Positions 1 to 64,000 of a DNA stretch of 64,000 nucleotides are shown one piece after another. The DNA is from an uncultured Fibrobacterota bacterium (lineage in GTDB: Bacteria; Fibrobacterota; Chitinivibrionia; Chitinivibrionales; FEN-1185). The stretch spans positions 161,302 through 225,301 of the forward strand of contig CAVWBU010000035.1 in the NCBI GenBank assembly GCA_963753345.1, read 5' to 3'. The notes under the pieces were generated by a model. That model ran no database searches and was not told where the DNA came from. It saw nothing but the letters and a program-made list of their open reading frames with translations. Each line of letters begins with the position of its first letter. Within the stretch, counting starts at the first letter, position 1. Both the position numbers and the translations under genes were made by a program.

Positions 1-847
1 TGCCTTCTACGCGCCACGCGTCCGCGTACGCGGAGTCCGGCATGCCGGTTCCGCCGATCCATTCGCCGCCGATGCAGGTGGCGGAAAGCGGCCGAAGCGT
101 GGCAACGTGCCGAGTTGTGGTGTCGCAGACAACGCCGAACAGCACGAGCGGCCCCACCACCTTGTCGAGCGTGAAACGCTTGGTGATGGGAGCAAACACC
201 GCCTCACGCAGCGGGTCGATCTTGTTGTTGCCGTTGTCGTCTAAAAACGCAAGCGCTTCGTAGGTCCCGCGGTGAATGTTGTCAAACGAGAACACGCCCG
301 CGCTGTCGGTCTGGGTGAGGTAGCTGGGCATGCCGAACAGCACCGTGTCGCTCGTCTGCGCTTCGCTCCGCGCAAACAGTGCGACCTTGGGCTGGATCGC
401 CTTGCCCTCGCCCACGACCACGCACCCGAACACCCGGCCGCTGTCGATGGTGGGACCGGTGGAGAAATAGTACTGGTACGGCGTACCGATGGAGTTGCCG
501 CGCAGATCGGAAAGCGTGGTGTTGAAAACAATGTGATAGGTCGTGGAATCCGAAAACGCGCGCTTGGGTTTGACGAGCACCTTTCTTCCCGACACGGAGA
601 TCTTGACGCCCCCTTTCAACGTGGGAAATACGGCAAGGCATTTGTCCGCGTTCTGGGTGTTGATCCATTTTGTAAACTTGAATACGATGACGCTTTTGAC
701 CGGGACCAGCCTGGAACCCAGCGGCGGCGAGGCCCACGCCACCTTCGGCGGCGTCTTGTCGTCGGGCCCGCCCGTGGGAGGGACCTGGTGGGCGCAGCAA
801 ACGATAAGGCAAGCTATCGTAGATGAAATAATGATGATTCTATTCAT
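1..847 (-). CDS. Ig-like (Big_5-type) domain lipoprotein, 3' end runs off the window
   Basis: Hand translation from ATG 847: MNRIIIISSTIACLIVCCAHQVPPTGGPDDKTPPKV...DLRGN..YYFSTG..IDSGRVFG..FSFDNI..GTYEALAFLDDNGN. Lipobox-like signal and GGP.D.TPP motif typical of FCB-group Ig-like lipoproteins. Absent from the ORF track because there is no stop in the window. Confidence 0.75.
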   Translation of the reverse strand, partial: MNRIIIISSTIACLIVCCAHQVPPTGGPDDKTPPKVAWASPPLGSRLVPVKSVIVFKFTKWINTQNADKCLAVFPTLKGGVKISVSGRKVLVKPKRAFSDSTTYHIVFNTTLSDLRGNSIGTPYQYYFSTGPTIDSGRVFGCVVVGEGKAIQPKVALFARSEAQTSDTVLFGMPSYLTQTDSAGVFSFDNIHRGTYEALAFLDDNGNNKIDPLREAVFAPITKRFTLDKVVGPLVLFGVVCDTTTRHVATLRPLSATCIGGEWIGGTGMPDSAYADAWRVEG

Positions 848-986
848 TATTATTGATAGAAGTCTCTATTTCTGGTAGTGGTTAATGCAAAAAGGAATGT
901 TTCAACCGGAATAGAAGAAATTACAATACTGCCATGGATGATATGGAGAGGAATTGGCGGGGATTATTGCAACAATGCTTAATAAA

Positions 987-1463
987 TCAGAAAGAGATGG
1001 GCGTTCCTGCCGCGTCCAATGCCCCGCCCATACGGTCGGATATGTCAATTTCATTGTCCAAATGATGTTCGAAACCCGTTGTCCAATTGGCAGGATTGTT
1101 CTTGATGTATTGACAAATGGCATATCTGGATTTGCCATCACGGATGATATGATCGTAATAATTGCGTTGCCATATTTTTTCAATCCCGTGTTGTCGAATC
1201 GCGTTGATTTGTTTGGACGCGGACGCGCGAATAACAATGATCCCGTGAATGTGGTTCGGCATAACGATGAATTCGTCCAAACGGATGCGGGGATAATGTG
1301 ACGGCGAATCGTTCCAACATTTACGAACAATATTTCCATAATCGTTTTGGACAATGATCCCGCCAACCACGTCCCCGAATAATTTTTGGTTCCGATCGTG
1401 AATGCAAACCGTGATGAAATACGCGCCGGGCAGGGAATAATCGTACCCGCGCAGACGAGCCAT
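987..1463 (-). mobile_element. REP-associated tyrosine transposase (RAYT, Y1 HUH family), possibly internally deleted
   Basis: RLRGYDYS.PGAYFITVC N-terminus, HUH motif VMPNHIHGII, WQRNYYDHIIR and catalytic-Tyr helix YIKNNP. The usual (I/V)xxFKS segment between HUH and WQR appears missing. Confidence 0.85.
995..1040 (+). repeat. Truncated 5' head of repeat A at the RAYT 3' end
   Basis: agatgggcgttcc..cgcgtcca....cggtcgg matches the head of the copy at 16320 (agatgggcgttcccgcgtccatgaggacgcggtcgg). Confidence 0.75.
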
Positions 1464-1465
1464 CC

Positions 1466-1567
1466 AATTTTAGAATGTAGATTTGAAATGCGAAATCAAT
1501 CCTACCTATGTCCTGACTGCACCTTCCGTTCTCTTGTCTGCAATCCGCATTCTACAATCCACAATTA
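1466..1567. repeat. Two facing heptamer tandem arrays (approx. GA(T/A)TG(T/C)N units) with a ~35 bp spacer
   Basis: + strand aatttta gaatgta gatttga aatgcga (1466-1493); - strand aattgtg gattgta gaatgcg gattgca (1566-1539). Confidence 0.65.
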
Positions 1568-1570
1568 ATT

Positions 1571-1584
1571 GGCGGGGCGCCCAT
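1571..1584 (-). repeat. Truncated 5' head of repeat A upstream of the RAYT gene
   Basis: atgggcgccccgcc is identical to the head of the copy at 12864, with the same AT-rich upstream context. Confidence 0.6.
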
Positions 1585-1593
1585 ATTAATATT

Positions 1594-2682
1594 TCACGAT
1601 TCCAATTCAATCTCCACGTTTCCCGGCGCAATGTCCCTGAGCTTCGCCGTGCCCGAACCGTCGGCGGTCCCGTGCCTTGTTTCTCCCGATGCAAGACGTG
1701 CCGTGAACTTCCTGTTAGCGGCAGCCTTGCCGTCCTTGTCGTTAAGCTGGATTTCCACATCGCCGTGAAGGTAGAGCGGCCCGGATTGCCCGGAAAGCTC
1801 GCCGATGCCGGCCTTGAAAAAGAAGAACGGAAGGCTGTACAGGCCCTTTTTGGTTTTTGCATTGCATATCGTCAGGAATTTTCCGTCGGCCTTCATGGTC
1901 CACTGCCGCCGCACCTGATTGTTTTGTACCACAGCCTCGATTGTTTCGAGCAGGTGATCTCCGTAATTGCCGTCGCGGACATAAATATCGAGCACCGCCT
2001 TTTCCCCGTTGTCAACGCCCTCCGTATCCACCTCAAGAGAAACCGGCTTTCCCGCATCGGCCTCCCGCGCCGACCACGCGACGTTGACAATTGCGCGAAG
2101 CGTCACGGCGTAGCTGCCCTCGGGAACGGAGGTCATGGCGATGCGGCCGCCGAGCACGCCGCTCCGTTTCGCCTTGTCCGGGTATTCGAGCGTATAGCGC
2201 ATGCCGCCCACGGGCAGGTTGGCGTCGTCCACAAAACTCATGTCGAGGAAATGGTCGCCCTGCTTGTTTGTCTGAGGGGATTGATGGGACATGGCGGCGC
2301 TTGCGAGCGCGCCTGCCGTTGCGGTTCCTCCGCCGCCACCGCCGCCCGCGCCGGCGCCCCCGCTTCCTCCGCCCGCGCCCGCTTCACCGATGAGAACGGT
2401 CATGCATCCCACAATGATGGAGCTGGGCGGACCCACGCACATGGCCATGTCGCCCATGCGTGCGGCGGGCATGCCGCCGATGAACACGCCGGTGCTGCCG
2501 AGGAGAATGGATCCGCCCACGTGGGGAATGGGCGGCGTGCCGGGAGTCGCCATGGGGCACACGTGCATGTCGCCCATGCGGGCCGCGGGCATGCCGCCGA
2601 TGAGCACGGTGGGGCAGCCGGGCCCGGTAATCACCCCGCCGTGGCAGGTGGAATCGCCGAGTCGCGCAGCGGGTTTACCCAT
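1594..2682 (-). CDS. PAAR-repeat spike-tip protein with Gly-rich linker and C-terminal extension
   Basis: Three PAAR motifs (PAARLGD, PAARMGD x2) with His/Cys ligands, a poly-Gly linker, then ~230 aa of beta-rich sequence. Confidence 0.92.
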   Translation of the reverse strand: MGKPAARLGDSTCHGGVITGPGCPTVLIGGMPAARMGDMHVCPMATPGTPPIPHVGGSILLGSTGVFIGGMPAARMGDMAMCVGPPSSIIVGCMTVLIGEAGAGGGSGGAGAGGGGGGGTATAGALASAAMSHQSPQTNKQGDHFLDMSFVDDANLPVGGMRYTLEYPDKAKRSGVLGGRIAMTSVPEGSYAVTLRAIVNVAWSAREADAGKPVSLEVDTEGVDNGEKAVLDIYVRDGNYGDHLLETIEAVVQNNQVRRQWTMKADGKFLTICNAKTKKGLYSLPFFFFKAGIGELSGQSGPLYLHGDVEIQLNDKDGKAAANRKFTARLASGETRHGTADGSGTAKLRDIAPGNVEIELES

Positions 2683-2700
2683 GCTTCTTCTCTGTGTCTT

Positions 2701-3759
2701 TTAGTTTGCAAACGGGACATACCTTATTGTCAACTCGAGCCCCTTTGAGATCCTGATGGACGAGATGAACCGCCAGATGTCCCACTGCTTTCCGCCAAGG
2801 GAAACGGTGCCCGCCTGCAGCATGTAGGTGGTGACGCGGCCTTCCTGGCGAAACCGTATCATCCTGCAGTCCTTGATAAGGAGTTGCTTGAGCACGCCGA
2901 TCAGCGCGGAAATCTGGTCGCCGTCGGTGATGGCATGCATGCCGGCGTTGAGCCCGGCATCAATCTGCGCGGAGTCATTTTTCCAGTCGTCCGATCCCTT
3001 GCCGCCGTTCACGCTGTCAACGAAATCCTTGATGCGCGAGGGGCCGTCGTCTCCGATGAGGAGGCCCGGCGAGTTGATCACGCCGAGGTCGTTGGGATTT
3101 ATGGTGAGGGGCGATAGGATGTCGAAGAGCTCGAAGCGCGTGTCCGTGTCGTCTATAAATTCGAAATCGGACATGGCGAGCTTGTCGTAGCGCGCGCCCT
3201 TGCGCACCTCCGCGTACTTAATCTGGAACACCGTCGAGCTGAACGCCGTGTCGGTGTTGAACCAGAAGAAGCACTTGCGCATGTTGACTTCCTCATGGGT
3301 GAGCGGGCCGCGCGTGCCTTCGCGCGCGTCCCAGTCGAACGTGAACTGGAAGGCGGGTTTTTCGTCAAGTTTCACCGTGATCATTTTGGGCACGCTGTTG
3401 TCCTCGAGGCAAATGAAGTCTTTCCTGCATCCCGGTCCGAGCACCATGCCCTTGATCTTCTTCTTGTCCGGAAACCTGATCTCCATCCATTGCCCTTCGC
3501 CGCTAGTCTGGCTGCCCTCAACCCATGTAGTGGTGGAATCGGTATCGAACATGTGCAGGAGAACGTTGGAAGTCGGATCGTTCCTGCTCCCCATGAGCTC
3601 CGAGGACCCGCGCACGATGGCGGTCCTTCCGTCGATGACCAGGGTGTCGTTGACGATGTAGACGGTTGCGGCGGCCGAAAACGGCGCGACACAGAGCGTC
3701 GGGAGAACAAGCAGGCGCGCGAGCGCAGAAACCGGACGGCTGAGGCGGCAAGGGTTCAT
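2701..3759 (-). CDS. Exported protein with discoidin/F5-8-like glycan-binding domain
   Basis: Hydrophobic signal ending in AAA; motif FDTDSTTTWVEGSQTSGEGQWMEIRF; later ..YAEVRKGARYDKLAMSDFEF. Confidence 0.6.
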   Translation of the reverse strand: MNPCRLSRPVSALARLLVLPTLCVAPFSAAATVYIVNDTLVIDGRTAIVRGSSELMGSRNDPTSNVLLHMFDTDSTTTWVEGSQTSGEGQWMEIRFPDKKKIKGMVLGPGCRKDFICLEDNSVPKMITVKLDEKPAFQFTFDWDAREGTRGPLTHEEVNMRKCFFWFNTDTAFSSTVFQIKYAEVRKGARYDKLAMSDFEFIDDTDTRFELFDILSPLTINPNDLGVINSPGLLIGDDGPSRIKDFVDSVNGGKGSDDWKNDSAQIDAGLNAGMHAITDGDQISALIGVLKQLLIKDCRMIRFRQEGRVTTYMLQAGTVSLGGKQWDIWRFISSIRISKGLELTIRYVPFAN

Positions 3760-3832
3760 AATGGTTCCTTTGAAAAAATTGGTCTGCAGGGGCACCTCTC
3801 AAAAATGGCATTTCGCAGGGCAGGGGAGCACG

Positions 3833-6004
3833 TTAGTTTATCATCACCATGGTTCCCTTGACTTTTGCCATCACGTCGCCCGACACCTCGGTCATCATTC
3901 CTTCGAGTTTTGCCTGCATGCTTCCCTTGACCGATGCGTTCATCTGGGCCTCCAAGGTCACGTTCATGCCCTTGACTTCCACGTCCGTGTCCGCTTTTTC
4001 GCTGATTTTCATTCCCGCCATGGTGAAATCGGTGGTCGCCTTCTGTTCGATTTTTCCTTGTGACGACAGCGAGATGTTCGCCGCCTTTATCGTAAGGTCT
4101 TTTGCCGCGCTTATGGTGATTTCGCCCTGCGAATCGAGGAGCAGCTTGCCGCTGTTGCCGTCGAGCGTCACGGTATTTTTTCCCGCGGCGTCGGTGAGGC
4201 CGATCTTCTTTCCGTTGTCGTCCATTTCGAGGAGGTTGCCCGCCTTGGTCTGAATTGTCAATTTCTTGTTTGTGTCGTCTATCCTGATAACGTGGCCGCC
4301 GTCCGTTGTAATAACGATGCCTTCGCTGCCGCTCTTATAGGTCATGGTGATGGAGTGGCTCTTCGCGTTCCACGACGCGCATTCGTTCTTGTCGTCGAGC
4401 ATGAGCTTGTTTTTGTCCTTGGTCTGGACAAACGCGCATTTGAGGTCGTCGTCCATTTCGAGGGTGTGCTGCGCGTTGGTGGTGAGCCGCACCTTCTGCT
4501 TGGCGTCGGTGTCGTCGAGCAGAAGCTCGTTGCCGCCCGCGGTGCGGATCACGTTCTGCTCCTTGTTCGCGCTTGCCACCGGGGAGACCGTGTTGGCGTT
4601 GGGAACCGTGGCGAGGCCCAAGGGCCGGTCCGGGTTGCCGTCGATGCACGCCCACACCATCTCCGTGCCCTCGTGGGAGGGAAAGTGCATGCCGTAGTTC
4701 GATCCGGCATAGGGCTGCGCGAGCCGGATATAGCGCGATGCATCGTAGTTCTTCGCGTTCGACACATCGAACGGCATCCGGACCTTGTAGCGCCCCATGT
4801 CGTCGAGGCCGGCGTAGCTGGAGCCGCTCGCCTCTATGGCGGCGGTCATGATGCCGCTTATGCGCGGGGCGGGCGTCACCGGAATGGGCCGGAAGGCGTC
4901 CGCCTGTGCGGCCGGGATGCAACAGAAGCGGTTGGCATAGGTGTATACGTTCGCGCTCTCGCCTTCCATGGTGTGGCTTCCCTGGTGCTCCACCCGCGTG
5001 AGCACGTATTTGCCGTTGACGGCATCGAGAAAGTGCTCGGTGAGCGTGAACCGTTTCGCCGCGCGCATGCCGCGGCAGTTGCCGCTTCCCTCGTACACGA
5101 GCCTGTGCGCCGCATACCGGTTGGCGGTTATTTCGGCGAGCCTGTCGGCCTCGGTGGTGTTCTTGAAATGGCCGCCGTATTCGTACACGGTGCCGGTGTC
5201 GCCGCTCTTTACCGGCTTGCGGGCCGAAAGGTTGATTTCGGGCGTGCGGTAATTGTAGTCCCTGAGGAGCACCTCCCTCGGCACGATCCGCCGTAGCGAC
5301 TCGAAGCCGTGGATGGACTCCTTGTCGTCTTTGTCAATCTGCTCGGCCATGCCCGAGACGGAGCGGTACAGGACGTCGGAGGAGGTCGCCACGAAATCGA
5401 ACGACGACGGCTTGTCGGAAACAACGAGTTTCTCCGCGCCGCAGCTGCCGTCGAGCTCCTCGGCCAGAATGGGATTCTCGTTGAAGAAGTACCAGAGGCC
5501 CGCCGCCTCCATGAGGCGCGCGATGAAATTGAGATCCGATTCCCGGTACTGCACCACGTACTCAAGTTCCGGGTATTTCCCTTCGTCAACCTGTAGTGTG
5601 CAGTAGTCTGAGAGGCCTGCGGCGTCGAGCACCTGCTTGACAATCCGGCTCACCTTTATCTTCTGGAAGATGCGGGTCTGCACGTTGAGGTTGAGGAGCC
5701 ACAGGCGCGGGACGAGCGTGAGCACGTAGGTGGCGCGGTCGAGGCTCTTGCCCACGAACCGGAACTCCGAGACGATGCCCGAATAGGGGTAGTATTCGCC
5801 GTCGCGGAAGATGTACAGGGTTGCCGCCTTGTTCACTACGCTGTCGGGCGAGAGGTCGGCCTTCTGCGCAATGAGCATGATGTTGAATTGGTACACCGAG
5901 GAAATCCTGTCGGTGCCGGCAAAATTCATCACCTCGAACGACTCGGCCGGCAGGCCTGCCGAAAAGAAGTAGAACTGGGCGCGGTTGGCTTTTTGCAAGG
6001 GCAT
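3833..6004 (-). CDS. vgrG: Type VI secretion/contractile injection spike protein VgrG (TssI)
   Basis: YVVQYRESDLNFIARLMEAAGLWYFF, RDYNYRTP, DDMGRYKVRMPFD, RLAQPYAG..YGMHFP, DGNPDRP, followed by gp5-like beta-helix repeats. Confidence 0.95.
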   Translation of the reverse strand: MPLQKANRAQFYFFSAGLPAESFEVMNFAGTDRISSVYQFNIMLIAQKADLSPDSVVNKAATLYIFRDGEYYPYSGIVSEFRFVGKSLDRATYVLTLVPRLWLLNLNVQTRIFQKIKVSRIVKQVLDAAGLSDYCTLQVDEGKYPELEYVVQYRESDLNFIARLMEAAGLWYFFNENPILAEELDGSCGAEKLVVSDKPSSFDFVATSSDVLYRSVSGMAEQIDKDDKESIHGFESLRRIVPREVLLRDYNYRTPEINLSARKPVKSGDTGTVYEYGGHFKNTTEADRLAEITANRYAAHRLVYEGSGNCRGMRAAKRFTLTEHFLDAVNGKYVLTRVEHQGSHTMEGESANVYTYANRFCCIPAAQADAFRPIPVTPAPRISGIMTAAIEASGSSYAGLDDMGRYKVRMPFDVSNAKNYDASRYIRLAQPYAGSNYGMHFPSHEGTEMVWACIDGNPDRPLGLATVPNANTVSPVASANKEQNVIRTAGGNELLLDDTDAKQKVRLTTNAQHTLEMDDDLKCAFVQTKDKNKLMLDDKNECASWNAKSHSITMTYKSGSEGIVITTDGGHVIRIDDTNKKLTIQTKAGNLLEMDDNGKKIGLTDAAGKNTVTLDGNSGKLLLDSQGEITISAAKDLTIKAANISLSSQGKIEQKATTDFTMAGMKISEKADTDVEVKGMNVTLEAQMNASVKGSMQAKLEGMMTEVSGDVMAKVKGTMVMIN

Positions 6005-6028
6005 GGAAGTCTCCTTATGTATGATAGA

Positions 6029-8185
6029 TCAAAGATTCACTATTTTTCCCGCCGCGTTCTTTGCGTCCTTTTCCGCGTTCGGGTCGATCGACTTTGCAAG
6101 GTCTGCCGCCGCGCCCGCGCCCGCGGGCAGAAACGACGAGAGGTCGACCGAAAGGCTCGAAAACAGGTTGTTCACAAACGCATCCGCCTCCGCGCCCGAT
6201 GCGGTGAACGCCACGTTCCCGTTTACGTTTTTGCCGATGCCGGGAATTGCCTTGAGCGAGATGATGCCGCTCAGGTTTCCGCTCTTGTGCTCAAGAGCGA
6301 ATGGAACGGCCATGGTCGCTCCCGCCATTGCCGACAGCGCGCCCATGGACTGCACGCTGCCGAGTTTCCGAAACTCCCCGCTCTCCGAAGCGCGCCATTC
6401 CACGGTCGCCGCAAGCGTACCCTGTCCTGCAACGGCGGCGCCCACCGACGGGATCCCGCCCGGCAGGGATCCTCCCGCCGTTTTCGAGCCGAACGCGTAG
6501 CCGGAAAGCTCGATGTGCATCCGCACAAAGCAATGGGCGCCAGGCTTGACAAGGCGCGAGAGAAGGGGCACGGCCTTGACTACGGCAACGAGGTCGAACC
6601 CCTGGTTGTCCGGAACGTCCCATTTTGCGTTCGCAATGCCGTCGACGACCGAGCCATTGTTGAACCACGAAAGAAACGACTGCGCCGCGCTCGTCACCTC
6701 GCCGGTTTTCTTTTCGATGAAATCGATGACGTTTGTGAACTGCGACGAGACGAGCGACGAAAACCCGTCCTGGGATCCGGTCAGGTCGGAGCAGTACTTG
6801 TGCACCACGCACGCGAACACGTACTCGATGAGCCGCATGCCCTCGTCCGATTGCACGTCGAACGCCAGCGAGCCGCTCCCGGACAGTCCCTTTACGTATT
6901 TGAGCGGCACGGAGACTCGGAGCGTTTTGTCCGAGAAAGCAACCGAGAGCTGAGAAGCGGTGCCGAGCGGCGCAGTGAGGTCGACGGTGGCGAGATCGGC
7001 GAACTCCTGTTGTTCGCCCTTGCTCCAGCTTATTGCGCCGGAAAGTTTGCCCTGTGCCTGCGCGGAGCCGGCAGCGCCGAGATTGGCTTGGGGAACCGGC
7101 GGAACGCCGCTGCCGAAGGAAAGTCCGGGCAGGGAAATAAAATGCGAGAGCTCGCCTTCAGCGCAGGCATAGCCTTTTGCCGCAATCGAAAGCCGCAGCA
7201 GACAGGCGGGCGAAGCTCCCTGCTTCGATTGCGCAACGCCGAACAGATCGAACAGGTTGACCCCGGATTCGCCGGGAAGGTACCATGCGCCCGACAATGT
7301 GCCTGTGTCAAGCGCGAACCCGAGATTGCCCGCGTCGCCGAGCGGGATCTTCTTTTCCAGTTCGTCAAGTTTGTCGGAAAGCCCGCACCCGGCAACGAAC
7401 CGCACGAACCGCGCCGTGACGGCCGAGGAGAACGTCTGGGCTGCACCCGATGCGGCTGCCTGCGCATCGGCGAATTTCCACTGCCACGGCCATGCGCCTT
7501 TTTCCTGCGCGCCGGGGCAGAGCGCCGAGAGCGCGTCGCTTGCCAGGCCGGTGTCGCCGTCGCTTTCCCTGAGGCTGTCGAGCATGTCGCGCACCGAAGC
7601 GTCGGCCGCGTCTTTCCAGGTTCCTGTGCCTGAAATGCGTTTGGGCCGTACAAAGAGCCGGGCAAGCGATTCGTCCCAGTCCGGGTGCTTGGTGACCGCA
7701 ATGAGTTCGTCGATTGCGTCCTTTGGCGCGCTTTTGAGCCCTTCGAAAAAGGTCTCCGCCTCGCGGGAGAGGTCCTGCATGGCGGTGAGCATCGCCGCGA
7801 AGTCCTGCCCTTGCCATCCGTCAAGTATCTTCTGCGCCAGGTCTTTGGCCGCGTTCGCCTCGTCGCTGAGCGCGGCAAAGGCGTTGTCCTTTGCGGCTTC
7901 CAGAACGCAATATTTCTTGAGCGCCGGCGAAAAGAATATCATGACGTCGGTTGCCTTTTTTGCAAAGAGCGTAAGCGTGACGGTCGATTTCCCGCCGCTT
8001 GACTCGCGCGATTTCTCGCCGTACAGCCGCGGCGGGATGGACAGCGCCGTGCCTTGTGCGGGAGGCTGGGAATCGTCCTTGACCTTGTTGAATGAGGCAA
8101 GCGGCTTTGCCGCAGCCTCGTCGCCGAAGAACTTCTTTGCCAGCGATGAGAACGTGTCGCCCGATGCAACCGTGTAGTCGGCCAT
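6029..8185 (-). CDS. LysM-domain protein, putative VgrG-associated effector
   Basis: N-terminal YTVASGDTFSSLAKKFFGD...GTALSIP LysM domain; RBS aaagga before ATG 8185; directly upstream of vgrG. Confidence 0.7.
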   Translation of the reverse strand: MADYTVASGDTFSSLAKKFFGDEAAAKPLASFNKVKDDSQPPAQGTALSIPPRLYGEKSRESSGGKSTVTLTLFAKKATDVMIFFSPALKKYCVLEAAKDNAFAALSDEANAAKDLAQKILDGWQGQDFAAMLTAMQDLSREAETFFEGLKSAPKDAIDELIAVTKHPDWDESLARLFVRPKRISGTGTWKDAADASVRDMLDSLRESDGDTGLASDALSALCPGAQEKGAWPWQWKFADAQAAASGAAQTFSSAVTARFVRFVAGCGLSDKLDELEKKIPLGDAGNLGFALDTGTLSGAWYLPGESGVNLFDLFGVAQSKQGASPACLLRLSIAAKGYACAEGELSHFISLPGLSFGSGVPPVPQANLGAAGSAQAQGKLSGAISWSKGEQQEFADLATVDLTAPLGTASQLSVAFSDKTLRVSVPLKYVKGLSGSGSLAFDVQSDEGMRLIEYVFACVVHKYCSDLTGSQDGFSSLVSSQFTNVIDFIEKKTGEVTSAAQSFLSWFNNGSVVDGIANAKWDVPDNQGFDLVAVVKAVPLLSRLVKPGAHCFVRMHIELSGYAFGSKTAGGSLPGGIPSVGAAVAGQGTLAATVEWRASESGEFRKLGSVQSMGALSAMAGATMAVPFALEHKSGNLSGIISLKAIPGIGKNVNGNVAFTASGAEADAFVNNLFSSLSVDLSSFLPAGAGAAADLAKSIDPNAEKDAKNAAGKIVNL

Positions 8186-8196
8186 TGCCGGTCCTT

Positions 8197-8634
8197 TCAC
8201 TGTCCGAGTGATTCATTGCCGTGGAGCCACGCCGCAAGCGGCCCCTTTGCGCGAACCTCTTCCGGAACGCGCACCGCCGCGAGCGCGCCGGCATCCCACA
8301 GGGCTTCGAGAAAATGCAGCCTGCCTTCGATGTCGCCGTATTCCGTAACGAAAAACTCCTGCCGCACCGAAAGGTATTCCTCCGCGGAAAGCTGCGAGAC
8401 GATGTCTTCCACCGTGCCAACAAGGTCGACAAGGGACTCGCGGTCGATAAGCCGCCGCACCTCGTCGAATGAGGCGGGGAGAAAGGGGCACTCCTGCGGC
8501 GACGCTCCCATATGCCGTTTGTGGACAAACAGTAATTTTCCCGGAAACACATATCCGAACCTGAGGCGCTCGCACGGCTTTGACAGGCAGCTTTTGCAGC
8601 CGGGAAAAGAAAGAATGGCTTTGGATTCGTGCAT
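8197..8634 (-). CDS. Hypothetical protein with Cys cluster (CxxCxxxxC...C), first gene of the VgrG cassette
   Basis: ORF whose stop lies 11 bp before the LysM start. Start uncertain (8634 or 8697). Confidence 0.55.
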   Translation of the reverse strand: MHESKAILSFPGCKSCLSKPCERLRFGYVFPGKLLFVHKRHMGASPQECPFLPASFDEVRRLIDRESLVDLVGTVEDIVSQLSAEEYLSVRQEFFVTEYGDIEGRLHFLEALWDAGALAAVRVPEEVRAKGPLAAWLHGNESLGQ

Positions 8635-8709
8635 GGCGCGGTCCTGGGGGATGAATAGATAGAATATAAATACGGGGGAAAGGATGATTTGTGACATGAG
8701 TCACAAAAA

Positions 8710-8763
8710 AATGTAGATTGTGGAATGAAGAATGTAGATTGATCAGGTGCAGTTAGGACACAG
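8710..8763 (+). repeat. Heptamer array followed by AGGTGCAGTTAGGACA, an inverted copy of 1506-1567
   Basis: aatgta gattgtg gaatgaa gaatgta gattgat then aggtgcagttaggacacag, versus aggtgcagtcaggacatag on the - strand at 1524-1506. Confidence 0.55.
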
Positions 8764-8877
8764 AGTCAACGTGGTGGACCGTGCAAGGCCGGAAATGTTC
8801 AGCCCTCGAAGGGCCGTTATTCAGTGCCATAGAGCAGACATCTGCTTGACGTTAAGCTCGTCAATACACATATAAAT

Positions 8878-9055
8878 TGAATGGCTAGGTCGTTCACCCA
8901 CGCTTTCCAGGGGGGTGGCGGCGCTTTGGCCGCCGGGGGTTGTGGTATAGACAAGCATGGTTTGTCATTTCATTTCTTAAGGGTAAGGTAGTGGCGCTTC
9001 GCGCCATTTATTATGTCATTTTGCCCTTTCCTTGCCGGTCTTAGGGCCGGCGAGG
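8878..9055 (-). repeat. Repeat C copy 1: palindrome-rich miniature element, possibly IS200/IS605-derived
   Basis: 8963-9035 aligns over ~70 nt with 60179-60250 (tgtca..taagggtaaggtagtggcgcttcgcgcc..attatgtc.ttt.gcc.tttcct.gc). Both end in ATTCA on the - strand. Confidence 0.65.
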
Positions 9056-9198
9056 CCCTACCAGTATTTTATCTTTTATTGGATTTTGTATTTCTCCTTT
9101 TCTCCCGATATATTTTTAAGCATGGATACCGTCGACCATCATCATGCACTTCCGGACTCTCCGGGGTGCATTTTTGTTATCTGCAAAGCGAGGTGACT

Positions 9199-10704
9199 GT
9201 GGCAAAAATCCTGGGCGAAGTGTCAAGGACCTTTTCGGAGTTCCTCATCATACCCGGCCTTACCACGACCCGTACCGTGCCGGCGAACGTCGATCTGCGC
9301 ACGCCCATGACCAAATTCAGGAAAGGGTCGAAGCCGTCCTTCGAGCTCAACATCCCGTTCGTGTCCGCAAGCATGCAGGCGGTGTCGGGCGCGGACCTCG
9401 CCATCGCCCTTGCCCGAAAAGGCGGGCTCGCGTTCATCTACTGCTCGCAGTCCATAGAGAGCCAGGCCGAGATGGTTGTGCGCGTCAAGCAGCACAAGGC
9501 CGGGTTCGTGCCCAGCGATTCCAACCTCAGGCCCGACAGCACGCTCGCCGAGGCGGTGGCGCTCAGCAAAAAAACCGGGCACTCCACCATGCCGGTCACC
9601 CACGACGGCACCGGAACCGGCATGTTCCTCGGCATCCTCACCGACAAGGATTTCTGGGAATTCGAGGACGACCTGAACGCGCCCGTGTCCAAGTCTATGA
9701 CGGCGAAGGAAAATGTCGTATTCGGCAGGACGGGAATTTCGCTGCACGAGGCGAACCGGCTCCTCCGGAAACGCAAGAAGGAATGTCTGCCCATTCTTGA
9801 CAGAAAGGGACGGCTTCAGTCGCTGGTGTTCAAGAAGGACTACATCGACCATATCAAAAACCCCAACGAAGTGCTCGACGAGAAGAAGCGGCTAGCCGTG
9901 GGGTGCGGCATCAACACCCACGACTACAAGCAACGGGTGCCCGCGCTTATCGAGGCCGGCGCGGACGTGCTGTGCTTCGATTCGTCGGACGGCTACACCG
10001 AGTTCCAGCGCGACGCGGCACTGTGGACGCGCGCGCACTTCGGGAAGCGGGTAGTGATCGGCGGCGGCAACGTGGTGGATGCCGAGGCGTTTCACTTTCT
10101 GGTGAAAAAGGCGAAAGTTGATTTTGTAAAGGTCGGCATCGGCGGCGGCTCCATCTGCATCACCCGCGAGCAGAAGGGCATCGGCCGCGGCCAGGCCTCG
10201 GCCCTCATGGACGTGGTTGCAGCGCGGAACGCACACTTCAAGAAAACCGGCCTGTACATTCCGGTGTGCTCCGACGGCGGACTCGCCAACGACACGCAGA
10301 TCATCATCGCGCTTGCCATGGGCGCCGATTTCGTGATGATGGGCCGCTACTTCGCAATGACAAACGAGAGCCCCACGCCCAAGGTGTCCATCGGCGGCAG
10401 GTTGTACAAGCCGTACTGGGGCGAGGGCAGCAACCGGGCGAGGAACTGGCAGCGCTACGGCGTCGAGAGCGAAAGCGAGTTCAAGTTCGAGGAAGGCGTG
10501 GACGGGTACGTGCCGGTGGTGGGATCGCTGTCCGACGTGCTCGCGGTCACCATCGCAAAGCTCAAGTCCACCATGTGCAACGCGGGCGCGGTCACCCTGG
10601 CGGATTTCCGGAAAAAGGCCCTGCTCACGCGCGTATCGGAACAGTCGTTCGTTGAAGGCGGGACCTCCACCATCAAGACCATGGACCAGGAAATCCTGAA
10701 ATAG
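9199..10704 (+). CDS. guaB: IMP dehydrogenase with CBS pair
   Basis: NIPFVSASM, KVGIGGGSICITR (catalytic Cys), SDGG, MMGRYFA, EEGVDG; GTG start after gaggtg RBS. Confidence 0.95.
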   Translation: MAKILGEVSRTFSEFLIIPGLTTTRTVPANVDLRTPMTKFRKGSKPSFELNIPFVSASMQAVSGADLAIALARKGGLAFIYCSQSIESQAEMVVRVKQHKAGFVPSDSNLRPDSTLAEAVALSKKTGHSTMPVTHDGTGTGMFLGILTDKDFWEFEDDLNAPVSKSMTAKENVVFGRTGISLHEANRLLRKRKKECLPILDRKGRLQSLVFKKDYIDHIKNPNEVLDEKKRLAVGCGINTHDYKQRVPALIEAGADVLCFDSSDGYTEFQRDAALWTRAHFGKRVVIGGGNVVDAEAFHFLVKKAKVDFVKVGIGGGSICITREQKGIGRGQASALMDVVAARNAHFKKTGLYIPVCSDGGLANDTQIIIALAMGADFVMMGRYFAMTNESPTPKVSIGGRLYKPYWGEGSNRARNWQRYGVESESEFKFEEGVDGYVPVVGSLSDVLAVTIAKLKSTMCNAGAVTLADFRKKALLTRVSEQSFVEGGTSTIKTMDQEILK

Positions 10705-10840
10705 GCCTGTGGGCCGGGCGGCCTCTCCGCAATTTTTTTTCTTCAGAATCGAAATCTTTGCGCCTTGTAAAATATGGGCGAAAGGCGGCCGCGACCGCGC
10801 GCCGTTCCCTTGCACACAACGCAGGAAAGGACTTTTTCCC

Positions 10841-12430
<1,590 letters not shown>

Positions 12431-12445
12431 TAATAAAGAGAAAAA

Positions 12446-12607
12446 TTGGGCGTTTCCCTCGCCCTCGTAAAGACTCAGGCTCGGGTCGGCCCTCCTTCCG
12501 GTCTCGGCCTTCGGCCTCGGGCCGCCACGGCCCTATGCCGCGGTAGCGGCGGGTCCGGGCGGCATCCCGCTTTGGCGGGACCTCCAGTCCTGCCTAACGC
12601 GCGGGCA
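12446..12607 (+). repeat. Repeat A copy 1 (structured ~160 nt element)
   Basis: ttgggcgtttccc..gggtcggccctccttccggtctcggccttcggcctcgggccgcc..gggcggc..cctccagtcctgcctaacgcgc; homologous to five other copies. Confidence 0.9.
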
Positions 12608-12665
12608 TCGGATAGTGTGCCGGTGACCTCAAGGTCGGCAGGGAGAAGCGACTGTTTGGAGCGTG

Positions 12666-12866
12666 CAAAGGGAATCCCAATTGGCGCGAGAAATACTTGT
12701 TGACTGAATAGATTCCCTATGCCGCGCGCCAGGCAGGACTGCAAGGTGCGCTGGAGCGCATTGCCGCCTGACCACGGCCCGCAGGGCCCTCGTGGCAGGC
12801 GGCAACGAGGCCTTGTGCCGAGCCTGGAAGGAGGGCCGCCGCCGCAAAGCGGCGGGGCGCCCATCT
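12666..12866 (-). repeat. Repeat A copy 2 with 3' tail
   Basis: rc agatgggcgccccgccgctttgcggcggcggccctccttcc..gccgcctgccacgagggccctgcgggccgtggtcaggcggc..cagtcctgcctggcgcgcggca, plus tail aatctattcagtcaac..gcgccaat shared with copies 5 and 6. Confidence 0.9.
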
Positions 12867-12994
12867 CTTTATTTATTTAGCCTTTTATCCACTTCTTCCT
12901 CCGGAATATTCTTGACATCAAACCATACATATCTTATTTCTATATCCTGATAGCCCATCATTCCCTTTTCCGCTTTTCTGTGGGAGGACTGCAT

Positions 12995-13897
12995 ATGAAA
13001 AGACCGGTACTACTGGGTTCCCTCGCCTTAAGCGTTATATTTCTTGTCGGCGGATGCGGCGTAAGCCAGCGCGCCATCGACGACGCCCAGGGCCGCATCA
13101 ACGCGCTCAAAACAAAAGGCGTTCCGGACAGCTCCCTTTCCGATGCCGTAAAGTACCTGTACGGTGCGACGTATGCAAAGGAAAAAGACGACAAGACCCT
13201 TGCCAGAAAATCGCTCGATTCGGCGCGGATACTCATTGCGCAGTCCGAAGCGCAGTACTCGGAAAATGCCGCGCGGCTCAAGCCCTACAGCGACTCGGTG
13301 ATCGGCGTCCTCACCAACGCTAAGTCCAAGTTCACGGGCATGCAGCTCAAGGCCCTTGACAGCGCCCTTGCGGTGATCGACGGCTTTGTCCAGAAGAACT
13401 GGATCTACCAGATCGAAGACAACTGCAACAAAGCGGTTGCACTGCTGCCCACGCTCAAGTTCAACGAAGACCGGGCAAAGGAACTCAAAGAAAGGCTGCC
13501 GGGCGTGTGGGTGTGCACTAACACCACCAAGAGCGACGCCGACAAGGCCGTCCACGCGGTGGAGACGAAGACGTTCACGTTCGGCAAGGACGGCAAGGTT
13601 ACCCTCGTGGAAACCAAGAAAGGCCAGAGCGCTAAGAACCTCAAGGAAGACTGGGAGTTCGACTCGTTCGGCTCCTGGGACTGCCGCGGCGACACCATCC
13701 ATATCTTTGTGGACCGTTTCGCCTGCAAGCGCCAGAACTTCGAGACCCTTCTCGAAAAAGACAACAAGAAGACGTGGGAAAAGAAGTCCGAAAAGACCTA
13801 CGATTCCCTCATCACCGACCACAGCCAGGACCGGTGGGTGCCCTTCAGCGGAGAGGGCGGAATGGCGGAGGATTTCAAGCAGCAGAAGAAGTTCTGA
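12995..13897 (+). CDS. Hypothetical lipoprotein
   Basis: MKRPVLLGSLALSVIFLVGGC lipobox, ggagga RBS, host-like codon usage. Confidence 0.8.
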   Translation: MKRPVLLGSLALSVIFLVGGCGVSQRAIDDAQGRINALKTKGVPDSSLSDAVKYLYGATYAKEKDDKTLARKSLDSARILIAQSEAQYSENAARLKPYSDSVIGVLTNAKSKFTGMQLKALDSALAVIDGFVQKNWIYQIEDNCNKAVALLPTLKFNEDRAKELKERLPGVWVCTNTTKSDADKAVHAVETKTFTFGKDGKVTLVETKKGQSAKNLKEDWEFDSFGSWDCRGDTIHIFVDRFACKRQNFETLLEKDNKKTWEKKSEKTYDSLITDHSQDRWVPFSGEGGMAEDFKQQKKF

Positions 13898-13936
13898 TAA
13901 TAAGTTCTTTCGTATATCTTTTATTAGTTTGATTTG

Positions 13937-13976
13937 TAAAGGCGCTCTACGAAAATAGAGCGCCTTTAGTTTTTTT
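13937..13976 (+). terminator. Intrinsic terminator
   Basis: 13 bp stem taaaggcgctcta/tagagcgccttta followed by a T-run. Confidence 0.85.
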
Positions 13977-14035
13977 ACTTTTAAGATTTATACATGGGTG
14001 GAAGTCCAGCCTGTCTCAAAACTCAAGAGAAGATC

Positions 14036-14171
14036 TGGGCGCCCCGCCGAAGACGGCGGCGGCCGTCCTTCCGGTCTCGGCCTTCGGCCTCGGGCTGCCT
14101 GCCACGAGGGCCCTGCGGGCCGTGGTCAGGCAGCACCGCACTTTGGCGCGGCCTCCAGTCCTGCCTGGCGC
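14036..14171 (+). repeat. Repeat A copy 3
   Basis: tgggcgccccgccgaagacggcggcggccgtccttccggtctcggccttcggcctcgggctgcctgccacgagggccctgcgggccgtggtcaggcagc..cctccagtcctgcctggcgc. Confidence 0.9.
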
Positions 14172-14423
14172 AAATACCACCATTCGGGTATCAGGTGAAT
14201 TTCACTATTCCGCTTGCGCAAGACCATATCTTCCGCAACTTGTCAACCTGCGCAACCAATACTGCGTTGTGGCGGCACCCACGAGCTATAGGTGACAAAA
14301 GATTCAATTTCGGTTTTTTTCGTCATCAGCGCCGAACCTGAGGCCGGAGGATAGTCCCTCGTGCTGTCCGAGCCGGGGCCCCACGAACGAGGGATCAGGC
14401 GACGCCGTTTGTTGTCTGAAGCT

Positions 14424-15788
14424 TTACCTGGCGAGAACGAATCTGCCGGTGCAGAAATGCCCGTCGATCGCGGTGATATGCAACAAATAGAGGCCTTTTG
14501 AAAGCGATTTTGTTGAAATTGTCAATAATTCGTCTGATGGAGATAAACTTTCAGAATACACTTTTCTTCCGTTGACGGCAAACAGCTCCACGCTGATCAA
14601 ACCCTGATTCCGCAGCTTGGGCAATCTGATCGACAGAAACCCCCTTTGCGAATTGAGCACAGAGAGCCCCAAGTCAGAGCTTGTGTTTATCATGCGGTCC
14701 TTAACTTCCATGGGAGGAACCGTTGCAAAGTACGGCCCTCCGTCACAAACAACGAGTTGGCCGTTTCCATAAGCGGAAGAGTAAAACTCAATAGAAGAAG
14801 GAGGGTTTGGGTCCCGATGCCAGACTGCCCCGTCTGAAGAATAGAGTAAGATGCCGGTTGTATTTGTACCTAAGTCCCCCTGTGACCCGGCCGCCACGAA
14901 CATGCCGTTTTCAAAATTTATGGAACGAAAAATCGTTAGAGAGAGGGAATCGCTTTTAGTCCATACGACCCCGTCGGTCGACCTTAACATATAGGAATAC
15001 AACAGTCCGCCGCCGGACCCTCCTGCGACAAAGCAATTGTTTCCGTATGCAACCGATAGCAGGCTGCCGCCCTGGTTGGGCGGCGGCGCAGAGATACCCG
15101 ACGCTCTATTTGTCCAATTGATGGCATCAGGGGATGTTAGAATCACACCATTGTTTCCAACAACGACATATAGGCCTTTGCCATAGCATACGGCGTTAAA
15201 CATATAGGAACTGGAATCGACAGTACTCCAAACCAAGCCGTCCTGAGAAACCCCCATATACCTTGGGCCCACTGCTACAAATTGACCGTTGCCATACATG
15301 ACAGATATGAAACGTGAAATCTGAAGGTTGTTTCCCGTCAGCATGACGGGCTGCATATCCGGCTCCCGGGCTGCAAATACCGCCCCCTGGGAATTGAACT
15401 TTACCTGTTCGCTGCCTACCGCAACGAACAAACTATCTCCGTAAACAACGGAATAAAGGCCGCAGTCAGTGAGACTGTAACCAAAACAAGTGTCGTTGCC
15501 CCCGAAGCTTCTCAATTCCCAGGTAATGCCGTCGGAAGAGGTAAGCATCGCGCTGATAGTAATGGATCCATTTGCTCCATTATAATTGCTAACACCATAA
15601 TCCCCAACAGCAAGAAATCGCCCATTGCCAAATGTAACGGAGTTGATGTGAAAGCTTCCGGGATATCCCGGAGGAGGTATCAATGCGGAGAGATCGGGTA
15701 GAACGCCTTTTTGCCAGTTATATTGACCGAAACAAAGGAAAGAAATCACGTATATGAACATTGTCGTCTTCGCAAGAATATTTTTCAT
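14424..15788 (-). CDS. Secreted beta-propeller (BNR/YVTN-like repeats) with T9SS type A-like C-terminal domain
   Basis: Signal peptide; repeats of V.YGNG.FVAVG...S.DG..W; C-terminus VELFAVNGRKV...LSKGLYLLHI. Visibly lower GC than flanks. Confidence 0.8.
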   Translation of the reverse strand: MKNILAKTTMFIYVISFLCFGQYNWQKGVLPDLSALIPPPGYPGSFHINSVTFGNGRFLAVGDYGVSNYNGANGSITISAMLTSSDGITWELRSFGGNDTCFGYSLTDCGLYSVVYGDSLFVAVGSEQVKFNSQGAVFAAREPDMQPVMLTGNNLQISRFISVMYGNGQFVAVGPRYMGVSQDGLVWSTVDSSSYMFNAVCYGKGLYVVVGNNGVILTSPDAINWTNRASGISAPPPNQGGSLLSVAYGNNCFVAGGSGGGLLYSYMLRSTDGVVWTKSDSLSLTIFRSINFENGMFVAAGSQGDLGTNTTGILLYSSDGAVWHRDPNPPSSIEFYSSAYGNGQLVVCDGGPYFATVPPMEVKDRMINTSSDLGLSVLNSQRGFLSIRLPKLRNQGLISVELFAVNGRKVYSESLSPSDELLTISTKSLSKGLYLLHITAIDGHFCTGRFVLAR

Positions 15789-16167
15789 TGTCTGCTCCCA
15801 CTCGTTAGTCGGTTTCGCTCACCCTGCTCCCATCATCCCTAATTATACTTAATTTATGGTCACAAAGTTGAACCATCACTAAGATTTCGTATACTATTGG
15901 AATACGGCAAGATTGCTTTTGGGTCCTATTTCGTAGACATTTGTTGAAAGGAATTGGTACTTTCCCTCTGCTTTGCATTGGGGCAGGCTGTTTAAAGAGT
16001 CGCTCTTACGGCGTCCATGGTTCGACACTCTTCGTTAGACTTCGGCGTAGGTGCTCACCGCGAACGGCGATTGTAGAAGACGACAGTGGAGAATTTTCTG
16101 TGTCAGTCGCCTATGGGTCTGATTCCTAATCTGCTTGGCGGAACATTGGATTGTGCAAATTCCCCTC

Positions 16168-16320
16168 TGCCAAGCGTTAGGGGCGACTGGAGGCCGCGCT
16201 GGAGCGTGGTGCCGCCCGGACCCGGCCGCTACCGCGGCTTAGGGCCAGGCGGCCCGAGGCCAGAGCCCGAGACCGGAGGGAGAACCGACCGCGTCCTCAT
16301 GGACGCGGGAACGCCCATCT
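16168..16320 (-). repeat. Repeat A copy 4
   Basis: rc agatgggcgttcccgcgtccatgaggacgcggtcggttctccctccggtctcggg..gccgcctggccctaagccgcggtagcggccgggtccgggcggc..cctccagtcgcccctaacgc. Confidence 0.9.
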
Positions 16321-16336
16321 GAAGTAATAACTCTAT

Positions 16337-16921
16337 TTACTTCTCTCTTTCCAACTGTCTTATCCCGTCAAGCAGATATTGCACCGCCGACGCGCCGGTG
16401 AAAAACGCCGCGGCGCCGAGCATCCATGCGAGCGGGGCCGCGGGCAGGCCGAAAAGCACCCACAGGATTGATGTGCCCTGGAGGAACGTGGTGATTTTGC
16501 CGAGCATCCTGGGCTGCACTCTCACGCTGCCCGTGATGCTCTGGATGATGAGCACGCCGAGAACAAGAATGGCGTCGCGGCTGATTGCAACGAGAGCGAA
16601 CCATACGGGAAGGTGGGGGACAAATGCTTTCTCGGCGCTGTGGCCGGACAGAAGGATGAGGGCCGAGATCAGGGCCGCCTTGTCGGCAAGCGGGTCGAGC
16701 AGCGTGCCAAGGGCCGAGATTTCCCGCCGCATTCGGGCAAGGTACCCGTCCACTGCGTCAAGGAGGAAAATGCCGAGAAATACGGCGAGGCCTGTCCATC
16801 GGAGAATCATGTGCGGCTCGCCCTTTGCCACGCTCATCGCATAGTAGAGGATAGCAAGGACGAACAGGGGAACGGCGAAGATCCGGGCAATGGTGATTCT
16901 GTTTGCCAATGTCAAGGGCAT
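16337..16921 (-). CDS. pgsA: CDP-alcohol phosphatidyltransferase (PgsA-like)
   Basis: TLANRITIAR, DAVDGYLAR...GTLLDPLADK, SRD, LGKITT motifs. Confidence 0.85.
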   Translation of the reverse strand: MPLTLANRITIARIFAVPLFVLAILYYAMSVAKGEPHMILRWTGLAVFLGIFLLDAVDGYLARMRREISALGTLLDPLADKAALISALILLSGHSAEKAFVPHLPVWFALVAISRDAILVLGVLIIQSITGSVRVQPRMLGKITTFLQGTSILWVLFGLPAAPLAWMLGAAAFFTGASAVQYLLDGIRQLEREK

Positions 16922-17030
16922 GATTGGCGCGCGGTTCCGGGAGGAAGTGGCGGACCGGCGGTATGATCAATATAATAATTTGTTGCGTCAGGGGTAAAAT
17001 CGCATTTGTTAAGAAAAGGAAATTATCATG

Positions 17031-17222
17031 TGGGGGAGGTATACTCCGTCGGGTACTTCCAAGGGTCGTCCTCCTCGCTTCAGCCCGGCGCGCCTCCTCA
17101 TGTTGTGGCTCATTGTCAATGGCGCACCGGTCTTCCGCTACCCCCTCCTGGGTGCACCCCTTGAAGGGACAGTTGCAAGATCAAACACCTGTGCGGGGGC
17201 ACCCGTGGAGAGCAGTTGAGAA
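17031..17222 (+). repeat. Repeat B copy 1
   Basis: Shares cccctcctgggtgcacccc..gcaaga.tcaa.cacctgtg.gggggcaccc..ggagagc.gttga with rc of 29724-29803; head gggggaggtatactcc. Confidence 0.8.
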
Positions 17223-17255
17223 ATTCAAAGAGAAATAGATGATTCTATTCCATGA

Positions 17256-17450
17256 GGATTCGGGGTGGCGGGAGCAATAATCTTGACTGAGTAGACTTCT
17301 TCTGCCGCGCGTTAGGCCGGAACGGAGGTCGCGCTGGAGCGCGATGCTGCCTGACCACGGCCCGCAGGGCCTTTGTGGCAGGCAGCCCGAGGCCGAAGGC
17401 CGAGACCGGAGCGAGGGCCGCCCGCGTCCCATGGACGCGGGAACGGCCAA
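17256..17450 (-). repeat. Repeat A copy 5 with 3' tail
   Basis: rc ttggccgttcccgcgtccatgggacgcgggcggccctcgctccggtctcggccttcggcctcgggctgcctgccacaaaggccctgcgggccgtggtcaggcagc..ggcctaacgcgcggca, plus tail agtctactcagtcaag. Confidence 0.9.
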
Positions 17451-17466
17451 GTCTTTTCTTTGACTT

Positions 17467-17943
17467 TTAAGTATTATCAGGTAGCCCTAGATCTATATCC
17501 CTCGACATCACAATAGCATCATCACCATCGTCAGAATAGTATTTCCTGCGTATCCAGCGGATTTCGAATCCGAGTTTGACGTACAAATCAAAGGCAAGAC
17601 GGTTTTTCGACCGGACTTCAAGGTGGACCGATTCTGCGCCGCGGCGGCGGGCCGCGTCTGCCGCTGCCGCCAGGAGGCGGCGCGCCACGCCTCGGCGCCG
17701 GTGGTCGGGATGAACGGCGATGGTGTTGATCTCAAGTTCGTCTGCGGCGAGAACGGCGAACACGAAGCCGCATGCCGTGCCGTCTTCGCGCTGCGCAACC
17801 AGATTGACGGCGTTGTCGGCGGAAAGCTCCGAGGAAAATGCGGCGGCCGACCAGGTGACCGTGCGGCACGAATGTTCTATGTCAAGGATGGCGGGAAGAT
17901 CGCACTTCACGGCGGGCCTGATCGTCGAAAGGCGGTGACTCAC
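17467..17943 (-). CDS. rimI: Ribosomal protein S18 alanine N-acetyltransferase
   Basis: GNAT motifs IAVHPDHRRRGVA, LEVRSKN, LYVKLGF, RRKYYSD..DDAIVM. Confidence 0.9.
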   Translation of the reverse strand: MSHRLSTIRPAVKCDLPAILDIEHSCRTVTWSAAAFSSELSADNAVNLVAQREDGTACGFVFAVLAADELEINTIAVHPDHRRRGVARRLLAAAADAARRRGAESVHLEVRSKNRLAFDLYVKLGFEIRWIRRKYYSDDGDDAIVMSRDIDLGLPDNT

Positions 17944-18938
17944 GGCACATCCTCCGTCAGGTCGTTGTCGCGCCGCGCTTCGTCAACCATCCGCGTGAGC
18001 CTCGCCACCACTGCATTGACGCCGCGGCCGGTGACCGCCGACATGGAACGCCAGCCCTTCGGCAGCGCAAGGCCCTTTGTTCCTTCGACAAGGTCGCTTT
18101 TCGACAAGATGAAAAGCGCGGGCTTCTGCGCAAGAAGCGGGCTGTACGCGGAAAGCTCGCTCACCAGAAGCGCGGCCTCGGCCCTCGGGTCCGGGGAATC
18201 GGCCGGGACCAGAATCGCAAGTACGGCCGTGCGTTCGATATGCTTGAGGAACGTGATGCCGAGCCCTTTTCCAAGGTGCGAACCTTCGATGAGGCCCGGA
18301 ATGTCGGCTGCGACAAACGACCGGTAGCCTTTGCATCTGACAATTCCCAGGTATGGCTGGGTCGTGGTGAATGGATACGCCGCGATCTTCGGCCGCGCCG
18401 AGGAGATGCTCGAAAGAAACGTGGACTTGCCTGCGTTGGGGCGTCCCACGATTCCCACGTCGGCCAGCATCTTGAGCACGAGCCGCAGCTTTCTGTATTG
18501 GCCGTCTTTTCCCTTCTCGGCATGGTCGGGCAGGGGGTTTGTGCGGGTCTTGAGCTCTGCGTTTCCGCGGCCGCCCGCTCCGCCCCGAGCTGCGCAGAAT
18601 GATTGCGTATCGTCAACCGCATCGAAAAGGAGGTCGCCCGAATCCGCGTCATACACCACCGTGCCGAGCGGGATCGGCACCATGATGTCTTCGGCGTCCT
18701 TGCCGTGCTTGTTGCCGCCTTTGCCGTTTGCGCCGCTTTGGGCCCTGCAGTGGCGGTGGAAGTGAAGGTCTTGAAGCGTGCGGAGATGATGGGAGCCCCT
18801 GAGAAAAATGCTCCCGCCCCTGCCGCCGCTGCCGCCGCTCGGGCCGCCCCGCGGCCGGTATTTTTCGCGGAGATAGGCGAAGCAGCCGTCGCCGCCGCTG
18901 CCCGCCTGTGCTTCGATGGTTGTTTCGTCGATGAACAT
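17940..18938 (-). CDS. obgE: GTPase Obg
   Basis: MFIDE, Gly-rich Obg fold, GRPNAGKST, YPFTT, DIPGLIEG. Confidence 0.95.
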   Translation of the reverse strand: MFIDETTIEAQAGSGGDGCFAYLREKYRPRGGPSGGSGGRGGSIFLRGSHHLRTLQDLHFHRHCRAQSGANGKGGNKHGKDAEDIMVPIPLGTVVYDADSGDLLFDAVDDTQSFCAARGGAGGRGNAELKTRTNPLPDHAEKGKDGQYRKLRLVLKMLADVGIVGRPNAGKSTFLSSISSARPKIAAYPFTTTQPYLGIVRCKGYRSFVAADIPGLIEGSHLGKGLGITFLKHIERTAVLAILVPADSPDPRAEAALLVSELSAYSPLLAQKPALFILSKSDLVEGTKGLALPKGWRSMSAVTGRGVNAVVARLTRMVDEARRDNDLTEDVP

Positions 18939-18959
18939 TGGAGAGTCCGGTGGAAGAGG

Positions 18960-19092
18960 AAGTTTGCAAAGTTACAAAGTAACAAAGTCAAGAGAAGTTA
19001 CAAAGTGACAAAGTAGCAAAGTGACAAAATCAAGATTCCAGCCTGACCGTTCTGAACTCTGTCACTCTGTCACTTTGTTACTCTTGCACTTT
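18960..19092. repeat. Two facing octamer arrays (AAAGTNAC-like)
   Basis: + aaagttac aaagtaac ... aaagtgac aaagtagc aaagtgac; inverted ctctgtca ctctgtca ctttgtta ctcttgca, which overlaps the upstream gene's stop. Confidence 0.75.
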
Positions 19093-19359
19093 CTTGCTCT
19101 TCCCCGTGTCGGCTGGCGGCGGGGTTGCGGGGGCGGCCGGAGCATCGTTCTTTGCCTGCTTCTTGTACGAATCGGAACGGTAGTCGGTGCTGTAGAAGCC
19201 GCTTCCCTTGAACAGGAATCCCCCGCCGGAGGAAATCAGTCGCTTTACCGCGCCGCCGCAGCCCGGTTTTTTGCATAGGGTGAGCGGCGGTTCCGAGATA
19301 CGCTGGTATTCCTCAAAGATGAGCCCGCATTTTTCGCATTCGTATTCGTACGTCGGCAT
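19078..19359 (-). CDS. FmdB-family zinc ribbon regulatory protein
   Basis: MPTYEYECEKCG..C...CGG..KRLIS...FKGSGFYSTDY. Confidence 0.9.
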   Translation of the reverse strand: MPTYEYECEKCGLIFEEYQRISEPPLTLCKKPGCGGAVKRLISSGGGFLFKGSGFYSTDYRSDSYKKQAKNDAPAAPATPPPADTGKSKKVQE

Positions 19360-19455
19360 GGAGAAACTGCTCCGAGGCGATGAAAATCAGTCAATCGTTG
19401 AGATATGCTTGGGTGCAAAGAACGCCCCCAAATTACATCATGTTGGAGAAACAGG

Positions 19456-20784
19456 TCAACGCGCCGCGGGCACGGCGGTGAGGTCGTAATCAGATGCGGA
19501 GATGATTTTCACCGGAACAATGGAGCCGATCCTTGCGTTTCCCCGGGGAAGGAGGACCGTGCCGTCGACCTCGGGCGCGTCCCATACGGTTCTGCCTTCA
19601 AGAGCCGCCCGCTTTTTTTTTGCGACCCCCGGGCTTCCGTGCAACACCGCAACCCCGTGTTCCTGAGCAGGCCCGTCCACGATTATGTCAAGCGTTTTCC
19701 CCACGAGCGAGGCGCACCGGGCCGCGCTTATCCCGCGCTGGAGCGACATAATGCGTTCGCACCTGAAAAGCGCGGTTCGGTTCAGCGGCCTTTTCGGGAG
19801 TGAAAACGCGCGCGTTCCCTCTTCCGGTGAAAACGGAAATACGCCGAGGCGCTCGAACCGCGTCTCCTCCACAAAGTCAAGCAATTCGCGGAACTGCCGC
19901 TCGGTTTCGCCGGGATACCCGGCAATGAACGTGGTGCGTATGGCGGCATCGGACATTGCGGTGCGGATGCTCCTGATGAGGGCGCGGACGCCTTTCGACA
20001 GCGGCCGGCGGTTCATGGACCGCAGAATGTCGTCGCTGATGTGCTGGAGTGGAACGTCGAAGTAGGGAAGAAGCCGCTTTTCTTGCGCGAAAAGATACAG
20101 CAGTTCGTCGCTTACGAGCTGCGGATGCAGATACATGAGCCGGATCCACGGGAATTCCGTTTCGGCAAGAAAATGCTTGAGGAGCCGCACAAGCGAGCCG
20201 CCGCGGTCGCATCCGTAGGACGTAGTGTCCTGGGAAACCAGGATGCATTCCTTTACGCCGCGGGAAAACAGCCAGCGCGCCTCGCAAATAATATCCTTTT
20301 CAGCACGGCTTTTATACGGTCCGCGGATGGCGGGAATGGCGCAGAAACTGCACTGCCGCGAACATCCTTCTGCTATCTTGAGATACTGGGTGGCGCGGGG
20401 CGGAAAAAGCACGCGCCCGGCCGGGGCTTTGCGGTGCGCGCCGAACGACGACGCAAGCACCGCGGGCCAGTCGTGCACGCCGAGCCACGCGTCAACCTCG
20501 GGGAAATGAACCCTCGCTTGGTTCCTGAAGCGCTCCGAAAAACAGCCGGCGACCGCGAGCGTGGCGCAGACGCCGGATTTCTTGAAGCGCGCCATGGTCA
20601 GGATGGCTTCTATCGCCTCTTGCCGGGCTTCCTTGATAAATGCGCATGTGTTGACGAGGATCGTATTCGCGCGGGAAAAATCGGACACCGCAGTATACCC
20701 CGATGCACAGAGCCGGGCGAGCATGCGCTCGCCGTCTATCTGGTTCTTGCTGCATCCGAGGTTCAACAGTGCAACGGTTCGCAT
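19456..20784 (-). CDS. rimO: Ribosomal protein S12 methylthiotransferase
   Basis: LGCSKNQIDGE, NTCAFI, radical SAM KIAEGCSRQCSFCAIP, C-terminal TRAM with DAPEVDG. Confidence 0.93.
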   Translation of the reverse strand: MRTVALLNLGCSKNQIDGERMLARLCASGYTAVSDFSRANTILVNTCAFIKEARQEAIEAILTMARFKKSGVCATLAVAGCFSERFRNQARVHFPEVDAWLGVHDWPAVLASSFGAHRKAPAGRVLFPPRATQYLKIAEGCSRQCSFCAIPAIRGPYKSRAEKDIICEARWLFSRGVKECILVSQDTTSYGCDRGGSLVRLLKHFLAETEFPWIRLMYLHPQLVSDELLYLFAQEKRLLPYFDVPLQHISDDILRSMNRRPLSKGVRALIRSIRTAMSDAAIRTTFIAGYPGETERQFRELLDFVEETRFERLGVFPFSPEEGTRAFSLPKRPLNRTALFRCERIMSLQRGISAARCASLVGKTLDIIVDGPAQEHGVAVLHGSPGVAKKKRAALEGRTVWDAPEVDGTVLLPRGNARIGSIVPVKIISASDYDLTAVPAAR

Positions 20785-20835
20785 GCGTGGCCCTCAACAA
20801 ATCGTTGTGTTACAGAAGAAAATTCTGCAGTATTC

Positions 20836-20866
20836 AAAAAAAACGGGCCGGTCGCGCCGGCCCGTT
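20836..20866 (-). terminator. Intrinsic terminator
   Basis: rc aacgggccgg cgcga ccggcccgtt followed by a T-run, downstream of the SPOR gene. Confidence 0.8.
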
Positions 20867-20889
20867 ACAACCTTTGTCGGATTACGGTT

Positions 20890-21906
20890 CTACCATCCGC
20901 CCGATGAGGAATCCTTTCCCGAGCCTGTTGTGCCGGTGCCCTGCGTGCCGCTTGTTCCGGTCGAGCTGCCGGTGCTTGGAGAACTGCTTGCAGCGGCAGA
21001 GCCCGTTGAGCCGGTTGCCGCCGACGAACCGGAAGCGCCGCTTGTTGACGGTTCGGAAGAGAACGAGGATGACCCGGTTGTCGTGCCGCTCGCCGAGGAG
21101 GACGACCCGGATGCCGGCGTTGTCGAAAAGGAACTGCTGTTTTGACTTGATGAAGAGCCGGAGAACGAAGACGATCCTGAAGATTCGGTACCGGATGATG
21201 GAGTTGAGGATGGTGTTGAAGACGGTGTTGTCGAAAAGGAACTTTCCGTGGAGCCGGAGGACGAAGGCGACGGCGTGGCGGCCGGCGCGGGCGCGCTCTG
21301 GTAGCTTCCCGCGGCGCTGCCGCCGCCCGAGCCGAGCCCGTAGCCTTCCATGCCGACGTTGTCGTTGGACTTTTTGTCAACCCAGAATTCGTAGCCGTCG
21401 GTTGCAAGGGTGTTCTGTCCGAACGATTTCGCGTCGGCCACGACCTTGAAACCGCCGATGCGCACGCGGTAGAAGGTGCCGCTCAGGCTGGGGGTCGGGT
21501 TCTGGACTTCCGCGACATATGCGGGGAAACCCTTGTCTTTGAGCTTTGCGACCATGGAATTTGCAAAGGATTGAGACTTTACACACGACACCTGCACCGT
21601 ATACCTGCCGTTTTCGGCAAATTCTCCCGAGAAGGAAGACGCCGCCGGCTTCTGTTCGGCTGCCGCGGCCTGCTTGCCCGTCTTCTTCGCGCCAGCTTTT
21701 CCCTTCTTTGCGGACGAGTCTTCCGAATAGAATTCCTTGAATATGTCGCCCGTGTCGGCGGCCGCCGAAGGTTCCTTGGCGAGCTGCGATGCCGGGGCCG
21801 CGCCTTTCCCCTGCTGGGGCTGCTTTGCCTTTCCGCATCCTGAAAGCGAAACGATGAGCATGCATCCAAGAACCGCGCCAACGACCGTGAGAAGTTTACC
21901 GTGCAT
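20890..21906 (-). CDS. SPOR-domain lipoprotein with long Ser/Gly/Thr-rich tail
   Basis: Lipobox LSGC; SPOR YTVQVSC...LKDKGFPAYV...FYRVRIGGF; low-complexity C-terminus. Confidence 0.85.
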   Translation of the reverse strand: MHGKLLTVVGAVLGCMLIVSLSGCGKAKQPQQGKGAAPASQLAKEPSAAADTGDIFKEFYSEDSSAKKGKAGAKKTGKQAAAAEQKPAASSFSGEFAENGRYTVQVSCVKSQSFANSMVAKLKDKGFPAYVAEVQNPTPSLSGTFYRVRIGGFKVVADAKSFGQNTLATDGYEFWVDKKSNDNVGMEGYGLGSGGGSAAGSYQSAPAPAATPSPSSSGSTESSFSTTPSSTPSSTPSSGTESSGSSSFSGSSSSQNSSSFSTTPASGSSSSASGTTTGSSSFSSEPSTSGASGSSAATGSTGSAAASSSPSTGSSTGTSGTQGTGTTGSGKDSSSGGW

Positions 21907-22095
21907 ATATCCTCCTTGAAGGGAAACCGTATCCTCCGCCCCGCTTCCTCTCGCGCATCATCGGCGGCTGCGCGGCAAAAAAAGTATTTGCGCGCGCCCG
22001 GACGCAATGGTTTACAATATGCGCCGGTTTACAATATATATAGAATCTACAATACTGTAACCCAAAAATCCATACTTTTTTCCAACGCGGGCCGG

Positions 22096-23229
22096 TTACT
22101 TTCCGCCTGGCAAGCCGTCAAGCAGCCTTCGCGCCTCGACCGCCTGCGGCGTTTCCGGAAAATCCGCAACCACTTTCTTGAGAGTCCGGATGGCGGCGTC
22201 GATATCGCCTTTCCTGAGAAGGTCCAGCGCGGAGCGCGAGAGCTGCGCGGCTTTTTCCAGGTTCTGCGCGTAGCGGTCGGGATTGAGCGTCTGCTTGAGC
22301 GACGGAGGCACGGCATTGAGCCGGTAGGGGCCGTAGGTCATCAGGAGGCACTGTGGTCCGGCATTCGGGTTTGCGGCGTTGAAATAGGAGATCTTTCTCG
22401 TGTCAAATACCATATACCTGCCGTCCCATCGGTATGTCGCCTCGAGCGTGAGCGAGCGGACGCCGTTCACCGCGAGGGTGAGGCCTGCGGGGAGCGTAAC
22501 CCCGTCGAACACGGCGTAGGTGAAGGTGTATGAAAGGATTGAACTGTCGACGGGCGGTTTTCTGGTCTGGTCGGCGGCAAAGGTTCTGCTGTTCTTGCGC
22601 AGGGTGAGTTCGTACACGCAGCGGGTTGCGCTGTCCATCACGCACACGAGGCTGCTCAGCCACGATTCCCGGACAAACGCGCCCATGTCATCGTACGAGT
22701 AGGCGAAGTACTTTCCTTTGGGCGCAAGCTCGAACCTGAGCGTCGCCCTGTCGCCCTGTCGCCCCGGCGCGCACGTGATGGTCGTCTCATCGGCGATGGT
22801 GCGGAACCGGTCTTCCTGCCGGTACCTGAGCACGGAGGAAACCACGATATCGATCATTTCCCCCGGATTGAGAACGCCCGAAAGCAGGTCGCGCGTTTCG
22901 AGGGAATAGCTGCGGTTTGCAAGCAGGAGGTGGAACTGATGGTTTTTGTCAAGGACTTCCTCGTAGCGGGGCGCTTCGAGGTTGACGCTGCGAAGGGTCT
23001 TTTCCATCTCGTCGGCAATGTCGCCTGACAGCGTTACCGGCACGGTGTACTGCGGCGGCATGCGGGAAAAAACCATACGATCGGGTGACTGCACATTGCG
23101 GAGTTTTTCATAGGCATCCGGAAGCGGCGCCTTACGGCCCGCGGCGGCGCTCCACAGGAGCGCAAGGCAGAACGCGGCGGCAGGAACCGCGGAACCTAAC
23201 GACACAACGTGATCAAAACCGATTTTCAC
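22096..23229 (-). CDS. Hypothetical exported protein with C-terminal TPR-like helix pair
   Basis: GTG start overlaps the hisB stop; signal-like N-terminus; ends ..GDIDAAIRTLKKVVADFPETPQAVEARRLL. Confidence 0.7.
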   Translation of the reverse strand: MKIGFDHVVSLGSAVPAAAFCLALLWSAAAGRKAPLPDAYEKLRNVQSPDRMVFSRMPPQYTVPVTLSGDIADEMEKTLRSVNLEAPRYEEVLDKNHQFHLLLANRSYSLETRDLLSGVLNPGEMIDIVVSSVLRYRQEDRFRTIADETTITCAPGRQGDRATLRFELAPKGKYFAYSYDDMGAFVRESWLSSLVCVMDSATRCVYELTLRKNSRTFAADQTRKPPVDSSILSYTFTYAVFDGVTLPAGLTLAVNGVRSLTLEATYRWDGRYMVFDTRKISYFNAANPNAGPQCLLMTYGPYRLNAVPPSLKQTLNPDRYAQNLEKAAQLSRSALDLLRKGDIDAAIRTLKKVVADFPETPQAVEARRLLDGLPGGK

Positions 23230-23819
23230 ACGAGCGTTCCCTTTGAAGAGGGGATGTCGCGGCCGGCCCTTGGATTTATGCCGCAGGCCTGCGACAGGGC
23301 TCGGCCGAAGGCCTTGAAGACCGCTTCGAGGGAGTGGTGGCTGTTCCTGCCGCGCAGCAGATCGACATGCATGGTGAACAGGCCATGATCGGTGAACGCC
23401 TTGAAGAAGTCGTGCGCGAGGTCGCATTCGAAATCGTTGACATGCGTGGTTGCAAGTTCCACATTGTAAATAAGGTTCGGCCTCCCGCTCAGGTCCACGC
23501 ACACGCGCGCGAGCGATTCGTCCATGGGAACGTGGCTTTCGCCGAAGCGCACGATGCCCGCGTGGTCGCCGAGCGCTTTATGGAGCGCCTGCCCAAGGCA
23601 GATGCCGATGTCCTCGGCGCTGTGGTGGAAATCCACGTCGGTGTCGCCGGCGCAGGCGATGGTGCAGTCGAACAGCCCGTGCTTGGCGAAGAGCGTGAGC
23701 ATGTGGTCCATGAAGGCGTTGCCGCTCGCCGCCTTCGATACGCCGGAGCCGTCGATGGACAGTTCGCAGCTGATGTCGGTCTCCTTTGTCTTCCTTTTTA
23801 TCAAGGTTTTTCTTGCCAT
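23226..23819 (-). CDS. hisB: Imidazoleglycerol-phosphate dehydratase
   Basis: RKTKETDI, DHML, DFHHSAEDIG, PMDESL, GRNSHHSLEAVFKA, PSSKG. Confidence 0.96.
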   Translation of the reverse strand: MARKTLIKRKTKETDISCELSIDGSGVSKAASGNAFMDHMLTLFAKHGLFDCTIACAGDTDVDFHHSAEDIGICLGQALHKALGDHAGIVRFGESHVPMDESLARVCVDLSGRPNLIYNVELATTHVNDFECDLAHDFFKAFTDHGLFTMHVDLLRGRNSHHSLEAVFKAFGRALSQACGINPRAGRDIPSSKGTLV

Positions 23820-23853
23820 GGTCGGTCCTTTCCCGTGCCTGTGCACGCGCCAA

Positions 23854-24937
23854 TTAGGCCGCGGCGGTTTTGAAAAAGTCCTTCACCGCGGATTCAAACG
23901 CCTTTGTTTCATCGTCCGTCCCCACGTTGACGCGGAGGCAGTTGTCGAGCATCTGATACTGCGACACGTCGCGTACCAGGATGTTTTTTTTCTTGAGGAA
24001 CGAAAAGAGCTCGTTCTTGCGTTTTGTCCGCATCAGGATGAAATTCGCCGCGCTCGGATACACCGCGTCGAACGGCATTGACGCCAGAAACGCAAACAGC
24101 GAATCGCGCCTGTCCGAAAGCTCCTGTACCCGGGGCCTGAGCTTGTCTGCATTGTCCAGAAGCACCCCGGCCACCTGTTCGGAAAAAAAGTTGATGTTGT
24201 ACGGGAGCTTGATCTTATACATTTCCTGCACGACGTCGGGCGTGCCCAGCATATAGCCGAGCCGCAGGCCCGCACCAGAAAACGCCTTTGAAAAGGTCCG
24301 CGTGATGATCAAGTTGGGATTTTCTTTAAGCAGCGGCACGGCGCTGTACCCGCCGAATTCCACATACGCCTGGTCGAGCACGAGAAAACCGGTGTGCGCC
24401 TTGAGGATCGCCCTGATGTCGGATTCGCTTAGCGAGCAGCCGGTCGGATTGTTGGGCGAGCACAGCACCATAAGCGAGCGCGGGTACTGCGACGCGGCCT
24501 CGCAGATCTTTTTCACGTTGAACGTAAGGTCGTTGGTGAGAAACACGGTGCGCTCAACGGCGCCGAGGCCGGTCGCGAGCAGCCGGTACACGGTGAAGGT
24601 TGGTTGACAAAGAATAACATCCTTCCCCTGTCCCGCGAGCGCAAGCAGCAGCACGAGCAGCATCTCGTTCGATCCGTTGCCCACCATGATCCCGCCGTCC
24701 GGCACTCCGCTGTAGGCCGACAGCTTCGCCTTGAGCGCCTCCGGGACAAAGTTCGGGTACCGGTTGAACGGCCGCTTCCGGCAGAATGCCGCGATCTCGT
24801 CCTTGATGGCAGGCCGGAAGATCGTACGGGTTCTCGTTCTGGTTGAGCTTGATGTCCGCGGCCTCGGGTTCGAGATGGTACCGGGTGAGGTTGCGGATTC
24901 GTTCGTTGACAAGAAGGAGTGAGTCGCTCAGGTTCAT
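23854..24937 (-). CDS. hisC: Histidinol-phosphate aminotransferase, one-base frameshift near 24812-24817
   Basis: N-terminus IKLNQNENPYD in one frame; NRYP, GNGSNE, SPNNPTG, RTFSKAFSGAGLRLGY in the next. Confidence 0.9.
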
Positions 24938-25091
24938 GAGTGCTTTTTGATTGCCGATGCAAGGGCGATGATTTTCCGCGGCCACATTTCCGTACGTCGC
25001 GCCGGCCCCGGACTTGATATTCATTCATTTACAATATAAATTAGTACGGGTTGGTGCGGGTACAGGCTGTAGAAACAGGGTGAGAATGAGG

Positions 25092-26747
25092 CTATTTGAC
25101 CACCGTAAACCCCTTCACCGTCTCGCTTTTCTCGTAAATCGCTTTTGCAAAGTACCTGCCAGCCGCATGGCTGGGAAGCCAGACAGCTTGATTATTACAG
25201 ATAGACAAATTCTCCAGCAACTGGCCTCGCATGTCGAACACACGAAGTGATGATGTTCCGGCAGGAAGCGAGAAGCGGACTTTTTTGGAAGAGAACTGGT
25301 TGATGGAAATATCATTTTGTGAATGATTCGTTTGACGGGAAACCGGGTTGGCAGTTTTGGTCGGATAGTCTTTGCTGTTCACGAAGATATTAAATGTCAA
25401 GGTGTCCTTATTGCCGAAATCGTCGGACACGAGGAATTCAACATGGTCCATATATGAGGAATCTGTTGTCGGTGTCCAGGATATTGTTCCGCCCACGGAG
25501 ACAGTCATGCCGGAGGGGACTTTGAGGGGAGTATAGCCGTGGTTGATCGAGTCGCCGGAGACGGGGATCTTGAAAGTAAAGGAAAAGGACTTGTAGGCGT
25601 AGCGGTCGGATATGATTGAGAGGAGGCAGGCAAGATCTCCGCGACCCGAAGTAGGTGCTCCCCGTCGCGATGAAATTGCCATCACTTGTCGGAGTGATGT
25701 CATCTGCATAAACGTCACTGGTGACTGTTTGGGTCCATACCGTATCGCCATCAGGGGTTATCTTGAAAATGTATGCCTTTGAAGATCCCGTGCCAATAGA
25801 CTCCGTATACGCTGTGACAATAAAGTTTCCGTCCGTACTTGACGTGATTGATTTCGCGCCGGCTACGCCTATACCAGTGAATGTTCTGGTCCATACCGTA
25901 TCGCCGTTGGGTTTGATTTTCAGAAGATAGGCCTTTGAAAATCCGGTGTCATACGGGAATGCATGCCCTGCGACAATAAAGTTTCCATCTGCATCTGCCG
26001 TGATTGCCCAAGCGACATTAAAGTCGCTCCGGCCGTATTTTCTTGTCCACAGCGTATCGCCGTTTGGGGTGACCTTGAGCAGGCAAACCTGGGAATACCC
26101 GTTTCCGTTTGTGGTTGATCCGGCAATAATGAAATTTCCTTCAGGTGCCGGCGCGATGGCACAGCCCGTGTTAAAGTCGCCAAGGCTGTATTTTTTAGTC
26201 CACAGCGTGTCGCCGTTCGGGGTGACCTTGAGAAGGTAAACATCAGAAGGTTCTCCGTTGAAAGAGAGGCCTCGCCCGCGACAAGGAAATTTCCGTCGGG
26301 CGTGGCGTTGACGGCAAAAGCAGTCCCTCCGACGGGGATTGTTCTTGTCCATATCGTATCACCATTTGAATTGATTTTCAGAATATATACATAGGGCTGT
26401 TCGCCGTATTTACTTGTTGTCCCGGCAACGATGAATTTTCCGTCTCCGGCCGCTGCAATGCCATTTGCGCAGGCTTCCCCTGTGCCGTTATATGTTTTGG
26501 TCCATACCGGATTGCCGAAGGCGTCGGTTTTGAGCAGGTACATTTTCATGGGGCTGCCGGTTGTATAGGTGTTCCCCGCGCCAACCAGGTGGCCGTCCGC
26601 AGTCGCTGAAATGGCGGAAAGCGCACAGTAATCCTCCGGAGTGCTGCAGGTTCTCTTCCAGTATGTCTGGCCTGCACAGTCACTCGCCAATGTCAACGCC
26701 GCAAGCGCGAACATCACCATCTTTATTGCCGATTTTTTGTAAGTCAT
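25092..26747 (-). pseudogene. Secreted repeat beta-propeller with Ig-like and T9SS-like C-terminal domains, split by two frameshifts (~26265, ~25645)
   Basis: Repeats YLLK..PNGDT.WT..Y / DGNFIVAG continue across three frames; VPSGMTV...TISWTP Ig-like segment; LRVFDMRGQLL...AGRYFAK C-terminus. Could be an intact gene with assembly indels. Confidence 0.7.
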
Positions 26748-26770
26748 AAAGAACTCCTTGTTCCTCCGTT

Positions 26771-26870
26771 GACCTCACCCCTGTTTCCCCTCTCCGATAG
26801 GAGAGGGGATGAAGGTGGCTATTTTACTCTCCCCTCTCCGGGCGGAGAGGGGAGAGGGAGGGGTGAGGTC
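26771..26870. repeat. ~100 bp composite palindrome (CCCCTCTCC..GGAGAGGGG family)
   Basis: 11 bp terminal inverted repeats gacctcacccc/ggggtgaggtc enclosing two cccctctcc/ggagagggg hairpins. Confidence 0.85.
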
Positions 26871-26955
26871 TATCTTGATTTCACACCCAATAATATATGT
26901 AAGGAAACCCGAAAGTGAAGCTTGCCGTAGAGAAAGTGTTTTCTTGCAGAAAATA

Positions 26956-27756
26956 CTAGCGGTTCCCCTCTCCCCGTGGGAGAGGGGTCGGGGGTGAGGT
27001 CCCGAACGCCCTGTTAAAATTCCTCTCCGTCGCCGCGGCGAATTCCTCTTCGTCCATCTTCCTGATCTCCGCGATCTTCTTTCCCACAAGGGCCACCCAT
27101 GCAGGCTGATTCGGCTTCCCGCGGTGGGGAACAGGGGCGAGATAGGGCGTGTCGGTTTCAATGAGGATCGAAGCGAGGGGGGCGCAAGCGACAACTGAAG
27201 CGAGTGAGGATTTTGCGAACGTGACGATGCCCGAGAACGAGACAAAATACCCCGCGTCGGCAAGTGCCTTCAGGGTCGTTGCATCGCCGGTGTAGCAGTG
27301 GAACACGGCCCGCTTCACGCCCGCGGCTGCGCACATGTCAAGCGCGCGGTGCTCGCAGCCGCGTGAGTGTACGATGACCGGTTTGTCGAGCCGTTTGGCA
27401 AGTGCAAGGTGCTTTTCGAAAAAGGATGATTGCAGTTCGAAAGAAGGATAGGCGGGGTTTGTTGCGTCAATGCCGGTTTCGCCGACCGCGATGACGCGAG
27501 GATCGGCGAACAGTGCAGCAAGTTGCTCTTCCCACAACGGTGGTGCATCGTTCACGTCAAACGGTGAAATCCCCACCGCGGCAAACAGGCCTGGATGGCC
27601 GGCGCATTGCGAAATGACGGTGTTGCTTGACGAAAGGGATGTTGCGGCATTGAGGATGCGGTGCACGCCGTTTGCGCGGGCATGATCAACGGTTGCTTTG
27701 AGCGCGGCGTCATCGCAACGGTAAAGGTGGGCGTGTGAGTCGGTCCACTGGATCAT
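26956..27756 (-). CDS. tatD: TatD family DNase
   Basis: DSHAHL, VGETGID, VHSR, FHCYTG, ETDTPYLAPVPHRGKPNQP. Confidence 0.93.
   Translation of the reverse strand: MIQWTDSHAHLYRCDDAALKATVDHARANGVHRILNAATSLSSSNTVISQCAGHPGLFAAVGISPFDVNDAPPLWEEQLAALFADPRVIAVGETGIDATNPAYPSFELQSSFFEKHLALAKRLDKPVIVHSRGCEHRALDMCAAAGVKRAVFHCYTGDATTLKALADAGYFVSFSGIVTFAKSSLASVVACAPLASILIETDTPYLAPVPHRGKPNQPAWVALVGKKIAEIRKMDEEEFAAATERNFNRAFGTSPPTPLPRGEGNR
26964..27001. repeat. Half copy of the same palindrome inside the tatD 3' end
   Basis: tcccctctccccgtgggagaggggtcgggggtgaggtc; encodes ..TSPPTPLPRGEG in TatD. Confidence 0.8.
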
Positions 27757-27768
27757 GGCCCGATTGCG

Positions 27769-28755
27769 TCAGGTCCGGTTCTTGAACACGGCGGCCCACT
27801 TTGCCAGGTTCCAGATTTCGGGTTTCTTCATGCCGCGCCCGATCTTGAAAATCACCACGTCTTTGGCCTCGATATGGAAGGGCTTGCCGTTGAAGGTATA
27901 CTCGAGAAGGCTGTTGTTGCCAACGCAGACGTCAAAACTGTCGCGGGCGACGCACCGCTTGGTCTGGTTTGCCTTGAGCCAGTTCTTCCAGGACACGCCA
28001 TCCGAAAAGATCTGGATCCACACCGAGTCTTTTTTCGCTTTTATTTCCAGCGAAAGAATTCCGCGTCCCATGGAAATGCTGTCAACGGCTATTGCCGCGG
28101 GAGAGCCGGTGTCCGGCGCAGTCGCAGCCTTGGGTGCGGGGATGGGGGCGGGCGCGGGGATGGGGGAGGGCACGGCGGCGACCGTGTCGTGCCGCACCAT
28201 TTTTCCGATCAAGCTGTCTTCCGCCGCGTCTGTCGGGGCGGCCTTATGAACGGCCGGTTTTGAAGTATCGGTGCGCGCCGAAACCGCGGCCGGAGCCGCG
28301 CGGGGAGCAATCCCCGGCGCACCGGCCTTCCTGTTTGCAAAGAAGCTTACAACGCCGAGAACGACGATGACGCCCACGATGATCATCCACGGCTTGAGCT
28401 CCTTTTTTCCGGGCTTTTTTGCCATGGTGATGACGATTTGCGTGTCGCTGCCTTTGCGGAAATTTTCGTCGTGGATGCCGCGCTCCTCATAGAATTTTTT
28501 GAGGACCGCCTCGGGATCGAGGAGAAGATACTTGGCAAGCGAGCGAAGGTAGACGCGTATGTACGGGTCGGCAGGGAGGTTGGTGTAATCGTTCACTTCG
28601 AGCGAACGCACGTACTGGACGCTCAGCTTGAGGTCCTTGGCGATGGTTTCGAGGGCAATGCGCCGGGCAATGCGTTCTCTGCGGAGGATGTCGCCCACGC
28701 GCTCGGGCCCGGTCTCCTCTTTCGCCTGCCCGCCGGCTTCATTTTCTTCAGACAT
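27769..28755 (-). CDS. rodZ: RodZ-like helix-turn-helix membrane protein
   Basis: GDILRRER..LETIAKDLKL..YVRSLE...YIRVYLRSLAKYL HTH, one TM helix, C-terminal SVWIQIFSDG...VGN domain. Confidence 0.8.
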   Translation of the reverse strand: MSEENEAGGQAKEETGPERVGDILRRERIARRIALETIAKDLKLSVQYVRSLEVNDYTNLPADPYIRVYLRSLAKYLLLDPEAVLKKFYEERGIHDENFRKGSDTQIVITMAKKPGKKELKPWMIIVGVIVVLGVVSFFANRKAGAPGIAPRAAPAAVSARTDTSKPAVHKAAPTDAAEDSLIGKMVRHDTVAAVPSPIPAPAPIPAPKAATAPDTGSPAAIAVDSISMGRGILSLEIKAKKDSVWIQIFSDGVSWKNWLKANQTKRCVARDSFDVCVGNNSLLEYTFNGKPFHIEAKDVVIFKIGRGMKKPEIWNLAKWAAVFKNRT

Positions 28756-29359
28756 TCGGTGCGCCCTTTCGATCGGCGTATGACGCAAACAGATCAATGG
28801 TTTTTCTCACCGGCAGCCCCACCACATTGTAGTAGCAGCCGTCAATCCTGTCGATAAATGCCATGGCCCTGCCCTGGATGGCATACGCTCCGGCTTTGTC
28901 GCAATACTCCCCGCGGCTGAGGTACTCGTCGATTTCCCATTGCGCAAGGGACCTGAACTGCACCGCGGTGGTCTCGATAGCGCCGGCCGCAAACCCGCAT
29001 TCGCCGCACACGAGCGCCACCGACGTCAGCACCGTGTGCCTGCGGCCGGAAAGCCGCCTGAGCATGGTCGCGGCGTCGCTCTTGGTCGTCGGCTTCCCGA
29101 GTGCCACCCCGTCAATTGAGACGACGGTGTCCGCGCCGAGCACCAGCGCGTCGGGTCGCGATACCGACACCGATTGCGCCTTGGCAACGGCAAGTGCCGC
29201 AAGCTCTTTGTCAAGCTGACGCCCGGAGAAAAAGTCGGCCTCATTTTCCACTGACGGTCGCACGACATCAAACTCGAAACCCAGGGCCGAGAGAATCTCG
29301 CGCCGGCGAGGGGATTGCGAAGCAAGAATAATGCGCCTATCGGGATTTCTCCACACCAT
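28748..29359 (-). CDS. maf: Maf nucleoside triphosphate pyrophosphatase
   Basis: ILASQSPRRREIL, GADTVV, LGKP, DKAGAYAIQG, NVVGLP. Confidence 0.95.
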   Translation of the reverse strand: MVWRNPDRRIILASQSPRRREILSALGFEFDVVRPSVENEADFFSGRQLDKELAALAVAKAQSVSVSRPDALVLGADTVVSIDGVALGKPTTKSDAATMLRRLSGRRHTVLTSVALVCGECGFAAGAIETTAVQFRSLAQWEIDEYLSRGEYCDKAGAYAIQGRAMAFIDRIDGCYYNVVGLPVRKTIDLFASYADRKGAPNV

Positions 29360-29439
29360 GGTAAATATACTTATCCTTCGGCATGCGCGGCAATGGGCCG
29401 TAGTTCTAGTGGGGTTATATGAAAATCAAAAATAACAAA

Positions 29440-29651
29440 TTGGGCGTTCCCCTCGGCCTCGCATGGGCGCGGCCTCGGGTCGGTTCTCCCTCCGGTCTCG
29501 TCCTTCGTTCTCGGGCCGCCTCGGCCCTATGGCCCACAGGGCCGGGTCCGGGCGGCACCGCGCTCTGGCGCGGCCTCCGGTCGCCCCTAACGCGCGGCAG
29601 TGGAAATCTATTCTGTCAACTTCTTTTTTTGCGCCAATCGGCATCCGCTTG
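29440..29651 (+). repeat. Repeat A copy 6 with 3' tail
   Basis: ttgggcgttcccctcggcc..ggcctcgggtcggttctccctccggtctcg..gccgcctcggccc..gggtccgggcggc..cctccggtcgcccctaacgcgcggca, plus aatctattctgtcaac..gcgccaatcggcatcc. Confidence 0.9.
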
Positions 29652-29656
29652 AAATC

Positions 29657-29728
29657 TACTGTCAACTGCCAACTGTTTACGCCTTTTCTTCTCAATCTCT
29701 CAACTGCTCAACTTCTCAACTATTCAAC
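29657..29728. repeat. Short heptamer and octamer tandem arrays between A6 and B2
   Basis: ctgtcaa ctgccaa ctgttta, then ttctcaat ctctcaac tgctcaac ttctcaac tattcaac. Confidence 0.7.
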
Positions 29729-29896
29729 CGCTCTCCGTGGGTGCCCCCACACAGGTGCTTGATTCTTGCCACTACCTTCACTTGGGGTGCACCCAGGAGG
29801 GGATTGCGCCCGCCCAACAGGAAGGGCGGAAAGCGCCGCAGGACACCGCAGGCCGAAGGCCGAGGAGGCCGGAGCGAGGGGGATACTTCCCCTCTC
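29724..29896 (-). repeat. Repeat B copy 2
   Basis: rc gaggggaagtatccccctcgctccggcctcctcggccttcggcctgcgg..cccctcctgggtgcacccc..cacctgtgtgggggcacccacggagagcggttga; the middle part resembles repeat A. Confidence 0.8.
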
Positions 29897-29920
29897 AAAT
29901 ACAATGAAATAGCTTGAAAT

Positions 29921-30910
29921 CTAGCCGAAATCAACAACGGAAGAATCGCCGAGGTTCAGGGTGATTTTCTTTCCCTTGAGCACCGCGTTCGGGCCGATGA
30001 TGGAGTTCTCCAGAACGCAATCGCTTACCGATGCGTTGTTCTCGACAATGCTGTCCGTGATCTGGCACTTGGTGATTTTCGCGCCTTCGGCGATGGTGAC
30101 GTTCGGCCCGATGATCGACTGGAATATCTCGCATGATTCGTGGATGTTTACCGGCTGTATCACGATATTGTCCTTGAGCATGCGCCGGGGAGTGTGCGAA
30201 TTTGAATTGCGGGGGAGCATGTACCGGTTGGTCGCGAGCAGTGCCTTCATCCCGCCGCAGTCGAACCATCCGTCGATGAGCGCCGTCGTGAAAACATGAC
30301 CATCGTCAATCATCTGCTGAAGCGCATCGGTAAGCTGGTACTCGCGGGCGGTCTTCTTCCTGCCAGCGATCATCGATGCAAGCGTTTTTGCAAGCAGGGC
30401 GCCGTCGCGGATCAGGTACAGGCCCACCACCGCGAGCCCCGATTCGACGTCGGGTTTTTCCACGATCCTAAGAACCCTGCCGTTCTTACCCGTAAAGACG
30501 ATGCCGAACTGCCGGGCGTCGGATTCAAGGTGCTTCACGCCAAGGACCGAGGTTCGCAGACTCGCAAATTTTGTAAGATCGAAATCGAGAATGGTGTCGC
30601 CCAGGATGATAAGAACGGGCGAATGGGTGAAGTACGGAGCGGCGCAGCTGATTGCATGGCCGAGCCCCAGCGGCTCCTTCTGATCCACGAACCGGGTGGG
30701 AAACGTGTAGTTCGATTTGACAAAGGCGCGGATTTTGTCGCCCATGGGCCCGGTGACGAAAATGGCCTCCTCGATTTCTATATTCTTGACGCAATCCAAA
30801 ATGTGGCCCAGAATGGGCTTCCCGGCCACGTGCATGAGAGATTTCGGCGTGGAAAAGGTGTGCGGCTGCAGCCTGGTGCCCATTCCCGCAACAGGAATTA
30901 CTATTTTCAT
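29921..30910 (-). CDS. Sugar-phosphate nucleotidyltransferase (glucose-1-phosphate thymidylyltransferase-like) with hexapeptide tail
   Basis: IPVAGMGTRLQPHT..PKSL, QKEPLGLGHA, LGD, EKP, EYQLTDAL, WFDCG. Confidence 0.9.
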   Translation of the reverse strand: MKIVIPVAGMGTRLQPHTFSTPKSLMHVAGKPILGHILDCVKNIEIEEAIFVTGPMGDKIRAFVKSNYTFPTRFVDQKEPLGLGHAISCAAPYFTHSPVLIILGDTILDFDLTKFASLRTSVLGVKHLESDARQFGIVFTGKNGRVLRIVEKPDVESGLAVVGLYLIRDGALLAKTLASMIAGRKKTAREYQLTDALQQMIDDGHVFTTALIDGWFDCGGMKALLATNRYMLPRNSNSHTPRRMLKDNIVIQPVNIHESCEIFQSIIGPNVTIAEGAKITKCQITDSIVENNASVSDCVLENSIIGPNAVLKGKKITLNLGDSSVVDFG

Positions 30911-31117
30911 TGGGGGAAGAATCCTTTTGTTGGCGATTGTCTTTTGTGCCGTTGGCGGAGAGGAGCCCGAAATCCCTGAAAATCATTGCAACAGCCGGAC
31001 ACGGTCCTTTTTCTTAATATAAGACAAGGAATGCAAGTTTGGGTAAGAATTTGCGGAGGTAATTCCTGTCGGGGTCACCAACTTTTTCACGACAGGTCAA
31101 TACGGAAATAAAGGAAT

Positions 31118-31900
31118 ATGATGCAGGAAATCCTTCAATGCGCCGTTGATGCCGCGAAGGCCGCAGGAGAAATAATGGTCCGTGATTTCCGGACCGTGAC
31201 CGCAACTGAGAAATCCAGGAACAACCTCGTCACCGAGACGGACCTGAAATGCGAAAGCGAAATCGTGTCTATGATCCGGAGCAGATATCCTTCCCATATG
31301 ATACTGGCGGAGGAGCGTCACGAAGACACCGATGTGCTTGCCGACAGGCTCTGGATCATCGATCCGCTCGACGGCACCAACAACTATGCGCACGGCATTC
31401 CGCATTTCTGCGTGTCGATCGCCTACGCCGAGCGCGGCGAGGTGATTGCCGGCGTCGTGCTTGACCCCATGCGCAACGAACTGTTTACCGCAACGCGAGG
31501 GGGCGGCGCCTTTCTCAACGGAGAGAGGATGTCGGTATCAGGGACAGAGCGTGTATCGGCATCGATCATCACCACCGGGTTTTATTACGACCGCGGCGCA
31601 ATGATGGAAAGAACGCTTGACACAATCCATTCCCTGTTTGGGGCCAATATCCGCGGCGTCCGCCGCCTGGGCAGCGCGGCACTTGACCTGTGCTGGGTCG
31701 CGTGCGGGAGGTTCGACGGCTACTTCGAGTACCGGCTCTCGCCCTGGGATTTTGCCGCAGGCATGCTTCTGGTGCGGGAAGCGGGGGGAAGATGTTCCGA
31801 CCGCGAAGGGATGGAATTGAGGTTGACATCAAAGAGTGTTGTCGCGTCGAATGGAAGAATTCACGATGAGTTTTTAAGAATTGTAAAGTGGAAGGAATAA
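31118..31900 (+). CDS. suhB: Inositol monophosphatase family protein
   Basis: LVTETD, AEE, WIIDPLDGTNNY, RRLGSAALDLCWVACGRFDG, PWDFAAG. Confidence 0.93.
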   Translation: MMQEILQCAVDAAKAAGEIMVRDFRTVTATEKSRNNLVTETDLKCESEIVSMIRSRYPSHMILAEERHEDTDVLADRLWIIDPLDGTNNYAHGIPHFCVSIAYAERGEVIAGVVLDPMRNELFTATRGGGAFLNGERMSVSGTERVSASIITTGFYYDRGAMMERTLDTIHSLFGANIRGVRRLGSAALDLCWVACGRFDGYFEYRLSPWDFAAGMLLVREAGGRCSDREGMELRLTSKSVVASNGRIHDEFLRIVKWKE

Positions 31901-31931
31901 AAAGTCGGGGATTCAGCTCTCACAGGGCAAC

Positions 31932-31958
31932 AAAAGAGGGCCCGCTGATGCGGGCCCT
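31932..31958 (-). terminator. Hairpin terminator between convergent suhB and frr
   Basis: agggcccgc tgat gcgggccct stem with a short T-run on the - strand. Confidence 0.65.
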
Positions 31959-31987
31959 TATGTATCTGCAAATCAACCATAAAGAAT

Positions 31988-32557
31988 TTACAACTCCATT
32001 ATTTCCTTTTCCTTCACGACAAGCAGGTCATCAATCGACTTGACATACTTGTCGGTCAGTTTCTGAACTTCGTCCTGGCCCTTCTTGCTCTCGTCCTGGG
32101 TCGCCTGCTTGTCTTTTTCCGCCTTCTTGAGCTTCTCGTTGGAATCGCGGCGGATGTTGCGCACCGCAACCTTGCAGTCTTCGCTTATCTTCTTGCAATG
32201 TTTGAAAAGTTCGGCCCTGCGCTCCTCGGAGAGCGGCGGAATGGGCAGCCGGATCACGTTGCCGTCGTTGAGCGGGTTGAGGCCGAGGTCCGAGGCCTGG
32301 ATCGCCTTTTCGATGGGGCCGAGCATGCTTTTTTCCCAGGGCTGGATCATGATCATGCGCGCGTCGGGTATCGAGATCGCCGCGGTCTGGCTCACGGGCA
32401 TGGGCGAACCATAGTAATCGACGGTGATGCCGTCGAGCAGCGACGCGCTCGCGCGTCCCGTGCGGACGCGCGAAAAATCTTTTTTGAGAGTGTCGATGGA
32501 TTTCTTCATCCGCTGGTCCGATTCCGTAAACACCGTGTTTGCAAGACCCATGCTCAT
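31988..32557 (-). CDS. frr: Ribosome recycling factor
   Basis: RTGRAS..LLD.I.VDYYG, PPLSEERR, KVAVRNIRRD, KEKEIMEL. Confidence 0.97.
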   Translation of the reverse strand: MSMGLANTVFTESDQRMKKSIDTLKKDFSRVRTGRASASLLDGITVDYYGSPMPVSQTAAISIPDARMIMIQPWEKSMLGPIEKAIQASDLGLNPLNDGNVIRLPIPPLSEERRAELFKHCKKISEDCKVAVRNIRRDSNEKLKKAEKDKQATQDESKKGQDEVQKLTDKYVKSIDDLLVVKEKEIMEL

Positions 32558-33270
32558 TCTCCCTTTTTGACAATGGTACCGATCGGCGAGCCTTCGACGC
32601 ATTTGCGGAGGTTGCCGCGTTCGAGCAGCTTGAAAACCATGATGGGGATATTGTTCTCCATGCACAGCGACAGCGCGGTGGCGTCCATCACCCTGAGGTT
32701 CTTTGCGAGCGCCTCGGCGTGGGTGATGGAGGCGAATTTCTTTGCCGCGGGGTTTGTTGCCGGGTCGCTGTCGTACACGCCGTCGACCTTGGTTGCCTTC
32801 AGGAGAATCTCAGCCTTGATCTCGGCGCACCGCAGCGCGGCGGCAGTATCTGTTGTAAAGAAGGGGTTTCCGGTGCCGCCGGCGACGATGACGACCTTTC
32901 CCGATTCGAGGCGCCGTATGGCCGATTCGGCAACAAAGTAGTCCGCGGCTTTCGGAATGGGAACGGAGCTCATGACGCAGGCGGGGCACCTCTTTCTTGC
33001 AAGGTGCTCCTTGAGAAAAAGGGAGTTGATGACGGTGGCCATCATGCCGATAGTGTCGGCAGCGGCCCGGTCGAGGTCCTTTGCAGCGGCGCCGCGGAAG
33101 ATGTTCCCGCCGCCGATCACCACGCCGACCTGGACGCCGGCGTCGCAGACTTCCTTGATCTCGGCAGCAATGCGGTCGGCGATTTCGTTGTCCATGCCGA
33201 ATCCCTTGCCGCCCGCGAGAACTTCGCCGGACAGCTTGAGAAGGATCCTCTTGTACACGGGTTTCAGCAT
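32554..33270 (-). CDS. pyrH: Uridylate kinase
   Basis: KRILLKLSGE, GGGNIFRG, GTGNPFFTTDTAAALR, VMDATA. Confidence 0.97.
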   Translation of the reverse strand: MLKPVYKRILLKLSGEVLAGGKGFGMDNEIADRIAAEIKEVCDAGVQVGVVIGGGNIFRGAAAKDLDRAAADTIGMMATVINSLFLKEHLARKRCPACVMSSVPIPKAADYFVAESAIRRLESGKVVIVAGGTGNPFFTTDTAAALRCAEIKAEILLKATKVDGVYDSDPATNPAAKKFASITHAEALAKNLRVMDATALSLCMENNIPIMVFKLLERGNLRKCVEGSPIGTIVKKGE

Positions 33271-33294
33271 GATCGTCTCACCGCGGACTGCCGG

Positions 33295-34185
33295 CTATTC
33301 CTCTGCTCCCAATTCGAAACGGACGAAGGAAACAACCCGGATCGCGGTATTTGCCGCCTTCTCCGCTTCCTTTATCCTGTCGGACACCGTGCGGTCAGGG
33401 TCGCGGATGTACGCCTGATCGATAAGCGCGGAGTCTTTGTAGAACTTCTCGAGTTTTCCTTCGACGATCTTGGGCCAGACCTTTTCGGGCTTGCCCGATG
33501 TCTGCGCCTGAGTAAAATAAATTTCCTTTTCCTTCTCGACAAGAGTCGCGAGGTTTTTGTTGATTGCATCGCGGTCGACGGCGAGCGGGTTTGCCGCGGC
33601 CACCTGCATCGCCAGCTCCTTGCCGAGATCCGCGGCCGGCGCCGAATTCGCCGCCTCCGCAGTCGCACAGGAAAGCCTCACCAGCACGCCGATCCTGCCC
33701 TCGCCGTGGATATAGGAGAAAATCCTCTCGAAAGCGCCGGAAACCGTTTCCTTGCGGTAACGGCGGAAGGAAATGTTCTCGCCGATCTTGCCCACCAGTT
33801 CGAGCACCCGCGCCTCGGCGGTGATGCCGCCGAACACATCGGACGACAGCGACCGCGCCGCGGCAATGTCGGCAGGCTTGTGCGCCAGCAGGGCTTTGCC
33901 GAGGTTTGCGATGAAGGAGAGAAAATCGTCGTTCTTCGAGACAAAATCGGTTTCGGAATTCACTTCGTACACGATGCTGTCGGTTACGTCGGAAACGATC
34001 GCTATTTTTCCCTGTTTGGCTGCCTTGCCTGCGCGTTTTGCCGCCGTGACCTGGCCCTGCTTGCGGAGCGATTCTATGGCAAGGGTCATATCGCCCTTGG
34101 ATTCCATAAGCGCCTTTTTGCAGAGCATCATGCCCAGGCCGGTCTTTTCGCGGAGTTCCTTCACAACGGTTGCAGTTATTTCCAT
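33295..34185 (-). CDS. tsf: Elongation factor Ts
   Basis: VKELREKTGLGMMLCKKAL, EVNSETDFV, YIH, AMQVAA, FVRFELG. Confidence 0.97.
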   Translation of the reverse strand: MEITATVVKELREKTGLGMMLCKKALMESKGDMTLAIESLRKQGQVTAAKRAGKAAKQGKIAIVSDVTDSIVYEVNSETDFVSKNDDFLSFIANLGKALLAHKPADIAAARSLSSDVFGGITAEARVLELVGKIGENISFRRYRKETVSGAFERIFSYIHGEGRIGVLVRLSCATAEAANSAPAADLGKELAMQVAAANPLAVDRDAINKNLATLVEKEKEIYFTQAQTSGKPEKVWPKIVEGKLEKFYKDSALIDQAYIRDPDRTVSDRIKEAEKAANTAIRVVSFVRFELGAEE

Positions 34186-34194
34186 GGAATTCTC

Positions 34195-35064
34195 CTATTC
34201 CTCCTCAACGAACTTGGTTATTCTCTTGCGAACGATACGGTGCGCCTTAGCAGGCCCGCCTTCGCTTCCCTTGACAGTTTCCACCACATCGGTGCCTTCG
34301 AGCAGTTCGGCAATCTCCTCCACGGCCTCCGGCGCGGTCAGTTCCGGCTTCTCCGGTTTCTCCGATTCCTCTACCGCAATCACGGGGCCGCCCGCTTCGA
34401 TGATGGTGTCGGCAACGGTTCTTGTGATAAGCTGCACCGACTTTATGGCATCGTCGTTGCCCGGGATCGGATAGTCGATTTCGTCGGGATCGCAATTCGT
34501 ATCGACGATGGCGCCGATGGGAATCTTAAGACGGCGCGCCTCGGCAATGGCGATCTGTTCCTTTATGGTGTCGACGACAAAAGCCACGCGCGGCAGTTTC
34601 GTGAGCGTGCGGACGCCGCTGAGGAGCACGAGCAGCTTTTCCTTCGTCTTTGCCAGCGCCTGTACTTCTTTTTTGGGAAGCGCCTCCATGGTACCGTCTT
34701 TTTCCATGGATTCTATTTTATCAAGCTTTGCGATGCTTTGGCGTATGGTCTGGAAGTTGGTGAGCATGCCGCCCAGCCAGCGTTCGGTTACGTAGGGCAT
34801 GTTGCAGCGCGTGGCTTCCTCGCGGATGCAGTCTTTGATCTGCTTCTTGGTTCCCACGAAAAGAACGCGGCCGCCGCGCTTCACCTCTTCGCGCACGCGG
34901 TCGAGGTACTTGTCGAGGCCGTGGAGCGTCTTGTTGAGGTCGATGATGTAAATGCCGTTTCTCGGGCACAGAATGAAACGCTGCATTTTCGGGTTCCAGC
35001 GTTTGGTCTGATGGCCGAAGTGGGTCCCTGCTTCAAGCAGGTCCTGCAGAGTGAGAGAGGACAT
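34195..35064 (-). CDS. rpsB: 30S ribosomal protein S2
   Basis: [41 protein letters not shown]. Confidence 0.98.
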
Positions 35065-35084
35065 GAAGAACTCCTTTTGAAATT

Positions 35085-35172
35085 GGGTTTACCCGCCACG
35101 GTGCTCCAAACGCAAAAGATGACCCTCCCCGGAAGGGGAGGGCACCCGTCTTTTGCTTGCCCCGTGTGTGAA
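35085..35172 (-). promoter_or_regulatory. rpsB 5' leader (t44-like S2 autoregulatory RNA)
   Basis: rc cacacacggg..gggtgccctcccc ttcc ggggagggtc..tggagc..gggtaaaccc directly upstream of rpsB; recalls the t44 leader motifs CACACAC/GGGUGCC/AACCC. Confidence 0.65.
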
Positions 35173-35196
35173 ATGAATATGTGAAGGAAAAAGAAA

Positions 35197-35586
35197 TCAA
35201 CGTTTCGAAAACTGGAACCGCCTGCGGGCTCCTGCCTGACCGTACTTTTTCCGCTCGACAACGCGGGAGTCTCGGGTGACAAGCCCCTTCTTGCGGAGCT
35301 GCTTTCGGTACTCTTCGCTTATCTTGGCCAGTGCGCGGGAAATTCCCAGCCTGATCGCGCCGGCCTGACCGCTCAAGCCGCCGCCCAGCACATGCGCAAC
35401 CATGTCGTACGAGGTCCCCACCGCGAGCAACTCGAACGGCTGCTCGACATCGAGCATGAGAACTTCGCTTTTGAGATACTCCTTGATGGGAATGCCGTTG
35501 ACAACTCTTTCGCCTTTTCCCGGCTTGAGAATGACGCTGGCGATGGCCGTCTTTCTCTTTCCGGTGGCGGAGAACATGTTTTCCAA
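35197..35586 (-). CDS. rpsI: 30S ribosomal protein S9
   Basis: TGKRKTAIA, GGGLSGQAGAIRLGISRAL, ERKKYG..ARRRFQFSKR. Confidence 0.98.
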   Translation of the reverse strand: MENMFSATGKRKTAIASVILKPGKGERVVNGIPIKEYLKSEVLMLDVEQPFELLAVGTSYDMVAHVLGGGLSGQAGAIRLGISRALAKISEEYRKQLRKKGLVTRDSRVVERKKYGQAGARRRFQFSKR

Positions 35587-35626
35587 AGCAGGGATCTCCT
35601 TAATATAGAATTAAAGTAATCGGTTT

Positions 35627-36055
35627 CTAAAGGGGAAGTTCTTTGGGTTTCTGAGCGGTGTGGGGATGCGCCGCGGCCCTGTATACGTGAAGCTTCCGGA
35701 TAATGGACCTTCCGAGTTTGTTCTTCGGGATCATGCCCCGCACCGCATGAATAATCACCTGGGTTGAATCCTGTTTCATCTGCTGTTTGAGGGGACGTTC
35801 TCGTTTCCCGCCCGGATACATTGAGTGGCGGAAATAGACCTTAAGTTCCGGCTTGGTGCCGGTAAACCTGGCCTTGTCGGCATTGATTACAATAACGTGG
35901 TCTCCGTGATCCTGGTTGGGTGAATAGGCGACTTTGTTTTTTCCCATGAGAACCTGGGCGAGAACCGATGCGAGGCGGCCCACAACTTTATTCGCGGCAT
36001 CAACCACGTACCAATCGTGGCTGATGTCGTTGGTGTTTACGACGACTGTTTTCAT
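35627..36055 (-). CDS. rplM: 50S ribosomal protein L13
   Basis: WYVVDA..VVGRLAS, GKNK, DHGDHVIVINA, HSMYPGG, AVRGMIPKNKLGR. Confidence 0.97.
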   Translation of the reverse strand: MKTVVVNTNDISHDWYVVDAANKVVGRLASVLAQVLMGKNKVAYSPNQDHGDHVIVINADKARFTGTKPELKVYFRHSMYPGGKRERPLKQQMKQDSTQVIIHAVRGMIPKNKLGRSIIRKLHVYRAAAHPHTAQKPKELPL

Positions 36056-36192
36056 TCGATTCACGCACTCCGTCGAAAATAAACGTTTTGGCTCAGAATA
36101 GTGCCTCGTAATATATAACATAGAAGAATTATGTGTCAATATGTATATTACTACCCTCGATTTTTCCGCAGAAAGGCGTTGCAGCCCGGCTC

Positions 36193-37128
36193 ATGATCCG
36201 AGAATTCCACCACGAAGACTTTCTTCCACTTTCGTCGCTGGCGAAGAAAAAGCAAGCCTCCCGCACCACGGTAAGCCTCGTTATTCCCACGCTCAATGAG
36301 GCCGCGACCGTGGGCACTATACTGCTCAAAGCAAAAGAAGATCTCCAGGAAGACGTTCCTCTGCTCGACGAGATCATTGTGATGGACAGCGATTCGTCGG
36401 ACGGCACCGCCCGCATCGCCCGTGATGCCGGCGCGACGGTGTACAATGTCCGGGACGTAGTGCCGCACCATCGTGTTCCCCCCGGCAAGGGGAGTGCCCT
36501 TTGGAAAGCGCAATTTGTCGCGGCCGGTAACGTTATCGTGTGCGTTGACGCGGACATTCGCAATTTTCAGTCGCACTTCGTGTACGGGCTTATCGGGCCG
36601 TTTCTCGTTGACCCCGACATCATCTTTGCAAAGGCATTCTACGACCGACCGCTTGTGATCAACGATCAGACGTTTGAAAACTACGGGGGCAGGGTCACCG
36701 AGATTCTCGTGCGTCCCCTGTTGTGCGCATTTATGCCCCAGCTTGCCGCCATTTACCAGCCTCTGTCCGGAGAGTATGCGTTCAGACGAAAACCGGTAGA
36801 GACTATCTCCTTTTCCTCCGGCTATGGAGTCGAAATCGGATTGATTTTCGATATCAGCCGCACGTTCGGCCTTTCCCGATTTGTCCAGGTTGACATGGGA
36901 ACGAGGTGTCATAGAAACCGTCCCGTGGGCGACCTTTCCCGAATGGCGCTCGGCATCATCCAGACGCTGTTTAAGAAGCTCGAGAAGGAAAACGTGCTTT
37001 CGCTCAAGACGCCGATCGGGACCACCATGATTACCCGTGGCACGCACGGGATGGAGCACTGCACCATCAGCGAGGTAGAGCTCCCCAGCAAAGAATCGAT
37101 ATCCGGCCAGCACCATCCGGCCTTGTAA
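36193..37128 (+). CDS. gpgS: Glucosyl-3-phosphoglycerate synthase (GT81)
   Basis: SLVIPTLNEAATVG, DSDSSDGT, GKGSALW, DAD, GGRVTEILVRP, QPLSGEYA, GYGVEIG, R.HRN. Confidence 0.85.
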   Translation: MIREFHHEDFLPLSSLAKKKQASRTTVSLVIPTLNEAATVGTILLKAKEDLQEDVPLLDEIIVMDSDSSDGTARIARDAGATVYNVRDVVPHHRVPPGKGSALWKAQFVAAGNVIVCVDADIRNFQSHFVYGLIGPFLVDPDIIFAKAFYDRPLVINDQTFENYGGRVTEILVRPLLCAFMPQLAAIYQPLSGEYAFRRKPVETISFSSGYGVEIGLIFDISRTFGLSRFVQVDMGTRCHRNRPVGDLSRMALGIIQTLFKKLEKENVLSLKTPIGTTMITRGTHGMEHCTISEVELPSKESISGQHHPAL

Positions 37129-37172
37129 AAAAAGTTTTTAGGTTTGGTCGGCCACAACTGAAGAGCATCACC

Positions 37173-37643
37173 GTGTCCTTTTCAATCGACATTGTTGCAT
37201 TTCGCAGGAAAGGCGACCCCTTTGACGAGGAGATAGAGAGGTACTGCACACTGTGCAAACCCTATGCACGGGTCACGGTGACCTGCCTGAGGTCGCCGGT
37301 CGGTGCATCGTTTCCGAAACACGAACTGCTTGAGGTTGAAGCGAAAATAGCCCTGGCCAGGATCCATCCGAATTCGGTGTGCGTTGCACTTTCCGAAGAG
37401 GGAAAATGCTTTCCCGGCAGCACGGCTTTTGCAAAATGGCTTTCCAGAAAAATGCAGAGCGGAAGGCCGATCACGTTTGTGCTCGGAGGCCCGTACGGGC
37501 TTTCCCCCCGGTTCAAGCAGTCGTGCGCGGAAGTGATAAGCCTGTCGCCGCTCACTTTTACGCATAAACTTGCTCTTGCGGTTCTCCTCGAACAGGTTTA
37601 CAGGGCATTTACTATATTACGGAACCATCCTTACCATAAATAG
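37173..37643 (+). CDS. rlmH: 23S rRNA m3Psi1915 methyltransferase
   Basis: FVLGGPYG, SLSPLTFTH, LLEQVYRAFTI..HPYHK. Confidence 0.93.
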   Translation: MSFSIDIVAFRRKGDPFDEEIERYCTLCKPYARVTVTCLRSPVGASFPKHELLEVEAKIALARIHPNSVCVALSEEGKCFPGSTAFAKWLSRKMQSGRPITFVLGGPYGLSPRFKQSCAEVISLSPLTFTHKLALAVLLEQVYRAFTILRNHPYHK

Positions 37644-37658
37644 GGGATACCTACGAGA

Positions 37659-38066
37659 ATGTCCGGCCATGCAGGGGAACAATTATTTCTCAAACAGAAT
37701 GGAGGCGTGGGCGTCCGGATTGTCCTGATCGTTGCCTCGCTGGCAGTGGTTGCCGCGGCGATCTCCTGGTTTCTCATTAGCGGTCAGTCCGACGAGGCGG
37801 TGCTTAACCGGAAAGCTTCGGAAATATGCGAATACGGTCTCTTGCAGGCGCTCGCTCACCTGAAGGAGAATCCCTCGTGGACCGGAGAATTGCCCCGCAC
37901 TGACTACGAAGGCGGGTGGTTTTCCGCCACAGCGAAAGCCCGGAAAAGCGGGGAGATCTTGTTTCTCGATATTGAATCGATTGGGCACATCGGATCCGTG
38001 CTGAGGAAACAGGAGTGTGTTCTCCATCTCACCGATTCGGGGTGGGTCCGGCAAAGCGTCAAGTAG
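37659..38066 (+). CDS. Hypothetical membrane protein, PilX/minor-pilin-like N-terminus
   Basis: KQNG followed by a hydrophobic helix and A..ICEYGLLQA; upstream of pilM. Confidence 0.5.
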   Translation: MSGHAGEQLFLKQNGGVGVRIVLIVASLAVVAAAISWFLISGQSDEAVLNRKASEICEYGLLQALAHLKENPSWTGELPRTDYEGGWFSATAKARKSGEILFLDIESIGHIGSVLRKQECVLHLTDSGWVRQSVK

Positions 38067-38111
38067 TCTGCGCGCAGTACGTCGTTTTTAATGCACAGTG
38101 TTCCTTCGGCA

Positions 38112-38135
38112 GCCCGACCTTCGGGCGTTTTTTTT
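38112..38135 (+). terminator. Intrinsic terminator
   Basis: gcccga cct tcgggc followed by eight T. Confidence 0.75.
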
Positions 38136-38199
38136 CGATTCCCATTTGTTAACATCATGTCGATTGTCGGTTTCGCGCCGGAATTTGTCACCCCGGAGG

Positions 38200-38246
38200 C
38201 TACAACATATTGTGGGCGGCTGCCCTGATGTGATGATATATGGTGT
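38200..38246. promoter_or_regulatory. Tandem NrdR-box-like sites upstream of pilM
   Basis: ctaCaAcATaTtGtgg (38200-38215) and tgatgAtATaTgGtgt (38231-38246) versus consensus acaCwAtATaTwGtg; 31 bp apart. Confidence 0.55.
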
Positions 38247-38281
38247 ATCCATTTTTTTTTGTTTTTTTAATGATTTTTTTC

Positions 38282-38312
38282 TTGACAATTTTTTGAAAAC
38301 TTGGTAGATATT
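38282..38312 (+). promoter_or_regulatory. Putative sigma70 promoter of the pil operon
   Basis: TTGACA, 17 bp spacer, TG.TAGATA. Confidence 0.5.
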
Positions 38313-38412
38313 AGATAGGTAACCCCGAAAAAAATTGAAAGTTAGGAGGATTGCCTCATTTTAGTTCTTAAGTGATTCGGTGTAATAAGCTATTTTTAGG
38401 GCAGTAACAAAT

Positions 38413-39480
38413 ATGAATATACTCCAAAGATTCAGAGGTGAAAACAGCACCGCGGGACTGGACCTTGGCAACCATTCCCTCAAGCTCGTTAAGATCCTCC
38501 ACAAGAAAGACGGATACCATCTCCAGGCAGCCGGGATACGGGAACTTCCTCCCGGCACCATCGAAGGCAGCGAGATAAAGAACCGCGATGCCCTTATCGA
38601 CAATATAACGACGCTCATAAACAACTGCGATCCGTCGATTGTTGAAGTCGCCATTTCGATGTCGGGGCACGGAATCATTTCCGACAAAGTGACGTTCAAG
38701 ATAGATCCGAATGAAAATGCAGAGGAGATGATTCTGTGGGAGGCCGGCCAGCGCAGCCCTTTTGACGTGGACGACATAACGCTTGACTACAAGATTCTCC
38801 ATCGCAAGGCGGAAACAGGCGAGGCAGAGGTGCTCCTCGTTGCCGCCAAGAACCAGATCATGCAGAGTTACATCGATCTGTTGTATGAAGCGGGCCTCAA
38901 GCCCATCATTGTTGACGTGGTTTCATTTGCAATGAACAACTGCTTCGCCCTCGAAAGCGGGAGCAATCCTGAAACCGGCATTGTTGCGCTTGTGAACATA
39001 GGACACAATCTCACCAACGTTACCTTCATCAAGGACGGTGTGTACCATTCGTCCCGCGATATTTCAACGGCGTGCGATTTTTACGCTAAGACGCTCCAGC
39101 GGAACCTGGGCGTTGGCGCCGAAGAAGCCATCAACATTCTCAAGGGGCGCACCAACCAGTCGCTTGATGCGAATTCCCTGCGCCAGAGCCTCGACTATGC
39201 TTCGGAGGAACTTTCCACCGGAATAGATCTTGCCTTCTCGTATTTCAAAACTTCCGAGAAGAGCGACGTGATTAATAAGATTGTATTAAGCGGCGGCGGC
39301 GCTTACATCCCCAATATTGCCTCGATCCTGGAAAAGCGCCACCAGACCACGGTGCAGATTTCCAACCCCATGGCCTTCCTCGAATACGATCAGGCCAGAT
39401 TCGGGGGGTTTGATCCGAGGAAGTTCTCCGCGCTTTTCACGGTGGCCGTCGGCCTTGGTCTACGGAAGGTGGCCGACTGA
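38413..39480 (+). CDS. pilM: Type IV pilus assembly protein PilM
   Basis: Actin-like GLDLGNHSLKLV, VLLVAAK, AGLKPIIVDV, LVNIG, IVLSGGGA, VAVGLGLR. Confidence 0.93.
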   Translation: MNILQRFRGENSTAGLDLGNHSLKLVKILHKKDGYHLQAAGIRELPPGTIEGSEIKNRDALIDNITTLINNCDPSIVEVAISMSGHGIISDKVTFKIDPNENAEEMILWEAGQRSPFDVDDITLDYKILHRKAETGEAEVLLVAAKNQIMQSYIDLLYEAGLKPIIVDVVSFAMNNCFALESGSNPETGIVALVNIGHNLTNVTFIKDGVYHSSRDISTACDFYAKTLQRNLGVGAEEAINILKGRTNQSLDANSLRQSLDYASEELSTGIDLAFSYFKTSEKSDVINKIVLSGGGAYIPNIASILEKRHQTTVQISNPMAFLEYDQARFGGFDPRKFSALFTVAVGLGLRKVAD

Positions 39481-40082
39481 TGATAGAACGCGTAGAAATT
39501 AACCTACTCCCTGCCGAGTACCGAGTTCACAAACAGGGTATCCGTCTTTCGAGAGACATATTCTACCCGGTCCTCGGCCTGCTCATTATTTTTGCCCTGG
39601 TCGCCGGCTATACCTTCGGCCTCAATGCACAGATCGTCCAACGCAAGAATGATATCGCAAATGTTGAGAGCATGATAAAGGCCAACAATTACATAAAAGA
39701 ACAAATCACCAAACTCAAGGCGGACCGGGCGGTGATCCAGGAAAAAATCATGGCGCTTGAGCGAATCAATGTCAACAGGGAAAAATGGGTGCGGCTCATG
39801 GAAATCATGTGCCAGCGGCTGCCCGATTTCACGTGGCTGGTTTCCATAGACGAACGGGACCTGACCCCCCCGGTGCTCGGCCTTGACGGAAGGACCCTGT
39901 CATTTCCCGAAGTTGCCAATTTCATGTCAAGGCTCTCGGAAAGCAATTACATTCGCGGCGTCGATCTGTCGGGGATCCAGGAAGTCGCGGGAGCGGTGAA
40001 GATGTTCCAGTTCAACCTTTCGTGCACCATTAATCCGGACGCCCAGCTGAAGGATACTGTTGCAGCCAAGGCTGCACGGTAG
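39480..40082 (+). CDS. pilN: Type IV pilus assembly protein PilN
   Basis: EINLLP motif, TM helix, coiled coil, LPDFTWL, VANFMSRL. Confidence 0.9.
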   Translation: MIERVEINLLPAEYRVHKQGIRLSRDIFYPVLGLLIIFALVAGYTFGLNAQIVQRKNDIANVESMIKANNYIKEQITKLKADRAVIQEKIMALERINVNREKWVRLMEIMCQRLPDFTWLVSIDERDLTPPVLGLDGRTLSFPEVANFMSRLSESNYIRGVDLSGIQEVAGAVKMFQFNLSCTINPDAQLKDTVAAKAAR

Positions 40083-40091
40083 AGGACCGCC

Positions 40092-40685
40092 ATGAACTTC
40101 AAGATTGATTTCAGAAAACCCGAGGTACGTAACGTCCTTATTATTGTCGCCGTGGGTCTGGTTTCGGGGTTTTTGTGGTATCAGTTTGTGTACACGGGGA
40201 TCAACGAAAACAAGACCAGGCTGGAAAACGATCTCAAGAAGAAGCAGACCGAACTGAACAACATTCTTATTCTCAAGCCCCAGCTTAAGACGCTCGAAAA
40301 GGACATTGCGGCGGCCAGCGTTCGGCTTGATTCCCTTAAGTCAATGTTTCCCGACCAGAAGGAAGTTCCAAAGCTTATCCGGGAAATCACGGGCGTCGCC
40401 CATGCTTCCGATATTTACGCCACCAGGTTCAACCCTCTGCCCGACGTTCAACGCGAATATTATGTGGAAAACAGGTACGATATTTCGGTGACGGGAGGAT
40501 ACCACCAGCTCGCGCAGTTCTTCAGCTACCTCGCCAATATGCCTCTCATCATCAATCTGACCCATATGTCAATACATCCGAACCCGGGATACACCCAGTC
40601 GAAGCAGGAGGCGGAAGAGCACGGGACCCCCATCAGCAGCATCACGGCGTCGTTCCAGATGACGACGTTCTCGTCGAAGAAGTAG
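40092..40685 (+). CDS. pilO: Type IV pilus assembly protein PilO
   Basis: TM plus coiled coil, FPDQKEVPKLI, VTGGYHQLAQFF..LANMPLIIN. Confidence 0.9.
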   Translation: MNFKIDFRKPEVRNVLIIVAVGLVSGFLWYQFVYTGINENKTRLENDLKKKQTELNNILILKPQLKTLEKDIAAASVRLDSLKSMFPDQKEVPKLIREITGVAHASDIYATRFNPLPDVQREYYVENRYDISVTGGYHQLAQFFSYLANMPLIINLTHMSIHPNPGYTQSKQEAEEHGTPISSITASFQMTTFSSKK

Positions 40686-40695
40686 GACAAGAGTT

Positions 40696-42621
40696 ATGAC
40701 GTTGTGCCGAAAAATCCTTCCGATCACGCCGATTCTGCAGGCATTGGCGTCGCTCATGTGCTGTGCGTGGGTTGCGCAGGGCGCATCGGCCGTCCTGTCC
40801 GGACTTGAAATTGTGGGAGGTCCGAAAGGGGTAGCGCTCACGCTCCGAGCCGACGCTCCGTTCCCCATCAAATTGGAAGAAAGAGGCTCGTCGAAGAACG
40901 CGGGACAGGTTCTGGTGGCGGTGCATTGCACCAATGTGATCTACGGGCTCGAAGACTTCGAGTTCGCCACATTTCCGCGGGGATGCCCGGTTTCCCGCAT
41001 CGGCGTGAGCGAAAACCCTGGGGCCAATTCCATTGACATGGTTGTTGCCCTTTCCGGCAGGCTTGACCGCCCCGCGATTTCGAAGCAGAAAGAAACCAAA
41101 TGGATCATTCTCCTCTCGCGCGACCCGGTGTCCGCGTTCTCGTGGAGCGCTGTGCCCCAGGCAAAACCCGCGGCCGCTTCAGCCAGAGCGGAATCCCCTG
41201 CGCGGCAGCTTGGCTCGTCCCGCCTCACAGATATTTCGGTGCTGGTGAGAGACAACGTGGAAGTGCTCACCTTTTCTTTCGACGGCTCCACCGCCATGCG
41301 GTTCAAGCGCGACCGGGACAAGATAGTGGTGCTTTTTGTCAATACAGCAAGCGGGCTTCCCCTGACCCGCTTTTCGCCATCCAATGATCCGGCGAGCGTC
41401 GTCGAACTCAAGCAGATTGCTCACGGCGGAACCATGTGGCTCGGCGCGTCGGTGCTCCTGGCGCCGCCGCAGCTTGAAAGCGCGGTCATTCAGGCATTTT
41501 CCGACCGGCTGGTGATCTATGCGGTGCGCGATTCCCTGCAGAGCCTGTCGCTGTGGTCGGCGGCCAAGGGGCAGACCGCGCAGTACAGTTTTGCAAAGCT
41601 TCCCCGGTTCAACGTGGACATCGAAGGAATGAAGAAAAGGGCGGCTGCAGACCTGTCGGGCAATTTGCAAAAAGAACGGACCTTTGCCATCCACGAGGGC
41701 GCGGCCGCAAGGCCCACCTCTGCGCCGGAGCAAAAAGCGGCCCCGTCTGCCGCGCCCGCTGCCGAGAGGCCGGCGCCGCCGGCGGTGCGGCTTATGGTGA
41801 CAAAAGACAATGTAAGCCTCCGCTCCAATCCCTCTGCGGGAAACAACGTGATCGCAAAGCTTTCCACGGGGACGGTGGCAACGCTTATTCAGAGGAAACG
41901 GGATTGGGTGAATATGCGGGCCGGTGACACGGCGGGGTGGGTTCTCTCCGCGGCCGTAACCGACAGCGCGCATGTTTCAAGGGCCGTTCTAGACAAAGTG
42001 GAAAAGGCCGTCAAGGCGCGGCTCGCACAGCAGAAGGCGTCCGAAGAAAAGGCCGCCAGAGATCTGGCCGCAAAGGAAAAGGCGGACCAGGAAAAACTTG
42101 CGAAACAGAAGCTTGCGGCAGACCGCGAGGCCCAGAAAAAGGCCGCGGTGGCGGCAAAGGCAGCAGCGCGCGATTCCGCCGGGCGCGAGGCCCAGAAAAA
42201 AGCCGCGATCGAGGCAAAGGCCGTCGTCGTGCGCGATTCAGGCGTGCGGTATGCGACCGCGGCGGCAGCGGTCAAGGATAGCGTGCAGGCACAGGCCGCA
42301 AAGAATATTGTAGCAAGGAATCAGGTGGAATATCACGTGTACGGCAGGGATCCGTTTCTCCCTCTTACGGGGGATGAGGACAGCAAGGTCCACAACGTGC
42401 AGGACATGACGCTGGTGGGAATCCTGTATGATCAGGCCGACCGCATCGCGCTGTTCGAATCCGCAAAAGGCAAGGAAAAGGCGGTCGCGCTCAGGGAAAA
42501 CGATCCTGTTCAAAACGGATATGTGCTGAGGATCCAGCCCGACAAGGTGCTGTTTCTCCTGAATGAACTCGGCATTTCCAGAACGTATGCCATGAAACTT
42601 TTCAAGGAAAAAGAAAAATGA
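40696..42621 (+). CDS. Large exported protein in the PilP position: AMIN-like region, SH3b domain, Ala/Lys coil, PilP-like C-terminus
   Basis: VTKDNVSLRSNPS...WVNMRAG..AGWV SH3; GRDPFLPL..MTLVGILYD..ALF..L.END.V..G.V.RI PilP-like; lies between pilO and pilQ. Confidence 0.65.
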   Translation: MTLCRKILPITPILQALASLMCCAWVAQGASAVLSGLEIVGGPKGVALTLRADAPFPIKLEERGSSKNAGQVLVAVHCTNVIYGLEDFEFATFPRGCPVSRIGVSENPGANSIDMVVALSGRLDRPAISKQKETKWIILLSRDPVSAFSWSAVPQAKPAAASARAESPARQLGSSRLTDISVLVRDNVEVLTFSFDGSTAMRFKRDRDKIVVLFVNTASGLPLTRFSPSNDPASVVELKQIAHGGTMWLGASVLLAPPQLESAVIQAFSDRLVIYAVRDSLQSLSLWSAAKGQTAQYSFAKLPRFNVDIEGMKKRAAADLSGNLQKERTFAIHEGAAARPTSAPEQKAAPSAAPAAERPAPPAVRLMVTKDNVSLRSNPSAGNNVIAKLSTGTVATLIQRKRDWVNMRAGDTAGWVLSAAVTDSAHVSRAVLDKVEKAVKARLAQQKASEEKAARDLAAKEKADQEKLAKQKLAADREAQKKAAVAAKAAARDSAGREAQKKAAIEAKAVVVRDSGVRYATAAAAVKDSVQAQAAKNIVARNQVEYHVYGRDPFLPLTGDEDSKVHNVQDMTLVGILYDQADRIALFESAKGKEKAVALRENDPVQNGYVLRIQPDKVLFLLNELGISRTYAMKLFKEKEK

Positions 42622-44015
42622 GGCTGAGTATGAAAACACCAGTCAGACCGTCGTCGATCGTGCGCGTCGCCGTGGTGCTTGCGGCGTTGCTTCTGTTGTG
42701 CGTTGCGCTGGCATGGAGCCAGGCCGACTCTGCGGCGCAGGGAGAAGGATCTGTCGCTGCGCAGGCGGAAAAAAAGCCTGTTCACGACAGAACGATCGCA
42801 ACCTTCAACGTGGTCAACGCAGACGTGCGCTCGGTATTCAGGCAGTTGTCCCAATATGCGGGTTACGACATCGTGCTTGGCGACAAGGTGACCGGCACCG
42901 TGTCGCTCAGCGTCACCGACAAGACATGGCGGGAGATTCTCGGCATCGTATGCAAGATCACGAACCTCACCGCCATCAAGGAGCCTTCCTATCTGTACAT
43001 TGTTCCCTCGGAAGATTATCACAAACAGCAATTGGCGGATGCCACAATGAACCAGCAGGCGGAAGCGGTGGAGGTGCTCAAGCGGGATGTCATCAGGTGC
43101 AACAATGCCAAGGCGGAGGAGATGAAGAACGCCGTTCAGGCCCTGGTTTCCTCACGGGGGAAGATAACGGTGGTCGAAAGGAACAATGCGCTCATCATTT
43201 TCGACACCGATCAGAATATCGCCCAGATCCGCAAAACAATCCAGGATCTCGATGTAGAAACCGACCAGGTGCTCATTTCGTGCAAGATCCTCACGGCGAA
43301 CACGGACGCCTTGCGGGACCTCGGCATCGGATGGGGGTATTTCGACAACATCGGCGGCACGGCCGTCAGCGCCACGCACATGCCCAACTACACGGTGGCG
43401 GGGGAGCTGGAGCGGCTCGTTATCGGGGTGGTCGGCCAGGACAAGCTGGCCGCATCGCTCAGTTTTCTGTTCCAGAATTCAAAAGCCGATGTCGTTGCGC
43501 AGCCGCAGATAATGACACTTGACAATAAGGAAGCCAGCGTATTCCTGGGAAGCCAGGTGCCTGTCCTTACCATGCCCAGCATTCCCTCGGGCACCACGCA
43601 GCTGATCTCGGAAGCTCCGACCGTCACGATGCTCGATGCCGGCACCAATCTGGTGGTCACGCCTCACATAACAAGCGACAAGCGCGTTATGCTCACCATC
43701 AACGCCACAAAGAGTTCCTATACGTTGACGGGGACCGGATCAAACCCGATCATCAACAGGCAGGCCGCTCAAACCAATGTGGTGGTGACGGATGGCGAAA
43801 CCGCGGTGATAGCAGGGCTCACCGGGACCGATGATGAGTACCTTGAGGAAGGAATACCCTTTCTCAAGGACATACCCTTTATCGGCAATCTTTTCAAGCA
43901 TACCAAGAAAACCATCACCAAGAACGATTTGATGGTGTTTGTGACCCCGCACATTATCGTCAAGAAACTGGACGGGGTGTCGGGGCTGTCGTCGGGAACT
44001 CCGGCGGCAAAGTAG
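42618..44015 (+). CDS. pilQ: Type IV pilus secretin
   Basis: NADVRSVF..V.G.VSL N0 domain, QPQIMTLDNKEA, LVVTPHI, DGETAVIAGL, GIPFLKDIPFIGNLFK, LMVFVTPHII. Confidence 0.9.
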   Translation: MRLSMKTPVRPSSIVRVAVVLAALLLLCVALAWSQADSAAQGEGSVAAQAEKKPVHDRTIATFNVVNADVRSVFRQLSQYAGYDIVLGDKVTGTVSLSVTDKTWREILGIVCKITNLTAIKEPSYLYIVPSEDYHKQQLADATMNQQAEAVEVLKRDVIRCNNAKAEEMKNAVQALVSSRGKITVVERNNALIIFDTDQNIAQIRKTIQDLDVETDQVLISCKILTANTDALRDLGIGWGYFDNIGGTAVSATHMPNYTVAGELERLVIGVVGQDKLAASLSFLFQNSKADVVAQPQIMTLDNKEASVFLGSQVPVLTMPSIPSGTTQLISEAPTVTMLDAGTNLVVTPHITSDKRVMLTINATKSSYTLTGTGSNPIINRQAAQTNVVVTDGETAVIAGLTGTDDEYLEEGIPFLKDIPFIGNLFKHTKKTITKNDLMVFVTPHIIVKKLDGVSGLSSGTPAAK

Positions 44016-44219
44016 ACCGTCATCTGCACCGGGCCGGTCCACAACGGCGCGCGAGCGGTGCTTTGCCGGGCTGATTTTCCGCGGTCTTCCCGACAACGGG
44101 AACCGCATCGTTGTGTGCGCGCCTTCCGGAAACCAGAGCGAAATATTCCCCTTTGTCAAAAAGTCAAACGTTTTTTTCTTACCGCGGCGGTTTTTTCCTG
44201 TTTTTTCGCCTCCCGTCTA

Positions 44220-44324
44220 TTGACAGCCCTGCCGAATATATTGTATACTGGTTATTGAGAATGTAGCATGGGTTGTGGTTTCCTCGATCAAACAGGATTC
44301 CCTCACTTGTACGAAAGATTGTGG
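44220..44324 (+). promoter_or_regulatory. nrdD promoter with NrdR-box-like sites
   Basis: TTGACA (44220), 18 bp, TATACT (44244); box-like gccgaAtATaTtGtat (44231-44246) and gtaCgAaAgaTtGtgg (44309-44324). Confidence 0.6.
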
Positions 44325-44433
44325 TGCTTGACAGCATAAGTCTCACGCGCGCATCCTTTTAAGAGTGCGCGCAGGGTGAGAGTGATTGTGCTTTGTCTGG
44401 GCATTGCGCTTTGGCCCGGGGAGGAACGTAACA

Positions 44434-46560
44434 ATGATTTCGACCATCAGGAAGCGCGACGGGAAGCTCGTTCCGTACGACAACTACAAGATCGCCAACG
44501 CCATATTCAAGGCGGCCGAGGCGGTCGGCGGAAAAGACTTCGGCCTCGCGCTCACCCTCGCCAAGCAGGTGGAGCATGCCATCGGCGGGAAGTTCCATTC
44601 CAATTCCATCCCCGCGGTGGAGGAGATCCAGGACCTGGTGGAAAAGGTCCTCATTGAGAACGGCCATGCGCGCGTGGCGAAGTCCTTCATCCTGTACCGC
44701 GAGCAGCGCAGGCGCGCGCGCACCACCAAGGACATTCTTCTTGACATCGTGAACACCATGGACGGTTACCTCAAGCAGGAAGACTGGCGCGTCAACGAGA
44801 ATTCCAACGTGAGCTATTCTCTGGGCGGGCTCATCCTGTACAACAGCGGCGCCATTACGGCGAATTACTGGCTCGAAAACATCTATCCTCACGAGATTTC
44901 CGAGGCGCACCGCAACGGCGAGATCCACCTGCACGACCTGTCGATGTTCTCCGGGTATTGCGCCGGGTGGTCGCTGCGGCAGCTGATCGCGGAGGGACTC
45001 GGCGGAATAAAAGGGAAAATTTCCTCGAAACCGCCCCGCCACCTTTCCACGCTTGTGCAGCAGATGGTGAATTTTCTGGGCGTGCTCCAGAACGAATGGG
45101 CGGGCGCGCAGGCGTTCTCGTCGTTCGACACGTATCTTGCGCCGTTTGTGGGCTACAACAAGATGTCGTATGCGGAAGTAAAGCAATGCATCCAGTCGTT
45201 CGTGTTCGGGGTCAACACGCCGTCCCGCTGGGGATCGCAGGCGCCGTTCACCAACATCACGCTCGACTGGGTGGTGCCCGACGACCTTAGGGAGCAGCCG
45301 GCGATCGTGGGCGGCAAGCCCCTCAGCGCAACGTACGGTGATTTCCAGAAGGAAATGGACATTGTCAACAAGGCGTTCATCGAGGTCCTCATCGAGGGCG
45401 ACTCGAGCGGCCGCGGATTCAGCTACCCCATACCCACCGTCAACCTCACAAAGAATTTCAACTGGGACAGCGAAAACGCAGATCTCCTGTTCACAATGAC
45501 GGGCAAATACGGCACGCCGTATTTCCAGAACTTCATCAATTCGAGCCTCAACCCCGGCGACGTTCGCTCCATGTGCTGCAGGCTGCAGCTCGACAAACGG
45601 GAACTGCGCAACCGCGGGGGCGGCCTGTTCGGGTCCGACGAATTCACCGGCTCCATCGGCGTGGTGACGCTCAATCTGCCTCGCATCGGGTACCTGTCGT
45701 CGTCCAAGGAAGATTATTTCTCCCAGCTCGACCATCTGATGGGCGTCGCGCGCGAAAGCCTTGAGATCAAGCGCAGGGTCATCACGCGGCTCATGGACCA
45801 GGGGCTCTTTCCGTATACGCAGCGGTACCTGCGCCACTGGAACAACCATTTCTCCACCATCGGCCTCATCGGCATGAACGAATCGACGCTCAATTTCATG
45901 GGCAAGGACCTCACGCACGCCGAGGCGCGGGAGTTCGCCAAGGAAGTGCTCGTTCACATGCGCGAAAAGCTCGTGGGGTTCCAGGAGGAGACCGGCCACC
46001 TGTACAACCTGGAGGCAACGCCGGGCGAGGGCACCAGCTACCGGCTTGCGAAAATAGACCGGCAGAAATTCTCGCGCATGGTGATCCCCGGCGCCGACAG
46101 CCCGTATTACACCAACTCGACCGCGCTTCCCGTCAACACCACCGACGACGTGTTCGAAGCGCTCGACATGCAGAACGACATCCAGCGGCTGTACACCGGC
46201 GGCACCGTGTTCCACGCGTTTATCGGCGAATCAATTGACGATGCGGAAACGTGCAAGCGGCTGGTGAGGAAAATCGCCTCGTCGTACGAGATACCGTATT
46301 TCACCATCACGCCCACGTTCTCGGTCTGCAACAACCACGGCTACCTCAAGGGCGAACAGTTCGTCTGTCCCAGCTGCGGCGAGGAGACCGAGGTATACTC
46401 GCGCATCGTGGGATACTACCGGCCCGTGCAGAACTGGAACTGCGGCAAGAAGTCCGAATACCGCGACAGAAAGATCTTCAAGGTGACTGAGGAAACGATC
46501 GCCGCGCCCCGCCGGTCGGGAGAGAAAGTTGTCGCATGCGAAACTGCATCACCGGCGTAG
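44434..46560 (+). CDS. nrdD: Class III anaerobic ribonucleoside-triphosphate reductase with ATP cone
   Basis: IRKRDG ATP cone, HLHDL, SMCCRL, YNLEATPGEG, Zn ribbon and glycyl-radical loop YSRIVGYYRPV. Confidence 0.96.
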   Translation: MISTIRKRDGKLVPYDNYKIANAIFKAAEAVGGKDFGLALTLAKQVEHAIGGKFHSNSIPAVEEIQDLVEKVLIENGHARVAKSFILYREQRRRARTTKDILLDIVNTMDGYLKQEDWRVNENSNVSYSLGGLILYNSGAITANYWLENIYPHEISEAHRNGEIHLHDLSMFSGYCAGWSLRQLIAEGLGGIKGKISSKPPRHLSTLVQQMVNFLGVLQNEWAGAQAFSSFDTYLAPFVGYNKMSYAEVKQCIQSFVFGVNTPSRWGSQAPFTNITLDWVVPDDLREQPAIVGGKPLSATYGDFQKEMDIVNKAFIEVLIEGDSSGRGFSYPIPTVNLTKNFNWDSENADLLFTMTGKYGTPYFQNFINSSLNPGDVRSMCCRLQLDKRELRNRGGGLFGSDEFTGSIGVVTLNLPRIGYLSSSKEDYFSQLDHLMGVARESLEIKRRVITRLMDQGLFPYTQRYLRHWNNHFSTIGLIGMNESTLNFMGKDLTHAEAREFAKEVLVHMREKLVGFQEETGHLYNLEATPGEGTSYRLAKIDRQKFSRMVIPGADSPYYTNSTALPVNTTDDVFEALDMQNDIQRLYTGGTVFHAFIGESIDDAETCKRLVRKIASSYEIPYFTITPTFSVCNNHGYLKGEQFVCPSCGEETEVYSRIVGYYRPVQNWNCGKKSEYRDRKIFKVTEETIAAPRRSGEKVVACETASPA

Positions 46561-47243
46561 CGGGCTGGCAGAAGAATTCGTTTATCGATTTTCCGGGGAC
46601 GGTTTCGGCCGTCCTCTTTTTTTCCGGGTGCAACCTCGCCTGCCCCTATTGCCACAACCCCGAGATCGTAAAAGCGGGAACATCGTCGCTCGTCCGGCCC
46701 GATGACATTGCGGACTTCCTTGAAAAGCGGAAAGGGCTCATCGACGGCATTGTTCTGTCCGGCGGCGAGCCCACGCTGCACGCCTGTCTTACCGAAGCCG
46801 CGGATTATATACGGTCGCTCGGGTATCGCGTGAAGCTCGACACCAACGGACTGCTTCCCGATGCGGCCGCGGCGGCGCGTCCCGATTACCTGGCCCTCGA
46901 TGTGAAAACAACGCCGCGGTTGTACGCGGAGCTTCTCGGCAGTCCCTACGAAGACACCGAACAACGCCTCGCCCGTTCGGTCGATATGGCCCGTTCGATG
47001 GGGGAACAGGCCGAGGTGAGAATCACCATCGCGCCCGGCATTGTCGACAGGGAAATCATCCGCGAGATAGGCGAGTTTGTCAACGGCGTTCAAAAGGCCT
47101 TTCTTCAGCCCATGCAAAGCAGGGGGAAGCTGCTTGACCCGTCGATTGCGGAAAGGGCTCCTGTCGGCGAGGAGGAGATTGCGGCGTTCAGAGACATTTT
47201 GGCGGAGTACGTGGAAAAGTGTTCGATACGGGGCAAAACCTGA
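46536..47243 (+). CDS. nrdG: Anaerobic RNR activating radical SAM enzyme
   Basis: SFIDFPG, GCNLACPYCHN, LSGGEP, KLDTNG. Confidence 0.93.
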   Translation: MRNCITGVAGWQKNSFIDFPGTVSAVLFFSGCNLACPYCHNPEIVKAGTSSLVRPDDIADFLEKRKGLIDGIVLSGGEPTLHACLTEAADYIRSLGYRVKLDTNGLLPDAAAAARPDYLALDVKTTPRLYAELLGSPYEDTEQRLARSVDMARSMGEQAEVRITIAPGIVDREIIREIGEFVNGVQKAFLQPMQSRGKLLDPSIAERAPVGEEEIAAFRDILAEYVEKCSIRGKT

Positions 47244-47268
47244 CCGGCGCGGCAAACGGCTGCTGCGG

Positions 47269-48972
47269 CTATTCCCTCTCGATGAATTCCTGAGCAATTT
47301 TCTCCAATTCGTGCACCGATTTCTTCTCAATTTCCCTGCACACTTGGGGGATCGCCGATGTGTGCATCGACAGGGTGCGGATGCCCAGGCCCACCAGGTA
47401 CGGGGCGCTGGCCGGGTCCGATGCGACTTCGCCGCACACCGAAACCTCGCGCCGGTGACGATCGTTCGCCTCCATCACCTGCTTGATAAGCGCGAGAAGC
47501 ACGCGAAAGGAGCCGGTGCGGTACTTTTCGAGCCTGCTGTTTTCGCGGCTGGCGGCAAAAGCGTACTGGATGAGATCGTTGGTGCCGATGCTCAGAAAGT
47601 CCACTTTGTCCAGAAATGACCGCATCGACATCACCACTGCCGGCACTTCCACCATCATCCCCAGCGCATACCGTGAGCGGGCGACACCCTCCCGTTTGCC
47701 AATCCTGTGAAGCGCCTGGCCTATCGCGTCCACTTCGCTCGGCAGCGACACGAAGGGAATAAGGATTTTCACGTTGCCGCCCCTGGCGCAGGCGCGCAGG
47801 ATGCTTGTCAGATGATTTTCGAGCAGGACGGGATTCTCGAGCAGAAACCGGACGCCCCGCACGCCCAGGGAGGGGTTCTCCTCGCGCAAGGGGGCCAGAT
47901 AGGGCAGGGTCTTGTCGGCGCCGGTGTCCAGCAGGCGGATGGTGACCGGTTTGTTGCTGCAAAGCGCAATGATCGATTCGTAGTAGGACGTTTCCTCTTC
48001 CACCGACGGCAGTTTCTTGAGCGACAGGTAGAACAGCTCGGACCGGAGCAGTCCGATGCCTTCCGCGCCCGACTGCAGCGCCTCCTTTACTTCGAGGAGA
48101 GAGCCGGCATTGGCTTCGAGCCGCACCGCGATTCCGTCCTTCGTGAGGCACTTTCTTGTCCTGGCCGGACGGCAGACCAAAGGCTGCGGCATGGCGGAAC
48201 GTTTCTTCCGATACCGGGCCTCGGTGGCGGGGGACGGCGACACGATTACCTTGCCTTCGTGGCCGTCGACGATGAGCGGCGTCCCCGACCGCACGAGCGA
48301 CAGGGCGCCCGGAACGTTGATGAGGGCGGGCACGCCGAGAGACTTGGCGATAATTGACACATGAGAAACCGTCGATCCGTTCTCGACGATGATGCCGACG
48401 ATCTTGTCCAGGTCCAGCAGGGCGACGTCGGACGGAAGGAGCTGCTCGGCCACGATGACGACGCCCGCCGGCATGTTGCGGAGCGGCGTGACGCGCACGT
48501 GCTCGATGTCGAGGATGTTGCGCAGCAGGCGATGGTAGACGTCCTGCACGTCGAGCAGCTTCGACTTGAAGACATCGGTCTGCATCGCCAAGAATTTCTT
48601 TTCGAGGCCGCGGATGCTGTTGGCGATAACATATTCCGCATTGGCCTTGCTCGCCGATACGTCGCTTCTGATGGCGGTGAGAAAGCCCGCGTCGGAGAGG
48701 ATCTGGATCTGAACCTGAAAAATGTCCGACACGTCGGCAAAGTCGTCCCTGCTCGCCGCCTGCAGCACGCGGAGCTGTTCCATGCTTTTTTTATGCGCCG
48801 TTTCGAGCCGTTCGAGCTCCGCGTCGACATTGTCAACCGGGAGCCGCTGTTCTTCGAGCGTGGTGAGGTCGATCTGCGTGAAATGGTACGCCGTGCCGAT
48901 GCCGATTCCCGGCGAGACCGCCGTACCCGCGAGTTCCAGGTCGGTCGTGGTCTGTGCAACAAAAGGCGGCAT
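47269..48972 (-). CDS. ptsI: PTS enzyme I (PEP-protein phosphotransferase)
   Basis: Phospho-His motif STVSHVSIIAK, GIGLLRSE, IRLLD.GADK, EENPSLGVRG, MVEVP, SIGTNDL.QY, VCGE. Confidence 0.92.
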   Translation of the reverse strand: MPPFVAQTTTDLELAGTAVSPGIGIGTAYHFTQIDLTTLEEQRLPVDNVDAELERLETAHKKSMEQLRVLQAASRDDFADVSDIFQVQIQILSDAGFLTAIRSDVSASKANAEYVIANSIRGLEKKFLAMQTDVFKSKLLDVQDVYHRLLRNILDIEHVRVTPLRNMPAGVVIVAEQLLPSDVALLDLDKIVGIIVENGSTVSHVSIIAKSLGVPALINVPGALSLVRSGTPLIVDGHEGKVIVSPSPATEARYRKKRSAMPQPLVCRPARTRKCLTKDGIAVRLEANAGSLLEVKEALQSGAEGIGLLRSELFYLSLKKLPSVEEETSYYESIIALCSNKPVTIRLLDTGADKTLPYLAPLREENPSLGVRGVRFLLENPVLLENHLTSILRACARGGNVKILIPFVSLPSEVDAIGQALHRIGKREGVARSRYALGMMVEVPAVVMSMRSFLDKVDFLSIGTNDLIQYAFAASRENSRLEKYRTGSFRVLLALIKQVMEANDRHRREVSVCGEVASDPASAPYLVGLGIRTLSMHTSAIPQVCREIEKKSVHELEKIAQEFIERE

Positions 48973-48980
48973 ACGCTGTC

Positions 48981-49349
48981 CTATGCAAGAAGCCGGCGGA
49001 CGGCCGCCAGCAATTCGTCTATGTCAAACGGTTTGGTGAAGTATTCGTCGGCTTTCAGGATGTCTTTTCCGATGATTTTGTCCCGGGCCGTGTCTTTTGC
49101 GGTGAGCATGATAATCCGCACCGAGTCGCGGTACCTGTCGCGCACCTGCTTGCACACCTCCCAGCCGTCCATTTCCGGCATCATGACGTCGAGGACAATG
49201 AGCCGGGGAAGGCACTGCTCCATTGCGCGCAGCGCCTCCGCGCCGTTTGATGCCGTGGTGATGTCGTATCCCTGGGCACAGAGATTGACGCGCAGGAGTT
49301 CACTCACGTTCGGGTCGTCGTCGACAATAAGAACTGCATTGTTGCCCAC
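48981..49349 (-). CDS. Single-domain response regulator receiver
   Basis: LIVDDD, LDVMMPEMDG, MLTAK, TKPF; no output domain. Confidence 0.92.
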   Translation of the reverse strand: MGNNAVLIVDDDPNVSELLRVNLCAQGYDITTASNGAEALRAMEQCLPRLIVLDVMMPEMDGWEVCKQVRDRYRDSVRIIMLTAKDTARDKIIGKDILKADEYFTKPFDIDELLAAVRRLLA

Positions 49350-49360
49350 GGTTTTTTCCT

Positions 49361-50905
49361 TTACAACGTAAGAGAAGCGTCTCGTGCCGCCGGCTGCAGG
49401 CCCGCGGCATGCACCAACGGCAGGAAGAAACTGAATTTGGTCCCTTTGCCGGGGGTCGATTCGCACCAGATCTTGCCGTTGTGGGCTTCGATGATTCCCT
49501 TGGCAATCGCAAGGCCGAGGCCGCTGCCGCGGTTGCGGAGCGAGGCCTGGGTTTTCCCCCGGTAGAATTTTTCAAAGATCCTGCTGGCGTCGTCCGGGTC
49601 TATCCCGGGACCGAAATCCCTCACGCTGGCCGCGACGCCGTCTTCTTTTAGGTAGGCGGTCACGACAATTTCCCGCGCTTCACCTGCATATTTGACCGCG
49701 TTATCGATCAAATTGTACATGACCCGGAGAATTTTTCCTTCATCGGCCATGATGTCCGGCATGGCCGGCGGCAGGTCCACGATGATCTCTCTGAGCCCGG
49801 ACACCGGGAACGATTCAACGGCCGAGCGGATGAGGTTCCCAAGATTTACGGGCGTTCGCTGCAGCGAGATGCTGCCCGATTCGATCTTGGAAATGTCCAG
49901 GTATTCCTCGACAAGCGACGAAAGCCGTTTGCCTTCGGATTCGATGATGTCGAGATACTTCTTCTGCTGCTCGCCAGAAAGGGGGAGCGACCGGATGGTT
50001 TTTGCAAATCCGATGATGGAGGTGAGCGGCGTGCGGAGTTCGTGAGACACCATTGAGACGAAATCAGACTTGAGACCATCGAGCTCGCGCAGCTTCTTGT
50101 TTGAACGCTCCAACTGGAGCTGCTTTTCGTGCAGGTCTCTGTTGCTATTTGTCAATGCTTCGGTCGCACGGTCGATTTCCTGCTGCATGGACGACGTGAG
50201 CACCTGGAGCCGGGAAGCCATATTGTTGAACGCGGCGGCAAGTTTCCCCACAACGTCGTGCGATCCGGTTTTCACCCGTTGCGAGAAATCGCCCATGGCC
50301 ATTTTGTCGGATACGGCGCGCAGCTCCACAAGGGGTTTTTGCAGAAGCCCGGAAATAAACCACGCGACGAGCAGGATGATGAAGATCTCCACGAAATCGA
50401 TGGCGACTTCCCATACAAGCGTCGCCCCGATATCGCCGTACGCCCTTTCGAGCGAGTACCTGACCTGAAGCGCGCGCGGTCCTTTTCCGCCCAGCATCTT
50501 TCCGTGCACCGGAAACGAGGTGAGAAAGGTCCGTCCCCGCAGTTTCGACGCCGTGAGGCGCTCAACCGAGGGATGTATTCTTCCCACGAGGGTGGGGTCG
50601 GAGGACGCAAGCACCGTGTTCTCGCTGTCGAGAACCGACGCTTCCTTTATCTGGCGTTGACTTGTTGCGAAACTGAGGATTTCAATCAGCCTGGCGTGGT
50701 CATGGTCGAGGAGCGCGTCGGTGACGTCGGAGGCCAGAAACCTGCCTTCCGTGGTTATGGCGTCTATTTCCCGCTGGAAGGCAAAATTCCGTACCGCAAC
50801 GATCTCGTTTGCCGACAATATCACGAACATCGGGATGTTCACAATGAGCAGCCCCCACAACAGGCGCGAGCGGTAGCTCATCGAAGAAAGTCGCTTGAGG
50901 TTCAT
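49361..50905 (-). CDS. Membrane HAMP sensor histidine kinase
   Basis: Two TMs, HAMP, SHELRTPL H-box, NLIDNAVKY, DFGPGI, GSGLGL. Confidence 0.93.
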   Translation of the reverse strand: MNLKRLSSMSYRSRLLWGLLIVNIPMFVILSANEIVAVRNFAFQREIDAITTEGRFLASDVTDALLDHDHARLIEILSFATSQRQIKEASVLDSENTVLASSDPTLVGRIHPSVERLTASKLRGRTFLTSFPVHGKMLGGKGPRALQVRYSLERAYGDIGATLVWEVAIDFVEIFIILLVAWFISGLLQKPLVELRAVSDKMAMGDFSQRVKTGSHDVVGKLAAAFNNMASRLQVLTSSMQQEIDRATEALTNSNRDLHEKQLQLERSNKKLRELDGLKSDFVSMVSHELRTPLTSIIGFAKTIRSLPLSGEQQKKYLDIIESEGKRLSSLVEEYLDISKIESGSISLQRTPVNLGNLIRSAVESFPVSGLREIIVDLPPAMPDIMADEGKILRVMYNLIDNAVKYAGEAREIVVTAYLKEDGVAASVRDFGPGIDPDDASRIFEKFYRGKTQASLRNRGSGLGLAIAKGIIEAHNGKIWCESTPGKGTKFSFFLPLVHAAGLQPAARDASLTL

Positions 50906-50996
50906 GGGGCACCGCATTCTTTTATCAGACTTCGGCAAAGCCCCCGCGCGTTACACGACGCATCAGCATAAAGGCGCCGGCGACGCGAGTGCGGTT

Positions 50997-51974
50997 CTAG
51001 CGTTGAAGGTTCTTGTAAACGTTCCAGGTGTCGGCAACCAGCGTTTCGCAATCGCTGTGCGCCGGATGCCAGCCGAGGACGCCGGCCGCTTTCTTCGAGG
51101 ATGCGATGACGACCGCGGAATCACCGGGCCGCCGCGGGGCCGGCCTTGCCTCAATCGGCCTGCCCGTGATGCGGCGTGCGACATCGATCATGGTTGCAAC
51201 GCTGATGCCGTTTTCGCTGCCCAAATTCACGGTGATGCTTTCGTTGCGTTTCGCGACATAATCGAGGGCGCGCAGGTGGCCGTCCGCGAGGTCGCTCACG
51301 TGAATGTAATCGCGTATGCCGGTTCCGTCCGAAGTGTCCCAGTCGCTGCCGAAAATGGAAAGAAACGGCCGTGTTCCCGCCGCGGTTTCCATGATGATGG
51401 GGAGCAGGTTCTGCGGGTTTTTCTCCAGCCCGCGTATTCTGCCGGCTGGGTCGTATCCGGCCGCGTTGAAATATCTGAGCGCGGCGAAGCGGATTCCGCG
51501 CAGCCGTTCGTACCAGGAAAGCAGCCGCTCGATTTCCAGTTTTGTAAACCCGTAGAAGTTGATGGGCTCGGTGGGATGGCCTTCGTCCATGGGGATGCGG
51601 ACGGGCACGCCGTACACGGCCGCGGATGACGAAAAAACGATCCGCGGAATGCCTGCTTCGCTTGCCGCGTTGAGAATGTTGACGGTCCCGCAGATGTTGT
51701 TGACCGAATATTTTTCAGGCGCGGTCATGGATTCGCCCGCGGCCTTGAGCGCGGCCAGGTGAACGACTGCCTCGAACCCTTTGCGGGCCGTTTCCAGGAG
51801 GAGCGGATAGGCGAGGATGTCTCCCTGCACGAATGCGGCCTCGCCAAAGAGGTTTTCGCGGCGCCCCGTGGACAGGTTGTCGAACACCGTGACTATGTCG
51901 CCTCTGTCAAGAAGTGCGCGAACGACATGGCTGCCGATATAACCCGCCCCGCCGACAACGAGAATGCTGCTCAT
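50997..51974 (-). CDS. galE: UDP-glucose 4-epimerase
   Basis: GGAGYIGSH, DNLSTG, FSSSAAVYG, YGFTK, LRYFNAAG, RDYIHVSDLA. Confidence 0.93.
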   Translation of the reverse strand: MSSILVVGGAGYIGSHVVRALLDRGDIVTVFDNLSTGRRENLFGEAAFVQGDILAYPLLLETARKGFEAVVHLAALKAAGESMTAPEKYSVNNICGTVNILNAASEAGIPRIVFSSSAAVYGVPVRIPMDEGHPTEPINFYGFTKLEIERLLSWYERLRGIRFAALRYFNAAGYDPAGRIRGLEKNPQNLLPIIMETAAGTRPFLSIFGSDWDTSDGTGIRDYIHVSDLADGHLRALDYVAKRNESITVNLGSENGISVATMIDVARRITGRPIEARPAPRRPGDSAVVIASSKKAAGVLGWHPAHSDCETLVADTWNVYKNLQR

Positions 51975-51984
51975 AGGGTTTTGT

Positions 51985-53478
51985 CTACTGCTGCTTTTTT
52001 TGGAGCGCGAGCTTGAGCGCCTCGCCGAACTCGGTGTCGGCGGGTCCGCTTTTCTGCTGTTTCTGTGCCGAGATATACTGTTTGACTTCGGCCGCATCCC
52101 GGCGCTCGTCCGCTTTGCCGCAGGAAAGGGAAATCCTGCGGCGCTCAGGGTCGACCGATTCGACGGTGACGTCGAGCGGCGCGCCGACCTTTATGGATTC
52201 TTTTTTCTCCTGCGCAATATTGCCGAACGGCAAAAGTCCGGTTATTCCCTCGGCAAGGTTGACAAAAAAGCCGAACTTGGTGTTCTGCTCCACGGTTCCC
52301 TGCACCGCGGAGCCGGCCGCGAACCTCTCTTCGATGCCGTTCCACGGGTCGTTTGCCGCGTCCTTGAGGGAGCAGGAAATTTCCCGTTTGTCCTGGTCGA
52401 CCCGGAGAATGGTCACCATCACTTCCTGGCCCTCGGCCACGACGTCGCCCGGGTGCCGGATCCTCTTTTCCCAGCTCATTTCCGAAATGTGAATAAGGCC
52501 CTCCACGCCCGGGATAAGCTGGACAAATGCGCCGAAATTGGCGAGCCTGGTTATTTTCCCCTGTACGGTCTGGCCGGGCGCGAACACGGTTGCCACCGTT
52601 GTCCACGGGTTTGCATAGATCTGTTTGATGGACAGCGATATCTTGGACTGGCGCAGCGGCTCCCTGCGTTCGATGCCGAGCACCACGCAGTCCACCTTCT
52701 GCCCGGGCTCAAACGTCTGGGAAAGGTCCTGCGAGCGTTCCCAGGACACTTCCGATATGTGAACAAGCCCCTCGAACCCGCCGAGGTCCACGAACAGGCC
52801 GTACGGCATGATGCGGCTGATGGTGCCCGGCACAACGGTTTTCGCTTCCATGGATGATGCAAGACGGTCGAGGATTTCCCCCATGTCGGCTTCGAGCAGC
52901 GGCAGGCGCGACACCACGATGTTGCGCCCGCCCTCGGTGACGCGCGCGATCACGAACGTGAGCGATTTGTTGAGAAACACGTTCGGGTCTTCAACGCGCT
53001 TGAGGTCCATCTGCGAAATAGGGCAGAATGCCTTCTGGCCCATAACTTTCACATTGAAGCCGCCTTTGTTGATCCCGGTGACTTTCCCTTCAACGGGAAT
53101 TTTGGATTTCATGGCATCGATGATGTCGCTCATTGACGAATCGTTGCCGGCGGCTTTCGAAGAAAGCTTCTTGGACAGGGTGATGCCGTTCTTGAGCGAC
53201 ACGACATATCCTTCGAACACGTCCCCGGCGGCGACGGAACAGGTTCCGTCTTCTTTTGTCAATTCGGACACTTCAACGACCGCCTCGTTCTTGCCGCCGA
53301 TTTCCACAAACGCGTATTGGTCGGAGACCTTGAGGATCTTGCCTGAAACCTTGGAACCCACTTCAAGGTTTGCCGCCACGGGCTTGTCGTAGGTGCCGAG
53401 CATGGTGATTAATTCCTTTTCCGCTTTTGTCTCTGAGTTTTCTTCGTCAAAAAAGCCGTCGTGTTTCTTGGTGTGCAT
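51985..53478 (-). CDS. S1 RNA-binding repeat protein (ribosomal protein S1-like, about five S1 domains)
   Basis: Repeated GLFVDLGG.EGLVHISEVSW / GAFVQL..GVEGLIHISEMSW and ISLS motifs; possibly an rpsA paralogue. Confidence 0.85.
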   Translation of the reverse strand: MHTKKHDGFFDEENSETKAEKELITMLGTYDKPVAANLEVGSKVSGKILKVSDQYAFVEIGGKNEAVVEVSELTKEDGTCSVAAGDVFEGYVVSLKNGITLSKKLSSKAAGNDSSMSDIIDAMKSKIPVEGKVTGINKGGFNVKVMGQKAFCPISQMDLKRVEDPNVFLNKSLTFVIARVTEGGRNIVVSRLPLLEADMGEILDRLASSMEAKTVVPGTISRIMPYGLFVDLGGFEGLVHISEVSWERSQDLSQTFEPGQKVDCVVLGIERREPLRQSKISLSIKQIYANPWTTVATVFAPGQTVQGKITRLANFGAFVQLIPGVEGLIHISEMSWEKRIRHPGDVVAEGQEVMVTILRVDQDKREISCSLKDAANDPWNGIEERFAAGSAVQGTVEQNTKFGFFVNLAEGITGLLPFGNIAQEKKESIKVGAPLDVTVESVDPERRRISLSCGKADERRDAAEVKQYISAQKQQKSGPADTEFGEALKLALQKKQQ

Positions 53479-53647
53479 GATAACTCCAGTACTGTCCTAA
53501 AGGAATTGCCGCTGCCGATGCAAGGGTAATCGCAGGACTGACAAAAATATCTCATTCCTGCCGGGCAAGCAAAGGGGGAGGGGAAAAAGGCGGCGAAATT
53601 GAAATGGTCTTGTTTTGACGGGTACTTGTACGATGGTTCTGCCGTTA

Positions 53648-53676
53648 TTGACTAAAACGCCATGAGATAGTATTAT
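53648..53676 (+). promoter_or_regulatory. sigma70 promoter of the diguanylate cyclase
   Basis: TTGACT, 17 bp, TATTAT; aggaga RBS downstream. Confidence 0.6.
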
Positions 53677-53704
53677 CTAATACAAACGGGAGGCAGGAGA
53701 GGCC

Positions 53705-54769
53705 TTGAATATGATCGAGAGCCCCATAGAACAGCACAGGAAGCAGGTATTGCTCCGGCTCTTTTTTCTGCTGTGCCTCACCATTCACCTCCTGCTGCTC
53801 GGTTTTTTCTTTGTTCTTCATTTACGGGTCCTCTGGATTTCCAACATATTCATTTGCGGCCTCTATATTTTCAATTTCTATCTTCTGAAAAGAAAACACT
53901 ACGTATTGCCGCTGCAGCTTGCTATTCTTGAGATCGTACTCCACTCCACTATCGCCACATTTCTTCTGGGCTGGACCAGTTATTTCGGACTGTATCTCAT
54001 TGCAGCCGTCATAATCGTATTCAGCTCGTATTCCATAAAATTGAAATTGAAAATTCTGGAGGTGACTTGTATCTCCGTCTGTTTTATCATGGTATTCATT
54101 CTGACCCGAAAAGGTTTTTTCATTTTTCCAATCGCCCCCGACATCCTCGATGGACTCGGATTGTTCAACATGGTGTCGGTAATGGCCTCGATTCTATTCC
54201 TATCGCTCCAAACCGTCAGGGAAAACGACCTGTTGAGAAAACGGCTGGAAGAAATGTCGGAGATTGACGAACTGACCGGCGCCTATAACCGGCGGTTCTT
54301 CAACAGGTACCTCGATATAGAAATCAAACGCAATGCGAGCCATATCAAATACCGGTCGCCGTTGGAGACAAATTTCGGTCTGGCGATGCTGGATCTTGAC
54401 AACTTCAAGGAAATCAACGATACCTATGGACACCTGGCGGGCGACACCGTCCTTGCAGAGGTGTCCCGCATCATAAAAACATCGATGTTCGCGCGGGATA
54501 TTTTATGCCGTTACGGCGGTGAGGAATTTGTGATCCTCTTTACCGTTACGCCCAGGGAAGGGGCGATCTTTGCCGTTGAAAAGATCCGGAAGCTCGTTGA
54601 GGAATTGCGGATTCAATTGGAAAAAACGGGCCCGGCGGTCGGCATAACCATCAGCGCCGGATTCGCCAGCTTTGATGAGGCATCCGACATTTACAAGCTC
54701 CTGGCACTGGCGGACGATCGACTGTATAAGGCAAAAAGAAAGGGAAAGAATCGGGTGGTCAGTAAGTGA
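53705..54769 (+). CDS. Membrane-anchored diguanylate cyclase (GGEEF)
   Basis: About six TMs, DELTGAYNRR, DLDNFKEINDTYGHLAGD, RYGGEEF, LYKAK; I-site reads FARD, not RxxD. Confidence 0.92.
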   Translation: MNMIESPIEQHRKQVLLRLFFLLCLTIHLLLLGFFFVLHLRVLWISNIFICGLYIFNFYLLKRKHYVLPLQLAILEIVLHSTIATFLLGWTSYFGLYLIAAVIIVFSSYSIKLKLKILEVTCISVCFIMVFILTRKGFFIFPIAPDILDGLGLFNMVSVMASILFLSLQTVRENDLLRKRLEEMSEIDELTGAYNRRFFNRYLDIEIKRNASHIKYRSPLETNFGLAMLDLDNFKEINDTYGHLAGDTVLAEVSRIIKTSMFARDILCRYGGEEFVILFTVTPREGAIFAVEKIRKLVEELRIQLEKTGPAVGITISAGFASFDEASDIYKLLALADDRLYKAKRKGKNRVVSK

Positions 54770-54866
54770 TCCGGTCGGCAAAAGGTATGATAGTATTTCG
54801 CATCCCTTGTTGCTGATTGTTCGATTCTTTCATCACCCGTGCAAATCACCTTGCCTCTGCTCTGCG

Positions 54867-55733
54867 CTAGCTTCTTCCCACCCGCTCCATGAGTTCCGCA
54901 ACCTTCTTGGCGTCCACGTTGCGCTCAAACAAAGGCCGCCTGTCTTCTTTGTACGCGCCGCACGCCTCCTCAAACGGCGTTTTCCCGGCGTTGACATAAA
55001 AGACTCCGAGCGGATACTTGTCCGTCTTGATGGCAAGTTCAAACGCCTTCACACGGTTGGAAGTTTCATGCGTTTCGTCAAGATAATAGGTGTTGTCCTT
55101 GAACCACTTGAACGTGTTCACCTTGTTGTAGGTGACGCAGGGCTGGAATATGTCAACCAGCGCATAGCCTTTGTGAAGGATTGCCTTCTTGAGGATTTCC
55201 ACGGTCTGCGGAATGTCGCCCGCGAACGCGCGCGCCACAAACGAGGCGTCGAGTGCCAGCGCCACGGCAAGCGGGTTGAACGGCTCGAGTGTCACGCCGT
55301 CAACCTGCACCGGCGTCACGAACCCGCGTTTTGACGTGGGCGAGGCCTGGCCCTTGGTGAGGCCGTACACCATGTTGTCGTGCACGAGGTGCGCGATGTC
55401 GGGGTTCCTTCGCACGGTATGGATAAAGTGATTGCCGCCTTCGCCGTACATGTCGCCGTCGCCGCCTTCGGCGATCACTGTGAGCAACGGGTTGGACGCC
55501 TTGATCGCCGTAGCTGCGGGCAGCGCCCTGCCGTGCAGTCCGTTGAACATGTTGGTGTTGAAATAATGCGGCGTCTTGGGCGCCTGGCCTATGCCGCAGG
55601 CAACCACAAGGTTCTGCGGGGTTATGCCGAGCTGTGCCACGGCCTGCTTGATCGCGTCGAGGATGGAGTAATTGCCGCAGCCCGGGCACCAGGCGATATC
55701 GACACCGGGTTTGTCAAATGCGGAAGGGTCCAT
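54867..55733 (-). CDS. 2-oxoacid:ferredoxin oxidoreductase beta subunit
   Basis: WCPGCGN, LHGRALP, TPP motif [27 protein letters not shown]. Confidence 0.93.
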
Positions 55734-55756
55734 ATATTATTCCTTTGGAGAAAAGG

Positions 55757-55914
55757 GTTGAAGGTTGAGAGTTGAAAGTTGAAAGGTAGATCCAAGAATG
55801 ATGGGTTTCTTTGTTCCGGAGAACGTCCCCGCCCTTTGCTTTGCGAAACCCTTTTTCATATCATCAACCGGAGATTGGCATGAACTTTCAACTCTCAACT
55901 CTCAACTTTAAACT
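55757..55914. repeat. Two facing heptamer arrays (RGTTGAR) around a ~90 bp spacer
   Basis: ggttgaa ggttgag agttgaa agttgaa (55757-55784) and inverted tttcaac tctcaac tctcaac tttaaac (55886-55913). Confidence 0.8.
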
Positions 55915-57630
55915 TTATCCAATCGCTTTCCCAATCTTCTCCACCAGCTCCTCCACCGAAAACGGCATGCCGTTGTACTTGAGGATCTTCTCGTGCGTGT
56001 CGCAGCCGAGCGAGACCTTGAGAAGCCTGGCAAGCTGGCCGGTGGCGTTGTTCTCCACGACGATCACCTTCTTTGCCTTTGTCAAGGCAACGTCGACCAT
56101 GGGGTGCAGCGGATGCACCTGCGCAATGTGCAGCATGGCGGTGTCGGGCCACCCGAGCCTGATGAGCGCCTCGCGCACCGCATAATAATTGGATCCCCAG
56201 CACACCACGAGGTTCGTAAGCGAGTCGGGGCCCACGAACCGGGGCGGCATGATGTCGTCGGCGTCGTAGTCCACTTTGCCAAGCCGTTTGTTCACCATGC
56301 GGGTGCGCAGGTCCAGGTCTTCGGTGATGTAGCCATCCTCCGTATGCTCGTCGCTGTCGACGCACACGATGCCGTCGCCATGGCCCGGAATTCCCCGTGG
56401 AGAAACGCCGGTTGTGGTGAGGGCATAGCGTTTGTAATCCTTGCCGGTTGTGACAAGATGTTTCTGGACCGTATTTTTCGAAATGTCAAACAACGGCATG
56501 CCAGCGCACGAATCGAGGAAGTACTGGTCGGTGAGCACGAACGCCGGTATCTGGTATTTGTCCGCAACCGTAAACGCGCGCTGCATCGCCTCGATGGCCG
56601 TGGCGAGCGTGCCGGGTGCGAACACCGCGCGCGGGAATTCGCCGTGGCCTGCGTACAAGACGAGATCAAGGTCGGCCTGCTCGGTGCGCGTGGGAAGGCC
56701 GGTGGCAGGTCCGGGCCGCTGGCCCACATGGACAACCACCGGCGTTTCGAGCATGCCGCTCAGGCTTATCCCTTCGGTCATGAGCGCGAAGCCGCCGCCC
56801 GAGGTCGTGACGAGCGCCCTGCCTCCCGCGTACCAGGCGCCCAGGGCCATGTTGACAGCCGCGATTTCATCCTCGGCCTGTTCGACGATGATGCCGAACT
56901 CGTTCTTGTGCTGGGCAAGGAACGTCAATACGTTCGTGGACGGCGACATGGGGTACGACGACACGAAGTCGCACCCTGCCGAAAGCGCGCCAAGGCTTAT
57001 TGCGTCGGAACCGGCAAGGAACAATTCGTCCTTGACGGATGGGTCTTTGGCGACGGCGATTGAAACAGCGCCGCGCTTCACCAGCGCCTCGCCGAGCTCA
57101 AAGCCGCGGCCGGCCGCGAGCGCGTTTTTTTCTGCAATGTCCGGTTTCTTGGCCCCGAAAAACCGTTTGATATACTCGGTGACGAGGTCGGCAGGGATGC
57201 CGAACAGCGCGCACACCGCGCCGACGGCCACGGAGCTCGAGTAGATTTTGCCGCCCGCCTCGATCGCGGTCCGGCCGAAGGGAACGTCGACAACGGAAAG
57301 CGATGTGTCGAGCAGGTCCCGTTCGCCCACAATGAGCGTGTTCGGCGATATTCTCTTTTCGCAATGGCGCACTGCGGCCGCGTCGAGCGGCACCAGGATG
57401 TCGATCTTGTCGAGGTAGGTGGCGATCTTGAGCGACGACACCCGTATCTCCGTAGTGTTGCTGCCGCCCCGGATGCGCGACATGAATTCGCTGGTGCTGA
57501 ACACGTTATAGCCGGCAAGCCGCAAAATCCTGGGAATAAGCCGTTCTATGGTGCTGATCCCGAGGCCTGCAGGCCCGGCAAGCACAATGGATACATCATC
57601 GCGAAAGGCGGTGGCGGATGTCTCGTTCAT
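55915..57630 (-). CDS. 2-oxoacid:acceptor oxidoreductase alpha subunit (gamma-alpha fusion)
   Basis: SRIRGG, YPMSPS, QAEDEIAA, TTSGGGFALM.E, QRPGPATGLPT, DSDEH, VENN. Confidence 0.93.
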   Translation of the reverse strand: MNETSATAFRDDVSIVLAGPAGLGISTIERLIPRILRLAGYNVFSTSEFMSRIRGGSNTTEIRVSSLKIATYLDKIDILVPLDAAAVRHCEKRISPNTLIVGERDLLDTSLSVVDVPFGRTAIEAGGKIYSSSVAVGAVCALFGIPADLVTEYIKRFFGAKKPDIAEKNALAAGRGFELGEALVKRGAVSIAVAKDPSVKDELFLAGSDAISLGALSAGCDFVSSYPMSPSTNVLTFLAQHKNEFGIIVEQAEDEIAAVNMALGAWYAGGRALVTTSGGGFALMTEGISLSGMLETPVVVHVGQRPGPATGLPTRTEQADLDLVLYAGHGEFPRAVFAPGTLATAIEAMQRAFTVADKYQIPAFVLTDQYFLDSCAGMPLFDISKNTVQKHLVTTGKDYKRYALTTTGVSPRGIPGHGDGIVCVDSDEHTEDGYITEDLDLRTRMVNKRLGKVDYDADDIMPPRFVGPDSLTNLVVCWGSNYYAVREALIRLGWPDTAMLHIAQVHPLHPMVDVALTKAKKVIVVENNATGQLARLLKVSLGCDTHEKILKYNGMPFSVEELVEKIGKAIG

Positions 57631-57677
57631 GCCCGGCTCCCCATGTATTTTATTTCCAGCTACCACGAATGAAGATT

Positions 57678-57828
57678 CGTAGCTGTGCCTACGGCCGTGA
57701 TTTTAAGAGAAACCCCCGCCTATGGCGGGGGAGCTGGACGGCTACGTAACGGCACAGGTGCCGTTTCTTTTTTTCGCGGCCTATGGGCCGCTTCAAAAAA
57801 GCCACCACCTATGGCGGTGGTCGTTTAC
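57678..57828. mobile_element. IS200/IS605-like miniature element without transposase
   Basis: Hairpins aaacccccgcctatggcggggg, gcggcctatgggccgc and aagccaccacctatggcggtggtcgtttac share a CTAT loop; layout resembles IS200 subterminal palindromes. Confidence 0.6.
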
Positions 57829-57897
57829 TGCATACAACTGCGATCAAAATAAATTACGTTGTTCCGTGATGCGGGTTTAAGAAAAAGGAAGGCCGCC

Positions 57898-58656
57898 ATG
57901 ATTCCACTCGTGCTGCTCCGCCACGGCGAGAGCGTCTGGAACAGGGAGAACAGGTTTACGGGCTGGACCGATGTTGATTTATCGGAGAAGGGAAGGGACG
58001 AGGCGGCAATTGCGGCGCAGCGGCTCAAGGCGGGCGGGTTTTCTTTCGACGTCGCCTACACGTCGGTCCTCAAGCGCGCGGTCCGTACCCTGTGGATCGT
58101 GCTCGACGGGCTCGACCTCATGTGGATTCCCGTGCATGGGTCCTGGCGGCTCAACGAGCGCCATTACGGCGGCCTTCAGGGCCTTAACAAGGCGGAAATG
58201 GCGGCCCAGTACGGCGAGGAGCAGGTGCGCGTGTGGCGCCGAAGCTATGATGTTCGGCCGCCGGAGCTTGCCGATAGCGATCCCCGGTTTCCGGCGGCCG
58301 ATCCCCGGTACCGGGACCTTGACGGCCGCGATATTCCGAAAGCCGAGTGCCTCAAGGACACGGTTGCAAGGGTGATGCCGTACTGGACCGGGGAAATCGT
58401 GCCCGCAGTGGCCTCGGGAAGGCGCGTCATCATCGCCGCGCACGGCAACAGCCTCCGGGCGCTTGTCAAGCACCTTGACAACGTATCGGACGGCGACATC
58501 GTGTCGCTCAACATACCCACCGGCATACCGCTTGTCTACGAACTGGACGATGGGCTGCGGCCGCTGCGGCACTACTACCTCGCCGGGGCTGACGAACTGG
58601 AGCGGGCGATGAATGCGGTGAAGAACCAGGGAAAGGCGGCGAATCCGGGCGGTTAG
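57898..58656 (+). CDS. gpmA: 2,3-bisphosphoglycerate-dependent phosphoglycerate mutase
   Basis: [41 protein letters not shown]. Confidence 0.97.
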
Positions 58657-60032
58657 GGGTTGCTTCCGTCAATTTTCCGCAGTGCCTCGTGCTGCTGCTG
58701 TCGCAGCCGGATGAATCCCGTGAGGCCGATGCAGATCCACAGCCAGGCCACGGCGCAGAGCAGTTCCTCGAAAAATTCGAGTCCGCCGTGGAGCCCGCAG
58801 AGAAAACCGCTCGCCACCACCGAAACCGCCATCACGCCGAAGGCGACGAGAACCGATATGGCCGAAAGCAGCTGCTTGGTGGGCAGCACCGCGAAATAGG
58901 CGAGCATGCCGAACATGGCGACCGGGACCACGACATTGTCGTAGGCAAGCAGGTAGGCGAGTCTCACCGACATATGGGTCGACACGAACACGCCGTATCC
59001 CCTGTTGAGATAGTCGACGAGGGCGTTGAGGGTCTCGCCACCCGCGAGCGAAAACACCAGGATGAATGAGTACAGTTTTCTGTTGACAAAGAGGAATACG
59101 ACGGCTGCCGCAAGTCCCGCGGCCGCCGACAGGGCCGATCCGAACTTTGCAATTGCGAGAAGAATGAGGCTCTGCCGCGGAGTGAGCCAGTTGTAAATCG
59201 CGGCCGAGGTCACTTCCCCTAACCTCACCATCGGGTCGTATTCCGCAAGTCCGTGGGTGGCGGACGACACGAACATCACCATGAAAACGGTGATCGAAAG
59301 GCCCACGCCGAACAGAACGGTCACCGCGAGACGCGAAAGATGCGGCATGCCGTCGCGGACCGAAATGAGCGGCGAGCCGTACAAAAGCCGCCGCATAAAG
59401 CGCAGAGCGGCGGGCGGACGGGCGCCTGGTTCCCAAGGCGACGAGGTCGCCGTAATCCAGCGCCGCACATACCAGCCCGCGCCGATAAGGGCCAGGCCGA
59501 ACAGCGCGCCCCAGCCGAAGATGCGGGCCATGCCTTCTATTTCGTCAACATTCTGGCCGAACTTGTAGCCGATGAGGCCGAAGACGGTCGCCCACAATCC
59601 CCCCCCAAGCGCGTTGAAGACCGTGAACGACAGATACGGCATGCGGCTAATGCCGGCGAACATCGCCGAATAGGTCCGAAGAACGCTCACAAAACGGCCG
59701 AAGAAAACGGTGAGGGCCCCGTGCTTCACAAAAAAGCCTTCAAGGGTCTTCATTTTCTTCTGGTTGAGCCCGACGTATTTGCCCCAGCGCTCGACGAACC
59801 CGCGGCCCAGAAGCCGGCCCAGCCAGTAGCCGCCTGCATTGCCCAGAATGCCGGCGGCCGTGGCGGTGATGATCACTGCCGCAATGGAGAGCTTTCCCGC
59901 GCCGGCGAATCCCGCGGCGACCAGCAATGCCGTCTCGCCCGGAATGGGAAACCCGGCGCATTCGAGCAGAATGAATACCGCAACGATGACATAGCCGAAG
60001 TTGGTGACAAGGTGGGTGATCGTTTCAAGCAT
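58653..60032 (-). CDS. DedA family protein fused to a degenerate PAP2-like membrane domain
   Basis: [34 protein letters not shown]; multi-TM C-terminal half. Confidence 0.85.
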
Positions 60033-60157
60033 AGCAGGACCCGTTTACGCAATGCAACGCCGCGCGGCTCTGACATTCCAAAATACTCCATTGCCCTGCG
60101 CCTGATGAAGCAGTTGTTAAGGGTCGCGCAGAATTCGTGCGGATGAAAGATACGCGG

Positions 60158-60272
60158 TGAATCCCATAGCGAGCGCATTGTCACTGCGTTCCCTAAGGTA
60201 TGGTAGTTGCGCTTCGCGCTTCAACATTATGTCGTTTGCCTTTTCCTCGCAGCTTGCTGCGGGGTTCTTCAA
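60158..60272 (-). repeat. Repeat C copy 2
   Basis: rc ttgaagaaccccgcagcaagctgcgagg aaaaggcaaacgacataat..gcgcgaagcgcaactaccatacc..aatgcgctcgctatgggattca; homologous to 8963-9055. Confidence 0.7.
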
Positions 60273-60328
60273 TAATCCAATGCTTTGTCGCGACGTTGTT
60301 GGTGTGATGCAAGGTCATGCGCTTGCAT

Positions 60329-60366
60329 AAAAGAAAGGGGCGTTTCTTCAACCGAAGAAATGCCCC
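60329..60366 (-). terminator. Intrinsic terminator
   Basis: rc ggggcatttcttc ggtt gaagaaacgcccc tttctttt. Confidence 0.75.
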
Positions 60367-60391
60367 GTGCCACGGGATGGACGCCTTTTCT

Positions 60392-60889
60392 TCAGTTCTT
60401 TTTCACTTCGGCGATGCCATCCCCGATTCTAAACAGCGCGTACACTGCAGACCCCGGCAGGCCGGCGACCAGCACAATGGCTATCCACAGCCCGTTAAAC
60501 CTGGAGCGCTTTGCCATGTCGAGGCCTACGAGAATCGTCAGGAGGATGTTGACAAGCACCATTGCCAGAAGCGCGGCATGGAAAAGCCTGTGCGCCTTTA
60601 CCATGAAGCGCGGATGCATTCCGGCAGGCCCGTTAAACCGCCACGCAGGTCCGTTCTGAAACATGGGATTGAACCCGGGGCCGGCCATAGGGCCATCCCA
60701 TCGTCGGCCCGTCCACTGGCCCTGCTGCATGCAACATCCCTTGCCTGCCATTGCCGGGCACATCTTTGGCCCCGGGCCCTGCATGGAATCGCGAGATTGT
60801 GCCGGACCTGCCGGCGGATTCGGTTCTGCCGCGGCAATCCCAACGCCTGCGGCAACAACGAGAACGAGAAACATGCTGCCTTTGCGCAT
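60392..60889 (-). CDS. Hypothetical membrane protein
   Basis: Signal peptide, Gly/Pro/Met-rich segment, two C-terminal TM helices; ggaggg RBS. Confidence 0.7.
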   Translation of the reverse strand: MRKGSMFLVLVVAAGVGIAAAEPNPPAGPAQSRDSMQGPGPKMCPAMAGKGCCMQQGQWTGRRWDGPMAGPGFNPMFQNGPAWRFNGPAGMHPRFMVKAHRLFHAALLAMVLVNILLTILVGLDMAKRSRFNGLWIAIVLVAGLPGSAVYALFRIGDGIAEVKKN

Positions 60890-61283
60890 AAGACCCTCCC
60901 GGTTGATTTGAAGGTTTGAACGTTCAATTCCACTATTTAAGCTTCATCCTTTAGACAATCGCACTATGGTGATTGTTTCATGAAACAGCGTCTGCGGGCG
61001 GTGTGTTCGATCACACGGTGCAGAAGGCGGCTTTCTCAAATCATACTCTCGAATTAAGAATTTTTTTCCAATATTGCAAATTTTCATTTACGCCCTCTGT
61101 AACGGCAAAGTTGGCACCCTTTGCATCAACCTGCCGGTTATCCCCGAGCAGGGATAATTGTGGCGCAGATTCGTGCAAAATCCGCCAATTCTCCGAAATG
61201 CACTGTGCATAGGATAATGCGTCTAGCATGGTTCGCGCCGCCCGGATGCATTTGATTCAGCGTGAATTTCTTGTTTTTGCTGT

Positions 61284-61300
61284 CTGGCATGCTGGTTGCG
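61284..61300 (+). promoter_or_regulatory. sigma54 (-24/-12) promoter
   Basis: cTGGCAtgctggTTGCg matches TGGCACG-N4-TTGC. Confidence 0.7.
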
Positions 61301-61479
61301 TAATTATTCCAATCACTTAAAGTGGGTGAATTCGGCTAACTTGAATGTAATCAAAATGTAACTTGCTTTGGCTGTTGCACAAATTCATATTGTATCATCC
61401 CCATTTGGCATTAAAGGACGATCTCTGCTGCACAGCCGCTCCTATCACCTCATGCCGTAAGGACAGGACTGGATTTATT

Positions 61480-62580
61480 ATGTTGACCGGAAAGACTGCT
61501 ATCATTTTTGATGCCTGCATGGGATTTTATTCCGAGGAATATTTCCGGGAAATGCTCGTTTTGGAGCGCAAACGGAGCGAGCGTTCAAAGAAGCCGTTTC
61601 TGTTCGTAACCATCGAGATCAACCCCGAATACAAAATCCACCGTGACATTCGGTTTTCCAAAAGAATGAGAGAATTCATCAAGAATGCCACAAGGGAGAT
61701 CGACATCAAGGGATGGCTGGAGCGGCACCGCACCATGGGACTGATCTACAACGAATACAACCCGGACTTTACCGAAACGATCCTTACTAAGATCCGAAAT
61801 GCGATCGAAACCTGCTTTGGCCCCGAACTTTCAAAGGGCATGACGCTTTCGTGGTCCTTGTTTCCGGACGAGAAGGCCGAAGATCATCCGGATGCCTCCG
61901 TGGCCGACCCGCGATTGTATCCTCGCCCCTCAAAACGGATCGACGCGAACAAATTTTCTCGGTGTGCCAAACGATGCATCGATATTGCCGGCAGCCTCGT
62001 CGGCATTATCCTCCTGTCACCGGTGTTGGTTTTCACTGCAATCGCGGTCAAGTTGTCATCCAAGGGCCCTGTGTTCTTTACGCAGAAACGGGTGGGCCAG
62101 GGCGGTCGGCTGTTCACCTTCATCAAGTTCCGGTCGATGCGTGTGTCGCAGGATTGCTCGGTACACAAGGAATTTATCAAGCAGTTCATACAGAACAGCG
62201 TCAAGGCATCTTCGGCCGGCGGCGCAACCGTTTACAAAATGAAAAATGACCCCAGGATTACGCCCATAGGAAAGTTCCTGCGGAAAACCAGCATCGACGA
62301 ACTTCCCCAGCTGTTCAATGTGCTCATCGGCGACATGTCGCTGGTAGGGCCCCGCCCGGCGATTCCCTATGAGGTTGAAGAATACGATATATGGCACCGC
62401 CGCCGTGTGCTCGAAGTGAAACCGGGCATCACGGGATTCTGGCAAGTGAAGGGCCGCAGCACAACCTCCTTTGAAGCTATGGTCCGCATGGACATTCAAT
62501 ACAGCAAGCAATGGTCCCTGGCGTGGGACATCGCCCTCATTTTTCAGACGCCGTTTGCTTTGTTGAAGGGTGCTTACTAA
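61480..62580 (+). CDS. Initiating polyprenyl-phosphate sugar transferase with N-terminal degenerate GGDEF-like domain
   Basis: KRCIDI, GPVFFTQKRVG, KFRSM, DPRITPIGKFLRKTSIDELPQL.NV..GDMSLVGPRP, KPGITG.WQV.GRS. Confidence 0.9.
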   Translation: MLTGKTAIIFDACMGFYSEEYFREMLVLERKRSERSKKPFLFVTIEINPEYKIHRDIRFSKRMREFIKNATREIDIKGWLERHRTMGLIYNEYNPDFTETILTKIRNAIETCFGPELSKGMTLSWSLFPDEKAEDHPDASVADPRLYPRPSKRIDANKFSRCAKRCIDIAGSLVGIILLSPVLVFTAIAVKLSSKGPVFFTQKRVGQGGRLFTFIKFRSMRVSQDCSVHKEFIKQFIQNSVKASSAGGATVYKMKNDPRITPIGKFLRKTSIDELPQLFNVLIGDMSLVGPRPAIPYEVEEYDIWHRRRVLEVKPGITGFWQVKGRSTTSFEAMVRMDIQYSKQWSLAWDIALIFQTPFALLKGAY

Positions 62581-62714
62581 ACGTGACGCGTTCCTGCGCA
62601 CGCGTTTCCTTCCTTACGGGATTCTAGCGTTACAAGTCGCCTTCGTGATCTTGGCGAAGAGCGGCGAGGCTTGACGAAAGGCGTTTTCTTGGTTTTTTCT
62701 CGGGGGATATCATC

Positions 62715-63717
62715 ATGCTGAGAATCGGTGTCGTTGGTTACGGCTATTGGGGACCCAATATCGTCCGCAATTTTTGTGCGGCAGACGGTGCAACCGTTGT
62801 TGCCGTGTCCGATAAGAATCCGGCAACGTTCAAGACGCTTGCAAAGACCAATCCGGGAATTCGCTGCACGTCCGACCCGGATGCAATCACCAAGGCCAAA
62901 GACATCGACGCCGTTGCCATCGTGACCCCGGTGTCGACCCATTACGACCTTGCCAGGCAGGCGCTCCTCAACGGCAAGCACGTGTTTGTGGAAAAGCCCT
63001 TTACCGCAACGGTCGCTCACGCCGAACGTCTTATCGAGTCAGCGGAGAAAAGAAAGACTCACCCTTATGGTCGACCACACCTTCCTGTTCACCGGCGCTG
63101 TCCGCAAGATCAAATCGTTGATAGACGAGAAAGTGCTCGGAACAATTTATTACTACGATTCAACGCGCGTCAACCTCGGCCTTTTTCAGCATGACATCAA
63201 TGTGATATGGGACCTTGCGCCCCACGATTTTTCCATCATGGGATACGTGCTTAAAGACCGGCCCGTTGCCGTTTCCGCGTGCGGCAAGTCCCATGTCAAC
63301 AAACTCGAAAACATCGCGTATATCACGGTCTATTTCAACTCTAATCTCATTGCCCATTTCAACGTCAACTGGCTTTCTCCTGTCAAGGTGCGCACTACGT
63401 TTATCGGCGGAGAAAAGAAAATGCTGGTGTGGAACGATGTCGACCCGGATGAAAAAATCAAGGTGTACGACAAAGGCATCGAGGTCACCAGCCGCGAAGG
63501 CATCTACAACCTCCTCGTGAGTTACCGGTCGGGCGACATGTGGGCGCCCAAATGCGACCAGATGGAGGCGCTGAAAGTGGAGAGCAATTATTTCGTGGAA
63601 TGCGTCACGAAAAGGAAGAAACCGATTAACGACGGAAATGCAGGCCTCATGGTTGTAAAGCTTCTTGCCGCGTGCGATAAGTCGCTAAAGCTGAACGGGA
63701 AGATGGTTAACCTATAA
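62715..63717 (+). CDS. Gfo/Idh/MocA oxidoreductase, +1 frameshift near 63045-63057
   Basis: IGVVGYGYWGPN..HVFVEKP in one frame; LMVDHTF..WDLAPHD..WLSPVK.R in the next. Confidence 0.88.
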
Positions 63718-64000
63718 TATTATCATACCGCCAAATTCTCCTTCCCCTTATTCTGCCTTGCCGGAGGCATTTGTTGAGGGTCCTGCCAAGGCGCTAACGG
63801 CATTTTCCAATTGCCAACATTGGGACATTTCTGTCCGATCTGTTTTTTGATTTGCATTTGTACCGTGACGCCTAAATCTGCAATACCCATCTAGTATTTT
63901 TCCACACATGAATCTTTCAGTCTTCAATAGGAATACGAAATTTTTCTTCGTGGCAACTGTCATTATTTTGGGGATTATGTTTTATGCGGGATTGCGACCA

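Follow-up and report, generated by a model that had tools for sequence, protein, structure and literature searches.

Large self-folding intergenic repeats in Chitinivibrionales/Fibrobacterota and their weak link to a RAYT-like gene

Results

Repeats A and B in the window

The stretch of DNA analysed here, 64 kb long and called the window below, carries two kinds of long repeat, A and B, and a RAYT-like open reading frame (ORF) flanked by fragments of A heads (Table 1). A profile was built from the window's six A copies and used in an nhmmer search of the 64 kb, in which these six were the only matches (E 4e-30 to 2.4e-37); the next match had an E-value of 0.28, and no further A was found between 30 and 64 kb. 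B1 and B2 can be aligned with each other and match their joint profile. All of the elements listed in the preliminary description, namely six A copies, two B copies and two short A-head fragments in inward-facing pairs, were recovered in the window, where the ten ends resolve into five convergent pairs (head-to-head distances of 422, 2287, 422, 462 and ~586 nt).

Table 1. Repeat arms, linkers and neighbouring features in the window.
Feature	Position	Strand	Description
RAYT-like ORF	987..1463	-	158 aa; HUH (HIH 71-73), YIKNNP 119-124 (Y119)
Truncated A head	995..1034	+	TGGGCGTTCC...; overlaps RAYT ORF 3' end; exact head 10-mer at 998; read against A4
Weak GTAG...CTAC-bounded palindrome	1478..1506	+	15 nt upstream of RAYT start; DNA fold -2.5 kcal/mol, z -2.4
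Truncated beta-type A head	1571..1584	-	14 nt, TGGGCGCCCCGCCA; exact head 10-mer 1574-1583
A1, alpha subtype	12444..12606	+	left arm of tight A/A unit 1; nhmmer E 6e-33, alignment
Unit 1 linker	12607..12719	.	conserved GTCAA and GCGCCAAT motifs of A2 tail; alignments
A2, beta subtype	12720..12866	-	unit 1 right arm; nhmmer E 4e-30
Leader	13995..14032	+	GGGTGGAAGTCCAGCCTGTCTCAAAACTCAAGAGAAGATC; conserved 5' of beta-type heads
A3, beta subtype	14033..14173	+	nhmmer E 1.6e-32
B-core motif	14268..14283	-	exact match, 0.06 expected by chance; inverted relative to normal units
454-aa ORF between A3 and A4	14424..15788	-	secreted-protein-like, non-transposase; weak T9SS sorting-domain matches only
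A4, alpha subtype	16168..16320	-	nhmmer E 4.7e-34
B1	17020..17259	+	unit 3 left arm; nhmmer E 4e-68 (joint B profile), alignments
A5, beta subtype	17303..17452	-	unit 3 right arm; nhmmer E 2.4e-37
A6, alpha subtype	29438..29599	+	unit 4 left arm; nhmmer E 5.9e-32
Unit 4 linker	29600..29682	.	GTCAA and GCGCCAATCGG motifs; read from sequence
B2	29683..29907	-	unit 4 right arm, terminal GGGGGATACTTCCCC hairpin; nhmmer E 3e-63 (joint B profile)

The head word TGGGCGYYCC occurs exactly six times in the window, at four of the A copies and at the two fragments that flank the RAYT-like ORF, and it is found with one mismatch in the remaining two A copies. The A/T-rich stretch that had been noted before every head is present, but it is better termed a conserved purine motif, AARA-N-T, immediately 5' of TGGGCG (at three of its positions, 48, 41 and 47 of the 56 copies have an A). 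A GT[AG]G foot is absent from A; the four bases before and at the head read N-T-G-G, the first being T in 32, C in 12, A in 9 and G in 3 of the 56 copies. The leader is found before eight beta-type heads across the window and the loci from related genomes described below, and alignments reveal an optional 27-nt module that is present in B1 and in some A copies. TCAAC repeats with a period of ~9-10 nt extend from the unit 4 linker into the start of B2. The heads of A and B have an identical block of 15 nt and align with a score of 45, compared with 30.3 ± 5.1 for shuffles (maximum 46, z ~2.9), which suggests that B is a remote relative of A with a diverged head.

The pair A3 and A4, which encloses a 1.4 kb gene, had been read as a cargo-carrying element, a reading that was not supported. 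Behind A3 lies an inverted B-core motif that appears to be the leftover of a rearranged unit, and the enclosed 454-aa ORF, with a single weak relative in the loci (22% identity), is probably an ordinary gene with a unit on each side. The arrangement looks like two separate units, partly rearranged, rather than an element with cargo.

The RAYT-like ORF and its flanks

The RAYT-like ORF matches NCBIfam NF047646 with an E-value of 2e-13 (50 bits, below the 80-bit cut-off) and has no Pfam match at E 0.01. It can be aligned to E. coli TnpArep (4er8) over the HUH and catalytic Tyr motifs, both of which it possesses, within a TnpA-REP-like core that is shortened relative to its homologues. Set against the 11 closest full-length homologues among the matches listed, the ORF is missing 22-25 aa at its N-terminus as well as the PTLGxxVAYFKYQxT segment, and an in-frame stop lies upstream within the ancestral N-terminus. 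Its homologues number 1850 at E<=1e-5, and many of the 120 listed are named RayT by their sources. The motifs NH[IFV]H, WQ and YIxNNP characterize TnpA-REP subclass 2.4, in which the cognate repeats have a GT[AG]G foot (Quentin et al., 2018, PMC6006769). The NHIH, WQ and YIKNNP of the window ORF fit this subclass, and the positions W, Q, D/E, H and R that the same source assigns to GTAG recognition are retained in the 4er8 alignment.

The fragments flanking this ORF measure 14 nt and ~25 nt, have their heads outward, lack the conserved A core and fold no better than shuffles (z -1.1 and -0.85). The left fragment breaks off inside hairpin H1 of the A fold, and on its reverse strand it codes for GGALDAAGTP, a peptide that homologues P0003 and P0007 share in part at their tails. 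The 14-nt fragment matches beta heads over 13-14 nt, both within the window and at 12 of the loci. No second copy of the palindrome upstream of the ORF was found in the window or the loci, and no RAYT homologue in the flanks of 43 loci, although a single-copy gene could sit elsewhere. Because the association involves one ORF, truncated relative to its homologues, and two such short fragments, the link of the A/B repeats to the RAYT-like ORF appears weak.

Fold of the arms

The A arm, at 147-204 nt, contains 33 consensus pairs in 7 helices and is closed by a head-foot helix. Canonical pairs make up 96.0% of these positions compared with 85.6% in shuffles, and both sides have changed in 16 of the 33 pairs. 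The covariation of 0.328 was equalled in none of 500 shuffles (0.155), and slid-register controls were 30-44% paired. The A arm therefore self-folds into a multi-helix structure backed by covariation, which supports folds inside each arm; the B core helix has modest support. Hairpin tips of A vary in length, and triloops dominate the hairpins.

Raw counts of G-U exceed those of A-C by 99 to 21 in the A arm and by ~50 to 3 in the B-side pyrimidine/purine helix, which leans towards one transcribed strand if the helices and registers are real. The A-arm excess is carried by five subtype-fixed columns that can also be paired in another register, with a T bulged out; once these register-ambiguous columns are set aside, the sporadic wobble amounts to ~16 G-U and 24 A-C, and neither strand is favoured.

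Truncated orphan heads and nested palindromes both cluster at hairpin H1, an apparent hot spot. Orphan heads are broken at or near H1 in four cases (the two beside the RAYT-like ORF, and loci L018 and L033), and the three perfect GTAG...CTAC palindromes found in a relative occur only nested inside A hairpins (H1 and H3 tips).

The family in related genomes

The preliminary description suggested a search for A and B across the genome and its relatives; the family is present in related Chitinivibrionales/Fibrobacterota, with at least 50 A copies beyond the window, in 42 loci of three genomes. Window and loci together hold at least 56 A copies and at least 28 B matches. These figures are lower bounds and the census is skewed to A-bearing loci, because the scan of relatives used exact matches to one A-core pattern. 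Identity among A copies within one genome averages 65% and reaches 92% at most; it exceeds 90% in 2 and 95% in none of 861 pairs, so that a near-identical population around a master sequence was not found among them. Judged by this divergence, the A copies are old.

The repeats had been described as always forming inward-facing pairs. This is true of all ends in the window; outside it, tight convergent pairs with heads 367-530 nt apart account for 28 of the 48 A copies that could be tested, 22 of them with a B and six with an A partner, so inward pairing of A is common but not universal. All four A/A pairs combine an alpha with a beta arm.

Genomic setting

A/B units adjoin housekeeping genes and lie 4-50 nt from gene ends. 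Since they fill intergenic spacers and 27 of 41 stand in tandem gene contexts, they are probably often transcribed; relative to the tandem flanking genes, four are in sense and ten in antisense orientation. Read in the A orientation, a unit closes with a GC hairpin, and the flank beyond it is T-rich. A simple terminator scan was passed by one of six A heads, a neighbouring gene has a strong terminator of its own at 13937-13968, and no consistent promoter-like site was found at the units. A search with Rfam 15 gave no gathering-score match in the window, and the units had only chance-level eukaryotic matches (E 0.09-1).

No transposase domain was detected near copies, either among the 135 ORFs of the loci or in the window. 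Non-autonomous elements derived from IS200/IS605 (PATE-like) typically have subterminal hairpins that differ between left and right, leave their target sites unduplicated and have an autonomous relative with tnpA or tnpB. The two ends of an A/B unit differ and none of the 21 units read shows a target duplication; the same 135 ORFs and the window contain no tnpA-IS200 or tnpB. Locus L036 has a solo A downstream of a His_biosynth gene, and no A lies by the homologous gene in L012; synteny between the two is broken, and a clean empty-versus-filled orthologous site was not found. Many loci of a related MAG stop at or near a repeat copy.

Discussion

We tentatively regard A and B as large, lineage-specific composite intergenic repeats of the BIME/REPIN type in Chitinivibrionales/Fibrobacterota, with a fold under selection (probability roughly 0.45). 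A full unit of ~370-530 bp comprises an A arm, a linker in which the motifs GTCAA and GCGCCAATCGG are conserved and TCAAC repeats occur, and another arm, also facing inward, which is either B or an A of the opposite subtype. The A structure is probably under selection, because compensatory changes have kept the fold in dozens of copies that are only ~65% identical; selection might act at each site or in each round of copying. The family may have spread as DNA, through folded single strands and with no target duplication, into purine/AT-rich intergenic sites beside gene ends, and it seems largely static at present, its units probably co-transcribed with neighbouring genes. The lack of near-identical copies and of a clean filled/empty site would argue against spread as DNA, and the RAYT-like gene is only a candidate for the mover of the units.

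The closest known systems are the REPINs and REP-RAYTs of Pseudomonas fluorescens and E. coli (REPtron). Like A/B, these are dispersed and intergenic, mostly with two inward-facing structured modules, their RAYT-like HUH/Tyr gene lies between outward-facing repeat ends as in the window, and they combine an absence of target duplication with a vertical, lineage-restricted distribution. A/B also forms inverted doublets, yet its arms are heterotypic and each folds on itself. A REP is a hairpin of 20-40 nt with a GT[AG]G foot, whereas A is footless and spans 147-204 nt with 5-7 helices; REPINs form a cloud around a master sequence, in contrast to the ~65% identity of A copies; and whole cognate repeats flank a RAYT gene, whereas the window ORF is flanked by short head fragments. 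Interspersed repeats of the Correia/NEMIS and ERIC kinds measure between a hundred and a few hundred bases, are co-transcribed and fold, with clear terminal inverted repeats and, in Correia, target duplications. A/B differs from these in that no duplication was seen and the inverted ends are only weakly similar. The BIMEs of E. coli combine REPs of alternating orientation and other motifs into mosaics (PMC2817692). A/B resembles them as a mosaic of A-alpha, A-beta, B, leader, optional 27-nt module and linker motifs, in its alternating orientation and in its occupation of spacers within and between operons; BIME modules are several-fold smaller, and those of A/B are each a branched fold. The 'double foot' REPs of subclass 2.4 TnpA-REP (PMC6006769) go with motifs common to the window ORF, but the abundant family here has no foot, and the GTAG...CTAC palindromes of the related genome were seen only nested inside A hairpins, in three cases.

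The preliminary description went further and proposed a REPIN-like RAYT system, of which the dispersed structured repeats, their mostly inward pairing and an ORF between outward heads stand, while the connection to RAYT rests on one locus with short fragments, A has no GT[AG]G foot and the copies are diverged. In such a system a RAYT-type HUH transposase would bind the TGGGCG head and H1 as single-stranded DNA and copy doublets in trans, which we consider doubtful. Both the HUH and the Tyr motif persist in the ORF, which has a large family of homologues, many of those listed being called RayT; apart from those in full A copies, the only exact head 10-mers lie on either side of it, outward and in unit-like geometry; absent target duplication is what an HUH/Y1 enzyme would leave; no other transposase was found near copies; and breakpoints and insertions concentrate at a hairpin. 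Against this, the flanking fragments neither contain the A core nor fold significantly, and the left one overlaps C-terminal codons partly common to homologues. The ORF lacks conserved segments and follows an in-frame stop, and the foot paired with subclass 2.4 motifs (PMC6006769) is absent from A, though perfect palindromes of that type do occur nested in a relative's A hairpins. Nor do the within-genome identities resemble a REPIN population, or the locus flanks contain a RAYT gene, which as a single-copy gene need not adjoin.

The fold kept in diverged copies would fit an RNA-level function equally well. The units, or the A arm, could act as cis modules in operon transcripts (stabiliser, processing or attenuation) or as multi-copy ncRNA genes reading from A head to B hairpin, a reading we would call unlikely. 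It draws on the strong covariation of a 150-nt multi-helix fold with tips of variable length, the excess of G-U in the raw counts of both arms when these are read in the A orientation, the tight, mostly tandem placement between genes and the terminal GC hairpin with its T-rich flank. It has to contend with the missing Rfam match, A arms that occur in both orientations within a unit and also solo, the mixed orientation relative to tandem genes, a G-U excess confined to five ambiguous columns (elsewhere A-C is at least as frequent), the prevalence of triloops, and the scarcity of terminator-like heads and promoter-like sites beside a gene with its own terminator.

A broader proposal, that A/B represents a structure-dependent element class in which a 150-200 nt branched fold is copied by a RAYT-lineage or other HUH enzyme, or else serves as a multi-copy structured RNA, with selection holding the fold in each of the dozens of old and diverged copies that a genome carries, strikes us as distinctly unlikely. 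That the units are MITEs of the classical kind, which derive by deletion from a DDE-type insertion sequence and move via its terminal inverted repeats, is highly improbable: their 370-530 bp length, intergenic position, copy number, weakly alike inverted ends and an AAGAG-like conserved motif outside both ends would suit MITEs, but none of the 21 units read has the target-site duplication of MITEs, the inverted similarity of the arms is weak (z ~2.9) and A/A units are heterotypic, neither the window nor the 135 ORFs of the loci contain a parent element or DDE transposase, and a selected internal multi-helix fold is not expected.

We found no described repeat family for Fibrobacterota in the literature searched. 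If the fold of the composite A/B repeats is selected, bacterial interspersed repeats extend far beyond REP hairpins, to a module that is a branched structure of ~160 nt with 16 covarying pairs and at least 40 diverged copies per genome. A/B would also offer a substrate set for RAYT-type enzymes outside Proteobacteria, in which A heads and H1 can be compared with nested GTAG double-foot palindromes. The repeats break assemblies, as the ends of related-MAG loci show, and A is a candidate structured motif that could be used in surveys of both RNA and DNA structure.

The repeats in the window

The six A copies (A1-A6) listed in the preliminary description, and no others, were recovered by a repeat search and by a profile derived from them, with E-values of 4e-30 to 2.4e-37; the next profile match in the window has an E-value of 0.28, and none of the profile's A copies lies between 30 and 64 kb. 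The two B copies align well over their inner 110 nt and more poorly at their heads, the outer ends of the arms. Of six exact occurrences of the head word TGGGCGYYCC in the window, four are at A copies and two flank a RAYT-like ORF (at 998+ and 1574-, pointing outward). Given the A profile matches, the B alignment and the positions of the head words, the five convergent pairs originally described are confirmed for the window. The stretch before the heads, originally called A/T-rich, is indeed conserved sequence, but is better named a purine motif, AARA-N-T. The A copies comprise an alpha subtype (A1, A4 and A6; head TGGGCGTT) and a beta subtype (A2, A3 and A5; head mostly TGGGCGCC), and every A/A pair combines alpha with beta.

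Coordinates of repeat copies and other features. Positions are those of the window unless a locus fetched from another genome (L handle) is named.
Feature	Position	Strand	Remark
A1	12444-12606	+	Profile of six A copies
A2	12866-12720	-	Profile of six A copies
A3	14033-14173	+	Profile of six A copies
A4	16320-16168	-	Profile of six A copies
A5	17452-17303	-	Profile of six A copies
A6	29438-29599	+	Profile of six A copies
B1	17020-17259	+	Aligned to other B copy
B2	29907-29683	-	Aligned to other B copy
RAYT-like ORF	987-1463	-	158 aa
PAAR-domain protein	1594-2682	-	Type VI secretion-like cluster
Protein with NADase-translocation-type domain	2704-3795	-	Type VI secretion-like cluster
VgrG-like Phage_GPD protein	3836-6004	-	Type VI secretion-like cluster
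723-aa protein, no family	6032-8200	-	Type VI secretion-like cluster
Overlapping ORFs holding direct repeats	25092-25751, 25438-26352, 25920-26747	-	Three different frames
Nested double-foot palindromes	L003:1945-1995, 2040-2084; L023 about 1955-1990		Stems 18-23 bp
Orphan A heads	L018 about 2085-2110; L033 about 860-875 and 2095-2110

Elsewhere in the window, positions 25090-26750 hold direct repeats spaced 153-156 nt apart (about 52 codons). This region may be one frameshifted repeat-domain gene or several separate genes in a row, and its middle ORF matched no Pfam family.

Layout of the unit

A unit consists of two inward-facing arms and a linker. In the full order, the A arm is followed by a tail with GTCAA and GCGCCAATCGG, then by TCAAC repeats with a period of about 9-10 nt, and then by the B core. 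The B side runs from this core (GGGTGCCCC...GGGGTGCACCC) through a variable hairpin to a terminal GGGGGAAACTTCCCCC hairpin. The A and B heads are distantly related: they have an identical 15-nt block in common, and their alignment scores 45, compared with 30.3 ± 5.1 (maximum 46) in 500 shuffles. An optional 27-nt module (ACCCCTTCGGGT-ACTTCCA-GGGTCG) occupies the same place in B1 (17043-17075) and in four A copies, those of L006 and L010, the copy at 951 in L024 and the copy at 128 in L021, which shows modular exchange between A and B. In one further A copy (L028:1961-2168), an insertion of ~68 nt separates profile position 84 from position 87.

A fold under selection

The consensus fold of 53 A copies has 33 pairs in seven helices, is closed by a head-foot helix (GCGTT/AACGC) that co-varies to GCGCC/GGCGC, and carries hairpin tips whose length varies between copies. 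Canonical pairs fill 96.0% of its cells compared with 85.6% in shuffles, 16 pairs have changed on both sides, and the covariation score (0.328 vs 0.155) was reached in none of 500 shuffles. When partners were slid by 1-3 columns as a control, 30-44% were paired. Support is weaker for the B core helix (96.7% vs 93.4%, with six pairs changed on both sides). The fold of the repeats is clearly under selection.

The wobble pairs assign the fold to neither strand. Raw counts favor the A orientation, with 99 G-U and 21 A-C, but hinge on a few ambiguous columns: the excess comes mostly from five subtype-fixed columns, where pairing in another register, with a conserved bulged T, fits just as well, and with these set aside the pair table gives about 16 G-U and 24 A-C. 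A long inter-arm hairpin is thermodynamically possible when an A/A unit is folded whole (58 of 159 pairs lie between the arms); it was rejected because covariation between the loops of both arms is absent in the aligned units.

Distribution and pairing across genomes

A scan for a degenerate A-core pattern in species-representative genomes yielded at least 43 loci; among those listed, 38 come from one Chitinivibrionales MAG, three from a Fibrobacterota MAG, and one each from a Fibrobacteres and an Acidimicrobiia MAG. The last of these (L013), from an unrelated phylum, matches the 30-nt pattern exactly at 2001-2030 inside a 652-aa ORF. The profile search does not recognise it as an A copy, and it was set aside as a chance match, of the kind that such GC-rich patterns yield. 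Profile searches found at least 50 further A copies and at least 26 further B matches in the listed loci. Plasmid and phage collections gave no match to A- or B-like sequence, Rfam families gave none either, and a literature search turned up no published account of repeats of this kind from Chitinivibrio or Fibrobacter.

Pairing could be assessed for 48 of 56 A copies, namely those whose inner side is covered by 600 nt of sequence or more. Tight convergent pairs with a B, 367-530 nt head to head, account for 22 of the 48, and tight convergent pairs with another A for six (three pairs). Four copies face a convergent partner 1.3-2.3 kb away, four are followed by an element in the same orientation, and 12 have no partner in the locus. 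Beside some of these 'solo' copies stands a diverged B-like partner (L002, L008 and L022) or a linker alone (L017, L025 and L021). On these observations, pairing, which had been proposed to be invariable, is the predominant pattern across loci: a rule, not a law.

Nested palindromes and broken heads

In a related MAG, perfect GTAG...CTAC palindromes are nested in the hairpin tips of A copies, in H1 and H3 of the L003 copy and in H3 of the L023 copy, with DNA folds down to -23 kcal/mol and z-scores of -9 and -10. They represent three of 27 GT[AG]G-hairpin matches in the 207 kb searched, where no double-foot palindrome was found outside A copies. The L003 and L023 copies agree in H3, including the palindrome nested in it, and differ in head subtype (TGGGCGTT vs TGGGCGCC), which suggests recombination or gene conversion between them. 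Orphan A heads also occur in L018 and L033, at a distance of 25-30 nt outside complete A heads; these fragments consist of TGGGCG and at most 13 additional nt. Their break falls at H1 or immediately before it, as it does in both fragments beside the RAYT-like ORF. Based on the nested palindromes and these breaks, H1 seems to be a hot spot where copies break and insertions occur, a pattern from which we infer DNA-level processing.

The RAYT-like ORF

The RAYT-like ORF matches the NCBIfam family REP_Tyr_transpos with an E-value of 2e-13 and 50 bits (cut-off 80 bits), and has no Pfam match at E 0.01. It aligns with E. coli TnpArep (4er8) at the HUH motif, the WQ...DH..R segment and the YI..NP tyrosine motif, and has 1850 homologues at E<=1e-5, many of the 120 listed being named RayT by their sources. 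Its motifs NHIH, WQ and YIKNNP fit subclass 2.4 as tabulated by Quentin et al., 2018 (PMC6006769). The closest homologues aligned are 190-264 aa long and carry variable inserts at a common place; a twelfth aligned sequence (P0046) is 163 aa and diverges after the insert. The window ORF lacks 22-25 N-terminal residues and the conserved PTLGxxVAYFKYQxT segment of these homologues, and its ancestral N-terminus is recognisable upstream, closed by a stop codon. On these features, the ORF is probably degraded.

The two A-head fragments flanking the ORF break within H1 and have no significant fold, and the left one encodes, on its opposite strand, a C-terminal tail partly common to two homologues. 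Ten peptides from in-frame inserts of RAYT homologues were compared by tblastn to see whether the inserts derive from A or B; 25 of 205 weak matches fell in A or B, which make up 6% of the sequence, and none rose above background. A weak GTAG...CTAC palindrome (-2.5 kcal/mol, z -2.4) lies 15 nt upstream of the ORF start and has no second copy elsewhere in the window or loci. The preliminary description proposed that a RAYT-like enzyme acts on the A and B repeats. This is possible but has as its basis one locus with short A-head fragments, and the GTAG double-foot palindromes are a better-fitting canonical partner for this enzyme class.

An 11-nt direct repeat, AATTGGCGGGG, is found on either side of the ORF region (953-963 and 1567-1577); the right-hand copy belongs to the truncated beta head, and with an E-value of 4.8 in a small search it may be a chance occurrence. 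A type VI secretion-like cluster (1594-8200) adjoins the ORF.

Age, genomic setting and nature of the family

In the best-sampled genome, A copies have a mean identity of 65% (maximum 92%), with none of 861 pairs above 95%, and A similarity between genomes equals that within one genome. Units lie 4-50 nt from gene ends, and their neighbours are common housekeeping genes, among them mutS, glnS, nrd, glyA, pdxA, uvrC, recR and era. Of the 41 elements flanked by an ORF at either end, 27 separate co-oriented genes, six convergent genes and eight divergent genes, several of the last resting on doubtful ORFs. Target duplication was not visible in 21 units with readable ends. Orthologues of 12 window genes were absent from the fetched loci, and homologous flanks occur in one pair of loci only, where synteny is broken. 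Downstream of a homologous His_biosynth gene, a solo A lies 31 nt past the stop codon in one genome and none is found in another; the next gene differs, so the pair is not a clean empty site.

A3 and A4 had been proposed to enclose a cargo gene. The 454-aa ORF between them has only weak secretion-tail matches, and its one relative in the loci is weak, at 22% identity. A3 is preceded by a conserved leader common to seven other beta heads, and the B-core motif that follows it faces the wrong way. We read the ORF as an ordinary gene flanked by two units in partial decay. A transposon with long terminal repeats and its own transposase was rejected because the ORF has only these secretion-tail matches and no conserved relative beside other units. 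No transposase, TnpB or recombinase domain was found in the 135 locus ORFs, or in window ORFs except the RAYT-like one. Intrinsic terminators at the heads were rejected, as only one of six A heads passed a simple terminator scan and a separate strong terminator, at 13937-13968, belongs to the gene upstream of A3. Integron attC-like sites, an idea from the GCCTAAC foot, were dismissed because the copies face each other and form no same-orientation array. The window holds no tRNA or tmRNA.

A and B are genuine structured repeats, paired in most cases, and make up a new family whose architecture most resembles that of BIMEs and REPINs.

Follow-up and report, generated by a model that had tools for sequence, protein, structure and literature searches.

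Repeat A, which occurs six times in the window (the whole 64,000-nt stretch of DNA analysed here), is new, and more complex than is usual among its relatives, the selfish hairpin repeats of other bacteria. Its fold is kept by compensatory change both within the genome and across the order, and selection acts on this fold, as RNA or as single-stranded DNA. The reading that we prefer, and hold with about even confidence, is that Repeat A is an uncatalogued, non-autonomous, interspersed intergenic repeat of the REP, BIME or BOX kind whose propagation depends on its fold. As a rule, the interspersed repeats of bacteria are plain hairpins, and to our knowledge the mechanism of spreading has been worked out for few of them; a full-text literature search found no paper on repeats of this lineage. 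A multi-branch fold of ~150 nt with compensatory change in hundreds of copies is the sort of evidence usually reserved for functional RNAs. The copies nonetheless act like selfish DNA, being shuffled, replaced and flipped, and Repeat A is a good case for asking what is the target of selection in such repeats and which machinery recognises the fold. There are also practical consequences: the modules are a likely cause of assembly breaks in these uncultured bacteria (a sister assembly is in 570 contigs), and in comparative screens they will yield false structured-RNA candidates.

All six copies in the window were located by nhmmer inside 12446-29651. They are listed here with the parts that adjoin them; scores in bits are those of the covariance model R1.

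12441..12612, + strand: Repeat A copy 1 (nhmmer; 153.9 bits; sequence), its first hairpin long and its tail of the short-hairpin type; makes up the left side of a convergent doublet
12712..12870, - strand: Repeat A copy 2 (nhmmer; 149.3 bits), of the GGGCGCC...TGGCGC subtype, its tail of the long type; faces copy 1
14030..14172, or 13996..14172 with its leader, + strand: Repeat A copy 3 (nhmmer; 138.4 bits), of the GGGCGCC subtype, with a ~40-nt 5' leader at 13996-14035
16161..16320, - strand: Repeat A copy 4 (nhmmer; 139.9 bits)
17032..17295, - strand: tail, short tandem 8-mer tract and B block after copy 5, making an A-tract-B composite (sequence; B model)
17296..17456, - strand: Repeat A copy 5 (nhmmer; 170.3 bits; computed folds)
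29434..29607, + strand: Repeat A copy 6, with a long first hairpin (nhmmer; 146.2 bits)
29598..29895, + strand: conserved tail, tract and B block after copy 6 (sequence; B model), with the tandem 7-8-mer tract at ~29650-29729 and the B block at ~29730-29895

Copies 1 and 2 together occupy the gap between a protease gene and a lipoprotein gene. Copy 4 starts 17 nt past the stop of a CDP-alcohol phosphatidyltransferase gene, and copy 5, which has the top model score in the searched set, 11 nt past that of a GNAT acetyltransferase gene; the composite headed by copy 6 ends 26 nt before the stop of a nucleotidyltransferase gene. The leader of copy 3 is common to near-identical copies at other loci. 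An earlier note on this DNA had proposed that Repeat A conserves structure rather than sequence, and the details on which it drew are present. The first hairpin is swapped between copies (a 9-bp stem with a 3-nt loop in copy 5, different 6-7-bp hairpins in copies 2 and 3, longer variants in copies 1 and 6), copies 1, 3 and 5 share a GGCC-TTCG-type hairpin, and the third stem exists in three paired variants among the window copies. The ends co-vary as described, the two GGGCGCC starts going with TGGCGC ends and the four G(G/C)CGTT starts with TAACGC ends.

Repeat A is 128-229 nt long (median 153), with 50 modelled pairs in about 8-9 helices. Its closing helix is interrupted. Enclosed by it are a hairpin of hypervariable sequence and length and a three-way junction formed by three hairpins, and these stack on a four-part long-range helix. 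The module ends on either side in a strand of its own closing helix, the ends pairing over 5-7 bp, and the best-conserved letters are the pyrimidine-rich internal loops of the long-range helix (purine-rich on the complement), which are kept as far as distant relatives. When this 50-pair structure, derived from the genome-wide set of copies, was applied to the six window copies, 93.9% of cells paired versus 83.1% after shuffling (0 of 500 shuffles were as high), and only 30-46% paired when partners were slid. Both sides had changed in 18 of the 50 pairs versus 8.8 expected; further pair types were no higher than in shuffles (22 versus 21.8; 291/500). An Infernal alignment of 128 genomic copies gave 92.0% pairing versus 78.3% shuffled and 34-46% with slid partners, and double changes in 37 of the 50 pairs (826 cells versus 270 expected). 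RNAalifold recovered the helices from a sequence-only alignment of 344 distinct copies, in which typical pair tables read UA 180 and CG 140 at 51-141, CG 117 and GC 97 at 81-113, and UA 112 and CG 87 at 119-134. Outside the genus, 19 copies from six genomes paired in 88.1% of cells versus 62.3%, with 41 of the 50 pairs double-changed. The first hairpin is variable yet stem-forming: its length ranges from 10 to 76 nt and 93 distinct sequences are found among 127 copies, 115 of which have a stem of at least 5 bp. Covariation within the genome and in distant relatives, together with this hairpin, upholds the proposal that structure is kept rather than sequence.

The evidence on which strand is folded is contradictory. 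On the strand as written, G-U cells number 1037 versus 193 A-C cells, and minimum-free-energy structures hold 3.4 G-U pairs as written versus 2.1 on the complement; by stability, 267 of 344 copies favour the complement under RNA parameters and 292 of 344 under DNA parameters. The G-U excess stems from about four columns, two of which are of doubtful register, and T outnumbers A on the written strand.

Repeat A is a discrete module of ~150 nt. The genome holds 402 nhmmer matches, on both strands, of which 355 are near full length. In eight near-identical pairs inspected at unrelated loci, the shared unit begins a few nucleotides before the 5' strand of the closing helix (in one subtype, at a ~35-nt leader instead) and ends at its 3' strand or at most ~10 nt past it; either type of tail may be joined to the same module. 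The module stands alone, pairs up in convergent doublets whose spacing is fixed, or forms the 5' part of a ~430-nt A-tract-B composite, and most of 366 copies are single or head such a composite. The B model has 288 matches, and a same-strand B follows A in 184 of the 355 A copies. Inverted ends of 9-13 nt are present in a subset of composites. Among pairs less than 1 kb apart, 26 are convergent versus 7 tandem and 4 divergent, and half of the convergent gaps measure 96-103 nt (quartiles; range 86-925, n = 26). The tail was considered as an independent target and rejected: 242 of 253 long-tail matches adjoin the end of a Repeat A, and 10 of the remaining 11 follow truncated Repeat A remnants. 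With genes called by a crude ORF finder, copies are enriched in gaps between convergent genes (98 of 314 versus a baseline of 16%). Their orientation is associated with the local GC skew of genes (odds ratio 0.43, p 0.001), an association confounded with gene direction.

Comparison with relatives shows that copies at the same intergenic site in sister species have been replaced or flipped. Four of five congeners have at least 120 Repeat A matches each and the fifth (G003) has none; of 151 genomes sampled across the phylum, 5 more contain weak full-length relatives, and 14 copies in low-copy genomes have housekeeping genes as neighbours. For 39 copies with mapped flanks in a sister species, the syntenic site holds a full copy in the same orientation in 16 cases, a partial copy in 5, a copy on the opposite strand only in 8 and none in 10. 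Copies at syntenic sites are not each other's nearest kin: the positional partner ranked only between 9th and 334th of 344, at 69-93% identity, in all 15 pairs compared, and a copy at another locus was 89-98% identical. A whole composite was flipped in place in the two examples that could be followed; in a third, inversion was seen for the leader and the start of A only. Helix variants also reassort among copies, with all four combinations present in 41 of 55 pairs of helix-state characters. Single stem substitutions look neutral: between nearest paralogues (n = 280 pairs), 218 of 715 single changes (~31%) keep both pairs, versus a rough no-selection expectation of about one third, and 217 of 275 double changes do so. 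The same paralogues differ at 6.0% of paired versus 11.7% of unpaired columns. No identical copies were found at different loci except on duplicated contigs, the closest being 95-98.5% identical, which gives no sign of very recent movement. Neither the borders of the eight near-identical pairs nor those of three filled-versus-empty sites showed a target-site duplication. The three clearest filled-versus-empty comparisons gave no clean junction, the two closest species having diverged too far in their intergenic DNA for one to be placed.

Our preferred reading would place the need for the fold at the moment when a copy is copied, inserted or used as a single-strand recombination partner, and not in a service rendered to the host by each resident copy. 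Spread and reshuffling would depend both on an enzyme that acts in trans and is specific for structure and on copies recombining ectopically with one another, and any effects on neighbouring transcripts would be by-products. Several observations count against it. The lower variability of paired columns and the conserved loop letters suggest that there may be some constraint on resident copies, and low-copy persistence in other genera is also compatible with a host function. In addition, the searches of this study found no partner enzyme, target-site duplication, clean empty-site junction or transposase bracketed by A and B.

It is possible, if unlikely, that each copy is instead a structured RNA element of the host, acting in 3'-end protection, in termination or insulation, or in binding a protein or the ribosome through the pyrimidine-rich loops. 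Placement argues for such a role, as copies behind a same-strand upstream gene start at a median of 21 nt past its stop, composites span whole gaps (medians of 16-28 nt to the flanking stops), and the same gap in the repeat-free congener and in another congener holds a terminator-type hairpin with a T-run instead. The persistence of fold and loop letters across the order at low copy number and the halved variability of paired columns point the same way. However, sense orientation is not preferred in co-directional gaps (65 sense versus 100 antisense copies; 28 versus 59 for composites), 51 of 314 copies sit in divergent gaps, and no T-run follows the module in the window copies. Sites in sister species are empty, partial, flipped or of another subtype, one congener lives without any copy, and single stem changes break pairs at about the rate expected with no selection.

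We think it decidedly unlikely, though worth stating, that Repeat A is the platform of a structure-based copy-and-replace system that overwrites and flips intergenic modules in place. The agent would be an RNA-templated process or a recombinase acting on single strands, unrelated in either case to the known HUH, DDE, integron and retroelement machineries. Such a system would account for sites that are occupied in both sister species by different copies, for the inversion of whole composites, and for the location of the best-conserved letters in unpaired loops of an order-wide fold.

BIMEs in Escherichia coli act as double-stranded or cruciform DNA, and Repeat A may likewise bind nucleoid or topology proteins or serve as a hotspot of recombination, its fold mattering only as extruded hairpins. 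The two strands fold about equally well (-87.1 and -89.8 kcal/mol for copy 5, with a z-score of -4.9 when folded as DNA), either orientation is tolerated, and the fixed spacing of convergent doublets and the rampant recombination between copies would fit. This explanation is nevertheless improbable, as the partners of covarying long-range pairs lie 90-130 nt apart, which is needless for the extrusion of local palindromes, and asymmetric internal loops and bulges are conserved and have not been turned into perfect pairing. Nor do the data name a binding protein.

A further alternative dispenses with selection on the fold and regards covariation as a mutational by-product of template switching in quasi-palindromes and of gene conversion. 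The free reassortment of helix variants, the neutral appearance of single changes and the fact that double changes are as common as single changes that preserve pairing (217 versus 218) are consistent with it. We nonetheless find it very improbable, since the 50-pair architecture, down to unpaired loops, bulges and the lengths of helices, is retained by the copies of other genera after nearly every helix has been re-lettered. Stems have not been pushed to perfect palindromes, the first hairpin, for all its variation in length, remains a hairpin in 115 of 127 copies, and conversion can move variants but cannot make matched ones across 130 nt.

Scarcely credible is the suggestion, taken from the earlier note, that Repeat A is a Flavo-1 element of Rfam, and with it a mobilisation by HUH (Y1) transposases of the kind that RAYTs provide for REPs: the likeness to Flavo-1 is confined to the termini, whereas the whole window gave 0 Rfam matches at the gathering score and Flavo-1 was absent from the 7 weak rows (E up to 10) obtained over 12300-17600, which largely refutes that part. 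The closing helix and hairpins do resemble the substrates of single-strand transposases. Y1 genes are present in three of five congeners (G002, G004 and, weakly, G005), the own genome has one IS91-type Y2 gene, and the repeat-free congener has neither Y1 nor Y2. However, Y1_Tnp (PF01797) has 0 matches in the own genome (94% complete) and in its closest relative (73% complete), and the congener Y1 genes do not adjoin the repeat. Around six Y1_Tnp-matching loci from the three congeners, three of these loci being 550-bp IS200-like elements, nhmmer found no Repeat A or B. The sole match to model R1 there was weak (20.7 bits, E 0.0012) and lay at a distance of ~1.3 kb from the weak Y1 locus of G005. 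The Y2 gene lies ~5.7 kb from the nearest Repeat A copy, with none within 5 kb, and Y2, found in G000, G002 and G004, is missing from one repeat-rich congener.

Other candidates for a partner enzyme fared no better. No transposase domain was found in 48 of the 50 predicted genes of the window or in one extra ORF. Nine stretches of 0.6-4 kb are bracketed by A and B, and nine ORFs scanned from seven of them contained no transposase, the scan leaving out a 607-aa ORF in L040 and all of L045. IS110 occurs in G000, G002 and G005, reverse transcriptase in G002 and G004, GIY-YIG in all five genomes, and integron integrase in all but G002. In this panel of five genomes, four with the repeat and G003 without it, which is a weak test, none of Y1, Y2, IS110, reverse transcriptase, TnpB-type domain, GIY-YIG or integron integrase had a distribution that fits that of the repeat. 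An element derived from IS200/IS605 ends and a TnpB guide RNA were rejected on the lack of Y1 in the own genome and of the TnpB-type domain (PF07282; 0 matches in five of five genomes), and a retron non-coding RNA on the lack of reverse transcriptase PF00078 (0 matches in the own genome).

Considered as a non-autonomous intergenic repeat whose fold serves its propagation, Repeat A can be set beside several known systems. It resembles the attC sites of integrons, which are recognised by shape and not by sequence, in its length (~60-150 nt for such sites) and in its position just behind genes, and its own genome carries a real integron. Unlike attC sites, Repeat A is scattered on both strands among housekeeping genes and forms no one-way cassette array; no copy was found inside the integron array with the sequence profile or in the first genome-wide model search, and a repeat-rich congener lacks the integrase while the repeat-free one has it. 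Like a MITE, Repeat A is non-autonomous and intergenic, measures a few hundred bases and has ends that can pair; a Porphyromonas MITE reportedly carries a minisatellite, and the Repeat A composite holds an internal tandem tract. It differs from MITEs in that neither a target-site duplication nor a parent insertion sequence was found, and in that its end repeats are a 5-7-bp closing helix, with 9-13-bp inverted ends in some composites.

The BOX elements of pneumococci, with RUP and SPRITE, are judged parasitic, with effects on co-transcribed genes, by Croucher et al. (2011; PMC3049150). BOX and Repeat A are alike in their modular build, in which short internal units, variable in number, are enclosed by two end modules that differ from each other, in the extensive secondary structure predicted for them and in their confinement to a few close species. 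There is no sequence relation between them, however; the internal units of the Repeat A composite are 7-8-mers, the A module also spreads alone, and its covariation extends across an order. A REP or REPIN is a short, single, imperfect palindrome of about 20-40 nt, whereas Repeat A is five times longer, contains a three-way junction and long-range pairs, and often heads the larger A-tract-B composite; moreover, its own genome has no RAYT/Y1 gene and none adjoins the copies in congeners. In the account by Bertels and Rainey (2011; PMC3116915), REP/BIME sequences and REPINs are high-copy, GC-rich, extragenic hairpin repeats moved by RAYT. Repeat A is like them in being high-copy, GC-rich, extragenic and hairpin-forming, in occurring as singlets and as inverted doublets at a set spacing, in being commoner behind convergent genes, and in its patchy distribution among close relatives.

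Repeat A is a GC-rich, folded intergenic element of about 150 nt. Six copies were read in the sequence of the window, two of which head a composite of A, tail, tandem 7-8-mer tract and a second structured repeat (the B block) on one strand.

12441-12612, plus strand, Repeat A copy 1, forming a convergent doublet with copy 2
12712-12870, minus strand, Repeat A copy 2, doublet with copy 1
14030-14172, plus strand, Repeat A copy 3
16161-16320, minus strand, Repeat A copy 4
17032-17213, minus strand, B block of the composite of copy 5
17214-17260, tandem 7-8-mer tract between copy 5 and B
17296-17456, minus strand, Repeat A copy 5, heading an A-tract-B composite
29434-29607, plus strand, Repeat A copy 6, heading an A-tract-B composite
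29650-29729, tandem 7-8-mer tract between copy 6 and B
29730-29895, plus strand, B block of the composite of copy 6

The swapped first hairpin, the small recurring hairpin, the third stem with paired variants and the ends matching as GGGCGTT/TAACGC and GGGCGCC/TGGCGC, all described in the earlier note, can be seen in these copies. A profile made from the six gave 402 matches in the 4.5-Mb assembly (55 contigs), of which 355 were near full length, at a density of about one copy per 11 kb and almost equally on both strands (193 plus, 209 minus); 352 extracted copies contained 344 distinct sequences. Contig C40 (93 kb) has no copies and C27 (353 kb) only 9, with about one per 10 kb elsewhere; these contigs could be foreign or mis-binned DNA (the contamination estimate is 4.8%) or islands. 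Stretches of 1-1.8 kb around copies are 89-99.9% identical between contigs (C10/C39, C46/C45/C44, C19/C38, C29/C30, C16/C5, C19/C13), which suggests a strain mixture or redundant assembly, and copy counts are therefore slightly inflated.

The fold of Repeat A is under selection, as the earlier note had proposed; this is borne out by covariation within the genome and by distant copies. RNAalifold, applied to a sequence-only alignment of the 344 distinct copies, and a search of the same alignment for mutually informative columns gave an identical architecture: an outer closing helix, a side hairpin (P1), three more short long-range helix segments separated by pyrimidine-rich internal loops, and a three-way junction formed by hairpins P2, P3 and P4. 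Two or three matched states are found at many pairs, for example 24-152 (UA 230, CG 38), 51-141 (UA 180, CG 140), 81-113 (CG 117, GC 97) and 87-106 (CG 232, AU 81). A covariance model, R1, was built from a 50-pair structure written after this result. Among 128 copies drawn from the window plus 20 dense genomic stretches, in an alignment biased towards R1 because it was fitted to that model, 92.0% of cells were paired versus 78.3% after shuffling and 34-46% with partners slid, and double changes were present at 37 of the 50 pairs (826 such cells versus 270 expected); the sequence-only alignment serves as the independent check. The six window copies gave 93.9% versus 83.1% (30-46% with partners slid) and double changes at 18 of 50 pairs. 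None of 500 shuffles was as high as observed for paired cells or double changes in either set; the count of further pair types in the six copies was not above shuffles. P1 is hypervariable, with 93 distinct sequences of 10-76 nt among 127 copies; a stem of 5 bp or more is formed in 115 of the copies. Wobble counts point to the strand as written; the complement is predicted to be the more stable in 267 of 344 copies, and orientation relative to genes also points to the complement.

Of the five other species of the genus, four had at least 120 R1 matches apiece; the fifth, G003 (99% complete), had none, and neither did two further genera of the family. Ten of 151 sampled genomes of the phylum had a match at E <=1e-5; five of the ten do not belong to the genus and contain 1-8 full-length matches apiece. 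In 19 distant copies from six genomes (52-71% G+C), 88.1% of cells were paired versus 62.3% after shuffling, with double changes at 41 of 50 pairs; the fold thus predates the genus and has persisted while its stem letters were almost completely replaced. What is retained in these copies is the sequence of the internal loops.

The unit that is copied is the A module, because near-identity is limited to it and tails interchange. Among copies at unrelated loci, the closest pairs are 95-98.5% identical, and their likeness is confined to a stretch that opens a few bases ahead of the closing helix's 5' strand and ends at its 3' strand or a few bases past it, except that in one subtype the shared stretch starts at a leader of about 35 nt, and either tail type is found joined to the same module. 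No target-site duplication was seen at these borders, and no identical copies were found at different loci of the genome. The long tail was considered as an independent site and rejected, as 242 of its 253 matches adjoin an end of Repeat A and 10 of the remaining 11 lie behind truncated remnants. B (about 170 nt, with a short GC hairpin at its end; 288 matches genome-wide) follows 184 of 355 A copies at a median distance of 102 nt, shares their strand in every case and is never upstream; a full A copy is missing upstream of about 100 B copies. A conserved tail and the tandem tract fill the stretch between. Such tracts are independent of both modules, since one intergenic gap of this genome lacking A and B has the tract in both orientations. 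The composite (median 433 nt) occupies whole intergenic gaps, and the genes bracketed by A and B (nine ORFs scanned, from seven of nine cases) were all ordinary. Convergent doublets number 26, half with gaps of 96-103 nt (quartiles; range 86-925). Mini-copies of A with internal deletions also occur in the genome (e.g., upstream of C26:71279 and at the syntenic site of L091:3608-3794); they keep the closing helix and first hairpin without the three-way junction and look as if the inner branches had been excised at their base.

By a crude ORF finder, overlap with a predicted gene was seen for 29 of 355 copies. Convergent gaps hold 98 of the 314 copies with two neighbours (31% versus a 16% baseline), co-directional gaps 165 (65 sense, 100 antisense) and divergent gaps 51. 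The composite is more often antisense (59 versus 28, p 0.001), and behind a same-strand upstream gene Repeat A starts a median of 21 nt past the stop.

Loss, replacement and inversion of copies occur on the time scale of species splits. Such turnover speaks for activity since this genome and its sister species diverged, although no two loci were found to carry identical copies. We compared 41 contigs of the sister species G001 (coding DNA about 90% identical), carrying 74 copies, 39 with mappable flanks; the syntenic interval held a full same-orientation copy in 16 cases, a partial copy in 5, only an opposite-strand copy in 8 and no copy in 10. In all 15 same-orientation pairs the positional partner was not the nearest relative, ranking 9th-334th of 344 at 69-93% identity versus 89-98% for a copy elsewhere in the genome. 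In the two clearest flips the entire composite is inverted within the same flanks; in a third, only the leader and the first part of A are seen inverted. At the site syntenic to the doublet of the window, G004 has both copy 1 and copy 2, G005 has one inverted copy, and in G001 copy 1 is disrupted; the site in G003 syntenic to window 12430-12905 (L033) has no copy, and a plain terminator-like hairpin and T-run lie behind the protease gene. Within this interval (L033; L036 in G005), all compared species share a conserved promoter-like stretch ahead of the lipoprotein gene.

All four combinations occur in 41 of 55 pairs of helix-state characters, which indicates that helices reassort between copies. 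Among 280 nearest-paralogue pairs, paired columns differ by 6.0%, unpaired columns by 11.7% and the tail by 21.5%. Both pairs were kept by 217 of 275 double changes and by 218 of 715 single changes at a pair, the latter being about the level expected without selection on a rough estimate that takes transitions as twice transversions. Selection is visible in lineages of copies; the decay of individual resident copies does not show it. This pattern suits a selfish, propagated element. Repeat A would be non-autonomous, with its shape required for propagation, and recombination between copies may do the reshuffling. A host RNA at each site fits less well, given the turnover and the fact that selection is shown only in lineages of copies.

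Membership of the Rfam family Flavo-1, suggested in the earlier note, fails: Rfam gave no matches at the gathering score across the window and no relevant match at E <=10 in 12300-17600. The proposed link to HUH (Y1) transposases fared no better, as Y1_Tnp has no match in the genome itself (94% complete). It has eight in G002, where about 550 bp are common to three sampled copies (99.8-100% identical), two in G004 and two weak ones in G005; around six such loci nhmmer detected neither A nor B, and R1 gave one weak match, at 20.7 bits and E 0.0012, about 1.3 kb away from a weak G005 locus. An IS91-type Y2 gene is present in the genome, with the nearest copy of Repeat A about 5.7 kb away. Across five genomes, the presence of Repeat A is not tracked by reverse transcriptase, TnpB-type domain, IS110, GIY-YIG or integron integrase, and no transposase domain was found in 48 of 50 predicted window genes scanned plus one extra ORF.

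Other features were noted in passing. A type VI secretion cluster (window 1594-8200, minus strand) contains a PAAR protein, VgrG and an ORF with an NAD-glycohydrolase translocation domain, and two of its ORFs had no match in a Pfam scan. In-frame tandem repeats of period about 153-156 nt lie within ORFs at 25697-26540 (minus strand), adjoining an ORF with a putative Ig (He_PIG) domain. A chromosomal integron occupies C18:2287-32026 (L204, L205, L207) and C26:280-292 kb (L206), the latter containing an IS91-type and a DDE transposase; beside its integrase (C18:31088-32026, 430.6 bits, cut-off 265) are at least 15 repeats (135-170 nt each) on one strand, at intervals of 0.4-2.7 kb, for which Rfam gave no match.

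A full-text search of the published literature found no report on repeats of this lineage. Repeat A is without the size and partner enzyme that define REP/BIME/REPIN and BOX elements; in lifestyle and modular build it resembles both REP/BIME/REPIN sequences (PMC3116915) and pneumococcal BOX elements (PMC3049150), as described in those papers.
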